From: Chiloscyllium plagiosum
Lineage: Eukaryota
Length of the DNA stretch: 57,567 bases
Direction: 5' to 3'
Assembly (NCBI RefSeq): GCF_004010195.1
Contig: NC_057718.1
Location: 83,312,345 to 83,369,911 of the forward strand
The notes under the pieces were generated by a model. That model made no database searches, was not told the DNA's origin, and saw only the letters and a program-made list of their open reading frames with translations. Positions 1 to 57,567 of the stretch are shown one piece after another. The position numbers and the translations under genes are program-made. How positions within the stretch are numbered: position 1 is the stretch's first letter; each line of letters begins with the position of its first letter.

Positions 1-740
1 GCGCAGGTTTTGCAGTTCCTGCGGTGGCAGGGGAAGGTGCCAGGATGGGAGGGTGGGTTGTAGGGGGGGCGTGGACCTGACCAGGTAGTCACGGAGGGAA
101 TGGTCTTTGCGGAAGGCGGAAAGGGGTGGGGAGGGAAATATATCCCTGGTGGTGGGGTCTGTTTGGAGGTGGCGGAAATGTCGGCGGATGATTTGGTTTA
201 TGCGAAGGTTGGTAGGGTGGAAGGTGAGCACCAGGGGAGTTCTGTCCTTGTTGCGGTTGGAGGGGGTGGGTCTGAGGGCGGAGGTGCGGGATATGGACGA
301 GATGCATTGGAGGGCATCTTTAACCCCGTGGGAAGGGAAATTGCGGTCTCTAAAGAAGGAGGCCATCTGGTGTGTTCTATGCTGGAACTGCTCCTCCTGG
401 GAGCAGATACGGCGGAGGCGGAGGAATTGGGAATACGGGATGGCATGTTTGCAAGAGGTAGGGTGGGAAGAGGTGTAAGCCAGGTAGCTGTGGGAGTCGG
501 TGGGGTTGTACAAAATGTCAGTCTCAAGTCGGTCGCCACTGATGGAGATGGAGAGGTCCAGGAAGGGGAGGGAGGTGTCAGAGATGGTCCAGGCAAATTT
601 AAGGTCAGGGTGGAATGTGTTAGTGAAGTTGATGAATTGCTCAACCTCCCCGCGGGAGCACGAGGTGGCGCCAATGCAGTCAACAATGTAGCGGAGGAAG
701 AGGTGGGGAATGGTCCTGGTGTAATTAAGGAAGATCGACT
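1..740 (-). mobile_element. Penelope-like element (Neptune-type) fragment: RT C-terminal half, thumb and Cys linker; runs off the window start
   Basis: Minus-strand translation LFLRYIVDCIG...FINFTNTFHPDLKFAWTISDTSLPFLDLSISI...DSHSYLAYTSSHP...IPYSQFLRLRRICS, then PGTFPCHRRNCKTCA at ~1-45. These are PLE RT motifs, with catalytic YIDD altered to YIVD. Confidence 0.88.
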
Positions 741-1149
741 GTTTTTACCAAGACCATCTTCAGGGTCAACTCTGGTGCTAATTGTCAACTTATGGTCTCC
801 AACCTTTTAAGCCTGCTGTAACATTGTCTTAGGAAAAACAAATTCAATCTGACCCTTTCAATTCTACATTGCAATCTGTTGGATGTTGTTAGAAATTATG
901 TTTGTAAATTGGAACAGGGTAAGGGATAGTTATGATGCATGTTGTGTTTGAACAAACAATGAGCCTTTCTTCAGCTGTTTTGAAAAGACTCACAGTGACA
1001 AATCCATACACAGCAAGACTGGGACTGACAGACCTACAGCTTAGGGTCAGTGGTAGGAATTGTAGAGTATCTACTCAAAAGCTAGAATTGAACAATATAT
1101 GGAAACAAAATAAAAATGAAAAGCAGTCAACACAGATTCTAAAAAAAAA

Positions 1150-1490
1150 GGTTGTGCTTGGTCAGCCTTAATGACTTCTTTGAGGAAGTAACGAAGAAGA
1201 TAAAAGGTAATTCAGTCACTACCAAAACTGAGAAGCAATACCTATCAGAAAAGGGTGAATGGACTGGACTCTTGTCTCTGAAAAGACCAAGGGGTGACAT
1301 GATAGATGTCTTCAAGCTTTTGGTAAGATTTGAAACTTCCTATCTATGGTATTCAGATGAATAGCACAGACACATTGACGAGAACATGAGTTAAATAGAT
1401 GGAAAATAATGAGCAGAGGGGCCATCCAGCGAGATATTTGTGCAGAGCATAAACACCAATTAGTTGATTGGCCTGTATATTCTGTGATAG
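1150..1490 (+). mobile_element. Highly degenerate CR1 LINE pieces
   Basis: LNDFFEEVTKKI and 'gggtgacatgatagatgtcttcaag' (RGDMIDVFK) resemble CR1 ORF2. Confidence 0.55.
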
Positions 1491-2054
1491 TCTGAATAAA
1501 ATATAGTTTAGGAATGGTGCTGCCAATTGATATGAACATACTTAAAACATTATTAAAAAGATTTCGGTAACACTATTAATCATTTTGTGTTCATTACCTG
1601 CAAAATGTTTTCTCAGAATAGTGAAATGCTCTTGATGAACATGAATTTCATCGACCCCTGGCTAACTCCAACAGAAAAATGTGTGTATTCGCAGTTGAAA
1701 GTAAAGAATAGTTCTCAGAATAAGGTTGAAGATAAATGGAATGTGTAATTACAATCTATTAAGCAATCAGTGAAAAATAATTGCAAATGCATTTCTGATT
1801 CAAGATCACGTGCTGGTACATTAACAAATTGTACTGAACATTCTAATGCAATGGCAAAATGAGATATAGATTGATTGATATCTGTAAACACCAAAAATAT
1901 AATAGAATATAATCGAGTCTTTGCTAGCACTTAGATTGTTGATTAAGCAGAGGTGAAATCAATTTAATTTCAATTGAGTCTACTCATGGTGGAATATTAC
2001 TTTCACATAACCTAGAACCTCGAACAGTGCATTGTTCATTGTGAATTTAAGATA

Positions 2055-2476
2055 NNNNNNNNNNNNNNNNNNNNNNNNNNNNNNNNNNNNNNNNNNNNNN
2101 NNNNNNNNNNNNNNNNNNNNNNNNNNNNNNNNNNNNNNNNNNNNNNNNNNNNNNNNNNNNNNNNNNNNNNNNNNNNNNNNNNNNNNNNNNNNNNNNNNNN
2201 NNNNNNNNNNNNNNNNNNNNNNNNNNNNNNNNNNNNNNNNNNNNNNNNNNNNNNNNNNNNNNNNNNNNNNNNNNNNNNNNNNNNNNNNNNNNNNNNNNNN
2301 NNNNNNNNNNNNNNNNNNNNNNNNNNNNNNNNNNNNNNNNNNNNNNNNNNNNNNNNNNNNNNNNNNNNNNNNNNNNNNNNNNNNNNNNNNNNNNNNNNNN
2401 NNNNNNNNNNNNNNNNNNNNNNNNNNNNNNNNNNNNNNNNNNNNNNNNNNNNNNNNNNNNNNNNNNNNNNNNNNNN
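2055..2476. other. Assembly gap (422 N)
   Basis: Continuous run of N. Confidence 1.
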
Positions 2477-2925
2477 GCAGACACGGCAGTCGGGGTGGCG
2501 GAAGTCACTGAACGTGTGACATCAGCGATGATGTGAGGGGCGGAAGTGATGTCACGTGTGATGCATGAGGAATTGTGAGGGGTGGAAGTGGTTGTGGGAA
2601 TGGCCATGATGGGGACAGAAGTGACATCATCGATCAGCGTGGGGGTGGCAGCTGCACCAGCCGCATGGCTCATAGAGTTCAAGCAGTTCCAGAGGCCGGT
2701 GGAATCTTCTGGAATGTTTGAGGATCGTTGGTTATGGATGTGGGTAGATAAAAGTTTGTTGTACTTACAGTTTTTGATGTTTGAGTTGGAGTTTAAATAC
2801 TGTTTGTTCAGAGTATGAATTCTCCTGAGGATGTAGTACAGAGTGGGTCCTTTGCAATTCTGAAAGAGTGTGGCCCTCAGCTGAGGCAGGGCTGACTGTA
2901 GAGAGGTTAGGTGATGGAGTAGTAT
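2477..2925 (-). mobile_element. Probable N-terminal ORF region of a Penelope-like element, with degenerate Thr/Ser-rich 'gatgtcac' repeats
   Basis: Open minus frame LQSALPQLRATLFQNCKG...YILRRIHTLNKQY...IKNCKYNKL followed by DVTS/DITS/DVTR repeats. GC-rich against its flanks and abuts the gap. Confidence 0.5.
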
Positions 2926-3179
2926 TTGAGTGAGTTCCAAAGTTGATCGTGTTAAGAATTAGAATTCCTTGTCAAATTTTAATATGATTTTATGACTCAA
3001 CATCACAAACATCTGAAGGGTTGCTGAGAAATCTATGGGATCTGTCCTGACCTCATTTGTTATTTAAAGAACTATATGCAGTGTTGAACAAGTTGTCCAT
3101 ATTTACCCAGGTTAGTTATGTATGTTAGAATAGTGATGTAATCCATAATTCAGATTTTGTAAAGGTTAGCACTGTTTGT

Positions 3180-4020
3180 GGAATCCTGTGGCATTGTTTC
3201 CTATGTAAATGGAGAAAAACTGCAGAAAGCTGCAACAAAAAGGGACTTAAGGGTATTTGCATACAAAACACAGAAAGATGGCACACAGATGCAGCAGGTA
3301 ATCAGGAAAGTTCATGGAATGTTGGCCCTTATCTCAAGGCTGAAAATGTGTTGCTGGAAAACCGCAGCAGGTCAGGCAGCATCCAAGGAACAGGAGAATC
3401 GACGTTTCGGGCATAAGCCCTTCTTCTGGAACCCCTTATCTCAAGGGGTTGGAGTATAAGAGTAGGCAAGTATTACTGCAATTGTCAAGGCGCTGACGCA
3501 ACCACATCTGGAGTACTGTGCTCAGTTTTGATCTCTTTAGTTAAGAGAAGATATCACTGCTTTGGAGACAGAGAGGGGTTCACTAGGATGATCACCAGTA
3601 TGGGGTGACTCCAACCAGCAAAGGCTAAATAGGCTGGTCTACTCAGTGGAATTTGGAATAATGAGAGGCAATCTCATTGAAATATATAAGATTCTTCAGG
3701 GAAGTGACAGGGTAAGTGCTGAGAGATGTTTTCCCACTTGGGAGAGTCTAGGGCAGGAGACTTGAGATGAGGAGCAAATTCTTCTTTCGGAGGGTAGAGA
3801 GCCTTCCTTTGGGAGTTTGCCCCCACAGCTTTTTGTGGCAGAGTCCATGTGTATATTTAAGGCTAAGATAAATGGATTCTTTATCAGTCAGGGAATCAAG
3901 GGTTACGAAGAAAATGCAGGAAAGTGTACCTGAGGAATGTTGGATCGGCCATGATCCTTTTGAACAGCAGGCCAAGCTTGACTGGACAAATAACCTACAG
4001 CTGTTCCTATTTATCATGGT
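3180..4020 (+). mobile_element. Degenerate CR1 LINE 3' part, interrupted by a 93-bp insertion
   Basis: 'ccacatctggagtactgtgctcagttttg' (PHLEYCAQF), 'atgagaggcaatctcattgaaatatataag' (MRGNLIEIYK) and a CR1-like 3' UTR. Confidence 0.8.
3340..3432 (-). mobile_element. 93-bp PLE-terminus mini-insertion carrying a hammerhead motif, with a 14-bp TSD
   Basis: Exact direct repeats cccttatctcaagg at 3326-3339 and 3433-3446. Minus strand reads CAGAAGA-A-GGGC-ttat-GCCC-GAAA-CGTC (core U4 mutated). Confidence 0.85.
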
Positions 4021-4284
4021 CTTGCTAAATACCAGAGTTCTCAAATTGTGTCTACATTAATAAGTTACCAGCCCATAAAATAAATTTGATGGTCTAACCC
4101 AGAATCAGGGCAAGCTGCATACTAAAGTTTTGCCATTCATTTAGCAGAACTCTCAGATCACTGTGTACCAAAGTCCTGCAAACTCTCTCCACTTAAATAG
4201 AAAAACCTTTTAAATTTTTCCTGCCAAAGTGGCTAGGTTAACATCTCCCATCATTATATCGCAGCAGTCAGACTGTAATGAAAA

Positions 4285-5170
4285 TAAAAGCAAAATTCTG
4301 CAGAAGTTGAAAATCTAGAAGTGAAACAAAAATGGTGGAGAAAGTAAGTATCTGTGGGGAGAGAAACAGAGTTATATTTAGAGGCTGATAGGACATTTTT
4401 TGTGCATTGACAGAGAGTGAGGAGGAACAGATGGTGGTGGTGCCCAGAGCAAAGGATGAAGGGAGTGCTGATGCTGGGAAAAAGAATTATATCTCTGCTG
4501 AGAGAAAAGCAAACAAGTCAGAGTAGGAGAGTTGTTGTGGTTGTAATCTGAATGGAGAACAGGTCATTCTCTGAGGTTGCTGAACTCAAACGTATTGAGT
4601 CCTAGAGAACAAAGTATTTAAATGAAATTTGAGATGTTTCACCTGCTTGTGTTGAATTGAACACTAGCAGATCTAGCATAGGAATGTTAGCATGTGAGCA
4701 AAATGGTTAATTGAAATGACAAGCAATTGTAAGTTCAGGGTTATTCCTATAGACAGAGTGGAGGCACTCTGCAAACTGGTCACCAAGTCTGCATTTAATC
4801 TTACAAATGTGAAGGAGACTGCGTTATCAGCAATGAATCCGGCAGACTACATTGAAAGAAGCACAAGTATTTGGTGGTGGTACCCTGCTGAAGATGTTGG
4901 AAATACATGGTGATCCTTCGAATGTAAGGAGAAGGGGAACCCACCATTGTTTCAGTAAGGAGGAGATGAGGACAGAGTGCAGAAAGTGGGTAAGATATGG
5001 CTGAGGGTCCTGTCAACCACATGGGGAAAGGTATAGATCCTCAATGAGGAAAACGGAGATGCTGTTGGAAGTACCCTAATGAAAGATGAAAGGAACAGAT
5101 GCAACAGAGACAGAAAAACTGGGAGAATGGAAGAGTCCTTGCAGGAATCAGGGTGTCAAGAAATGTAGCC
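4285..5170 (-). mobile_element. Old, degenerate Penelope-like element 3' region
   Basis: Colinear similarity to the better-preserved PLE at 20765-22118 (tail, GIY-YIG region, thumb). Confidence 0.55.
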
Positions 5171-5199
5171 AAGCCAAATTTTTGTTCACTGACTTAATC

Positions 5200-5900
5200 T
5201 ATCACTTTGCAAGATTGTTTCTTCCTCTTGATAATATACTTTCCCAATTATCTTGGTGGCATCAGCAAATGTAGCTACCATACAATCCAAGTCATTGACA
5301 TGGATTATAAATCAATTGAGAATCCTGCGATCTGATTCTTGTGACACCAGTTAACAGCTTGCTAACTGAAAAAGATCACTTTTATTTGTGCTTCCTGCTA
5401 ACTAATTAATCCTTTGTGCATGCTAATATATTGTCCCCTATGCCATTTGCTCTTATCTTGTGCAGCAACCTTTAAAGTGGTTCCTTACCAAGTGTCTATT
5501 GGAAATCCAAGAATGCCCCATCTATAAGTTCTCATTTATCACCTTGCTTATTCTTTCTTCAAAATAACTGAAAGATCAGATAAAATAATTTTCCTTTCAC
5601 AAAACCATGCTGACTTGCCTGATTCTCTACATATTCTGCTACCACCTCCATAAGAATGGATTCTAGTAATTACCCTACTACAGATGCTAGACTAACTGGT
5701 CTACAGTTTCCTCCTTTCTAGAATAAAATGTTACATGTGCTGTTTTCCGATCTGTTGGGAGCCTTTAAAAATCAAAGGAATTTTGAAAGACTATGGCCAA
5801 TACGATGACTATCTCTACAGGTATTTCTTCTTAGCCCCTACGATTTGTCAGCCTTTAGATCGAATAATTATCCCAGTACCTTTCCATTGGCGATGGCAAT
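5200..5900 (-). mobile_element. Degenerate CR1 ORF2 fragment
   Basis: 'ggcatcagcaaat' (FADA), 'ttttcctttcacaaaaccatgctgact' (SQHGFVKGK) and 'gctagactaactggtctacagtttcc' (GNCRPVSLA) on the minus strand. Confidence 0.7.
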
Positions 5901-6299
5901 TGCTTTTAAATTCCTCCCTCCGGTTTATTTACGCAGAACCTCTTTCATAATTCTTTGTCACTGATACCCATTTGAACAATGACAAGTGAATCCTCTGCCT
6001 CTAAATAAATATTTCTTTCCAGTTTTGAGCAGATGTACAAAGCAAGCAATGCAATCTTCTGCTCTCTTGCTTTTACAGCAGAGCAGTTAACTAAACTAAC
6101 ACTGCCCTTCCACTTACATTCCCACTTGAATGGCTTCTTATAACACTGAGTTCACTCATCCAACTTGCAACTCCTGTTGTCATCCATACACACTGCAAGT
6201 ACCTTGAACATGTTGGACAACTGCAAGGGCTGAGACTCCTCCACTTACTTTCTCAGTCCCTTTACCTACCTCACTGACGGTCATGCTCTGTTTTTGGAT

Positions 6300-6495
6300 C
6301 ATGCATTAAATCAGATTACCCAATCCCAGCAGAGTAACTGCCTTCTGGAATCTCCCTGCTGCATCACAGTGTCTGTGGCTCTGCTTCAGCTTAATGACTC
6401 TGAGCTAAATTCCTCAAACAGCAGACACAATCTATAGATGTGGCTGTCTTGGATTACACTGACAATCGTCAGTTGCCATGTGTTGCAACATATCA
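6300..6495 (-). mobile_element. Possible CR1 ORF1 N-terminal zinc-finger/leucine-zipper remnant
   Basis: Minus translation CCNTWQL...QDSHIYRLCLLFEEF resembles the CxxCxMW...HICxKC pattern of CR1 ORF1. Confidence 0.35.
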
Positions 6496-6800
6496 TCAAT
6501 TCCACTATCTTTATTCAGTTAATTATTACATAATCAATCAATTCTATTAATTCTTTATTGTTAATAAACCTTACTGAATTGCATAATTTATAAAAAAATT
6601 ACTTGAGTTTTAAAGATTGGAAAAACTCACCAACAATACACATGTTCCCATGATGTCATTTTGACTTTTCTTGAAATGCTGTTTGCCCACAGATTAAGCC
6701 CCCATGTTGTTTTGTAATCTAAAGTCACCACTGCTCTTCCATTAACACTACAAATCTCTGCTGCTCTTGCTTAAACAAATACTTTTTCTTTATATAACAT

Positions 6801-7140
6801 CAGTGGTTAGCACTGCTGCCTCACAGCACCTGGGACCTGGGTTCGATTCCAATCTTGGGTGACTCTCTGTGTGAAATGTACTCATTCTCCCTGTATATGC
6901 ATGGCTTTCCACCAGGTGCTCCAGTTTCCTCCCACAGTCCAAAAGATGTGAGGATTAGGTGGGTTGGCCGTGTTAAATTGCGCTGTATTATCCAGGGATG
7001 TGCAGGCTAGATGGATTTAGCAGTGGTAAATGTAGGGTGACAAGGATAGGGTAGGTCTGGGTGGAATGCTCTTTGGAGGGTCACTGCAGTCTCCATTGAC
7101 TAAATAGCTTCTTTCCACGCTATAGGGATTCTATGTCTAT
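6801..7140 (+). mobile_element. tRNA-derived V-SINE (HE1-like), older copy
   Basis: A box 'cagtggttagcactgctgcctcacagc', B box 'ggttcgattcc', V-domain 'gctccagtttcctcccacagtccaaaagatgtg', CR1-like tail. Confidence 0.85.
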
Positions 7141-9774
7141 TCTATTCCTCCTCTCTATAATCAGGCACAGAACTGTATTGTATAAAACAATTATGTGAAA
7201 AAGCAAAACATTTATTATTGTAAAGGATTCTGGATAATCCAAGACATAAGATGGGAAAAAGTTGTGGCTATAGAGCTGCCCCTTTATTGAGGTATTTTCA
7301 GTGTTGGAGCTGATGTCCTCAAATTCTGTGGGCAATAATTACTGCTTTTTAAGTTGTTGCATTGTTTTGGAACTTGGGAAAAAAGAATCAAAACAATGGC
7401 ACCTTAAAAAGGAGGAAGACAAATAAAGGGCAGTGACCACGTGGGCAGTGTTTCAAATGGAGAAAGAAATCTACACCGCTGTCTGACCCAGCAGTAACCT
7501 GCGCAGATCCTGTCTTTACTGTCTGTTTTCAAGTATCTCTGGACGTCAGAGTTCATTCTAAGAAAATTAAACAAACTGCTAAATTCATAGCTGACCTTGA
7601 ATACAGTTACAGCATTTAATAGGTTGACAGAGATATGGATCAAATGTTGGGAAATAGGACTAGATTTATTGAGGGTATCTGGTCAGCATAGCTGAGTTGG
7701 ACCAAGATATCTCTATGACTCTAGGCAATGGCCCTCAATGTCAAAGCAGCTGAACAGATCCTCCCCTGTTGTGACACTCAGCTTGTCCAGGTTTCGCTAT
7801 ACTATCTCCTCCACAATCTACCAACCAGAATCGGCCTTTCAAACCATACAACACCATGACTTTCTGCCCTTAGAAAGGTAAACATTAAGAGAGATAAAGG
7901 ACAAGGGGAAAAGGACAATGAATTGGAATGCAATTAACACCCATGTTCAGGAAAATGAAAAGAATACAGTATAGCTTCTTATCCTAGAATGTGAGACACA
8001 ATCAGGTTCCACATCAATCCTGTTATCTTTAAAAAGTTAAAACATTTAACTTTTTTAATCATATGAACCAGTACATTCATCAGTTAAAAACGAAAGGAGA
8101 CAACTGTAGCGATTCTAATTTGGATTCCTTCTGGTATTATTTGTTGGCTGGTCAATTATTGTTTTTGTATTTCATTAATTGGCCCTCGATGTTACAGGGA
8201 ATAGAAAGCAAAGGGCCTGTACTGTGCTGAAATGTTCTACGCTCTATTGGAGCTCCAAATATTTATATTCATATTCTCTTGTTATTTGACAAAAATAATT
8301 CAACTGCACAAGTGATGTGATATTGATCTATTGGTGATGAATGCTGGAGATTATCTAATTCAGGAGTTCTCAACTTTTTACTTCTGAGCAAAGCTCCCTC
8401 TAAGCCACGCAGCTGCTGAGATATGCTAAATACATGCACACTGACCCCTAGGTGGGCACAGCAAAAAAGCAATTAGAGGAAACATGCTTCTGAGAATTCC
8501 TCCTCCCGAGGAAAAAATTAAATCCACAGAACCCATGTAGCACAATGCACTTATTACCCCTATATAAAAATTAGTTATGCAATTATGCATTTATTATTTT
8601 TCTTTTACTTAGTATTATGAAACTTGTTGGTCAGCACTAGAAACATTTAAAAACAAGACATATAGCCACATGTAGGATACATTATTTGTGCTGAATTATG
8701 TTTTTGTGTTTTTTTGTGAAAATTATCTTGCTCTTACTGAGTTACTTTGTTGTGATCTGCAAAGTACAGTACATTAGCAAACTATCACACTGCAGTTAAT
8801 AAGCTACGACCAAAGCTGGTACAGTTCCAAAGATGCTAGAGTGCATTAAGTTAAGTTAGTAGATTGATACAGATTGCTAGACCTATTATGAAAATGAGAC
8901 AATAATTTAAAGTAGAGTAACGTCTGCTTGAGTTGGTTGACTTGTTGTGAAGGTTGGTAGAGATATACTTAAATTATTGGGCTAATGTTGAAAGCGTCAA
9001 TCTGCTAGGAGTACTAATGAGAACAAAGCAATCCTGCTGAGGCTGGACATCATCCCCTTGACAATATGGTGGACCAACGGCAATGAGCATCTATATTTAT
9101 AAGATAGTTTCCACAGTAAGCCCAGGAGTCATTAAGCAATGTTCCTGTGGCAGACAACGCAATTTATTAATATTGGTAGACATCATAAATCTTCTTCGCA
9201 GATGTCTTGGCAACAGTGGAATCCCAGTTAAAACTTCCCTGGTCTAATTTATACAAGTGATACAGGAAGTCACAATTCATTGGGACTCAATTTACCTCCC
9301 TCATAAATTCAGTCTAAAATTAATAATTAGGCACAAACTACACCCTCACAGAAAATGGGGTGCTTGACCAATTAAATTCCACACACATAATTTAGCATCA
9401 ATAGCAAAACAGGGACACCCATTCCTTTGAAACTGAACTATGATGCCTGATCTTGACAAAATATTAACAAGCACATCTAGAAAGAGGCAGTTCATTACTA
9501 CTGTCATAAGCACTAATTGCATTATATCAATTGTAGTTCAGCAAGCACATCTCAAAAATTAATTTGTTCAAGGAAAAAGGATATGAAAGTCGTGGGAACA
9601 TACTGTAATCACAACATGAGAACTACTATTTTGTGGAAAATAAACACAAACAGAATTTTTCAGCTGTGTGCCGTTACTGTAACCAGGCAGACTAAATGGA
9701 GGCTGTTCGGCTCATGAGCAATCAATTAGTTCCATTATATTAACCTTTTCCTGTAGTCTGCAAACTGTTTCAGG

Positions 9775-10061
9775 TAAAAACAAGGACTGCAGATGCTGGA
9801 AACCAAAGTCTAGATTAGAGTGGTGCTGGAAAAGCACAGCAGGTCAGGCAGCATCCAAGGAGCAGGAAATTCCACGTTTCGGCAAAAGCCCTTCATCAGG
9901 AATAAAGGCAGGGTGCCTGCAGAGTGGAGAGATAAATGAGAGGGGGGTGGGGTGGGGAGAAAGTAGCATAGACTACAATAGGTGAATGGGGGTGGGGCCA
10001 TGGGGTTGAAGTGTTCCGAGGCGGAAGATGAGGCATTCTTCTTCCAGGCGTCAGTTGGTGA
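9775..10061 (-). mobile_element. PLE 3' end (pseudo-LTR with hammerhead motif and tail), internally deleted
   Basis: Minus strand ATTC-CTGATGA-AGGGC-tttt-GCC-GAAA-CGTG-GAAT followed by '...ccagcatctgcagtcc' tail; same unit as the copies at 3340, 26855 and 27718. Confidence 0.85.
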
Positions 10062-13000
10062 AGGGGAAACGACACCTACACGAGGAGGACACAGGCAGCT
10101 TTTCCGATGGTGAGGACGGGCGCAAGAAGAGTTGTCACCGGAGGAAGAGACAGAGCGCCGCGGGGGAAAAAGGAGGGAAGCACCGCCCAAACAGGAAAAG
10201 GCGATCCCTCTGAGGGGACGGGTAAAGACCACCCCCCACCCAGTGAGAACCATGAGGTACCCACCGGCCCACAGCTCCAGGTAACTGGGAGCAGCAGTCC
10301 TGTGACAGCCCCGCTGTCAGATGGAGAACTGGACTGTGCGGACCCTGGGCCCGACCCAAAGACACCAGAGCGGGGAAATGGCCCCAGCGTGGAGCTGGAC
10401 AGCTACCACAGCCCTGGGAGGGTCCAGCAGTTTGCCATCACCACGGGGATGCACACAGCTACCCCAGAGAGGCAAGATCAGCAGCAAATGGACACTGGTA
10501 ATCTCGTAAACTGTTAAAATGGGGATAAAAATTGCCAGTATCAATGTGCGTAGCATCAAATCTGCTACGCAATGTGTTTCTACAATGGCCTTCCTGGCCA
10601 ACGTTAAAGCCGACGTCCTGTTTCTGCAGGAGTGTGGGATACCGCACCTCAGCAACGACAGGAGATGGTCAAGCATATGGGCCCATGGGCCGTCAGTTTG
10701 GTCAGGAGGCAACGATAGCCGCGCCTGCGGCCTGGGTATCCTGTTGCGAGGAGGCAACTTCACCATCTCTGAGGTTAAGGTGCTGGTGGGCGGGCGCCTC
10801 CTCGTCACCAACGTTATGAACAGGAATGATCCCCTGAGACTGATTAATGTGTACGCCCCAGTAAGTAAGAGTGAACGGTTGGCCGTCCTGCAGCAGCTTC
10901 CACTGTTGCTGGCTACGTCCAGGCCGGTCATTCCGGCCGGAGACTTCAACTGTATCATTGATGCAGATGGACGATCCGGCGGGGGAAGACAGTAAACTGG
11001 ACACCACATCCAGAGCCCTGATGGACATGGTAAAAGATGCCAAGCTGCACGACGTCTTCAGCGCCCCTGCAGACGGAGCGCAGCGTAGATACACCTGGTC
11101 ACGGGCAGACGGGTCTATCCGCTCAAGGATAGATTACCTGTTTGTGTCACAAACGCTTCCGGTCAGATCCACTTCTTCTCTGACCAATGCCTCCTGCTGG
11201 CCGACTGTCACCTACAGGATGAGCAACGGGCTGGTAAGGGAACGTGGAAGCTGAACACAAAGCTGTTGACCCCATGAAACATTGAGGAGGTTGGAGAACC
11301 GTGAGACCCTTTTTTGATTCCCCAGCGGACTGGTGGGAAACCGTAAAAGGAAACATCAAGAGGTTCTTCATCCTCAAAAGTGTTCAGGAGGCGAGAGAGG
11401 GGCAGGGAAAACTGTCCCAGCTCCAGGAAAGTATGCAGAACCTGCTCCTGCTGCAGACGATGGGGGTCTCTGTCACGGAGGACCTCAAAGAGGTGAAGGG
11501 CCAGCTCTTTGCCTCGGAGGCGTCCAAGATAATCTTCCAGTCCAGGGTCCACTCGGTGGAGCAGGACGAGACGTGCTCACGTTTCTTCTTCCAGTAGGTG
11601 CACAAAGAGAGCGCCATGCTCAGCAACCTGAAGGAAGAAGATGGCTCGATAACATCATCTCAGGCTGACATCATGAGGGTCAGCAAATCCTTCTATGCCA
11701 GTCTGTATGACTCGAAGCCAACCGACAGCGCGGCCTCCCAATCGTTCCTGTCCTCTATCACGGAGGTCTTAGACGACAGAACACGGGAGAGGCTGGACCA
11801 GCCGCTATCTCTGGACGAGCTGACCAAGGCCCTCGAGTCCTTTGAAAAGAATAAAACTCCCAGATGCGACGGTTTACCGGACGAGCTCTATTCCACTCTG
11901 TGGGACTTGATTGGCCAGGACCTGCTGGAGGTGTATGTCAGTATGCTTCGGGCAGGTACCATGAGTGAACCCATGAGGAAAGACATCATCACCCTTATCT
12001 ACAAGCGGAAGGGGGAGAGGGAGGAAATCAGAAATTGGAGACCAATCTCACTATTGAATGTGGATTACAAAATTTTGTCAAAGGTAATCGCCAACCGGGT
12101 CAGGTCTGCTCTGGGGTCGGTGATTCACCCTGACCAAACCTGTGCTGTGCCGGGCAGGAAGATTGCCGAGAGTCTCGCAATCCTCAGGGATACGATCGCC
12201 TACGTGCAGGACAAAGGGTTGGACATCTGCCTGATCAGCCTGGACCAGGAGAAAGCCTTTGACAGGATATCACACAAGTATGAGAGATGTTCTCTCCAAC
12301 ATGGGCTTTGGGGAGGGAATCTGGAATTGGATCAGACTGCTCTACACCAACATTGTCAGTGCAGTCTCAATGAGTCGGGATCAGATAGCGTCCCAGGCAG
12401 TTCCGGAGTCCGGCAGGGTCTCTCTCTCTCTCTCTCTCTCTCTTTTGCCTTCTTTGTGTGCTGCATAGAGCCGTTTGCCGGGTCCATCAGGACGGATGCG
12501 AGCCTGAGAGGGGTGACTATTCCTGGCAGCGGGGGCCTGCAGGTTAAGGCCTCCCTGTACATGGATGACGTCACCGTTGTCTGCTCGGATCCGCTGTCCA
12601 TGCACAGACTCATGTGCATATGTGACCAGTTTGAACGGGACTCGGGGGCCAAGGTAAACTGAGGCAAGAGCAAGGCCATGCTCTTCGGGAACTGGGTCGA
12701 CCAATCCTCGATCCTCTTCACCGTCAGGACTGACCACCTGAAGGTGCTGGGTATTTGGTACCCAGATCTTTATTCGCTGTATAAAGATCTGGGCAACTGG
12801 GGAAATAAAACACACCCAATGACACCCTCACCCTGATGGCCACCTTTGTGTGTGGCTGCATCAAACTATGCGTAGATCCCCGGTATGCAAATACCAAGTG
12901 TCACTACGTACTGAGGTTCTACCTGTCCCTGGTGTTGCGAAGGATGGGCCTGGCCTCACTGCCGCGGAGCGCTCCAAGTAGTTGGACCGTTGCGTATCAC

Positions 13001-13873
13001 CTGTCCTTCGTGGAGAAGTTTATGAAGAAAAACACCTTTGACCGTAAGTCCATCAGGAAGTGGTCAGCACATAGTGTCCTTGAGACCCTTCGGGAAAAGG
13101 AGAGGGTGGATCCTATCGAGCGGTTCCCTGGGCAGACTGTCAAAGACATTTGGCAGAATGCCTCATCGCCAGAACTTTCCAAAAAGCACTAAGAGATGGC
13201 TTGGCTGGTGGTGAGAAGGGCTCTGCCTGAGAGATCCTTTATGCACTCCGGGACTCTCAGCCGCACCACACGCTGCCCTCGAAGTGGCTGCGGGGGGGGG
13301 ACGAGACTGTCACACACCTCCGTCTGGAATGTGCCTACGCAGAAGAAGTCTGGAGAGGAATGCAGTGGTGTTTGTCGAGGTTCGTCCCGAGCAGCGCCGT
13401 GACGTGGGACTCCGTGCTCTGCGGTCTGTTCCCCGGGACGCACACCGAGACGAACATCAACTGTGCCTGGGGGATTATCAACTCAGGAAAAGACTCTCTT
13501 TGGGCGGTCCGAAACCTGTTGATCTTCCAGCTGAAGGGGTTGACCCCGACTGAGTGTTGCAGACTGGAACATTCCAAGGTCCAGGACTACGTGGTGAGGG
13601 ACGCGCTGAAGCTTGGGGCAGCTGCCGCCAAGGCGCGGTGGGGAAAGACCACCTCTGCCTGCCTAAGAAGAACAGGGGGCCCACCCAGTCATTTGTGCTC
13701 CGCTGATGCCTCAGCCGTAGAGCTGGATAGTCAATGTACAGACTTGCATATAGGAAAAATAAATTTCGATGTCTGTATGTAAAGCAATGTAATGTGTGCA
13801 CAACAATGGCATGACCAATTGTATAGAGATCCAAATAATTTTATGAATAAAGTACATTTTTGAAATAAAAAAA
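10062..13873 (+). mobile_element. Tx1/L1-clade non-LTR retrotransposon, 5'-truncated in ORF1, with a disrupted ORF2 (APE endonuclease, RT, C-terminal Cys/His region) and poly(A) end
   Basis: ORF1 stop at 10517 and ORF2 ATG at 10519 (taaaatg). APE motifs IASINVR, FLQE, NVYAP, GDFN, SRIDY. RT motifs NWRPISLLNVDYKILSK, LDQEKAFD, YMDD. C-terminal CPRSGC. aataaa plus A-run at the end. Several frameshifts, deletions and a stop at 11595-11597. Confidence 0.93.
12419..12442 (+). repeat. (CT)n microsatellite inside the Tx1 RT
   Basis: tctctctctctctctctctctctc directly after the GVRQG codons. Confidence 0.9.
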
Positions 13874-13884
13874 GCATGTAGCAA

Positions 13885-14195
13885 CAAAGAGAAAAACCTG
13901 CATTTATTTAGTGCTTTTCATAACCACTGGGCTTCTCAAAAGGACTTTACAACTAATTAACTATTTTCAAGTGCACAGTGCTGTGATTGCAGGCGATTTG
14001 CATAAATAAATTCCAGCAGATAGCCACATGATAATGATCTGTTGTCTGATGTTTACTGAGGAACAAATACCTGTAAATTAAAAACAAAAACTTTCTAGCT
14101 CTTTGAAACAGTGCTCCGGCATTTTCTATCTCCACCTCAGAGAATGGATGGGACCTCTGTTTAATGTCTGAGCCATAAGACAAAACCACTGCCTT
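13885..14195 (-). mobile_element. Old Deu-domain SINE (SacSINE1-like)
   Basis: Reverse complement resembles the copies at 25570, 42840 and 44010 ('gacattaaacagaggtcccatcc...ctgtttcaaagag...aaagtcctttt...aaatgcaggt'). Confidence 0.55.
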
Positions 14196-14374
14196 AATCA
14201 ACCGATCTTCAAAATAATCATGGGATATAAGGGAGAACAGAAAAATGTCATTGAGGTGGAAGACCAGTCACAATCTCTCAATAACAGAGTGAAACTAAAA
14301 GGCCAAATGGACAGCTTACATTTTAAAAGCCTAAGCCAACAACAGAGTCTAAATTGGCATACTTTCCGCATTCT

Positions 14375-14680
14375 TTCTTGAGAAGTAGATGCTACTGGCA
14401 AGATCAGTGTTCGTTATCCACTCCAACAGACCTTGAACTGTGGTTTTCTGGCTATTTCAGAGGGCAGTTGACTACCAATCATATCGCTGTGGTTTTGCAG
14501 GAGCAGGAGGCTAGGCTAGCTAAAAGCAGACTTCCTTCCCTACAGGATAGTGAACTCAGTGAATTTTAATGACAATCAATGATCAGTATCATGATCATTA
14601 TGACTAAGACTAGCTTTATATTCCAGATATGTGCTCCATGGGTGTCGTGCCATTACCACAATACCACTATCTCCCTAACT
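14375..14680 (-). mobile_element. Degenerate copy of the SINE family seen at 16147-16665
   Basis: 'agggcagttgactaccaatcatatcgctgtgg' and 'agcagacttccttccct' match the reverse complement of 16320-16420. Confidence 0.6.
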
Positions 14681-14946
14681 TCCTGCGGTTGTCTGGCTGC
14701 AGCAGATTATGATATATTGAGTGTCAGCAATTGAAATCAAAACATTTAAGATCTTTTCTGATGACCACAGAAATCTTTCAGAAGTCAAAAAATGAACACT
14801 GCTAACAAACAAAGCGCATGTGCATGCAGAATTTGACTCTGGGGAGATTTTCATCTGTCCAGTAAAATAAAGAAATTGATGGAATTTAATTCAACAAAAT
14901 ATAAAGTAATCTCTTCAGTGATGTCACAAAATTTTTAAATACTTAC

Positions 14947-14988
14947 ATGCACCTTTGGGGTTGGAGGAAGACCATTGCTAATAGGTTT
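14947..14988 (-). CDS. MAP4K3: MAP4K3 internal exon (42 nt, phase 0-0): KPISNGLPPTPKVH
   Basis: ttccccttacag acceptor, gtaagt donor. Peptide matches the recalled MAP4K3 sequence just before the CNH domain; in frame with the upstream exon. Confidence 0.96.
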
Positions 14989-15705
14989 CTGTAAGGGGAA
15001 ATAAGGGAAAGAAAAGTATATAAATACAGGTTAGGAATAAGAAAATAAAATTATTCCCTAGCAAAGTGATCAAAGTCATCAGTATTCAAAGACAGAAAGA
15101 TTGTCAAACTTCTCATATTTCTGAACCAATTTTACTGCAAAGTCTAAAATGACAACTAACATTCAATCAAATCAGCTTAGTATTTTATAAGCTTTCTCCT
15201 GATCTATTGTTTTTCATCACTTCACGATGTCCCAATGTCATGAATGACATGCCATGTGACTGCCACAATGGTAAACTACCCTTCCTCATCCTTCACAAGC
15301 CTTTAACATAGTTGATCATATTACTTTCTTCCAAAGTTTCTTTACCATGGCTCAACAGGATAGGTTTGCTTTCACCAGGATTCCATTCATATCTCCCCAG
15401 CCAAAACCACAGAATCACCCACAACAGCTTTTGTACTACCTCTGGCATTGTTATTTCTGCTGTCTTGAGAGACCCTCAGCAACACCATCACAAAAAAAAA
15501 GTGCTGATTTCCATTTATAAGCAGGTGTAACACAGTCAACCTCATCATCTCTTCCGTTCCCCTCCCCACTGTTTCTAAATTGTAACTTGACCAAGCTTGC
15601 AGATTGACACATCACAAGGTTCATCGACACACTCATCGACATACTAAAGTTTGGGGCAGATGTTACAGAATCACAATGAGAAAATGTTATCGTCCAAGGT
15701 TTTTT

Positions 15706-16025
15706 TTAGATTAGATTAGATTACTTTACAGTGTGGAAACAGGCCCTTCGGCCCAACAAGTCCACACCGACCCGCCGAAGCGCAAACCACCCATACCCCT
15801 ACATTTACCCCTTACCTAACATTACGGACAATTTAACATGGCCAATTCACCTAACCTGCACATCTTTGTGAATATGGGAGGAAACCGGAGCTCCCGGAGG
15901 AAACCCACGCAGACACGGGGAGAATGTGCAAACTCCACACAGTCAGTCGCCTGAGGCGGGAATTGACCCGGGTCTCTGGCGCTGCGAGGCAGCAGTGCTA
16001 ACCACTGTGCCACCGTGCCGCCCAC
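15706..16025 (-). mobile_element. Young full-length V-SINE (HE1-like) with (TCTAA)n tail
   Basis: Minus strand 'ggcggcacggtggcacagtggttagcactgctgcc...' head, V-domain, CpG-rich; nearly identical to 29744-30056. Confidence 0.92.
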
Positions 16026-16146
16026 TAAAGGTTCTTTAGACATTTTGTAGCAAGTGGCTGAAAACTGTGGCAGTTCCTCAGGTAGTGCTTTACAAACACA
16101 GAAAAGGTGATAGTCCAATGGTATTACTACTTACTATGTAATAGCC

Positions 16147-16665
16147 TAGTGGTATAATCACTAAGCTAATAATTTAGAAATCTAGGTAATATTCTGGAGT
16201 CCTGGCTTTATATTCTGGCATGGCAGATAGTGGAATTTGAATTCAATAATAATCTGGAAATAAGAGTTTAATGGTGACCATGAAACCATTGCCATTGTCA
16301 GGAAAAACTCATACAGTTCACTTATATGCTTTTGGGAAGGAAATCTGCCTTCCTTAGCTGATCTGGCCTCGTGACTCCTCCACAATAATGTGGTTGACTC
16401 TGAACTGCCCTCTGGGCAATTAGGGATGGGCAATAAATACTGGCAAAGCTAGTGATACCCATGCCCCATTATTGCTAGCCTGTTAACCCAGAAACTCAGG
16501 TAATGTTCTGGGGGATCCGGGTTCAAATGACACCAAAGCAGATGCTGGAATGGGAATTCAATAAAAGAAATTAAATCTGGAATTAAGACCTTACTAATGA
16601 CTGTGAAACCACTGTCAATTATCAGAAAAAACACATCTGGTTCATTCCTTTAGGGAGGCAATGAG
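16147..16665 (+). mobile_element. Two head-to-tail copies of a second tRNA-type SINE family (first ~16147-16467, second ~16468-16665, 3'-truncated)
   Basis: Repeated block 'aggtaat(a/g)ttctgg...gcagat...gaattcaataa...aatctggaa.taaga...gaaacca.tg.c.att.tcag.aaaa'; B box 'gggttcaaat' in the second copy. Confidence 0.7.
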
Positions 16666-17444
16666 TTGCAGGGAAAACCTGGAAAGGGCAGGGACACAGA
16701 AGTTGTACCAAATTTTACAGCAGGATATTGATCACAACAATAAATAAACATGACATGTTGTCCAACTATCAGAGGGGAAAACAAATGGCAAGAAACCAGT
16801 GTTTGAGCATCCCCAAAAAGGTAGTAGGAGCTACGGACTGACAACTGATGAGTGTAGTTTTGGGACAGGTGGATAGGTGGGCTGTGTGCGTGTAAAAAGG
16901 GTATCACTGCAGTGGGCTGGAATTTCAAATGTGCAAATTATAGTGTCCATACTTCATGTCCAAATCAAAATTGCCATAATTGAAAGCCAAAATTTGTCCA
17001 TCTTTACTAGGCCAGTTAACAGTAGATTGACAGGCTGTTATGTATTTCACACGGGAATTGCAATAATTACAAATGCTACCAAACAGGTATGGAAAACAGC
17101 AAATGCTTTACCCCAATAAAAAAATAGCATTCCTGAACCAACCAATTACAGAATAGAGATAACTGGTGAAAGAAGTCAACCATAGAGCCCAAATAGGAAA
17201 TGACACTTAAATGAAATGAATGCAGGAGGGAGAATTTCAAACAATTACATTCACATTTCACAGAAATAATAACACCAAATTGATGTACATGTAAGAGATA
17301 TCCTTTCATGCTTTCCTTTCATTCTCTCTGAACAGGAAAAGGCTATACACTGCTATAATAAGAATTATATTTAAAAGGTTGAAAGTATAAAACTATTAGC
17401 AACAGCAAATAACAGAAACTTTACAAAGTAAATTGAATGCTCAC

Positions 17445-17566
17445 GGGGAGATCTTTTTTGTCTTTCCTTGGAGGAAGCCCTGGTGGATAACTACTTCTGT
17501 TTTCGTATAGTTGCTGAGGACTGCTGTCTTTCTCCCCGTTCACCTGGATTGCGCTCACTCCATTTC
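17445..17566 (-). CDS. MAP4K3: MAP4K3 internal exon (122 nt, phase 1-0): (G)NGVSAIQVNGEKDSSPQQLYENRSSYPPGLPPRKDKKDLP
   Basis: ttttctgtttag acceptor, gtgagc donor; open frame, similar to recalled human GNGMSSFQLNGERD...RKEKKDVP; phases fit both neighbours. Confidence 0.94.
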
Positions 17567-17977
17567 CTAAACAGAAAAATGCATTATTTCAGCAAGCACG
17601 AACATGTTGACAGAATTGGTCCTGAAAACACTAAGGTTTAATGTTACATTGCAGAGGCAGCCTGAACCCTCCTAATCACAAACTTAAAAAGGGTGCCCTA
17701 TGACAAGGTACTGTTTACCTTCCTGAGTGTCTACCTTAACACTGACAGGACCTTCAAAAACAAAAACCTATCAAGTTAATCTTCTAGTTGCCAGATTGTA
17801 ACACAGCTTCATTTATGTTCCAGAAAAATGGAAAAGCTAAGACTCTCAATAATGATTAAGATGCGAATTGTCCAGTGTTAATGCTTCTGTTCTCATCTCA
17901 ATGGATGCTTTGTTGCTCCATTTCTTTCCCTAATTAGGAATTCAGGACATAATGCTGATGCAAAATATGACTAGAGA

Positions 17978-18100
17978 CAAAAAAAACCTGCAGATGCTGG
18001 AATCCAAAACAGACAAGCAGGAGGCTGGAAGAACACAGCAAGTCAGGCAGCATCAGGAGGTGGAGAAGTCGACGTTTTGGGTGTAACCCTTCTTCAAAAT
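17978..18100 (-). mobile_element. Isolated PLE terminus (mutated hammerhead motif plus tail)
   Basis: Minus strand TTGAAGA-AGGGT-taca-CCC-AAAA-CGTCGAC...ccagcatctgcag; related to the 9775 unit. Confidence 0.75.
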
Positions 18101-18494
18101 GTGACAGCAATCATACAGAAAAGCTAAAATTTAAAGATGGCTCAGCAATTTCCAGAACAGATTCACCATCCACCAAAATGATGTCAACTAGATTAAAGCC
18201 CAAGGACTGGAAGTAGAAGGGGCAATGCTCTGTTCCCAACATGAAATGTATCAACATCCCAATATTTAAGTCAGACTGAAGATAAACCAGTGGCTTCTGC
18301 AGCTGTGGGCAGATACAAGACTGTGACCATAGAAAATAACATGGCCACATTTTATGGAACAAGAAAATCTGAATAGGTCAAAAAGTATCTTCAAAAGGAT
18401 AACTCTTTTGGGAGGCAAGTATAAACTTATAAGGCAGGGGAATGGGAACCACTGCTTTAATCATCTTTTGGTTTTAAAAGTTAAAAATAAACAT

Positions 18495-19410
18495 TTATAT
18501 AACTGATTTGGATGTGAACATAGGAGGTATAGTTAGTAAGTTTGCAGATGACACCAAAATTGGACAGCAAAGATTACCTCAGAGTACAACAGGATCTTGA
18601 TCAGATGGGTCAATGGGCTGAGAAGTGGCAAATGGAGTTTAATTTAGATAAATGTGAGGTGCTGCATTTTGGAAAAACAAATCAGAGCAGGACTTATACA
18701 CTTAATGGTGAGATGGTGAGGAATGTTGCTGAACAAAGGATCCCTGCAGTGCCAGTTCATAGCTCCTTGAAAGTAGAGTCGCAGGTAGATAGGATAGTGA
18801 AGGCGGCGTTTGATATGCTTTCCTTTATTGGTCAGAGCATTGAGTATAGGAGTTGGGAGGTCATGTTGCAGCTGTATAGGACATTGGTCAGGCCATTTTT
18901 GGAATATTGCGTGCAATTCTGGTCTCCCTCGTCTAGGATGGATGTTAAGAAACATGAAAGGGCTCAGAAAAGATTGACAAGGATGTTGCCAGGGTTGGAG
19001 GATCTGAGCTACAGGGAGAGGTTGAATAGGCTGGGGATGTTTTCTCTGGACCGTCGGAGGCTGAGGGGTGACCTTATAGAGGTTTATAAAATCATGAGGG
19101 GCGTGGATTGGATAAATAGACAAGATCTTTTCCCTGGGGTGAAGGAGTCCAGAACTGGAGGGCATAGGTTTAGGGTGAGAGGGGAAAAATTTAAAAGGGA
19201 CCTAAGGAGCAACTTTTTCACGCTGAGGGTGGTACATGTATGGAATGAGCTGCCAGAGGAAGTGGTGAAAGCTGGTACAATTACAACACTTAAAACGCAT
19301 GGATGGGTATACGAATATGAAGGGTTGAGTGATATGGGCCAAATGCTGGAAATAGGATTAGGTTAGGATATCTGGTCGGCATGGATGTGTTGGACTGAAG
19401 AGTCTGTTTC
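18495..19410 (+). mobile_element. CR1 LINE 3' part (RT C-terminus and 3' UTR), well preserved
   Basis: FADDTK, WAEKWQMEFNLDKCEVLHFG, LYRTLVRPFLEYCVQFWSP, RRRLRGDLIEVYKIMRG, WNELPEEVV. Confidence 0.95.
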
Positions 19411-19559
19411 TATATACATTTGGATTACTGTTTATGACATAACACATTTTGTGGATTAATGAGCTAAGTACAATTTATAAAATCCATTTGTTGTACCTTA
19501 TAAATTTTTCTTCTCGTCTAAAAGGTTCGTATTATTTTCTTGCTTTTTTGTTCAAGTCT

Positions 19560-20620
19560 TAAAGGCATATACTCCTTGCTGGGTTAACACTATGAATACC
19601 AGTCACATCCCATAACTAATCAAAATGATCATTGCATCCCACTTAGCTATTGCGCCTATCATCACCAAACTATATTGGCTCCTAGTCCACCAATATTTCA
19701 GTTAAAATATATATTGTTATGTTCCATTAGGTCTTTAACATACTGTCAAGCTCCCAACCTCTCAGAGAAACCTTGCACAGACTCCCGGCCTCGCTGTGAA
19801 GCCCAGTGTAGAATCTCAGTGAAGCTTGGGGCAGACTCAGCTGCTCCATCTGCTTTTATTTTTTTTCTCGGCTTTAGACTGACTGTAATGCTGAACTTTT
19901 AACTTTATTTTTCTAATTGATGCCTGAGATTCTTTACTTTGCACCTTAATACCTAATAGATTGTGCTGGAAATGGTGACTTTGTACCCTTTTCACTGTAC
20001 TCATGTATCCCTGTACTTGAGTACATGTGACAATAAAACCTAATTCTAATTCTCTTCATAATTTAAAAATAAGGAGTTCCCAATTATGATGGAGGAGAGG
20101 ACATTTTCCTGAGGGTTGCAAGTCTTTGGAATTCTCTTCTACTGAAAGCAGTGGAAATGGGAGTATTGAATTCCTTTAAGACAGAAGTACATCCTTTTTT
20201 AGTCAAAAATCCAAGGTTATTGTGGGTTGGCAGAAATGTGGAGTTGAGGTCAGGAGCAGACCAGACAGACCAAATGTTCTACTCCTGCTCCAATTTTATA
20301 TGCTTGCATTCCTAACTTCTCTGCCTCAACAAACTGTTTGAACTTTGAGTTCCTCCAACTTTAGCCCATTTAACATTCCAAGCTCCCTTTGCAGCATCAC
20401 CAGCAACATATTTCCAACCTCCTACACCCCAACCTGTGAAATTACCTCCAAAAGCCAAACTGCTCCTTCAAGTCCTTTCAACCCGATCACCTAGAGCAAC
20501 ATTTCAGGCAACCCCCCTCAGAATCTCCTACATTTGTTCGTTGTTGGACTTTGTCTGATTGTGCTTCTCTGAAGCACATTGTGTTCCTAATTAAAGTCAC
20601 GACATTAATGTGAGTTGTTA
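19560..20620 (+). mobile_element. Old L2-like LINE 3' end, interrupted by a repeat ending in aataaa/(ctaatt) at ~19745-20053 and a CR1 3' fragment at ~20055-20300
   Basis: 'ctatattggctcctagtc' (LYWLLV, compare L2 LHWLPV). Hairpin gtactca...tgagtac before aataaa at ~20000-20040. 'ctttggaattctcttctactgaaagcagtgg' is CR1-like. Confidence 0.45.
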
Positions 20621-20764
20621 TTGAATTCTTAAATGGTGAGTGGTGATAAATGTTGCCCAATCTGCCCCTCATTCAATATACAATGCATGCATCACCATGA
20701 CATAAAACTCTCAAAGACTCAGATTGGAAATGAAAAACGATCACTTGGACAAGATATTAGAGAA

Positions 20765-22621
20765 GCTCAGCAGGTCTGGCAGCATCTGCTTAAAGAAATC
20801 AAAATTTAACGTTTTGGGTACGGTGACGCTTCCTCAGAACTGATTGTAGCTCGGAAAATGTCTGTTTATTTGCAGCAGATAGGATGGGAAGGGGTTAAGA
20901 AGTGCCAAAAGGTAGGGATACAGCCCAAAGAGAGAGCAGAACAATTGGACAGACAAGTCGATAATGATCTGGCTGGGAGGGTGAATAGATATTAAATGGA
21001 GACTGTTAGTGGCTAACAATAGGTAGTAACAAGGCCTGGTGTGTGGGGTAGGGGGCTAGGTCATGGGGAGTTTAGGCCCAAAGATTATTGAACTTGAGTG
21101 GCTGTTCTTCCAGCTTGTGCTGAGCTTTGTGCAGCACTGCAGCAAACATGAGACAGAGATGTTGCCTCGGGACCAAGGTGGTGCGTTAAAGCTGCAGGCA
21201 ACTGGAAGGTCAGGGTCTTTTCTGCAAAGTGGTCATCCAGTCTATGCTTCGTTTCCCCAACATAGAGGAGACCACATTGTGAGCTGCAAATGCAGTGGAC
21301 TAGATTGTGAGAAATCCACGTAAAGTGCTGCTTTACCTGGAAGATATATTTGGGCACTTGGATACGGACGAGGAAGGAAGTAAATGGGCATGTGTTACAT
21401 CTTTGGCGGTTGTAAGGGAAGGTGCAATGGGGCTGTGAGGTGGTGTTGGGAAAGAAGGAATAGTGGGCCAGGGTGTTGTGGCGGAAACAGCCCCTGCGGA
21501 AGGGGCCAAGGGAGGGGAGGGGAATGTGTGTCTGGTGGTGGCAGAAATGGCTACTGATGATCGTCTGGATGTGGATGCTGGTGGGATGGTAGGTAAGGAC
21601 AAGGAGAACCCTATCACTGTTGCAGGAGGGAACAGAGGGGGTTAGTGCAGACGTGCCTGAGCTGGGTCAGACCCAGTTGAGGGCCCTGTTGACAATGGTG
21701 CTGGGGAATTCAAGGCTGAAGGTGGTGGACATTTTGGAGGCTCCCTTGTCGAAGTTGGCTTCACTGCAACATATGCGATGGAGACCGAGGAACTGGGATA
21801 ATGGAATGGATTCTTTGCAGGAAACAGGGTGCGAGGATGTATAGTCCAGGTAGCTGTGGGAGTCGATGGGTTTATAGTGGATATTAATGGTTAGTCTATC
21901 CCCAGAAATGGAAACAGATATGTCAAGGAAGGGAAGGGAGGAGTCAGAGATAGATCAGGTGAAAGTGAGGGTAGGGTGAAATTGGAAGCAAAATTGATGA
22001 ACTTTTCCAATTCTAGATGAGAGGAGGAAGCAGCACTGATGATATCATCGATATTTTGGAGAAAGAGTTCTAGCTGCGGGCCAGAGTAGGAACTGGAACA
22101 AGGAATATTCTATGTATCCAGTGCTCCAGCAAAGCTCAGTGCAAGCTAGAAGAACATCACCTCATTTTCTGCTTGGGGACCCTGTACCCCTCCAGACTCA
22201 ATATCAAGTTCAATAATTTTAGGGCCTGAATTTCCCCATGTCGTAGTCCCCCAACCACACACACCCCGCCTTTTTAGAGTCTGCCATTACCCACTACCTA
22301 TTGTTATCCACTAACAGTATCCATTAACAGCTATTCACCCTCCCAGCCAGATTGTTATCGAATCCTTTGTGTGTGCAACTGTTCTTCTCTCTTTGGGTTC
22401 TATCCTCACCAATCGTTTACTCCTTAACCCCAACCCCCCGACCCTATCACCTGCATACAAAACAACTTTCTCCTAGCATCAGTTCTGAGGAAGGGTCACC
22501 AGATCCAAAACTAAGTTGACTGAGTTCTCTTCACAAAAGCTACCAGAATTGCTGAGTTTTTCCAGCAACTTCTGTTTTTGTTTCTGATTTACACCAACCA
22601 CAGTTCTTTTGGTTTTTATTC
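20765..22621. mobile_element. Penelope-like insertion with inverted architecture (minus arm ~20765-22118, plus arm ~22119-22621) and a 13-bp TSD
   Basis: agatattagagaa at 20752-20764 and 22622-22634. Minus arm has RT thumb and GIY-YIG (CSSQCGLLYVGETKHRL). Plus arm has KLEEHHLIFCLGTL...LNIKFNNF*, 3' UTR, a decayed hammerhead motif and tail. Confidence 0.88.
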
Positions 22622-23051
22622 AGATATTAGAGAACTCTTGGCATCTGTAAAAATCACAGAACTCAGGAACCTCAAGTCAGAATGGGGGAATCAACTGGAA
22701 ATAGATGATGATTTATATTCTAAATTAAGTTTAAAGAAAAGCAGAACTGGTCTTTCAACCTTAAACTTTTTCCAGCATTATGTTGCTTTGAAAACAAATT
22801 GTCGAGTTATCCAAAGTTATTAAATTTCACACCCATGCTCAGGGCAAATTAAAAGAAAGATGCTTGATACAATGGAAAGCTGAAATCAAAATGTTTCAGC
22901 TACGTCTATTTGTATTACATGAAGATGAATAACTGGCGAAAATTCAAACACTTTGCTGGTAATGGAAAAGTCTTACCAGCCCTATCATGAGAGCCTTCCA
23001 GGCATCTCTTTCGTTGTTTAAAGACTTAGTCTTCTATCTCACTGTCATTAC

Positions 23052-23223
23052 CTAAGACACTGGTCCTGATATAACTACTGTTGGGAGGTAACCGTGGAGG
23101 AGGTGGTCTTGGTGGCACTTGTGTACTTGGCCGTGCAGGGCTGTCAGATGGACACCTCTTGATTGTGCCTTGATTCTCTTCCTCAGGATAACTGCTTTCT
23201 TGTGGTATGTAGATTGACTTTGG
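23052..23223 (-). CDS. MAP4K3: MAP4K3 internal exon (172 nt, phase 0-1): PKSIYIPQESSYPEEENQGTIKRCPSDSPARPSTQVPPRPPPPRLPPNSSYIRTSVL(G)
   Basis: tattcag acceptor, gtaatg donor; contains the MAP4K3 motifs ENQGTIKRCP and VPPRPPPPRLPP. Confidence 0.96.
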
Positions 23224-23619
23224 CTGAATATAATAAAAGAAAAATCATTTTTTAAAAAAAGACAGCAATTTCTGAAAGTTTCAAATTTATCAAGTTTCTA
23301 TAAGTCTGGCACTTGCTGATGTGATATTTTTACACTTACTGTTTTTTCTCTTAACGTAAACAAAGAATGAATACAGGTTTCAAAATGACCCTCAGTTAAT
23401 CAGTTTCTGCAAATTCTAAAGATTTTTAAGACAAATGATCAATCAGTCAGTCATCCAGTGAGGTGATTAGAGCTATAAATTTATTGCTACATTTACCAGC
23501 TATTATCATTCACAAGACAACCATCATAGAATGCTGATGAGCTTGTGTTGAAAGCAAAAGACATCTGAAAAATTTAGCTGACGATAACAGATTTTAAAAA
23601 TTCTTTCATTAGATGGGAG

Positions 23620-25260
23620 TGAAATTGGCAACCTGCTCTTTTACCAATTGTTGAAATGACCGGTCCAATTCAGTTTCTGGTTGCTGACAAGATCCCAGGA
23701 TGTTGACAGTGAGGTATTCAGGATGGCAATACCATTGATTGTCATGGAGAAATGGTTACATTTTCTATTGCTGAAGATGGACATTGCCTGTCACTTGTAT
23801 GATACAAATATTACTTGCCACTGAAAAACCCAAGCCTGAATGTTATCAAAGTCTTAAAGATGTTTAGCATGTCTGGAGTTACAAAAGACATTTAACATTA
23901 TGCAGTCATCCGTGTACACCACTATTTATGATCTTATGATGGAATAAATTTCACTGATGTAATAGCTGAATGTGACTGGGCTCAGGATACTACCTTGAGA
24001 GATTCTTGCAGCATCAGCCTTTCAACTGAGATGACTGGCCTTATAACAATCACAACCATATTCCTTTGTGCTTGGCTGATATTCAAACCAGCTGAGAGAT
24101 TTCTCCTTTGTCTCCAGTTTTGTTAAGGCTCCTTGATATCATACTCAGTCAAATGCTGCCTGACAGTCAAGGACTTTCACTCTCATCTCACCTCTCAAGT
24201 TTAGTTTCTTTGCTCACTCTTCAACTACAACTGTAAGAATGTCAGAAGCCATGAGGCTTGGTGGAATCCAACCAATAGCCAGTGAGCAGATTATTGCTGA
24301 ATAAATGACACTCGATAGCATTGTCAAAAGACACTTCCCATCACTTTACTGGCAATCAACTATAGACTGATGAGGCAATAACTGGTTGTATTGGATTAGT
24401 CTCATTGTTTGCGGACAGAACATACCTGGTCAATTTTCCACATCACTAAGTAGGTGTCACTGTTATAGCTTTTCTCCACCAGCATGGCTATGGGTACAGC
24501 TAGTTCAATCAATTTCTACATATTAAAAATATCAAGGGATACAGGGATTGTGCACAAAAATGTTGTCATAATAGATCAGCCATGACCTCAGTGAAGAGCA
24601 GAGCAAACTTGAAGAGTCAAGTGGGCTTCTCCTGCTCCTGTTTCTTAGTTCCTTCTGCAGGAATGTTGTCAAGAGACCATAGCCTTTGCAGTTTCCTGGT
24701 AGAGGTGTAGGCCTGTTTGTTGATTTAAGATTAATCAAATTAACTTGAACTGGTAATCTCTCTTTGTCATCTTCTGAGATCATCTACTCATTACTTCTGG
24801 CTAAAGATGGCAGCTAATACTTCAACCTGGTCTGTTACAATTTGTACTAGGTCTTCCATCAATAAGGCTGGATAAATTTGTGAAGCTTCCTTCTCCAGTC
24901 TTTGCCACCATTTACAATCATAGGGGGCAAAACTGCAGAGTTTTGATCTGATGTATTGGAGAAGGATTGCTTAGCTCTGTCTTGTGCATGCTGAATTTGC
25001 TGTTGGCAGGCAAGTGGTTCTGTGCTGTAGCTTCACTAACACCTCATTTTTAGGCATGCCTGCTGCTGCTCCAGCATGCTCTCCTGTACTCTTCATTGAA
25101 ACAGAGGTGATCCTTGGTTTGATGGTAATGAGAAAGCAAGGGATATCCTTGGGTACAAGATTAATGCTTTGTTTGAATACAATTCTGCTGCTGACCTACA
25201 GCACCTAACAATGCTCAGCTGAGTTCGTAGATCTGTTCTGAATCAATCCCATTGCAGCAT
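23620..25260 (-). mobile_element. Old LINE (CR1/L2/Jockey group) ORF2 remnant, with a CR1 3'-UTR piece at ~24530-24650
   Basis: Minus translation VLDCQAAFD*V*YQGALTKL and SILSPVTFSYYI...YTDDC; heavily mutated. Confidence 0.65.
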
Positions 25261-25569
25261 ACAACACAAAATTACCATTCTGTTCATGTGTTTTTCAAGC
25301 TTAATTGCCAACTAAAAGCTAACGCTCATACAATGATTCAAAGGCTCAAATGAATCATTATTCGTGAGGCTGAATTATACACACCAAATGATTTTGAGTT
25401 TGGTCTATGCTTAATCAGCTACCCTCAATTAATCCTGACCTCAATATCCCAAACAATGAGTAAACAAAAGCAACCAATAGTCTACTCTTGATTTCTAGCA
25501 TTCTGGCATAATTCCAGACATTGTGGCATTGCAGTAACTGACTTTACACATTAAGTATATTTGAGCAAA

Positions 25570-25965
25570 ACAAAATCTGGCTGACATTCCAATTTACTAA
25601 GTGAAGGAGTGCTGGACAACCAAAATCAACTTTCAGATGAGCTATAAAATCCTATCATACGAATGCCCTCACCCCCAAGGCATGTCCGTACTCAGATAGA
25701 TGCAAAATATCACATGACACCATTTCAAAGAACAGAAGTGGAGTTCTTCCCAATATCCCGGCCAATAGTTACCTTTCAATCAACATCATAAAAAGATTTG
25801 TAATTAGTTATTATCACATTGCTGCTTTTGGAAGTATGTTGTGTTCAAACTGGGTGTTATGTTCCTATGTCACAATGAGCACGCTTTAAAGGTATTGCAT
25901 TGGCTATAAAGTGCTTTGAATGTCCTGAGATCATGAAAGAAATGGCATTGATGCATGTTGTCTTC
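25570..25965 (+). mobile_element. Old Deu-domain SINE (SacSINE1-like)
   Basis: 'ggctgacattcca...gaaggagtgctg...tttcagatgag...gagttcttcccaatatcccggccaatagttacctttcaatcaacatc...aaagtgctttgaatgtcctgag'. Confidence 0.65.
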
Positions 25966-26854
25966 TTAAGTGAACTGTGAACATTCTGCCACTACTTAAT
26001 AAAACCATCTACATTCATTACACTTTAAATACTGTTATAAAGTGATTGAACAAGCAACCAAGAGAGTTGGTTAAAGCCTAGTCATGGAACTAATGAAGAA
26101 TCTGAGAAACTAGGGCAGAAATGGCAAATGAGTGTGAAAGCATATGCAACTGCAAAAATGAGTGCGCACAAGAAATGGGGTATGCAAGTTTACATGCTAG
26201 AATGAAAATGTGGAGTGTAAATGAGCATATGCAAAGCAGCATATTGGAGGCAGTTGTTAAGTGTGACAAAGAAAGCAACAGCATGCGTAACTACAAAATA
26301 AAGTGACACACAAATTCGAGAGATAAGCATGTAGAGTGAATAGGTGCACTAGAGTACAGAAATAAAAATGTGCAATAATACATTTGCATATGCAGAAAAG
26401 GCAAGTCCAAATGGACAAAAGACTACATGCACATAAACAACATTAGGAGAATCTACATATATGGAAGGACATGAGGACAGGATAGAATTGTTCCTATTGC
26501 CAGAATTTAGGCTCAAGTGCGAAAGATATTAAATAAGGCCAAGATATCAAAGTGTACTAATGTGGTTATGCAATTATACCAACAATAATTCATATTCTAA
26601 GAATAGGCAAGAGATAATTTTAAAAAGTGAAAACGATTCAAAAACTCCATTTACTTACTTTGTAGTAAACAAGGAACGAACAATTTTCAATTTTCTGCTA
26701 TCTTCATGTAAAATGATTTTAGTGCTGAAAAACCTACAGTGGCAGCATTACCTTTCATTTTTATATTTTCTCTGGCTGAACCATTCAATAATTGTACCAA
26801 GATTTCATAAAGTTAAAAAAGGGAGAGTGTAATCCTGGTAACTCTCAGTATTGG

Positions 26855-27068
26855 AAAGTATGGCACTGGAAGAGCAGAGCAGGTCAGGCATCATCCGAGG
26901 AGCAGGAGAATCAACATTTCAGGCATAAGCTCTTCATCAGGAATGATAAAGGGCTTATGCCTGAAACTTTGATTCTCCTGCTCTTCAATTGCTGCCTGAC
27001 CCGCTCAGCCTTTCCAGTGCCACACTTTTCGACTCTGAGCTCCAGCATCTGCAGGCCTCACTTTCTCC
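26855..27068. mobile_element. 214-bp PLE-terminus insertion forming a long hairpin, with a 15-bp TSD
   Basis: aactctcagtattgg at 26840-26854 and 27069-27083. Arms 26855-26939 and 26944-27028 are imperfect reverse complements around a 4-nt loop; tail at 27029-27068. Confidence 0.9.
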
Positions 27069-27717
27069 AACTCTCAGTATTGGCATATTCAATATATCCC
27101 ACACCAGATAATTAATTATGATAGTGTAGCAACCATGAAATAATACAAAATATTAAATGTACAATTTATTACACATTAATCTGGAGAATTTTCTTTAAAT
27201 TGCTTCCCTTCTATTTTTGTAATGCCTTTGCTCAAAACTTCTCATTCAGTTTTGCAATCCTACTTCAGATTCCAATTACTTTGGAATTTCAGCAATGTAA
27301 TTTCCTCTCATTTTAGCTTACAATTTTAATGTGCTAAACTGGTAAACAATTTCTCAGTCATTACATTTAATTTTCATTGGCTTAATATTGGTAAAATGAA
27401 AGTAATTTTTTTTATTTCAACTAACAACCATACGGTTCTTGCTCCAACCCCATTAACACCGTTACTAACACACTGTTTGGCAAGACGACAGCATCCCACT
27501 TAACTGGAAGCTCACCTATTAATAACTGTGATCTGGTAATCCAATTAGCATCCTTCTGTTCCATAAAATTTATAGATTCAGTACTCTGCTCACCAATATT
27601 TATTTCTCCAAAGTTCAAGTGGGTGCTAGTGCAATTATCAGCACCATCAGATTGGTTAGTAAGTACTACCCAAGCACAGAAACACATCTAATCTTGGTCA
27701 ACATATTCTGAGTTTTG

Positions 27718-27811
27718 AGCTGAAAAATGTGTTGCTGGAAAAGCGCAGCAAGTCAAACAGCATCCAAGGAGTAGGAGAATCGACGTTTCGGGCATAAGCC
27801 CTTCTTCAGGC
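27718..27811 (-). mobile_element. 94-bp PLE-terminus mini-insertion with an intact hammerhead core and a 14-bp TSD
   Basis: tattctgagttttg at 27704-27717 and 27812-27825. Minus strand CTGAAGA-A-GGGC-ttat-GCCC-GAAA-CGTC. Confidence 0.88.
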
Positions 27812-27859
27812 TATTCTGAGTTTTGTAAACATAGGCTCAATACAGCCAATACACTAACT

Positions 27860-29480
27860 TTTGTGATTAGCAAAAAGGAGATGCTATTTGTTACAATCCA
27901 GCAATTGTCAGGGCATAAGGCTGACAAATCCAGTACCACATTGCAACAAATTCATATCCTTTTAAACTTAACAACAGTATCCTGTGAATGATGAATCCCA
28001 CTCATGTTGTGGTTTACTGCACAGCAATAGCGTGAAATACCTATCTTCAAATGTTGCTCAAACATTTGATACCTATTATCTCGCTAGGTGATCTGAAGTA
28101 GGTTGAACAGTTTTCAAGTCTAAAATTGGCAGCGTTTGACCTTTTCATGGGTTTTGCATCATATACAGCAAGCAATGATTTGATCAAGGTGGCCATTATC
28201 CTACAGAATAGCTCTGATAAACCCTATTCCAGCATCAGACGTGCATAGTGGGCGACTAGCTTGGGGTCCATTATGAGGTTGCAACTCAGGCCAATTCTAC
28301 ACTGTGTGAAATTGTAAGAATCCCAATATGTATATAGGCCAGTAACAGTGGGTCAGTTACTGGTTTCTCAACAAGCATGAGGAAAGGCAGATTGTTAAAC
28401 TTCTCTATTTCACAGATAAATTTGAGCCCTCTATGGAGTCCATTAAGATGTGTAAGAAAATTATTACATGCAGTTGCAAAGTCAAACATATCATCTGCAT
28501 ATTGGAAATGTGCAAAGGGTAAGAGGTGAAAAGTAATTCCATTAAAAAAAATGTTTCTTTTGGAAACCAATAAAAATATTAGCAACAACTAGGCCTAGAG
28601 GGAATCCCAAGGCAACACTTTTTTCTTAACTAAGACCCTAAAGTTTTCTTATTTTAAAGGCACGTGCCAGGTATTGCATTCCAGATACAATTCCATTGGT
28701 CAAATTACCATTTTGAATCAAAACACACTTTATTCATACACTATAGTTAAAATACAATAAAAGAAAGATAAAATAATTGACTTAACTGTAACTCTATCGA
28801 AATGCTTAACAAAATTAGGGATAACTACTACGAGTTAACTGTTCCAATATAATAACATCCCATAAACACACCCTTGACAAAGGTAAATTCAATAAAATAG
28901 ATTATCTCACATGTAATTCTAGCAACAGGAAGAGAACCCCAGCTTTTAACTATAACAGAGAAAGGAATTAGACCTTTCACATCCAGCTTCATGACTCCAT
29001 CAACAACTGCTACTGAAAGCTAAAACAAAAATAAAATTTTGGTTTCGTGGGAGCTTGACCCCACCCATTCAGGCGGCTTTTATTGTTCCAACTTAAAAAA
29101 AACCCAAAGATCTCACTGCTTTTTATTTACTGGCTTGAGCAGATTGCTCATTATTTTAATTATGACAGGTTTAGACAGAGGTAAAGGACAAAATACACCT
29201 TCTAAAGCCATAGTATCATTACAGTTGCTAAGTTCATAAGCTCAATGAACACTGATTCAGTCAATGGCAGAAGACCGAGATCCCCATGGTATACAGACGC
29301 AGTGCAAACATCTATAGTTTCCTTGAGTGGCATATTCTGAATAGGCTAGCAATACCAAATCAGTGTGAGGCATAACATTGCAATCGATACCTTGTATCAG
29401 CTTTGCAAAGATGAAAGAATCCTTCACTGTGTATATGGAAGAACACATAGAACTGTTTGTACCAACTCACTCAACCATTT
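27860..29480 (-). mobile_element. Old Penelope (Poseidon-like) RT remnant, split by a solo LTR
   Basis: FQYADDMF...FLTHLNGLHRGLKFICEIEKFNNLPFL in the 28286-28588 ORF; 'ttgccttgggattccctctaggcctagttgttgctaatattttt' (xALGFPL..ANIF); resumes at 29224 with FIELMNLAT. Confidence 0.7.
28618..29223 (-). mobile_element. Solo LTR (3'-truncated), related to 52866-53497
   Basis: Minus strand starts TGTAATGATACTATGGCTTT. Shares 'aataaa.tgtgttttg...gtaatttgacca...tctggaa...gcctttaaaata' with the 52866 LTR. Interrupts a PLE RT. Confidence 0.65.
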
Positions 29481-29663
29481 GGCCAATTCAATTCATGCAG
29501 AACTTTGACTTTCCTAGCTACCTGCCACAAAACAGTGACTAATGAAAATGGGAGTTCTTGAAGTAGTAGCTAAACGATCTAAAACATATAGTGCAAATGT
29601 TCAGTGACATTTGAGGCCTCAAGACTAATGCAGACATACATACTCGTAAGCTAGACCAAGGGA

Positions 29664-29740
29664 CTTTATTTATTGCAAAAGTATACTTTATTAATAAAAA
29701 AAATCTTTACATACAAACATAGTCACTAAAACAGCTTAGT
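29664..29740 (-). mobile_element. Short Tx1-like 3' terminus
   Basis: 'tattgcaaaagtatactttattaataaaa' matches the Tx1 end 'tatttcaaaaatatactttattcataaaa' at 56871. Confidence 0.55.
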
Positions 29741-29743
29741 TAA

Positions 29744-30056
29744 TTAGATTAGATTACATTACAGTGTGGAAACAGGCCCTTCGGCCCAACAAGTCCACAC
29801 CGACCCGCCGAAGCGCAACCCACCCATACCCCTACATTTACCCCTTACCTAACACTACGGCAATTTAGCATGGCCAATTCACCTGCCTTGCACATTTTTG
29901 GACTGTGGGAGGAAACCGGAGCACCCGGAGGAAACCCACGCAGACACGGGGAGAACGTGCAAACTCCACACAGTCAGTTGCCTGAGGCGGGAATTGAACC
30001 CGGGTCTCCAGCGCTGTGAGGCAGCAGTGCTAACCACTGTGCCACCGTGCCACCCA
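29744..30056 (-). mobile_element. Young full-length V-SINE (HE1-like)
   Basis: A/B boxes (tggcacagtggttagc; ggttcaattcc), V-domain, (TCTAA)n tail; near-identical to 15706-16025. Confidence 0.92.
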
Positions 30057-30089
30057 CACGTTCTGTGTAGTCTTTGCATATGGAGAACA

Positions 30090-31505
30090 TTTTTAACCAT
30101 GGATGATGTGCCAAAGAACTGGAGAGTAGCTAATATTGTGCCTTTATTTAAGAAAGGCTGTAAGGAAATGCTTAGGAACTATAGACCTGTAAGACTGATA
30201 TTAGCGGCAGGGGTCAGTTGTTGGATGTGATTCTGAAAGATAGGAATTACATGTATTTGGAGAGGCAAGGACTGATTAGGCGTAGTCACCTTTTTTTTGC
30301 AAGGGAAATAGTGTCTCACAAACTTCATTCAGTTTTTTGAGCAAGTAACCAAAAAGATCAATGAAGGTCAAACTGTTGACGTTATTTGTATGGACTTTAG
30401 TAACGCCTTTGACAAGATTGATTGATTGATTATAATTAATTAATAAAGTTAGATCACATGGGATTCAGGGTGACGTTATCAACCGGATACAAAATTGGCT
30501 TGACAGTAGAAGACAGAGGTTGGTAGTAGAGGGTTGTTTTTCGGACTGGAGGCCTGTGACCAGTGGTGTTTCAGCGGTACTGGGTCCACTTTTGTTTGCC
30601 ATTTATGTAAATGATTTGGATGAGAATACAAGAGACAGATGACACGGAAATTGGTGGTACAGTGGACAGTGAAGAGAGTTATCTAAGATTACAAAGATAT
30701 CTTGATCGATTTGGTCTGAGGAGCGACAGATGGAGTTTAATTTAGATAAATGCGAGGTATTGCATTTTGTTAAAACAAACAAGAACAGGGCCTACACAAT
30801 TAATGGTAGAGCCCTGGGTAGTGTTGTGAAACAGAGACCTAGGAATACAGGTACACAATTCTTTGAAATTCATTGCTCAGACCTTTGAGTATAGGAGTTG
30901 GGATACCATGTTGAGTTTGTATAGAACATTGGTGAGGCTTCTTCTGGAGTACTGTGTACAGTTATGGTTGCCCTGCTATAGAAAGGTATCATTAAACTGG
31001 AAAGGGTTCAAAAAGGATTTGGCTGGATGATGCCAGGGATGGAGGGTTTGAGTTATAAAAATAGGCTGGATAGGTTCAGATAGTTTTCACTGGAGCGTAG
31101 GAGGTTGAAGGGTGACCTTACAGAAGTTTATAAAATCATAAGGGGCATAGATAAGATGAATTGCAGGGATCTTTTCCTTAGGGTAAGCAAGTTCAAAATT
31201 AGGGGGCATATTTTTAAGGTGACAGAAGAAAGTTTTAAGGAGGACTGAGGGGCAACTTTTTTTTTTGAAAATAGTGGCTCGTGTGTGGATGCAGGAACAG
31301 TTACAACATTTAAAAGGCATTTCGATGAATACATGAAAAGGGAAGGTTTGGAGGAATATGGGCCAATGCAGGCTTAGCTTGAAGGGAAATAGTGTCTCAC
31401 AAACTTCATTCAGTTTTTTCAGCAAGTAACCAAAAAGATCAATGAAGGCTGAACTGTTAACGTTAATTATATGGACTTTAGTAACGCCTTTGACAAGATT
31501 GATTG
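30090..31505 (+). mobile_element. CR1 LINE ORF2 fragment with internal deletions and a local 124-bp duplication
   Basis: VPKNWRVANIVPLFKKG, NYRPV, YMDFSNAFDK, LEYCVQLW, RRLKGDLTEVYKI. 30301-30424 is repeated at 31382-31505. Confidence 0.9.
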
Positions 31506-32069
31506 TTGTTGCTCCCTATGCAATTTCACACTGTTGTAATTCAGTCCTAATAGTGCAAGACAAAAATATTTGACATCATGTATTTTTCTTTGACAATGTA
31601 TAAGTTGTCTATTTGCAAGTGACTAATTGCGATGCTCATTTTATTTACAAAATCACATCAAACATACAGTATGAGGGATTCTATTCAGTTTGTGACTTTT
31701 TTTTAAACTGCACATCTATGGTAACTGCCTTAAGATTGAACACATTCCTTAGAGTGGAGCCATGGACCATGGAATGTTCCTATGTGTAACAATCAAGATA
31801 TGTATCTTCAAACTTCTCTCAGGCTGACACCACTTTATCAAAACAATTTTCTCCTCTCTTATGAACCAGACCATATATCTTTGACTTATAGACCAGAGGT
31901 AAGTCATTAGACTTCTTTCACCCTACTGCAATTCTCAATGACTTAAAGTGTCCCTCAAAGTATCCTACTTTTACCATGCTTTACAATTCATCTTGAATTC
32001 AAAATCTATGAATGTTTCCATGCAGAGTGTCTGAAGACATTCCTTTAATCTGGGCTGCTATGTGTAACG

Positions 32070-32762
32070 CCAGGTTATAGTTCGTGTGTGTGAGTGTGAG
32101 AGAGTGTGTGTCTGTGTGAGAGAGTGTGTGTCTGTGTGAGAGAGTGTCTGTGTGTGTGTGCGTGTCTGTGTGTGAGAGTGTGAGTGTGAGAGAGTCCGGG
32201 GGAAGGCAGCTGAGAATGCAACAGGCAGATGGAGGCAGGGGTAACGGTGATAGGTCGGACAGAGAGCAATGCCGAGCCAGAAGGCTTGAACTGGGACAAA
32301 ATAGGGGGAAGGGAGACAAGGAAACTGGTGAAGTCCATATTGATGCTGTGGGGTTGGAGAGTCCCAAGGCGGATGATGAAGTGCTCTTCCTCCAGACGTC
32401 AGGTGGTTAGCAATTAGCGATGGAGAAGGCCCAGGACCTGCATGTCCTCGGTGAAGGGGGAAGGGGAGTTGAAGTGTTCCGCCACGAGGCAGTGGGGTTG
32501 GTTGGTGCAGGTGTTCCGGAGATGTTCTCTGAAGCACTCTGCAAGTAGGCATCCAATGTAGAGGAGACCACATTGGGAGCAACGGATATAGTAAATGACA
32601 TGTGTGGAAATGTAGGTGAAACTTTTATGATGTGGAAGGCTCCTTTGGGGCTTTGAACGGAGGTGAAGGGGGAGGTGTGAGTGCAGGTTTTGCAATTCCT
32701 GCAGTAGCAGGGGAAGGGTTAACTTTGTCCACCCCAGTCCAACACCTGCACCTCCAAATCAC
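32070..32762. mobile_element. Composite PLE insertion: inverted pLTR stub, (GT/GA)n tract, minus-strand GIY-YIG fragment, plus-strand tail
   Basis: 'ccaggttatagt' stub as at 44590. Minus translation FTYISTHVIYYIRCSQCGLLYIG (GIY-YIG). Tail 'aactttgtccaccccagtccaacacc'. Confidence 0.78.
32084..32194. repeat. Compound (GT)/(GA) microsatellite
   Basis: gtgtgtgtgagtgtgagagagtgtgtgtctgtgtgagagag... Confidence 0.95.
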
Positions 32763-33137
32763 GACTACTACGTGAACACATTCATTACTTGTGCTCAGAC
32801 AGGTACTAACCTTGCTACAAAACACAGCAGCACACAATTCAATCACTTGAGTCTACTATACCAGTTCAATGACATCATGACACAGAATGAAACATTTTCA
32901 TTCATATCAAACACAAAGAGTAACAATTTAAAATTATGTACATTAAAAAGAACAAATGAGTACCATTGATGCAATATTCATTATTTTGCTTTCAAACCCA
33001 TTCACCAAACACAGCTACAAAACTGCAAATGGCTGCATGCCCATTCGAGCAACTTTCTCCCATTTTGGAACTCCCATAAACTGTAAACCAAGACTGTCAT
33101 CTTAAACATCTGGTGTACACAAATTTTGCCAATTTAC

Positions 33138-33180
33138 CTTGGGAGGAAGAGGTGGTGGCATCCTGGGTTTCATTGTTGAG
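33138..33180 (-). CDS. MAP4K3: MAP4K3 internal exon (43 nt, phase 2-0): (H)STMKPRMPPPLPPK
   Basis: aatctgtag acceptor, gtaaat donor; PPPLPPK SH3-ligand motif continues into PK of the next exon. Confidence 0.95.
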
Positions 33181-34901
33181 CTACAGATTCAAAATAAAAC
33201 CAACAATTAATAATACGACACTATGCACTGTATATAACAGATCACACAACTTAAGTCCCAAATAGTTGCTACTATCTGAGAACTCTATGCAAGAGAATAA
33301 ACTTCTAAATTTCCTGTGCTATACGCAACTCTTGAAAGAGCTAAATAGTAAAATTTTATTCCTACGAATAAGCAACTGTAGTTGCACCAGCTGACACAGT
33401 ATTTGTCATGCTAAATTCTGTTCTGCATTCTGATAAAATACTTGCCCCTTCCACTTCACCTGCCATGCCTATAAAATGCTAGTCTTCAGTGGTTATCTGT
33501 CCCTTCTTTGCACTACAAAAACCAATCGTAATGCTGAAATTTTATTCAATGCCATTTCTTCTTATAAGCACACAAAAAAATTGCCAATTTTATCCAAATA
33601 CATTCCACAAAGCAACTTTCCTTACTTGTGCATGTGTCAGCCAATAACAAAATGCAATTTGTGGATACTCGATTTTGTAAAAAGTACTTTCATTCTTTTT
33701 TATATTTCCTTCTGACAGTAGAAGTATTTTATTAAATGGGTTCCTCAAGTATTCTACATTCCAGTGGCACATATTTGAGTGTTATTAAGTTAAACAAATT
33801 GCGTTGTCTATGTGCTTCTTGAAAAGCAGAGAAATACCGACCATCTCTTTTTTCATACCATACACAAGATTTAATGCAAGTTCAGACACCATTACAAGTA
33901 AGCTACTGTACTACAAAACAGTCTCATACCCGGCTGCATTTCAAAAAGGAACTATTAGTATATAAATCTAGGACATGTCACAGGACAACTGAGAAGTAGA
34001 TTTTAGTTGTTGTAAATCACTTGAAAAAGACAAAAGACTTGAAAATGCATACAGCCACAATGCTGAACCTAAATTAAATCTGAATCATTAGAACTAAAGG
34101 GCAGTTTTGGATTAAATTTTCCTCAAATTTGACTTAAATTGCAATATTTAATTCACTTTTTACTTCACTTCATTTCAAAGCTGTGCAGAGCAGCTAACAT
34201 CCTGCTGCCTACCACAGAACTGTGGTAGATTTGTATCAGGTTAGTATTTTTTATCTTCAAGCTTGTTCATCATACTATCACAGCCAGAATGGTCATATGT
34301 TGCAAAACAATTACTAAATGTCAGTATTTTTGATGATTAGTGACATGCAAGAAAATTTACATCAGTATCAATATTATTTCATTTAAAAAAAAACATATGT
34401 CATTGTCCAGTCATTATGAGATGGGCTCTGAACGCTCACATTCTAAAGTATCAACAGGAATTATATTAAAAAAATCCAACACTTGCTAAATGATGTAATG
34501 ATACGAGCAACCCAAGATACAGTTCATGACGTTTTGGCTCACTTATTTTCAACTACGTAGCACATACATTCTATAAGTTTTGAAAAATGAAGCTGGAGCT
34601 TTATCTGAAAAAGTCATGCTAATTCAGCTGTCAGGTGGTTATGGCAAAAAAACTTGAAAATAAAATAATCAGTGTTTTCAATGGCAATACATTAATGTAT
34701 CTCAAGGCTTCAAGAGGGAAAAAAAAGGCAGCCAAGCAGGATGACAATGAATCATAAAAGGATGCTTTCGTTTAGCTGGTTTGAATTTAGGGAGATTGTA
34801 GAATGTCATGCAGATTTTAATGGCGATCATTCCGACTTATATTCTGAATAGTACTCAAAGTAAAACCAAATTCAGCTAAACTAGAAGAAGAAAAGACTTA
34901 C

Positions 34902-34955
34902 TGTTCAGATTCATCATCATCACCATCATCATCATCTAAATGTGCCACGTGTCCC
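34902..34955 (-). CDS. MAP4K3: MAP4K3 internal exon (54 nt, phase 2-2): (R)GHVAHLDDDDGDDDESE(H)
   Basis: ctccttag acceptor, gtaagt donor; matches recalled human GHVAHLEDDEGDDDESKH. Confidence 0.96.
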
Positions 34956-35234
34956 CTAAGGAGATGAACAAGGTACTTATGGCTCAGTGGATTTCAGTGG
35001 AACAATTTCAGCTAAAATAAAGAATTCTGGCATGCACTATCTTTGGGGCTTGCTCTATATGGAGTTCTATGTATTCTAATGATTTATTGTATTATTAATT
35101 GAAAGATAGCTTGGAAAATTAGACTTGTATAAAATCTATATGACAAGCAAATGTTACCTTTAGGTCACTACATTAGCTTTTTTAAAAACAAAGGAGGATT
35201 TTTACTTTACGAAAGGCAACAAGAGAAAAATTAC

Positions 35235-35273
35235 CGCTGATGCAGTTCCTCTTCTACTGATTTTAGGAGACTC
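35235..35273 (-). CDS. MAP4K3: MAP4K3 internal exon (39 nt, phase 2-2): (K)SLLKSVEEELHQ(R)
   Basis: aattccaag acceptor, gtaatt donor; matches recalled human KSLLKSVEEELHQR. Confidence 0.96.
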
Positions 35274-38200
35274 CTTGGAATTTTAAAACAGGAAACAAGG
35301 GCTTATTTTAAACTTCACAGCAAGTAGTACACAATTATATACTTTTTGAATACATATGAACCAAACTTAAGAGGAAAAACAGCACAATCATGTTGTTGCT
35401 ACACAGTATTGGAAAACTTTATATGCATAAAATATCACAAAAAAGGTGCAGAAATTCAAATGAACACCAAAGACTGGTGTCAATATCAAAATGTGTTATT
35501 ATATTTCAGTAATATATAATACACGATGCAACTATTCACTGCCATGTTTTGCAGAGTAATGCTAATTTTCATCTTTTCTGGAGAAAATACTGACCTTAAA
35601 CAATTGATTTACATGGCTGATCACGAAAATATGCTAAAACATCACGCACACACTAGATTTTGATTTTCAACAATACTGACTCTAAGTCAACTGGGCAGTA
35701 TTTTTTTAAAAAAACAAACTGAACAGATCCAATGACATATGAAGGATTCTTACTCAATTTATCTCAAATAGTAAAGGACATGAAGACAAGAGTTCACTTT
35801 TTAAAATAAAATGTCTAAACTGGAATTTAACATGTTGGGTTCTTAAAAGAGAACCAATGTGGCAAAACATACCTATACCTATCATTGTAAAAGCGTGATT
35901 TTGAAAAGAAAATAACAATCTGGCAATTAAGGCAGATGATGGATCTTCTCCATTTTGAGAAAGTAACACATTCTCCATTTTGTGGAAATCAAATACTTTG
36001 TCTCGATAAAAAATTTGACAGCACACAAATAAGTGACATCACCTGATTTTCTTTTATCGCATAAAGCCAATGTTTTATGCCAGTTCCATTTGATCTGAAT
36101 TAATAATTATGCCCTTGCAAATCCACAAAGATAGTGTAAGCAATAGTGTGCGGGCAGGTAACTTATTGAAAGATGAAGGACCCTACCAGGTGGGCTTTCT
36201 ATCTCCTTCATTGTGCATCCTCAACTCTGTACAGGAACAAATCAAGATACTCAACTCTCAGAAGGGTAGGGATGACTTACTGTTACAACTAATCTGCAAT
36301 TAGCATTGCTGAGTGCTGCAATAAAATCTGGATAATTATTTTTAGTATGAGAATTATGCCATGTTGCATCTTTGTATTTAAGTGTAACTGAAATTTTAAA
36401 TGCCAGTAAGTAGCTCACTTACAGGTAGAATGATCCATAGTTTGCTCCTTGGTAGCCATGCTACCGATATCCTAGTCTTTAGTTACTGTTTGCCTTGCAT
36501 CTTGGAATCAAAAGGAAATAAATAACTACAAACTTCCTATATGATTCCATGCAAGACACACCATCTTGCATAATGAAAATACAGTGTCAATTCTGGCTTT
36601 AGTGAGAATACAGCGATAGAATTACTCTTAGATTCAAAAGGAGACTGGCAAGTGATCTATGATTAAAAACTTCAGAGGAGTGCTAAAGTTCAGTCTAATG
36701 GCTAATCAAGATCAGATAATCAACAGACAGGACTCTCAGTTCTCTCAATCCAGCATGTCAGAGATGTCATTTCTCATGTCAGAACTTTAAGGTCAAACAG
36801 ATCAGATTTGAACTGTGTATTTTAATGTGTAGAACCCCCAAATTAATAAGGAACTATCTTGTTTTAAAATGGACAGTCACCAGTACAATCATAAGTGGGC
36901 CAGAGTGAAATCAGGTATTAATGCAAAAAGAACTGGATGTGTGGAATCACAAACTTACAAGTTTTCACTTATATCATCACCTGAATATTAGATAAGAATC
37001 TAAATTGATTATGAATGAACGATAGAGCTGTGATGCATTAAGCAGTACAGGATGTTGCTGGTGTAGTGCATAAGTGATGTCATTTGAAGACATACAGAGT
37101 GATTTCGCCAGTTGTATGTCATTGAACATTTTCATGGATTACAGCCAGACCTTCAGATCATCTCCACATTCACCTGCTCAGATTTCCTTGTCAAGCTGTA
37201 TCACAAAGGCTTCCTTCGTTCCAACCCGTCCATGCCAACCAAATGACTCCAGGTTAAAGCATAAGATTGGGACATTTCAAATGAGTGAAACACTTTCACT
37301 GAAGCAATAAGTTCCATACTTGCCAATATATATATTCAGATGTCTGCCAGGATGGCATTATAGACTAGTGCTCAATAGGAAGTTAAGGACCTCACAACAA
37401 TTTACCCTGCTGCGGTCCAACAGATTACTAGGACTGCCTCAGCTCCATCGGTAATCGTGCTAAGTAAACAACTTTGTTGATATTGTCAGGCTAGTGCTTT
37501 CTACCAAGTTTCATATGGGTACTGCCAAATAGTAGGTTGCCCTGCTGTGATCAAGAATTCAGGTCCACAGTCACAATGTAGCCCTTTCTTTCTGCTTTGG
37601 GTTCTTTCTTATTCTGATTTCTGAAGGGCCACTACTGAGAATCAAAATCACAAGATAATCCACCTTACAGCCAGACCAAAAACTTAGCTCATAAAATGCA
37701 AAATTCACATTATGACAACTTATTAGATATCTCAACCTTTAGATATGTAGACCATGTGCCCCTGCCTGAACTTACAGACTTTAGGTATTGGACTCCAGTT
37801 ACAGAAAGTCTGTAAACATATATACAAAATAGTGCACTTCACAACCTTGAACAGGTTCAAAGCACTTTATAGCCAAGTACTTTTATTGTGTAGTCACAGA
37901 CGTAATCACGGAATTGTGACAACCAACTTGCATGCACAAAGTTCAACAAAAAACAATGCAATGATAACCAAATCATGTTTGGGTATTGTTTTGGGTATCT
38001 CTCAGTTGAGGAATAAATATTGACTATGAGAATATAAAAAGGCTTCGCTCAACAGCTCAAATTGTAAAGATCACATGTAATGAAGCATGTGATTACATAT
38101 TTGAGGGTAGTGAGTTAGGTGATCTTAACCAAGGCAGCGAGGATTTATGCTCATGATCACTACCCAGTGACCCTTGGAAAAGGTGCATTGGAATGTAGTG

Positions 38201-38559
38201 GGCAACGTTGTGATCAAACACAGTTTTAATGTGCTTACATGTGACGGATTAGCCTGCCAACCCTCATTAATGGAGAATAATAATTTAAAGGGTACACTGA
38301 AGAGTGAGAGTTCAACATACACTGATCAAATGTCAATGCCTTCAAGGAAGGAGAAAAATAGCAAAAACTTTTCCATGAGTCCTGAAGATTTAGCATTAGA
38401 AATAACATTAGTATGAAAGAGCAGAGGCATACATGTTTTTACATAATACTAATAAAATCAGTAATAACATGACTGTTTTTAACCACCCATATGCAGAAAC
38501 AGAAGCAACGATAGTATCCAAAAAAACTTAAAACTGCTGTAACAATCAATCATTCGGAG

Positions 38560-39025
38560 CAAAAGCTTCTAGGGCAAGGTCAGTTTCAAAACTCGTGAAA
38601 GAATCTATTCTAAGTAAAATAGATACATTAACAAGATAATGTTAATAGGTGCTGGTTAATAAAAGGCTTGCCGTATTAAGGGAAACTGACATAGCACCTG
38701 GTTTGAAAACTATTTCTGTTGATGCAGGAGAAAGGGGTAAGGGCACACTGCCTAAAACTTACAACTAGTTTTGGTTAGGAGTAAAGTTAGGAATTATTTT
38801 ATATGCAAACGTTGGTAGAAATTTGAAACACACTTCCACAAACTACAGCTGATGCTAAGTCGAATATTAACTTTAAATCTGAGATTGCTAATATTTTGTT
38901 AATCAAAGGCATTTGGGATATATGCCAAAGAGGTAAATATTTACACTAAAGTAAAAGACCAGCCATTAATTCGCTAAATGGCAAAACATGCCTGAGGGAT
39001 AAATGACTGACTCCTGTTCCTATGC
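38560..39025 (+). mobile_element. Very degenerate CR1 3' end
   Basis: 'gggcacactgcctaaaa...ttaggagtaaagttaggaattattt...gaatttgaaacacacttccacaa' and a CR1-type 3' UTR. Confidence 0.55.
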
Positions 39026-40754
39026 CCCCTACTTTATTAATTTGGATTTTTAACACCAATAGAATAAAGATAAAACAGAGAGATTAAGGGTTATTGTTTC
39101 AAATTCTGAGGCAATAAATTTGCATCTATTTCAGTAAGAACGCCGGAAATAGGAGAACATGTAGAATGATACACTTGGCAGTTTAAGAGAAACAGCTAAA
39201 TTAATTCATAATCATTGATGTTAAAATTGGAAAATAAATTGACAGTAACATATGTGGGAGTGGGCAGTGCCTAGAATTGAGCAATAATCAGAATGCTTGT
39301 AACCCATTCGCAAGCAAGGCAAGAGTCTCTCTGAATGTGGAAACAGCATTCAAAACCTGGACCAACTTACAGTTTGAGAGATATCAAAAGTGAAAAAGAT
39401 TGCTTAAAAGAAAACCCATCTTCCAGGGGCAGCTTTAAGCACCAGAGGGATCTGGAGAAATGATTTCTGATTACAACATACAGTCAATTAGGACATTACA
39501 ACAGATAAAGGAAACAAGTTCAAGGAAATTGTCTTCAAAAGTAATTGTTATTTGTATTCAAGGCACAGAGCACTTTATAAGTTGGGATTCAACCAGTCTA
39601 CAATGAGGACAATGAATTCAATGAGGAATCAAAATCCAAAGGAAGTTTCCAATGCAGTGTAAGTATTGGTAAATGAAGGAAGGAGCAATGAAGGCATACA
39701 GTGACAGGGAAGTCTACACTGATGAAAGAATATCTGATGGTGAACTACCAATAACAGCACAGATAAAACTGACTGATCGATTAAGTATCTGGTCATGAAT
39801 AGTTCAGTCCAAAAACACGATAACTGTCAACAGCCTTAAAGTTGCTAAATTGGGAAATTTGTACTTGTCTATTGTTAAAGATTAAGAACACATTTATATG
39901 GGCAGACAAGATTCAATGTTTCTAGTCTAATCGTTACAATTGGGTTACTTTTCTTCATAGTCAGCATAATTACTTCCAGTTCAAAAAGCAATGACTTGCC
40001 TGAAGGGCATGTATAGCGTGTTATGCCAGAAATAAATTTAAAGAAAAATCTGTGTGTATTGGCATTTCGACACAAATGCTTAATATGAGTGTCTGATTGG
40101 TGTGTGTGACATCAGTTTCAACAACATACACTGTTTGCTTGTTTATTTGCATCCTACCGGACAACTTTCAAAATACTGATGATGAAAATGGCCTTTAGCA
40201 TGGGATAATAGCAATCAGTAACCCATTTTGTATCTTCAGGATTTGCATTTTCTTTTGATTTTTGTCACTAGGATGCTAGATTCGTATCAGCTAACCAAGA
40301 AGACAATACTGAAGCTAGATCACTGATCAAAATGAAAATGCAAGTAAATATACCGCAATTCTGGTAGAAGATCCAAGGTTTGATAATTTGAATATACTGC
40401 AACACTTTTCTTTCTTGATCCTAATCAAGATCAAGCTAAACAGTAAAAGTCTGGCTTTCTTGCACCATTTTCAAGGAGAATTGATAGCCATATTTTCCTA
40501 AAAGTCAATCTTCCCCAAGTTCAATATATGCATCTTCTTTCCTCAAATCATAGATTCATATAGCATAGTAGGCCACTTGACACACAATACTTTTACTCGA
40601 AAGTTGGTAGAGGTACAATCAGTTTCACTCTGCAGTAGGTATTGTAGCTATGCATCACTTTAAATCCAACTGTCACGCATCAAAAATAATGACTCTGTAA
40701 AATATTGAGCCAAAGAAAAAGAGCATGTTTAACTAAGGAATCACAAAAGCTCTC

Positions 40755-41140
40755 ACAGAAAAGGTTTACAAGGATGTTGCTGGAATGGGTGGTTTAAACT
40801 ACTGGGAGAGGCTGAATAGCCTGGGATTTTATTCCCTGGAGTATTAGAGACTGGGAGGCAACTGCATAGAGCTTTATAAAATCATGAAGGGCATGTATAG
40901 CGTGAATAGCCAAGGTCTTTTTCCCCAGGGTAAGGCATTCTAAAACTAGAGGCATGGGTTTAAGGTGAAAGAAGAAAGATTTGAAAGAGACCTGAGGGAA
41001 ACTTCTTCATGCAGAGAGTGCTGTGTGTATGGAATGAGTTGCCAGAGGTGGTAAAGGAGAGTACAATTACACCACAAAAGCATTTGGATGGATATAAATT
41101 AGAGGGTTTTGAGGGTTCTGGGCCAAATGCTGGCAAGTGT
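40755..41140 (+). mobile_element. CR1 3' fragment
   Basis: ERLNSLGF..., 'gagctttataaaatcatgaagggc', WNELPEVV. Confidence 0.85.
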
Positions 41141-42240
41141 GAAATGGAATTCAGGGTGAGCTTGCCAATTGGATACATAATTGGCTTGACGGCAGGAGAC
41201 AGAGTGGTGATGGAGGGTTGCTTTTTGGACCAGAGGCCTGTCACCAGTGGTGTTCCACAGGAATCAATTCTGGGTCCTCTTGTGTTTGTCATTTATATAA
41301 ATGATCTGGCTGAGAATATAGAAGGCATGGTTAGTAAGTTTGCAGGTGACACCAAAATTGGTGACACTGAACACTGAAGGAGGTTTTCTAAGATTACAAA
41401 GGGACCTTGATCGTATGGATCAATGGGCTGAAAAATTGCAGATGGAGTTCAATCTGGATAAATGCGAGGTATTGTGTTTTGGTACAACAAGGGTGCAATT
41501 AATTAATTATACAATTAATGGTAGAGCCTTGGATAGTGTTGTAGACCAGAAAGACCTAGGGGTGCAGGTACACAATTCTTTGAAGTTTGCGTTACATATA
41601 GACAGGGTGGTTAAAAAGCAATTTGGTAAGTTTGCCTTCTTTACTCAGTCCTTCCAGTATAGGAGTTGGGAAGTCATGTTGAGGTTATACAGGGTATCGG
41701 TGAGGCCTCTTCTAGAATACCATGTCCAATTCTCATCGCTCAGTTATACGAAGGGTATTATTAAGCTGAAGAAGGTTCAGAAAAAGTTTAGCAGGAACTT
41801 TGCCGGGTATGAAGTTTTGAGTTATAGAGAAAGGCTGGACAGGCTGGGATGTTTTCCACTGGAGTGTAGGAGGTAGATAGGTCACCTTACTGCAGTTTAT
41901 AAAATAATGAGAGGTATAGATAGAGTTAATGATAGTTGTCTTTCCCCCAGGATGGGGGATTTCAAGACTAAGGGTCACATTTTTAAGGTGAGAGGAGAAA
42001 GATTTTAAAAAGACATGTGGCACAATTTTATTTTTACACAGAGGGTGATTCGCATGTGGAATGAAGTTCCTGAGGAAATGATGAATGTGGATAAAAAATA
42101 TTTGGATAAATACATGAACAGGAAAGGTTTGGAGGGATATGGGCCAGCAGCAGGCAAGTAGGACTAGTTTAGTTTGGGATTATGTTCGGCATGAACTTGT
42201 TGGACCGTAGGGTCTGTTTCTGTGCTGTATGACTCTATGA
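41141..42240 (+). mobile_element. CR1 LINE 3' part including 3' UTR
   Basis: PVTSGVPQESILGPLVFVIYINDL, FAGDTK, MEFNLDKCEVL, RPLLEYHVQF; ends 'tgtgctgtatgactctatga'. Confidence 0.93.
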
Positions 42241-42839
42241 AACTGCAGTCTAACAGTCAGTACAAATAACTAAAAACTAGTCTCAAGAAGCTCACCTGAG
42301 TTCACCTGGACAAGGTTAACACCATGGGCTAATTCCTAAAATTCAGTGCACGGTCTGTTTCATAAAGACTTTGCATGTAAATTAGACTTGAATTTGCTTG
42401 CAGCCTGATTTCCTCCTGTTTCTCCAAAAATCCCTGCCCACATTATTCCTTACAAAAATCTAGGAACTTGCCCTTACAATCAGGCACTGAAGGTGAAGCC
42501 ATTGGTAAACAAGAGCTCATATTTTTTAATTAAAAAATTATTAACAGGCTCCTTTAGCACAAGATTTACAAGCATTGGTGTGTTTTGCAAATTCTTTTTA
42601 ATGGGAATTAAGCATATTTCTAGATATACAGAAAAATGTCAGATGTAGAGATAACAGAACAAGTTAGTCTTCCATCGCATAACAATAAAATAAGTTATAG
42701 ATGATAGAGACACAACTCCAATTTTAAACAATATTAAAAACTCAAATAATAAGCTTTAACCATTAAGAAAGCATTCCACAGTTTGAGATAGTCAGCTTCC
42801 CATGGTTTGCAACAGGCTACAATTCCCTATCAGCCAAGT

Positions 42840-43200
42840 CAGAAACTTGTAGGTTTAAACCCTACTCCAGCACTTCAGCACAAACTCTATATATAGCAAG
42901 TCAATAACTTATGTCAAGGTGTCACTTTTTGAAGGAGACATCAAATGAATCCCACGTGCCTTTTCAAATGGTTTCAGAAAATCCCAAGGGTACTTTTCAA
43001 ACAATAAAGAAGTTTGTTTGATATCCTGACCTATGCCCTTACAATCAGACCTTGCAAGATATATAAAATTGCCCATTTAATTATGTGCTGCTTTTGGAAC
43101 ATAACCACTGCTTAAATTGACCATAATTGGATACAACTGACTATATTTCAAAACTAACCTACTGTCTGTGAAGCATTCTGGGTATTATAAATGCAAGTGT
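42840..43200 (+). mobile_element. Old Deu-domain SINE (SacSINE1-like)
   Basis: B box 'ggtttaaaccc', body similar to 25570 and 44010, ends 'gaagcattctgg...ataaatgcaag'. Confidence 0.5.
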
Positions 43201-43457
43201 GTTTCAGTGTATTAATCATAGGCAACACAATGTCAGCTAATTATTTTGCATTTTTCTGATTAATGAAAATTTATGCTTTGAATGCGATTTAATCCTTGCT
43301 ATTCACAGATCTAATACCTAAAAGTAGAAAGGAAATACTCAATTTTTAATATATTTTTTATCTTAACATTTATGAGTGTCTGTTAATACCAATTAAAGTG
43401 CAACTAGAAAAACACATGCATTTCAGTAAAAACAAAAACAAACTATAAAATACTTAC

Positions 43458-43516
43458 TTATTTCCACCTAATAAATAACTGCTCTGGGGTCCTTGGCCAT
43501 ATTCTAGTTGTAGATC
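43458..43516 (-). CDS. MAP4K3: MAP4K3 internal exon (59 nt, phase 0-2): DLQLEYGQGPQSSYLLGGN(K)
   Basis: tttgaatctgcag acceptor, gtaagt donor; matches recalled human DLQLEYGQGHQGGYFLGANK. Confidence 0.96.
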
Positions 43517-44024
43517 CTGCAGATTCAAAGAAAACAAATATATGTTGCAAGTATATGTATTCATATCAATTATAATTACTGCAAATAGAAAAAAATACAT
43601 AAAATCTTTAACAATAAAATGGAAGAATGTTAGGATAGATTTGCAAGATTTTTGAAGCAAAGAATCTGTGAATCCCAAATTTACTATTAGAATTTTCCAA
43701 ACAAAACCTTGATAAATACTGTAAATTTGACTTTCTGCAATTTATGTAAAACAATTAATATTTGACAAGTTGTCTAATGAATTTCAAGAAAAAAAACCAA
43801 CTACATATAAAAGTAGTTTAGTTGCATGTCTGAATCACAACATCCTGCAACAAGAGACAGCTTTCATCCAATATGCACACTTTCCTCTTCATGATTATTT
43901 ACTTGGTAGCACTTCAATCTTAAACAAGAACATGCTTTCAGGTGCCAGTATCCCATCTTTTAAATTCTCTCACAAATGAAGGAAGTTTCTCTGATTACTG
44001 TAGTGGAAGTATGGGCAAACTGGC

Positions 44025-44435
44025 ACTGGCTGTAACTCAGTGGGTAAGCACACTCAGCAAAGACTGAAGATTGCCTGTTCAAATCATATCCCAGAATTCA
44101 GCATAAACGTTTGACTGACATTGCAGTGCAGTATCAGGAGAGGGCTGCAGTACCAAAGATACTGTTTTTTTGGTTGAGATATTAAACGAAGATATCTCCT
44201 CATTTGGAAAAGCAGGAAAACAATATCCAGCAACTATTTCAAAGGGTGGAGAAATTCTCTCTGTTGTCTTACAGATCCACATCATTCTTCAACTAAACAA
44301 ACATTATCTAATCACTTATCTCAATACAGTTTGTCAGACCTTGCTATAAGTGTCATATTTCTGACATTACAACAACTACTGAACTTCAAACTGCTTCACA
44401 TCATATGAAAAGTACTTTACAAATCAAAGTTTTTC
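44025..44435 (+). mobile_element. Old Deu-domain SINE with tRNA-like head
   Basis: 'gtaactcagtgggtaagcacactc' A box, 'gttcaaatc' B box, 'gactgacattgcagtgcagtatcaggagagggctgca' body. Confidence 0.6.
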
Positions 44436-44579
44436 CTCGACAAATTCTTACACAAAAGCTCTACTTTTTTCACATGTATAAACAACACCCATTCTGGTCT
44501 ACAACAATCAACTTTTGTAACAACCAACTGAGAACTTGCTTTACCCTTTGCTGATTTGAAAATTCAGGATCATTACTAT

Positions 44580-45208
44580 GTTAAAAAAGCAGGTTATAGT
44601 CCAACAGGTTTAATTGGAAGCACACTAGCTTTCGGAGTGACACTCCTTCATCAGGTGATAGTGAAGAGCTCAATCCTAACACAGAATTTACAGCAAAAAT
44701 TTACAGTGTGATGTAACTGAAATTATACATTGAAAAATTGATTGTCTGTTAAGCCTTTCATCTGTTAGAATAGTGATAGTTTCACTTCTTTCATGTGTAA
44801 ATCACAACCTTTTTTTTAAAACAGTTGCATTCTCGGGTTAGCTGTTAACAATGGTGATAGCTAGACAATGTGTTGAAAGTATTAGCCCCCTGTGTTCTCT
44901 GTCTATGCCATGATGTTTAGATTGATTCTAATCAACGGAGTTCCACATGAATGCATGCAGTTTTTGAGAAATGTACAATGTAACCCTGCAAGTACAAATT
45001 CACCCCACAAAATGTGTGCGCGTATGTGGGTCTTTGTCTGTCTGTGTGTGTGTGTCTGGGTTGGGGGTTATGTGTGTGAGAAAGTGTGTGTGTACAGTGA
45101 GTGCAGAGTGTCTTAAGTCTGTGAGGGGATGCATGTGTGAGTGTCTGTAAGGGTGTGTGTGGGTGTTTGTGTGCGCGTCTGTGTGTCCATGTGTATATGT
45201 GTATAGGA

Positions 45209-45251
<43 letters not shown>

Positions 45252-45323
45252 CGTCGCTCTGAAAGCTAGTGTGCTTCCAATTAAACCTGTTGGACTATAA
45301 CCTGGTGTTGTGTGATTTTTAAC
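44580..45323. mobile_element. Second-family PLE 3' region bounded by inverted pLTRs, containing a (GT)n tract
   Basis: 44591-44640 is the reverse complement of ~45250-45303 (ggttatagtccaacaggtttaattggaagcacactagctttc); gttaaaaa/tttttaac outer ends; (GT)n at ~45030-45249. Confidence 0.85.
44623..44657 (-). ncRNA. Minimal type I hammerhead ribozyme motif, core intact, on the MAP4K3 pre-mRNA strand
   Basis: CAC-CUGAUGA-A-GGAG-uguca-CUCC-GAAA-GC-UA^-GUG: helix I CAC/GUG, helix II GGAG/CUCC, palindromic AGCU in place of helix III. Confidence 0.72.
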
Positions 45324-46322
45324 CCTTGATTCCACTATCCTTCTGAGCTCTATCCATCTCTTTCTTGAAAGTATCCAGAGACTTGGCCTCCACCGCCTTC
45401 TGGGGCACAGCATTCCATATATCCACCACTCTCTGGGTGAAGAAGTTTCTCCTCAACTCTGTTCTAAATGGCTACCCCTTATTTTTAAACTGTGTCCTCT
45501 GGTTCTGGACTCACCCATCAGCGGAAACATGCTTCCTACCTCCAGAGTGTTCAATCCTTTAATAATCTTATGCGACTTAATCAGATCCCCTCTCATCCTT
45601 CTAAACTCAAGTGTATACAAGCCCAGTCGCTCCACTCTTTCAACATATGATAGTCCCGCATTCCGGGAACTGACCTTGTGAACCTACACTGCACTCCCCC
45701 AATAGCCAGAATGTCCTTCCTCAAATTTGGAGACCAAAACCGCACACAATACTCCAGGTACAGTCTCACCAGGGCCTTGTATAGCTGCAGTAGGACATCT
45801 TTGCTCCTATACTCATTTCCTCTAGTTATGAAGGCCAGCAAGCCATTAGCTTTCATTGACTGATGTTAAAGAACACTGCGATCTCGTTGTACTTCCCCTT
45901 TCCCCAACTTGACTCCATTTAGATAGTAATCGGTCTTCCTGTTCTCGCCAAAGTGGATAGCCACACACTTATCCATATTAAACTGCATGTTCCATGCATC
46001 CGTCCATTCACCTAGCCTGTCCAAGTCACCCTGTATTCTCATAACACCCTCCTCACATTTCATCCTGCCACTCAGCTTTGTGTCATCAGCAAATGTGCTA
46101 ATATTGCTTTTAACACCATCATCTATATCATTAATGTATACTGTAAACAGCTGCAGTCCCAGCACCGAACCTTGTGGTACCCCACTGGTCACCGCCAGCC
46201 ATTCCAAAAGGGATCCGTTTATCACTACTCTTTGCTTCCTGTCAGCCAATCAATTTTCAATTCAAATCAGTATTTTGCCCCCAATACCATGTGCGCTAAC
46301 TTTGCTCACTAATCTTCTGTGT
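45324..46322 (-). mobile_element. CR1 LINE RT fragment
   Basis: VTSGVPQGSVLG, INDID, FADDTKL, WNMQFNMDKC, LYKALVRLYLEYCVRFWSP, RRMRGDLI. Confidence 0.95.
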
Positions 46323-49300
46323 TGAGTCCCATCTAGTTTGGGAACTAAGACGATCGATGAACTCCACTCGCTCTGGCTCAGTGAGATGATGTCCTTGTCG
46401 AGCATGGCTTCCACCTCTTTCTGGACCTGTCTGGCTTCGAAAGGATTAAGCTGATAGGGGTGTTGATTTATCGGAGCAGTAGTCCCTACGTCTACTTCAT
46501 GTACAAAAGCATAGTCCTCCCCAACTGATTCTTACATATGTACTTATACTGCAGTTCAATGCTCCTGAGACAGATAACTCACTAATCCATCCCACTCCTC
46601 AAGGACTTCATTTTGTAATCTATTTTGAGGCACATCAAAATCCACAACACCTGGATTTGATTCTTTACTCTGCGGGACAGTAACTAATACCTGTTTCTCC
46701 GGTTCTTTCTCTCGAGTATAGTACGGTTTAAACATGTTCACATGACATACCCAATACCTTTTTTCCCCCAATCTGGCATCTTCACAGGATAGTTCACCTG
46801 ATTAAACCTTTTCTTCAATTTAATAGGGGCCACTAAACCCGGCTTTGAAGGCATCTCCGATCACTGGTAACAGTATTAACATGTTATCTCCTCGGGGAAA
46901 CGTAAGAGTCTCAGAGCTTTTACTTGCCGCCTGCTTCATTCTACACTGTGCCCTCTTTATGTGCTTTTTAGCTAACTCATCTACTCTTATTTAATTTCTC
47001 CCTCACCTCCAATACATAATCGAAGTGTGAGATCTCCGACCTTGATCAATTTTTCTTTAATTAATTTCAAAGGACCTCTCACTTCACGACCGAATATTAA
47101 CTCAAAGGAAGTGAACTGAGTAGATTCGTTTGGGGCATTGGTAATGGCAAATAATACGAATGAGATACATTTATCCCAATCATTTGGGTAATTCTGAAAG
47201 TGTACTCTCAACATGGACTTCAAGTTTTGATGCCACCTTTCTAAAGCTCCCTGGGATTCAGGATGATACGCACTGGATTTAAAGTGCTGTATACCTAAAC
47301 TATCCATAACCTCCTTTAACAGCCTAGCAGTAAAATCAGACCCTCAGCCCGACTGAATCTCTATGTGTAGCCCATACCGTGTGAAGAAAGCTACTAACTT
47401 CTCTACTATCCTTTTTGACTTGATACTCCATAATGAAATAGTCTCCAGCAATCTGGTAGACAATCCATTATGATTAACACATACTGGTTCCCAGTTTTAC
47501 TTCTCGGGAGGGGACCTACACATCAATTATAACCAGTGTGAAAGGTTCTTCAATGCGGGGATTGGCTACAAAGGTGCTGGCTAATTCTGCTGCCCTTCTC
47601 ACTTCCTGAACTTTCTGTTCCTCCATGTGAATTCTTACCATCTTTGAAAATGAATTTTTAAACTCCTCCAGCAGAATAATCTCTAAGAGCCACAAATGTC
47701 CTATTGATTTTTAAAGCACACACCCATCGATCAAAATGACTATGTTTAATTCTTTCAAGCTTAACCCAAGTCTGACCTGGTTCCATCTTAGTGTTTCTGA
47801 ACTGCTGTCTATATGCTTCTGATACTAATTCATAAGCACTTAAAGTAGTCTGTTCAACCTCTTCATAATCCCTTGACACCTCATCTGACAATGTGGAAAA
47901 TACGTCACTAGCTCTGCCTCCCAGTTTAGTCTGAACTAGCAGTACCCATAAATCCTCAGACTACTCCATCTGCTTAGCCAATTTTTCAAATGAAATAAAG
48001 GCTTCAACATCTTTCTCATCAAAATGTGGCAGAGTTTTGACAAATTTATATATATATCACTACCTTCTCATTTAATCTCCATCCTGTTAACTTGACTTTG
48101 CTAAGTCACAACTTCTCAAGTTCAAATTCTTTCTTTTTGCTAAACTAAGAACTTTCTCTCTCTTCTTCCTCTCTCCCTTTCTTCTCTCTCTCCTTGCTCA
48201 GCCAAGAACCTTCTCTCTCTTTTTCCTCTTTTTCCCTCAGTTCTCTTTCTTTCTCTCTCTCTTTCCCTTTCTTCTCTCAATTTGTTTATCTTTTAACATT
48301 TTCCTCAATTGTAATTTAAGTTTTTCTACCGCTACTGCACTTGTCTGTTTCTCTGACATATCTAAGAGTTTGAGTATCACCCTTACAATTTCAGCTTTAC
48401 TTTAGTCCTTGGTTAAACCCAAATCTAACTTATTTGCTAATTCTGTAAGTGTGACCTTTTTTTTCCTTCTAAACTTTCTTGGCAAATTTGAGAGTAATCT
48501 TCAAATTCCAGAACCTCTTTAGCAATTTTAAGAGCTATTTCTCTCACTTTTAATTTATTCAACCACAATTCAACGAAAGTAAACAAATTGCCTCACCTAC
48601 GTTTTATTTAAAGATCTAGGACATTAACCTGCAAGTGTTTAAATCTGCTGGAAATTGTCATACCCTCAGATCTATTCAAATCTGTCTAAGCAGTTCAAAT
48701 CACGGACCAGAACCCGCAAACTGTTACGACATAGGGTAAACTCTCCTGCTTAATTTAAAACCAACAATACAGAAAAGACTTATCCCAAGCAGTAATGTGT
48801 GAAAATTCGATAGGTCGAGAACAAGTAAAAAAATTAAACTTTATTTCTTAAAATACAGAGAATAATTCACTAAGTATTTACAACTCCACCGTCTAACCTA
48901 TAAGTTTACCTTCACTTCTATAATACTAGTCCAATAAAACTCCCAATTAAGATTTACAAAACAATACTTCTTATCTGAAAGCCAGGCAGCTTTCAGTTCT
49001 TTTATTTGGATTTTCCTGTGTCTTCCTTTCTTCTTCTTAGGGATTCTGTTTAACAGGTTACTGATCGATGAAGGTACTTTAAAGAGAGGTATTTTTCAGG
49101 CAGTCTTTTTACACGCCGGTAGCTGACAGTTCTCCTCTCAACTGTTCAATTTTCCTGGTCTTATACCCCCCAAAGCATCAGATTGTGTTATTAATTTTTA
49201 AGATTCTCAATATACTCAATTCAAACTGGATTGGAGTTTGGTATTTTTCGGGGTATAATTTAAACTGATTGGCCTAATTTGAATCTTTGTCGTTTCCAGG

Positions 49301-49428
49301 CAACCAGACAGTTTAGCTTTCCACCAAGTGTTACATTGTTACCTTATTGAGAACACTTGGCGCTGCCAGGTAGATCTACCAGCTATTAACTCTCTTAAAG
49401 GTACAGTACACCCCACATCTTCATAACA
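46323..49428 (-). mobile_element. Gmr1-like Gypsy LTR retrotransposon, deleted and 3'-truncated: 5' LTR, gag, integrase, start of RT
   Basis: gag AYELVSEAYRQQFR...LLEEFKNS...RRAAELA (~48550-47580). Integrase SSAYHPESQGALERWHQNLKSML, DWDK, FELIFGR, FSGPY (~47570-46700). RT start QHPYQLNP...QKEVEAMLDKDII...SEWSSSIVLVPK (~46480-46323). Confidence 0.88.
48722..49428 (-). repeat. 5' LTR of the Gypsy element (707 bp)
   Basis: TGTTA...TAACA inverted termini; followed on the minus strand by 'gtttgcgggttctggtccgtgat', a decayed tRNA-Pro-type PBS (TGGGGGCTCGTCCGGGAT). Confidence 0.8.
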
Positions 49429-49674
49429 ACAAGCGAACCTGCAACATAAGCAACACTTCATTTTTAAAATTATTGTGAAAAGGGAATCATTAAGTACATA
49501 ACCGGAGAATTCAGAAGGTCCAGATTCAAGTCTCATGTGCCCCAGAGGTGTGCCATAATATGTCCAAACAGTTTGATTGAAAATAAGGGTCTTGTAATGC
49601 AGCAGTAGCATCCCGATCTCTAAACAAGTAGTTCTAGGTTCAAGTCCCACCTGCCCCGACAAAACTATGATCAA

Positions 49675-50160
49675 TAAAAACCAAAAGAACTGCGGATACT
49701 GTAAATCAGAAACAAAAACAGTAGTTGCTGGAAAGGTTCAGCAGGTCAGGCAGCATCTGTGAAGAGAAATCAAAGTTAATGTTTCAGGTCTGGTGACCAT
49801 TCCTCAGGACTGTTAAGAGCTATGAAACGTCGGTTTATATGCAGAAGATCGGTTTGGGGAAGGGGGGCAAGGGTAAACGATAGGTATGGATAGAGCCCAA
49901 GAGAGAACAGTTGAACAGACAAAGGAGTTGAGCACGATCTGGCTGAATTGCTATTAATGGAGACTGACAGTGGCTAACAATAGGGAGTGGGTAATGGCAG
50001 ACCATATAATAACAAGGCCTGGTGTTTGTGTGGTGAGGGACTAGGACATGGGAAAGTTCAGGACCTGAAATCATTGAACACGATATTGAGTATGGAGGGC
50101 TGCATAGTGCTTTTTCAGTTGGAATCCACATGGGGAATGCCTGAGCCAGAGACAATTACT
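49675..50160 (-). mobile_element. PLE 3' end, same family as 20765-22621
   Basis: Tail, decayed hammerhead motif (CTGAGGA-ATGGTC-acca-GACC-TGAAACATTA) and 3' UTR matching 20765-21100. Confidence 0.8.
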
Positions 50161-50429
50161 GAGCAATGTGATGTGGCTGTGGAATCGACTTTTAGCAAAT
50201 ACCTGGTAACACCTGGATTGACAGAGAATTAATGTCAGTGGACAAGAGAGAAGATTGGAATGGAAATACCATCAAAGAGAGGAGCAGAACTTCAAGGGAG
50301 GCATGCCCAGAAGAGATGTGGCAGTAAGTTAAATACGAAATAAAAATTGTATGATTGAGTTGGTTCAAAATAATTACACTGTCTGCAAGTGACCCTGATC
50401 ATCCAAACACCGTCACTTTGTTTGTACTC

Positions 50430-50900
50430 TCCTTGCAGTCATGAATTATCCAATGAAGCTCAACCTAAGTTTGAGAAACAACATCTCACTTTACGGTCTA
50501 TCCAAACCAAGCTCAACTTTAGACTGTAATCCCTGCCCAACTTTATTTTCTTTTCTTTGCATGTTACGATATTACTTGTTTTTACTTTCAGACAGCCATT
50601 CATCTTTCTGCCATTTATTCCTTCCATGAGTTTTTTTTTCTTTACTTGTACCTGTGCTCTCTTTACTCTGAACAGCTGTTTTGTCATTTGGTTTCTCTTG
50701 TACTCTATTCTATCACAGATCTTCCCTTTTGTTCTTTTCCCACCCATTTTAAAACTCAATCTGTTAATTTCTAACTATTCTAGCTCTGAAAGATTATCAT
50801 TGAAAATATTCATAGTCTCCCCAGATGCTGCCAGATCTAAATATTTCCAGTAGTTCTACCTTTATTTCCAATTTCCAGTATCCACAGTATTTGGCTCACA
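50430..50900 (+). mobile_element. Old PLE 3' end
   Basis: 'taagtttgagaaacaacatctcact' (compare KLEEQHLIF), pyrimidine-rich UTR, 'cagatgctgccagatct...atttccagtatccacagtattt' tail. Confidence 0.55.
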
Positions 50901-52865
50901 CACTTTTTAAACTCTGTCCACAACCAACTGAGCAGATATCAAAGACTGAAAATATAAGAACAGTAAGAACTTTGCCACTTGGTCTTTGCATTGCATCATG
51001 TCACTGTAGCTCAGATTTTACAAACCGTCTTCACCTTCCGTGTAATGCACTTGAAGCAATTACCATCATTAAAAATTGGGGGAAAGTATTTGGCAACTTA
51101 TGCCCTTATTCCATGCCTTTAGGGAGAGTTTGGAATTTAAACCAGCTTGATTTTGAAAATGAGCTTGAGGGTTTACAATTAGTTTTATAGACATTCTATG
51201 TTTTGTGATTTCCTAATACTGTATTAATCACAAGGAAGTGTTGGCTGGCTCATAATAAGTTGCTAACTTGGCACTGACCATAAATGAAGGAACTTGGGAA
51301 GACTGCAAATAACCATTTGTGAAGAACAGTCAAATCATTTGCATTTATTGAATTAAATTTATGTTTAAATTTGAATAGTTGTCCATTTCTTTTGAGGCAT
51401 CTTTTCAAAATACAAGTATTCTGATTTGAACTTTTCAGCAACCTTTCATAAAAGTGAAAGCAACTGTGATTTTACGAATGTTACTTTTCACTTAAATGGA
51501 GGCTGTCCAATGGCTTAACATGAAAGAAATTGTGCAAAAATCTCTAAAATGATGAACTATCAAACATGAAAATTTACTTACTCAACAAAAGAAAGTCAAC
51601 TTTGAAGTGTTCATGCACCCAGCTGCTAACTATCCTCAGGCTAAATAAGCATGGTTCAAAACCCAAAATGTAGCAATGGTTCCAGCACCGCTGAATGGTA
51701 TTGAAGAGGTTTATCTGAGTCTCTCATTCAGCACATTGATTTTAGTACATTTTCAGATGTGAATTTTACATTCGGAAAAGCTGTATTTAAAGCAAGCATT
51801 CAATGGTAATTGTGTATTCCTAGAACTACTGCTACTTCTCAAATATATTGCAGCTAACCTTACATGTTGCTACATCCAGAGAAATATCTTTGTCTTTTGG
51901 TTAACTGACATTCAGTATGAAACAAACACTAATACTACACTAGTATTTTTATTGTAATCTTTTATCTTATTTTTCTATTTTTTAAACTTGGTTTGTTTTT
52001 TGCTTAAACACATAATTAACAATTTATAGTGTTGTTGTCTTGATGATTTTAAGATGGAAACTACTTCAAAAGAAGTTTGGTTTTCATTGAGTGAAAATAG
52101 AGTCAAGGGGCAGTTCTATTTTACCAGCTGAAACACTGAACTCTTGTATGGTCATATTGTGATAAGTTCTGATCAATCAATCTAATAAATTAAAACCTGA
52201 AGAACTACTGACTGTCTAATACAATAACCAGTGGCTCTTGGAAACTCATGTTAAGACTTGTAAACTTGTCTATTGAACATCAAGCAAGAACACTTCAATG
52301 AGCCTTCCCCCAAAACATTTAGCATTTTGGGAATTATCTCTGTTCAGAAAGATTAGGATTAGTTTTAAAATGTGATGACTCGTGCAGATAGCAGTGCAGA
52401 AGGGCTGAGAAAATGATTAAAGAGAAATAGAATTTGAGAATAAACTAGTGACAAACCTATCAACAAACTGCAAAAAGAAAAAGAACAGTGAAAACAAGTG
52501 TGGGTGCATTGCAAGTGAATTTATAAGAATTTTTAAATGGAGAGTAGAGAAATGGCAGAAAAACTAAACAAACACATTGTGCCTGTCTTCATGGGAGACA
52601 TATACTAAGTATTTCCCAGATAATGCAGAAAATAGTGTAAACAAGGAAGTTCAATACATTAACATTAAACATTGCTAAAGAGAGAGAAAGTCATAGCTTT
52701 CCATCTTGCATCGAATAGGACTGACAAGCAAAAGACAAACCCTGCAAAGCTGATACTAATTTATATAGCCTGAGAAGCTGTGCATTGGTTGGACTGTAGT
52801 TGTCACAAACCTGATAATCTTAGTTGGCTAATTAGATTAAGATCAAATGTGTAGAATTTTCACAA

Positions 52866-53497
52866 TGTGGCAATGCTGTGACTTTAAGAAATTACTTTGT
52901 ACTGATTTTTTTTGAAGAGAGGTTGTGAAGCAGAGGTAACGAATAGTCTACCAGAATCACTAAAGTAAACAGTTCGGGAGACCTTGGGTTTCTTTTTAAA
53001 CCATCCTGAATGGGTGTGACCAAATCTCACAGATCAGGATTTGTATTTTTAGCTTTAAGCAGAAGCTATTGGGGTCTCAATAGAGTTGGAAGCTTCAGTG
53101 AATGTCTCTTGACTGCAACTCTCTCTGAATTTTCTCTTGATATTTTTCCTCTTGGATGAGAGAATGGCAGGTGAGAATCTGTGTCTGAATTTTCCTTTTT
53201 GCCAACAAGTGCGTTTAGGGGATGTTCCTATACTGGAATAGTTAAATAGTAATAGTTACTGTATCTATTATTCTGATAAGTTCTTCAATAGAGTTAAGTT
53301 ATTTTAAATTTGTCTTTCTTTGGCTGTATTTTAATCATGGTGTTTAAATAAATTGTGTTTTGCTTAACGTCAAGTAATTTGACCAGTCACATCACATCTG
53401 GAACATGGCACTTCACAACTGCCTTTAAAATACAAAAAAGTTGGGCCTAGGCTACCTTCTTAAAAAAATTTGAGGGGGTCTGGTCTTGTCCATTAGT
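52866..53497 (+). mobile_element. Solo LTR
   Basis: Starts TGTGGCAATGCTGTGACTTT, has aataaa near the 3' end, ends ...gggggtctggtcttgtccatta; related to 28618-29223. Confidence 0.65.
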
Positions 53498-53559
53498 CAT
53501 GGGATTTTGAGTGCAGGAAGNGGGGGGGAATCAAACAGAGATGAGGATTTGTTAAAGGC

Positions 53560-54225
53560 TTTCCTATATGTTGTGTGCCTCAGCAATGCCCCACATGAAA
53601 GATCGATAAAGATAATAAAATCATATGGGATCCAGGGTAGTTTGGCGAGATGGATCCAAAATTAACTTCAGATAGAGATGGTAGTGGTAGAAAGTTGTAT
53701 GTGGACACCAGTGTCCTGTGGTGTACCAAAGGGATTAGTGCTTTATTGTTTGAGATTATACAAACAATATATAAAGTAGAATTGGGGGGGGGGGGGGGGG
53801 GTGGAATTTTGTGGTTGACATGCAGATTGGCCGGGTGGTTGACAGTCAATAGCAAGGCCTTAGGTTATAGGATGGTATAAGTGGATTGGTCAGGTGGACA
53901 GTTCAGTGGCCGATGGAATTTAACACTGAAAAGTGAGGTGATGCACTTTGGAAGAAATAACAAGACAAGAGAGTACTCTACGTAAAGTAAGACTGCAGTA
54001 AACTCAAAAGGAACAGAGGGATCTTGGGTTGCTTTTCTTCTGATCACTGAAGATACAGAACAAGTTAATAGGGCAGCTTCGGCAGCATTTGGGACACTTG
54101 CCTTTATTCAATGTGCCATAGATTATGAGAGCAGAGAGGTTATGTTGGAGCTGTATAAAATAATGGTTAAGCCATAGCTGGAGTACTGTGTGCAGGTCTG
54201 ATCGCAGCACTGTAAGGAGGTGGTC
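53560..54225 (+). mobile_element. Degenerate CR1 RT fragment with a poly-G tract (~53783-53801)
   Basis: 'gatggaatttaacactgaaaagtgaggtgatgcactttgg' and 'gctggagtactgtgtgcaggtctg'. Confidence 0.8.
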
Positions 54226-55699
54226 TCTGTCCTGGCACAGTATACCAAGAGCACCTTTCATTATCAGTCAGTTGGTGTGCTCAGGAGACTGCACGTGAGG
54301 GTTGAAGAACTAAATATCAGGCATCCCAGCTTGACTCTTTCTGCCCTGTTGCATTATGTCTTACTCCTGGAATGAGAGGCACAGATGTATCGAGAGATGG
54401 AAGTGAGCTGGCACAGTGATTACTTCTGGTGTAAATGGGGAGGTATCACAAGTGAATAAGTAGGCAGAGGGCAAGCAAGGTTACACCGTAAGACCAAAAA
54501 AACATAGGAACGGAGTAAACTGCTTTGGCCCCTCTGGCCTGTTCTATCATTCAACAGGATTGTGGTTGATCCAACATTCCTCAAGTCCACTTTCCTGTAA
54601 CTCTTGATTCCCCTACTGATCAAGAATGCACTCTTACATTCCAAACCCTTTGAAATAAGGGTTGGTGCTGCTGGGCATTCTGATGAGTGATCTTCAAATA
54701 TGATAAGATGTTGCAGGCAATAGTAAAAGCAGCAGAGCATGAGCTTGGTGGGAGGTGGCTTCCCTATCAGATATAGTGAGTGTGAGACAGTAGAGAGAAG
54801 ATGGTGGCACTTCTACTGGGAGAGTTAGGACAGCTGTAGAACCATTTTACGTTATTGGGCATTCCTCAGACAATTGAGACTCTACTGATCTGGAGTCAAT
54901 CTCGAACCAGGTTTTCAGGTAGCAGCCTCCATTTCCAGTTCGGGGGAGCAGGATGCATGATCACTACACTACACCATCAAGCAGAACCTCCAGGTCCCAG
55001 CCCACAATGCAGAGAGACAATTCTCCTTTCTCTGTAGTGTCTGAGGCAAATGACAGGAACCACGCAGAGCAGTTCTGGACTGAGAATGCTTGTCGAGGTC
55101 CATAACCATCTTTTAAAGATGGCACCAGTGTCACAGATGCTGGTCAATTCCTGGACGTCTCCACTGTTCTGTGTACAGTGATTGGTATAATGGAGCTAGA
55201 ATTGGAAAAGGGCAGCACCACAGAGGCAGCATGGATAGTTAATGAGATGGGTTTGATAAGATGTGGTAAGAAAATCCTCTCAGCCTCAAGGAGAGAGGCC
55301 CTCCATGAAACTGATACTTAGGTTCAGTAAAAACATGACTCAGCCCTAGGTCTTTACCAAATATACAATATTATCCAAGAAGTTGAGGTAATCTTAAACA
55401 GATGTGGATGTTGTATAACCAGCTGATATTCTGCTCAGTAGTACTGCTGATCAATTGTTATACCAATGTCAAAACACTCATGTGAAGTCAGAACGCAAAA
55501 GTAATAAACCAATATTAAGTCCGAGTTAATGCTGACTGAAATGCCATATTCAGGTTCACGTGCATCTCCAAATGTTGTTGATAATTGTCGTGTCAATTTT
55601 CTACATCAATGTAACAAATACACACTAACATGACTGTGAAGTCTAGATTAAATTGTTCATTTAACACAGCAGAAAAGAAAATTAGCTCCCTATTTTACC

Positions 55700-56370
55700 A
55701 CCACAAATTCTGTCCCTTGGAAGCAACTGAGCCTGAACCAGACCATTTGCAAACTTAGTGTTGCATTTGGCTTTCAAAAAAAGCTTCCTGCCACACATCT
55801 ATTCAATTACCAAGAAAACCTATTTGTAGCTACATAACTACACCCCAATTTACCTATGTATCACCTCCTGTTCAAACTACTATGCATCATCATTTCTACA
55901 ATCTTCTGGTTGACCTCTCATTTTATGTGCCATGCAAACCTGAGCTGTGCACATCAAGTCTTGTTCAGTCATTACCTTTGTAGTCACAGACCTTTACTTG
56001 CTCCACTTTCAACAACAAATGAATATTTAAATCCTCATTCCTATTTTCAAATTCTTCTATGATCTCACCTCTATAATTATCTCCAATTCTCAAGATCTTT
56101 GTGGTCCTCTCACTCTAACCATTTGTAATTCCCAAATTATATCTGTTCCACCATTGTCAGCTGTGTATTCACCAGCCTAAGCTTCTATGCCTTTGGATTT
56201 TTTTTAAACACTATTTTCACCTCACTCTCCTCTTTTCAGTTGCTTTTAAAAATCCACCTCTTTCTAAGTTTTGATCCTCTTTTCTAACATGTCCACATGG
56301 CTCAGTGTCAAATTTTGTTTTGTCCCATGGCATTCGAGAATATCAAAGGCAGTATATGAATGCAATATTT
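55700..56370 (+). mobile_element. Old L2-like 3' end
   Basis: Similar to the 19560-20620 pattern ('ccaccattgtcagctgtgtattcaccagcctaagc...ctttgga...aaaggcagtatatgaatgcaa'). Confidence 0.4.
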
Positions 56371-56439
56371 TTGTTTTCCTAGTTAATAAATATGATACAT
56401 TCTAATAGTCATTTGGTAACATAATACATGAGTTTTGTT

Positions 56440-56800
56440 TAAAAAGACGACATTTTTGTCAAAGCCTTGTGTCTTGTGCCCATCAGGACAATTCGCAAGC
56501 AATACCAAAGCAAAATAGAAAACAACATTGATACCGTATGGGAGGCAAGTGCTGATTGACTGGCAAATAGACATTGCTAAATAGAGGTACTGCCAGAGAA
56601 TGCAGTAATGGAATGACGAAGACAAACATTTATGTAATGCACCTTAATGCAGGCCTGGCTGACAGTTGTAACATGGTTCAGTGTAATTTTTCAAAATCTG
56701 CATCATTTAGGAATTTCTATCCAGTTGCAAAATTGCATCTAATATTGTACGCTGTTGAGAGATTTGTAGATATAGACTTACAGTACCTTGCTTATTGTGA
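56440..56800 (-). mobile_element. Third-family PLE 3' end with decayed hammerhead motif (56457-56490)
   Basis: Minus strand TGTC-CTGATGG-GCACAAGACAC-AAGGCTTT-GACA; a related decayed motif lies at ~52691-52722. Confidence 0.4.
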
Positions 56801-56861
56801 AGAAGAGGATAAGCCATTGATATGACTCACCAGTCTTCAGTATGACCTAGTATCACACCAA

Positions 56862-57567
56862 TTTTTTTTTTATTTCAAAAATATACTTTATTCATAAAAT
56901 AATTTGATGGTCTGTACAGTTGGTCATGCCATACATATGTAAACATTTATATACAGAGATCAGAATTTATCATTTTTATATACAGGTCTGTACGTTTATC
57001 AATCATATGTCCATATATTTAGCTGAGGTGTCAGCAGAGCCCAAAAGATTGCGTGGGCCCCCTGTTCTTCTTAGGCAGGCAGATGTTACACGGTGGTCTT
57101 TCCCCACCGCGCCTTGGCGGCAGCTGCCCCAAGCTTCAGCGCGTCCCTCAACACGTAGTCCTGGACCTTGGAATGTGCCAGTCTGCAACACTCAGTCGGG
57201 GTCAACTCCTTCAGCTGGAAAGATCAACAGGTTTTGGACCGCTCAGAGAGCGTCCTTCACCGAGGTGATGATCCTCCAGGCACAGTTGATGTTCGTCTCG
57301 GTGGGCGTCCCAGGGAACAGACCGTAGAGCACGGAATCCCGCGTCACGGTGCTGCTCGGGACGAACCTCAACAAACACCACTGCATTCCTTTCCAGACTT
57401 CTTCTGCGTAGGCACATTCCAGAAGAAGGTGCGTGACAGTTTCGTCCCCCCCGCAGCCGCTTCGAGGGCAGCGTGCGGTGCGGCTGAGAGTCTGGGCGTG
57501 CATAAAGGATCTCACAGGCAGAGCCCTTCTCACCACCAGCCAAGCCAGGTCTTGGTGCTTGTTGGAA
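56862..57567 (-). mobile_element. Tx1/L1-clade element 3' end (second copy; runs off the window end)
   Basis: Poly-T at 56862-56871; CPRSGCGGDETVTHLLLEC; closely similar to the reverse complement of 13180-13700. Confidence 0.93.

Follow-up and report, generated by a model that had tools for sequence, protein, structure and literature searches.

The hammerhead motifs in the MAP4K3 introns of the shark Chiloscyllium plagiosum are most readily explained as independent, mostly truncated insertions of Penelope-like elements (PLEs) at ordinary density, present in both orientations, decaying without selection and likely not cutting the pre-mRNA, a reading to which we assign a probability of about 90%. 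The window (the whole stretch of DNA analyzed, 57,567 nt) is entirely enclosed by MAP4K3, which lies on the minus strand and whose exons span window positions +252,342 to −43,141. A profile search of the window yielded 15 hammerhead-bearing copies of PLE end pieces (pseudo-LTRs, pLTRs), 10 sense and 5 antisense, all of them in MAP4K3 introns.

Hammerhead-bearing copies in the window

The copies, the PLE coding remnants and the MAP4K3 exons (approximate tblastn limits; whole set, 14947..43516) are as follows.

1..744, minus strand: PLE coding remnant, C-terminal part of the RT; relatives carry PF00078, PF26215 and PF01541
3341..3431, minus strand (sense): family A pLTR stub; core change U4>A; a 14-bp direct repeat resembling a target-site duplication on either side
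9817..9903, minus strand (sense): family A pLTR stub; cleavage-site change C17>G; 1-nt deletion in helix II
18011..18100, minus strand (sense): family G pLTR stub; C3>T, G12>A (CpG)
20751..20842, minus strand (sense): family C pLTR, at the 3' end of a PLE body that has decayed; G12>A (CpG)
21088..22109, minus strand: PLE coding remnant, decayed and frameshifted; its translation contains the C-terminal part of the RT, a cysteine linker and a GIY-YIG-like motif
22480..22576, plus strand (antisense): family C, inverted partner of 20751..20842; G12>A (CpG)
26854..26945, minus strand: family A, sense half of a fold-back that has no spacer; C11.1, C15.2 and C17 changed (CpG); palindrome broken
26943..27029, plus strand: family A, forming the antisense half of that fold-back; broken palindrome and G8>A
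27723..27811, minus strand (sense): family A solo stub, core intact; C3 at 27809; ACGU palindrome; 14-bp flanking direct repeat
31542..31627, plus strand (antisense): family D, decayed; profile E = 6e-15
44581..44659, minus strand (sense): family B, core intact; C3 at 44654; AGCU palindrome
45249..45324, plus strand (antisense): family B inverted partner, 5'-truncated, lacking the CUGANGA half; adjoins a (TG)n run
49717..49811, minus strand (sense): family C; catalytic boxes intact; palindrome G16.2>A (CpG), helix II damaged
50816..50855, plus strand (antisense): family C tail, weak partial match (E = 0.003)
52665..52723, minus strand (sense): strongly decayed remnant of family D with 6 differences in the core; match weak (E = 2e-4; first profile, E = 0.5)
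56403..56496, minus strand (sense): family D; 3 core differences
43516-43460, 35272-35234, 34957-34901, 33179-33138, 23223-23047, 17570-17445 and 14994-14947, minus strand: MAP4K3 exons

The motifs reported in an earlier note on this DNA proved genuine: all 13 places match profiles of hammerhead-bearing repeats, 12 of them at E ≤ 4e-18 and the one at 52700 weakly, and the same profiles gave no match in the reversed gene set. The list was nevertheless incomplete, having omitted the plus-strand copies at 31542 and 50816, so that the window count is 10:5 and not 10:3, and the copy that it placed at 45250 lacks the CUGANGA box. A strict descriptor search recovered the 2 intact motifs (C3 at 27809 and 44654, minus strand), compared with none in 20 dinucleotide shuffles, but when one core mismatch was allowed it gave 3 motifs against a shuffle mean of 0.85; the decayed copies thus rest on homology, not on the descriptor. 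An Rfam scan of the window produced 7 matches at E ≤ 10, none of them to a hammerhead family; the miRNA-family matches at 26.9 kb correspond to the fold-back hairpin.

The population had been described as dense. The 46 gene intervals sampled (1.85 Mb) contain 633 copies, which would predict 19.5 for the window; with 15 observed, the density is not unusual and lies below the average [P(≤15) = 0.18]. These intervals, a first sample of 28 plus 18 new ones, represent 0.05% of the genome and are mainly from kinase, myosin, HECT and USP genes, whose strand was assigned from colinear exon matches and not from an annotation. Genome-wide, 93,494 exact intact cores of family A and 22,591 of family B were counted, i.e., at least 116,085, with none in the reversed-pattern control; the numbers expected per window size are 1.51 and 0.37, respectively, and one of each was seen.

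Families and relation to known elements

Five profile families are represented in the window (A, B, C, D and G), rather than the approximately three proposed earlier. The CUGANGA and GAAA boxes, U16.1 and H17 are present in the family consensus of all profiles, while the complete motif, including palindrome and helix II, is found in 2 of the 15 window copies. The extra A after CUGANGA was confirmed in 181 of 189 family A, 63 of 64 family B and 68 of 84 family C copies, and also occurs in 12 of 13 copies of family G; families E and F have a T at this point, and family D, in our reading, has no extra nucleotide. The most frequent first pair of helix II is G-C in families A, B, C, G and E. There is no helix III loop, and the sequence between 15.1 and 16.1 is palindromic (ACGU in A, C, G, E and F, AGCU in B, and AAGCUU in D).

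As the earlier note had observed, helix II differs among families with pairing kept, but it comprises 5 bp, not 4, in families B (GGAGC/GCTCC) and C (GGGTC/GACCC). Helix I also varies with pairing kept, its first pairs being C-G/U-A in A, C-G/A-U in B, U-A/U-A/G-C in C, and A-U/C-G in E and F. Among the double changes at helix II pair 2, 8 of 9 in A, 4 of 5 in B and 16 of 25 in C give Watson-Crick pairs; these counts stem from related copies, not from independent events. The helix covariation between families, whose absence would have spoken against the earlier note, is real.

The assignment to minimal type I hammerheads of PLE pseudo-LTRs is borne out by the boxes, the palindromes and the PLE coding remnants. 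The remnant at 21088..22109 sits between the two family C copies (20751.. and 22480..), and that at 1..744 continues past the window start into a cysteine linker (CX4CX2C, upstream of the GIY-YIG), a broken GIY-YIG and an intact family A hammerhead located 568 nt before the window. None of 8 candidate PLE fragments from the window matched a Pfam family, and the PLE link is based on the Pfam domains of relatives together with motifs visible in the translations. Location in the PLE terminal repeat follows for families A and C from adjoining RT/GIY-YIG remnants, and for G from downstream sequence that it shares with A and C; this evidence from coding adjacency covers A and C (G indirectly), not B or D.

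The kind of motif is already known, namely the minimal hammerhead of PLE pLTRs (Cervera and de la Peña 2014, PMC4209133). In common with the metazoan motifs described there, the shark copies have CUGANGA and GAAA boxes, an unpaired nucleotide between 9 and 10.1, a G10.1-C11.1 pair, a palindromic 15.2-16.2 segment and a short helix I; within one genome they fall into several consensus families, among which compensatory changes are seen, and they occur mostly as single copies of truncated PLEs, with opposite-strand pairs 100 to 700 bp apart. They differ in their host, a shark. The main text and two supplementary files of that paper contain no shark term (one further supplement and the figures lay outside the search), and no literature on shark or elasmobranch PLE hammerheads was found by title, although supplements could still contain one. 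They also differ in number, the shark having at least 116,085 cores that are exact and intact whereas the descriptor of that study gave ∼9,000 for Xenopus and ∼4,000 for coelacanth, and in helix II, which has 4 to 5 bp in families A, B, C and G and 7 to 8 bp in Schistosoma. Family D departs from the published motifs in its 2-bp helix II and 6-nt palindrome.

Several features resemble those reported for Neptune/Nematis-type endonuclease-positive PLEs (Craig et al. 2021, PMC8557442): 5' truncation, complex insertions, an inverted 5'-truncated copy adjoining the upstream end, a copy (here of family B) beside a microsatellite, and an RT followed by a C-terminal GIY-YIG, with a CX2-5CxxC linker that is common to Neptune and Nematis. 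A placement of the shark PLEs in this group may be taken as a lead only, given that remnants, not full-length elements, were compared. Non-LTR retrozymes, which have been found in one chondrichthyan genome (Li, Clavereau, Pollet 2026, bioRxiv 10.64898/2026.07.22.740005), likewise carry type I hammerheads related to those of PLE pLTRs. Retrozymes are tandem units, whereas those of the window are stubs scattered singly or head to head and attached to PLE remnants; no head-to-tail tandem units were found in the window, where same-family, same-strand copies lie at least 866 nt apart with unrelated DNA between them. Like the amniote hammerheads of RECK and CTCL (PMC6155905), the shark copies are type I motifs in the introns of a protein-coding gene. 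The amniote motifs, however, are described as conserved across amniotes and as resembling canonical motifs of retroelements, while the shark copies are minimal, multicopy and decaying.

Orientation and decay of the copies

The proposed preponderance on the pre-mRNA strand did not hold. The 10:5 sense:antisense ratio of the window (P = 0.30) turned into 31:39 in the rest of MAP4K3 (41:44 for the whole gene) and 295:338 in the 46 intervals (208:226 in the first 28 and 87:112 in the 18 new ones). With 46.6% sense copies overall, a small sense deficit was observed (gene bootstrap, 44 to 49%). It was also seen among copies without a paired neighbor (118:156, P = 0.025; 43% sense; gene bootstrap, 38 to 49%), in the same direction in both samples (85:104 and 33:52), and it was absent from control repeats (CR1-like, 225:206; SINE, 89:77).

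Such figures would fit weak purifying selection, in which unmasked sense copies, by occasional cleavage or disturbance of the pre-mRNA, would gradually be lost and antisense copies come to predominate slightly; in agreement with this, tandem retrozymes avoid introns in Xenopus according to the preprint by Li et al. (2026). We nonetheless regard this explanation as unlikely. In family A, which is young and the most intact, no deficit is seen (140:131 in all and 50:44 among unpaired copies), and its exact intact cores in the gene intervals number 34 sense and 25 antisense, 25 per strand being predicted from the genome mean. Furthermore, fully intact copies among the unpaired ones are as frequent in sense (20/84) as in antisense (24/111; P = 0.73), and the deficit lies mostly in the old and most decayed family C (61:94), with a P value of 0.01 that is uncorrected for the 7 families and several subsets examined.

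The consensus of family C bears a branch-point-like word, a pyrimidine tract and a CAG. The possibility that these signals act as a cryptic 3' splice site and so produce the deficit of that family was rejected, because the ratio was equal in copies with (29:45) and without (27:40) that feature.

Most window copies are damaged (13 of 15 are not intact), as had been noted, with CpG decay among the main causes: CpG core positions change most (19% in sense and 28% in antisense copies), compared with 6% and 8%, respectively, for non-CpG core positions. In the first 28 intervals, sense cores carried fewer mismatches than antisense cores (1.02 versus 1.49, P = 0.011) at equal flank divergence, and the difference persisted in the pooled data (1.00 versus 1.35, P = 0.015). 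This could suggest that some sense cores are kept intact since cleavage or structure in the host RNA is useful, and intronic canonical hammerheads have indeed been domesticated in amniotes (PMC6155905). Domestication is, however, very improbable here. The single test fixed beforehand for the 18 new intervals did not replicate the effect (0.95 versus 1.05, P = 0.61), MAP4K3 showed none (1.36 versus 1.33), the difference disappeared when palindrome and helix II were also required, and fully intact copies were 56 of 197 in sense and 59 of 227 in antisense (P = 0.59) in the 46 intervals. CpG change in unrelated repeats, moreover, also depends on the strand and leans the same way (CR1-like G>A, 46/146 sense versus 61/135 antisense; SINE C>T, 177/748 versus 105/618), SINE G>A having no strand difference, and the families of the intact copies are young ones.

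The strong form of the reading in the earlier note, a pre-mRNA enriched in sense self-cleavage modules whose cores were broken by selection, drew on 10 of 15 window copies being sense and 8 of those 10 damaged, and can be dismissed almost entirely, given the ratios and density above, the damage in all 5 antisense window copies, and the absence, in the 46-interval sample, of the strand or mutation bias on which it hung, sense cores being no more damaged than antisense cores in either sample and CpG decay accounting for much of the damage.

Cleavage potential in the pre-mRNA

The claim of many potential self-cleavage modules was likewise overstated, since only 2 of the 10 sense copies are intact and these are unable to pair with each other: they differ in palindrome (ACGU versus AGCU) and in helix I, and they lie in different introns with four exons between. 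Under the insertion reading, several PLE families, each with a minimal hammerhead in its terminal repeat, would have inserted independently into the MAP4K3 introns. According to the literature, such a motif, having no helix III of its own, would need a second same-family copy through the 4-nt palindrome, a partner that the tandem transcript of the PLE itself would supply; in the host pre-mRNA this partner would be missing, broken or masked. In the 27809 copy the insertion boundary trims the 5' strand of helix I to 1 contiguous pair, and the 44654 copy is predicted by folding to have 29 of 46 nt paired to its own upstream mirror copy. Similarly, 35 of 48 nt of the family C copy at 20751..20842 are predicted to pair with the 22480 copy, and the arms of the 26854..27029 fold-back (96 nt, 81% complementary) form a hairpin with a minimum free energy of −144 kcal/mol. 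The window hammerheads are therefore predicted, as the most likely outcome, to be inert in the pre-mRNA. Single-cell poly(A) RNA over 22900-29500, a region outside which the 44654 copy lies, gave 220 reads in one run, all partial on the stretch and on repeats and none on the exon, and 0 in a second run, and is uninformative either way.

A same-family, head-to-head antisense neighbor within 1.2 kb was found for 151 of the 295 sense copies of the gene intervals, compared with 15 for the tail-to-tail arrangement, and half of the sense copies would thus be zipped into a hairpin by an upstream mirror-image neighbor. There is a slim chance that unmasked sense hammerheads cleave pre-mRNAs with a same-family partner in cis or in trans and are purged, hence the 43% sense among unpaired copies, and that the fold-backs act as a safety catch under which the number of intact cores could rise above 100,000. 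If so, the shark genome would constitute a population-scale test of hammerhead activity in vivo.

As read here, the MAP4K3 locus is an ordinary one, and the useful product is the count, at least 116,000 cores that are exact and intact. In the sampled genes, intact copies are equally common on the pre-mRNA strand and on the opposite strand, which speaks for minimal PLE hammerheads doing almost no harm in host introns. This agrees with the weak in vitro activity in the literature, a Schistosoma minimal hammerhead reportedly showing no cleavage as a monomer and low cleavage as a dimer (PMC4209133), and it limits the idea of an activation by general host factors.

Hammerhead copies and the elements that carry them

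MAP4K3 exons flank the window on both sides, so that the entire window lies inside this gene and its minus strand is the pre-mRNA (sense) strand. In the 3.56-Gb genome the window occupies 83312345-83369911, and tblastn plus a genome search placed minus-strand exons of MAP4K3 between window +252,342 and -43,141; the top matches of the exon at 23047-23223 (minus) were bamboo and carpet shark MAP4K3, with 98% identity to Chiloscyllium proteins.

Hammerhead numbering and double-hammerhead geometry follow established knowledge, together with the Fig. 1 legend. The descriptor search proposed in the earlier note was run with strict settings (both catalytic boxes, helix II of at least 3 pairs, palindromic 15.2-16.2, UH) and found two intact motifs in the window, 27809 and 44654, both minus-strand; 20 shuffled sequences contained none. 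An Rfam scan of the window gave no hammerhead match. Seven profile HMMs (families A to G), made from copies in genomic DNA of the same genome, detected 15 window copies belonging to five families, and none in a reversed-sequence control. All 13 places listed in the earlier note were recovered, 45250 lacking CUGANGA and 52700 being a weak remnant, and two plus-strand copies were added (31542 and a weak partial one at 50816). Several families were indeed present, although five rather than about three. Family comparison bore out the differences in helix II with pairing retained, which extend to helix I, and the extra nucleotide after CUGANGA. The window motifs share these features with the minimal hammerheads of Penelope-like elements (PLEs) of Cervera and de la Peña, for which these authors describe family-specific paired helices I and II and the extra nucleotide (PMC4209133). 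They are real, of a known kind and in an ordinary arrangement.

The old family D is atypical: its helix I has 5 bp and its helix II apparently just 2, the extra nucleotide is missing, and the palindrome (AAGCUU) is 6 nt long; a 28-nt pattern of it has 62 exact copies genome-wide. Its window copies are:

56403-56496, minus strand, family D copy
52665-52723, minus strand, family D copy
31542-31627, plus strand, family D copy

The window hammerheads belong to PLEs, and a link to coding bodies was seen for families A and C but not for B and D. Relatives of the open frame at 1-744 (minus) carry RT, PF26215 and GIY-YIG domains, and its DNA extends beyond the window start, where a CX4CX2C linker and then a broken GIY-YIG lead up to a family A hammerhead that is intact. 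At 21088-22109 lies a comparable decayed body, which terminates in the 20842 copy of family C and has an inverted copy of that family upstream. Pfam gave no matches on the window PLE fragments themselves. A 422-base N run (2055-2476) lies inside a PLE remnant near the window start.

Two solo stubs are flanked by 14-bp direct repeats. In 46 gene intervals of the same genome, window included, 151 of 295 sense copies had a mirror copy (same family, opposite strand, head-to-head) within 1.2 kb, against 15 in the control. Such an insertion pattern has been described for endonuclease-positive PLEs (PMC8557442). Among head-to-head pairs within 3 kb, the estimated C3 positions were at most ∼40 nt apart in 59/89 (A), 16/30 (B) and 20/31 (C).

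Fold-back junctions in the 46 intervals concentrate at the hammerhead 5' edge, except in families E and F, where no such clustering was found, and the solo stubs 3431 and 27811 likewise start 2 to 4 nt ahead of CUGA. The clustering may mark a reverse-transcription stop or turn-back site.

Other repeats in the window are:

10510-13873, plus strand, decayed L1/Tx1-like non-LTR element (APE endonuclease PF03372, RT PF00078)
56865-57567, minus strand, second 3' part of an L1/Tx1-like element in opposite orientation, 90-98% complementary to the first
18492-19363, 30600-31266 and 41290-42075, plus strand, and 45456-46249, minus strand, decayed LINE 3' fragments, presumably CR1-like as judged by their translation rather than by a library match

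Density and strand orientation

The density of hammerheads in the window is ordinary, and not high as had been claimed. Genome-wide, family A has 93,494 and family B 22,591 exact intact cores. At that frequency a window would hold 1.51 and 0.37 of them, and this one holds a single core of each family. With decayed copies included, the 633 copies in the 46 intervals (1.85 Mb) predict 19.5 in the window, compared with the 15 observed. The shark copy number is about tenfold above those in the 2014 paper (PMC4209133), counting methods being different. Our literature searches found no report of shark PLE hammerheads; PMC6155905, PMC6765202 and bioRxiv 10.64898/2026.07.22.740005 were also drawn on.

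The gene intervals were bounded by colinear exon matches (kinases, myosins, HECT ligases and USP proteases) and represent 0.05% of the genome; they may include nested genes. No sense-strand preference was observed. The ratio of 10:5 in the window is compatible with chance (p=0.30), and sense:antisense counts were 31:39 in MAP4K3 outside the window (41:44 in the whole gene), 208:226 in the first 28 intervals and 87:112 in the 18 further ones. Among descriptor-intact motifs the ratio was 37:36 for the first 28 intervals and 7:8 for MAP4K3.

There was instead a slight sense deficit, a result against the neutral reading: the sense share was 46.6% over the 46 intervals (gene bootstrap, 44-49%), copies without a mirror partner numbered 118 sense versus 156 antisense (p=0.025), and CR1-like and SINE repeats were 52% and 54% sense. 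The deficit resided mostly in old family C (61:94, p=0.01 uncorrected), and young family A had none (140:131), a distribution that purging driven by ribozyme activity would not be expected to leave. Immediately 3' of its cleavage site, the family C consensus carries a branch-point-like word, a pyrimidine tract and CAG; a splice-acceptor cause of its antisense excess was rejected, since CAG retention leaves the ratio unchanged. The small deficit may be due to chance. CR1-like LINE pieces in the introns of the intervals showed no antisense bias (225:206).

Core damage on the two strands

Damage was scored in the 424 of 633 copies spanning the core plus 30 nt beyond. Core and flank do not provide a clean test, because subfamily differences inflate the flank figure and detection favours better cores; the clean comparison is between strands. 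Within the core, changes affected 19% of CpG positions in sense and 28% in antisense copies, and 6% and 8% of non-CpG positions; in the flank, the values were 39% and 37% for CpG and 14% and 13% for other positions. Sense cores were never the more damaged, which contradicts the proposal that selection has broken them. The data lend no support to selection acting on sense cores.

The first sample gave the reverse signal (1.02 core mismatches sense versus 1.49 antisense, p=0.011), which a test fixed beforehand did not replicate in the new sample (0.95 versus 1.05, p=0.61); the pooled samples still differed (p=0.015). When palindrome and helix II were required, no strand difference was found (56/197 sense and 59/227 antisense intact). 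A degree of strand dependence in CpG change, with the same direction, was also present in unrelated repeats and is a plausible cause of the better-kept sense cores.

In the CR1-like and SINE copies of the intervals, C>T and A>G were more frequent on the coding strand. T also outnumbered A on the strand taken as coding in 25 of the first 28 intervals, and both observations are signs of transcription-linked mutation asymmetry in the shark.

Potential for cleavage

According to the literature, PMC4209133 included, a single motif is unable to form helix III, and cleavage by the dimer is weak. Neither palindrome nor helix I is shared by the intact copies 27809 and 44654, and four exons lie between them. 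The former retains one contiguous helix I pair, and its sole relative nearby on the same strand (26945) is damaged and lies within a single predicted hairpin (pair 26945/26943, -144 kcal/mol). In the intact motif at 44654, 29/46 nt were predicted to pair with the upstream mirror copy, and in the motif at 20842, 35/48 nt; no such pairing was predicted for 49811. Since the intact copies are mismatched, far apart, poor in helix I or mirror-paired, cleavage of the pre-mRNA by the window hammerheads appears unlikely from these models.

A HECT-ligase intron (interval C1c) holds a sense-strand tandem of two intact family A hammerheads, 50 nt apart (sense positions 13554 and 13604). Nothing in the window is nearly as good a candidate for dimer cleavage as this pair. 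A tandem transcript of the PLE itself would supply the partner copy, and in host pre-mRNA mirror copies would pair with the sense motifs and mask them.

What the first reader, a model, noticed from the sequence alone, without database searches (positions are those of the whole stretch)
3326..3446. 93-bp hammerhead-bearing mini-element with a clean 14-bp TSD, nested in a CR1
Seen: an exact 14-bp duplication flanks 93 bp made only of a PLE pseudo-LTR piece, from the hammerhead core to ...acattttcag, with no ORF, no 3' tail and no poly(A). The CR1 resumes across it, so it is a discrete later insertion. Its ends and TSD length nearly match the independent copy at 27718-27811. Inference: a fixed-size unit is being mobilised (a retrozyme-like or MITE-like PLE derivative), not randomly truncated.
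Basis: partly seen in the sequence, partly recalled or inferred. Interest (0 to 1): 0.7.

Follow-up and report, generated by a model that had tools for sequence, protein, structure and literature searches.

The report
Shortest footprint of a Penelope retroelement
This 93-base insertion is real, but it is most likely the shortest product of an ordinary Penelope-like jumping gene, copied from a fixed internal start point back to the front of its RNA, and not a new self-spreading mini-element.

Summary
Observation confirmed: a 93-bp insert (3340-3432, minus strand) between exact 14-bp duplications, in a CR1 that runs on across the site; 27718-27811 is a 94-bp sister with its own 14-bp TSD. It is the hammerhead-bearing end module of a Neptune-type Penelope-like element (PLE) in cartilaginous-fish-like DNA. 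Its hammerhead core is mutated (U4 to A). Ends are not random, but no dedicated unit is needed. The 3' end is the known tail-less PLE end, set by internal reverse-transcription starts (Frangieh 2024). The same module also occurs with tail, with body, folded back and cut shorter, and a 1.86-kb PLE insertion here has a 13-bp TSD. Retrozyme and MITE tests fail. The unexplained part is the 5' pile-up at the hammerhead's front edge (4 of 11 window ends). An initiator match there and an extra G in both solos hint at run-off from a capped RNA start, like a strong-stop cDNA. RNA reads showed no start there (weak test). This scan noted the same pattern before on other pieces of this genome. Known kind; modest mechanistic lead.

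The parts
3326..3339 (.). Left copy of the 14-bp target-site duplication (CR1 sequence); its last base also matches the first base of the family tail (1-nt ambiguity)
   Evidence: loose ends lie before 3339
3340..3432 (-). 93-bp solo PLE end module, tail-less and body-less
   Evidence: 87% to 9820-9902, which is joined to a PLE 3' region and ORF end
3397..3432 (-). Minimal type I hammerhead motif: helix I 5' strand 3432-3429, core 3428-3422 (U4 mutated to A at 3427), 4-bp helix II 3420-3409, GAAA 3408-3405, palindromic CG, predicted cut between 3401 and 3400
   Evidence: features as in PMC4209133
3432..3432 (-). First base of the insert is a sense-strand G that matches neither the family base (A) nor the target flank; candidate cap-derived or mutated base
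3433..3446 (.). Right copy of the 14-bp target-site duplication
3201..3700 (+). Old CR1 ORF2 fragment that hosts the insertion (bounds are those supported here; it probably runs further)
   Evidence: collinear with 45854-45561 from 3306 on; multi-copy depth from 3201
27704..27825 (-). Sister solo: 94-bp insert 27718-27811 with exact 14-bp TSD, intact core, 2 nt of tail, extra sense-strand G at its 5' end; 92% identical to the first copy
26840..27083 (.). Fold-back insertion of a related subfamily: tail-less arm plus tailed arm meeting at the hammerhead's front edge; exact 15-bp TSD
17961..18105 (-). Body-less but tailed solo of a third subfamily (about 125 bp), starting at the hammerhead core; 11-bp TSD with one mismatch
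9774..10050 (-). Related module with tail, upstream 3' region and the last codons of a PLE endonuclease ORF (internal deletion); no clear TSD
20752..22634 (.). 1.86-kb compound inverted PLE insertion (arms of about 1.33 and 0.5 kb; RT end, CX2-5CxxC linker, GIY-YIG region; tail at one end only) with exact 13-bp TSD; comparison locus

Best explanation
The insert is a dead-end product of an ordinary endonuclease-bearing, Neptune-type Penelope-like element. The PLE protein cut the CR1 target with a stagger of about 14 bp (shown by the TSD). It started reverse transcription inside its RNA at the proximal, tail-less start site (3' end shown; cause inferred from the Anolis PLE in vitro). It copied about 93 nt back through the hammerhead and ran off the 5' end of the RNA, which I infer begins at or near the A four bases before the core, the first base of helix I (inferred). 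Two fixed points give a fixed size, like a retroviral strong-stop cDNA that integrates. Starting at the distal site gives the roughly 130-bp tailed form; read-through templates, template jumps and fold-backs give the longer forms. Hammerhead cleavage is not involved in making the ends. The tail-less copy lacks the sequence downstream of the start site that the protein probably needs, so it probably cannot spread itself (inferred).
For: PLE identity: 87% match to 9820-9902, which lies downstream of a PLE ORF end; related proteins come from cartilaginous fishes and hit Pfam GIY-YIG weakly (5 of 6, best E 3e-4, all below the curated cut-off); window bodies carry the CX2-5CxxC linker of Neptune/Nematis. 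Tail and body exist for this module: in RNA run X21, 407 reads go on past 3339 with the tail as consensus (agreement 0.72) and 546 go on past 3431 with a body-like consensus (0.46); my rough mixture estimate is 65-72% tailed and 25-29% sharing one body. Two internal RT starts define the tail, cleavage is dispensable, and the template needs sequence beyond the start (PMC11167929). TSDs of 13-15 bp are shared by long, fold-back and solo insertions. 5' pile-up: 4 of 11 ends, P 0.005 to 3e-6 under geometric truncation (post hoc). The 5' end lies about 32 nt before the predicted cut site, so it is not a cleavage end. YYANWYY initiator match with its A at -4 in 4 of 6 arms that keep upstream family sequence, from two families with different letters; background 16 of 1025 positions. 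Both solos carry an extra sense-strand G at the 5' junction, a known mark of cap copying in L1/SVA (PMC3287187). In 6 of the 12 joint rows shown (of 222) the arm leaves at 3431 with the family's -4 base next, and 4 of those 6 continue with the letter that is G on the sense strand (table 5c; two of the four could be templated by the other arm).
Against: RNA run X21 showed no place where many molecules begin or end (table 6); a poly(A) single-cell library read at about 2% is a weak test, but it gave no support. The two solos start at -4/-3 and -2/-1, not at one base, and the G in this copy replaces the expected A, so it may be a mutation. AG dinucleotides after pyrimidine-rich stretches lie 10-23 nt upstream of the core; if these are splice acceptors, the true start would be further upstream, as in Drosophila Penelope. 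The -4 base is also constrained by helix I pairing, and the initiator test is post hoc on related copies. The E family has no initiator match. The in vitro mechanism is from a Poseidon-clade element, not Neptune. No genome was available to count copies, and contig data are biased towards short copies with unique flanks.
Confidence: 0.55

Rival explanations
1. Same parent PLE and same fixed 3' start, but the 5' pile-up comes from the RT stalling or dropping off just after the hammerhead (structure, bound protein, or strand pairing that favours second-strand priming or fold-back there), not from an RNA 5' end.
For: The edge coincides with the first base of helix I; fold-back centres and a microhomology junction fall at the same edge (26940-26948, 18095); splice-acceptor-like signals upstream suggest a longer RNA; no RNA start seen. 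In this subfamily the core box can pair with the last bases of the module.
Against: Stalls usually occur before a structure, not after it (general knowledge); helix I is only 2-4 bp; initiator match and extra G are not predicted; the end-to-end pairing has z -0.37 in this copy and -2.07 in the sister.
Confidence: 0.2
2. A non-autonomous, body-less master of about 130 nt or more (hammerhead to tail and a little beyond) is transcribed on its own and mobilised in trans by PLE protein, SINE-fashion; the 93-bp copies are its tail-less products. This is the form of the first reader's idea that survives.
For: Body-less copies are common (4 of 11 ends; tailed solo at 17961-18105); only about a quarter of RNA reads crossing 3431 share one body (rough); non-autonomous PLE derivatives are described (MRC1, PMC8557442; bioRxiv 2026.07.22.740005).
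Against: The same module has a body in reads and contigs; several unrelated subfamilies show the same edge, which points to a shared mechanism and not to one master; no subfamily-level test was possible.
Confidence: 0.17
3. A retrozyme monomer (self-cleaved, circular RNA intermediate) or a MITE-like DNA element.
For: A hammerhead motif is present; some joints in run X16 link positions 3386, 3413 or 3431 to 3339, which may be head-to-tail dimers (kind of joint not given); weak end-to-end complementarity in the sister copy (8 of 10).
Against: No tandem array in the window; ends do not fall at the cut site; the motif is minimal, not canonical; the possible dimers have varying junctions as PLE partial tandems do; this copy has no terminal inverted repeat (4 of 10); a 14-bp TSD does not fit common MITE superfamilies (general knowledge).
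Confidence: 0.04
4. Ordinary random 5' truncation; the match of the two copies is coincidence.
For: Shorter and longer ends exist: arms of 0.15-1.3 kb in the window and joints at 3380-3413.
Against: 4 of 11 ends in a 10-nt stretch (P at most 0.005 across the models tried); 6 of 12 shown joint rows leave at one position.
Confidence: 0.04

Closest known systems
Solo minimal hammerheads of truncated Penelope-like elements (Cervera and De la Pena 2014, PMC4209133; parts 1-2 of 4 read)
   Same: Minimal type I motif in the pLTR with an unpaired base after A9, G10.1-C11.1, palindromic 15.2-16.2 and a short helix I; most motifs occur as single elements attributed to truncated PLEs; reported in fish Xena, Poseidon and Neptune elements.
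   Different: Helix II is 4 bp here (7-8 bp in schistosomes); no shark is named in the parts I read; a pile-up of insertion ends at helix I is not described there.
Poseidon PLE of Anolis carolinensis, PAc (Frangieh et al. 2024, PMC11167929; parts 1-2 of 4 read)
   Same: Hammerhead followed about 100 nt later by two internal RT start sites whose spacing is the optional tail; insertion ends fall on those sites; cleavage not needed.
   Different: Different clade (linker here is Neptune/Nematis type); the paper does not map the RNA 5' end or report fixed-size solo products.
EN+ PLE insertion units with pLTR, inverted copy and one-sided 30-40-bp tail (Arkhipova et al. 2013, PMC3846280; Craig et al. 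2021, PMC8557442; passages read)
   Same: Inverted arms, one-sided tail, TSDs, partial tandems; all seen among the window's other copies.
   Different: Rotifer TSDs are 8-10 bp and the solo pLTRs noted there lacked TSDs; here solos have clean 11-14-bp TSDs.
Metazoan non-LTR retrozymes (Cervera and De la Pena 2020, PMC7229834, passages; Li et al. 2026, bioRxiv 10.64898/2026.07.22.740005, parts 1-3 of 5)
   Same: Non-coding, hammerhead-bearing, related to PLE pLTRs; dispersed monomers exist.
   Different: Retrozymes are tandem repeats, mostly 150-450 bp with canonical hammerheads, expressed as circles; this is a solo with a minimal, mutated motif and PLE-type ends.
Retroviral minus-strand strong-stop DNA (recalled; no call)
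   Same: Fixed-length cDNA from an internal priming site to the RNA 5' end: the analogy for how the size is set.
   Different: Here priming is by nicked target DNA and the product is integrated; analogy only, not membership.

Membership tests
EN+ Penelope-like element (fragment) | Terminal module linked to an RT plus GIY-YIG ORF | tested here: met
   Indirect: 87% sister at 9820-9902 lies downstream of an ORF end matching GIY-YIG-bearing proteins (E 5e-4 to 0.04 in the window search; Pfam hits below cut-off); 20752-22634 holds RT end, linker and endonuclease region with a related module. The ORF of this exact subfamily was not seen.
EN+ Penelope-like element (fragment) | Minimal hammerhead in the pLTR | tested here: met
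   Anatomy and covarying helices I and II across families A/B, D and E; core mutated in this copy
EN+ Penelope-like element (fragment) | Optional 30-40-bp tail; no poly(A) | tested here: met
   Tail absent here, present in sister copies and in RNA reads that run past 3339
EN+ Penelope-like element (fragment) | Inverted and partial-tandem insertion forms with TSD | tested here: met
   Fold-back with 15-bp TSD, compound with 13-bp TSD; opposite-strand joints in three DNA runs
Neptune clade | CX2-5CxxC linker before GIY-YIG and RT phylogeny | tested here: inconclusive
   Linker seen in window bodies at about 21423, 32715 and 44; shared with Nematis; no tree built; not shown for this subfamily's own ORF
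Non-LTR retrozyme | Tandem repeats with at least two consecutive complete hammerheads | tested here: not met
   No such array in the window; a few possible dimers elsewhere with varying junctions
Non-LTR retrozyme | Canonical, cleavage-competent type I hammerhead | tested here: not met
   Minimal motif, U4 to A, no Rfam match
Non-LTR retrozyme | Monomeric linear or circular RNA bounded by the cut site | tested here: inconclusive
   One poly(A) single-cell run, no end pile-up; unsuitable library
MITE | Terminal inverted repeats | tested here: not met
   4 of 10 in this copy, 8 of 10 in the sister
Non-autonomous PLE derivative (SINE-like master) | Body-less copies form their own lineage | not testable with these tools
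   No genome held; no copies in metagenome or viral collections

The most novel reading that the evidence does not exclude
Shark Neptune-type PLE RNA begins, capped, at the first base of its hammerhead, and the PLE integrates the run-off cDNA from its internal start site as a strong-stop-like unit of 93 or about 130 bp in very large numbers. These solos would then map both ends of the first step of PLE retrotransposition in vivo, and place the ribozyme where self-cleavage would remove the cap.
Probability: 0.45. Interest if true: 0.55.

Novelty: new member of a known kind. Interest (0 to 1): 0.3.

Why it matters
As an object it is one of many dead PLE end fragments. Its value is as a mechanistic footprint: how PLE pseudo-LTRs, tails and solo hammerheads arise, and what the hammerhead does, are open questions. 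If the 5' edge is the capped RNA start, thousands of such solos give a cheap genome-wide test (end histogram, untemplated G), and the ribozyme's place at the very front of the RNA suggests a decapping or template-selection role. The probable absence of the insert in a close relative also makes it a usable presence/absence marker.

Tried and rejected
Whole genome not held, so no genome-wide end plot. Rfam scan: no hammerhead; only two weak miRNA matches on the fold-back and one chance CRISPR match. Exact-motif scans of metagenome and viral contigs: 0 matches each. Run search: no RNA holder listed on record (no evidence either way). Pfam on the 36-aa window fragment: 0 families; on five first hits: only an unrelated GPCR domain in a mis-joined gene model. 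Earlier-note look-ups by sequence, by 'near' and by cap-related words were empty. Self-cleavage as the source of the 5' end rejected: the predicted cut lies about 32 nt inside. Splicing as the source rejected: acceptor-like AGs lie 10-23 nt upstream of the core, not at the edge. The exact 107-nt skip in run X16 (3 contigs) is not counted as an orthologous empty site: depth 133 and no cover of the unique flank point to CR1 paralogues. A special fold of the 93-mer is not supported (z -0.37). Literature searches that found no description of this shark family or of ends piling up at helix I: (open-access library only; Repbase and Dfam not searchable; supplements of the 2014 paper not opened and those of the 2026 preprint closed; both may list shark families).

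Full report
Observation. The window holds an exact 14-bp direct repeat at 3326-3339 and 3433-3446 around 93 bp, and a second exact 14-bp repeat at 27704-27717 and 27812-27825 around 94 bp; the two inserts are 92% identical. Of 1500 random window positions, 2 gave an exact flanking repeat of 14 or more at this spacing. With the insert removed, the flanks align across the junction to a CR1 paralogue at 45854-45561. So this is a discrete insertion into an older CR1. It is young: the TSD copies are identical, and among the 40 difference rows shown (of 132) only 3 positions inside the insert differ from the majority letter in run X1. In run X11 (organism B), one contig matches 3433-3650 with 2 substitutions and 3 gap letters and starts exactly at the first base of the right TSD, with its first 46 letters unplaced (table 8). 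That is what an empty orthologous site predicts, but the joint row itself is not among the 15 of 263 shown, so I call it probable.

Anatomy. On the minus strand the insert begins with a minimal type I hammerhead: four bases of helix I, the core box, one unpaired A, a 4-bp helix II, GAAA, a palindromic CG, and a predicted cut between 3401 and 3400. These features match the minimal hammerheads of PLE pseudo-LTRs (PMC4209133, parts 1-2 of 4). Helices I and II change in compensating ways among three families in the window. In this copy U4 of the core is mutated, so it is not expected to cut. Rfam does not detect the motif.

Parent element. The insert is 87% identical to 9820-9902, which has a tail downstream and, upstream, a 3' region and the last codons of an ORF. 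A 36-aa ORF end from a related window family retrieved 7 proteins; the five that I looked up gave four cartilaginous-fish gene models and one unnamed record. A second search from one of these gave six longer proteins from rays and unnamed-gene sets, 5 of 6 with weak Pfam GIY-YIG hits below the curated cut-off. These proteins align to window bodies that show the RT end, a CX2-5CxxC linker and the endonuclease region, and to 9997-10050. The linker marks Neptune and Nematis PLEs (PMC8557442, passages). I did not see the ORF of the exact subfamily, so the clade call is indirect. The host looks like a cartilaginous fish; I did not identify it further.

Is a fixed-size unit being mobilised? The 3' end first. 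PLEs start reverse transcription at two internal sites; the stretch between them is the optional tail, genomic ends fall on these sites, hammerhead cleavage is dispensable, and the template must extend beyond the start site (PMC11167929, parts 1-2 of 4). In the window, the three tail-less ends of the A/B module lie within about 8 nt of each other, and tailed ends lie about 35-40 nt further. In RNA run X21 (2,397 reads laid of 12,955,460 read, both orientations, probably read-through of many genomic copies), 407 reads go on past 3339 with the tail as consensus at agreement 0.72. A rough two-part mixture puts tailed copies at 65-72% of those reads, and 42-47% of the 267 reads clipped at 3343. 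In DNA contigs the consensus fades after 7-11 tail letters, but contigs with long loose ends favour short copies with unique flanks. So the shared 3' end is standard PLE behaviour, and the tail-less form is not the only one. TSD length is also generic: 13 bp for a 1.86-kb compound insertion at 20752-22634, 15 bp for the fold-back at 26840-27083, 11 bp with one mismatch for the tailed solo at 17961-18105; three other loci gave no clear TSD.

The 5' end. I counted 12 hammerhead-bearing arms in the window (11 if the fold-back counts once). Four of 11 begin within about -6 to +3 of the core; five carry 0.15-1.3 kb of body, one begins inside helix II and one is too decayed to place. Under geometric truncation with mean lengths of 60-1000 nt, 4 of 11 in a 10-nt stretch has P of 0.005 to 3e-6; the stretch was chosen after seeing the data. 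In one search, 44,536 contigs of run X1 were laid on the 501 bases, nearly all on the insert, so the wider family is very abundant (summed depth is no copy number). Reads and contigs that go on past 3431 give a weak body-like consensus (agreement 0.46 in RNA, 0.33-0.34 in DNA). Joints show arms cut at 3380-3413 and opposite-strand fold-backs. So ends are spread, with a real mode at the hammerhead's front edge.

Mechanism. The edge is not the ribozyme cut, which lies about 32 nt inside. I favour run-off from the RNA 5' end. The sequence from -6 to +1 fits the initiator pattern YYANWYY (pattern recalled), with its A at -4, in 4 of 6 arms that keep upstream family sequence, from two families with different letters; background is 16 of 1025 upstream positions. 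Both solos have a sense-strand G at the 5' junction that matches neither family nor target; such G's are attributed to copying of the cap in L1 and SVA (PMC3287187, passages). Six of the 12 joint rows shown (of 222) leave at 3431 with the family's -4 base next, and four then show the letter that is G on the sense strand; two of the four may be templated. Against this: no RNA start was seen in X21 (table 6; weak library); the solos do not start at the same base; the G here replaces the A; -4 is also held by helix I pairing; and acceptor-like AGs 10-23 nt upstream would fit a 5' intron and an upstream start as in Drosophila Penelope (PMC2377424 passages). Shown: insertion, TSD, PLE origin, clustered ends. 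Inferred: internal priming here, RNA start at -4, inability of the tail-less copy to spread.

Comparison. It is a member of the class of truncated EN+ PLE end fragments with a solo minimal hammerhead. It fails the retrozyme tests (no tandem array; minimal mutated motif; ends off the cut site; definitions from PMC7229834 passages, and the 2026 preprint, parts 1-3 of 5) and the MITE test. A body-less tailed master mobilised in trans remains possible and needs a genome-wide tree. My searches found no paper on this shark family or on ends piling up at helix I; repeat databases and supplements were not seen. Earlier agents of this scan reported the same pattern and the RNA-start reading on other pieces of this genome; I treat those as leads, not support. 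The initiator match and extra G are my additions and are weak.

Verdict. A correct observation of a known kind of sequence, with one modest, testable lead on PLE mechanism. Interest 0.3.

Noticed in passing
window 20752-22634: Compound inverted PLE insertion of 1.86 kb with an exact 13-bp TSD; arms of about 1.33 kb and 0.5 kb, tail on one end only.
   Followed up: partly
window 26840-27083: Fold-back PLE end with 15-bp TSD; it gives weak false miRNA matches in Rfam (mir-577, MIR2118).
   Followed up: partly
window 44585-45325: Inverted PLE of a different family (E) with an intact-looking minimal hammerhead at 44654 (5-bp helix II) and a (TG)n-rich body; no TSD found, no initiator match.
   Followed up: partly
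window 32050-32715: PLE ORF end and 3' region joined to a (TG)n-rich stretch and a piece like the family E 3' end; possibly a chimera or deletion between two PLE families.
   Followed up: no
window 27718-27811 and 3340-3432: In this subfamily the hammerhead core box can pair with the last bases of the module, closing the 93-mer as one domain and hiding the core (z -2.07 in the sister, -0.37 here); not seen in other subfamilies.
   Followed up: partly
window 9903-9925, 22470-22484, 20838-20855, 49808-49825: AG dinucleotides after pyrimidine-rich stretches 10-19 nt upstream of the hammerhead core in two families; possible 3' splice sites of a 5' intron as in Drosophila Penelope.
   Followed up: partly
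window 3382-3341: An ATG 18 nt after the predicted cut opens a frame through the end of the module; may be the start of the PLE ORF, as pLTRs of rotifer PLEs hold the first codons. The same frame has a stop in the 9774 copy.
   Followed up: no
window 3-744, 4605-4892, 49673-50104, 50786-50888: Further PLE fragments of various ages; PLE sequence is dense in this window.
   Followed up: no
P0003 (XP_078266213.1): A skate neuromedin-U receptor gene model ends in a PLE endonuclease C-terminus; probably a gene-prediction artefact.
   Followed up: no
window 2055-2476 and 53521: Runs of N (422 bases and 1 base).
   Followed up: no
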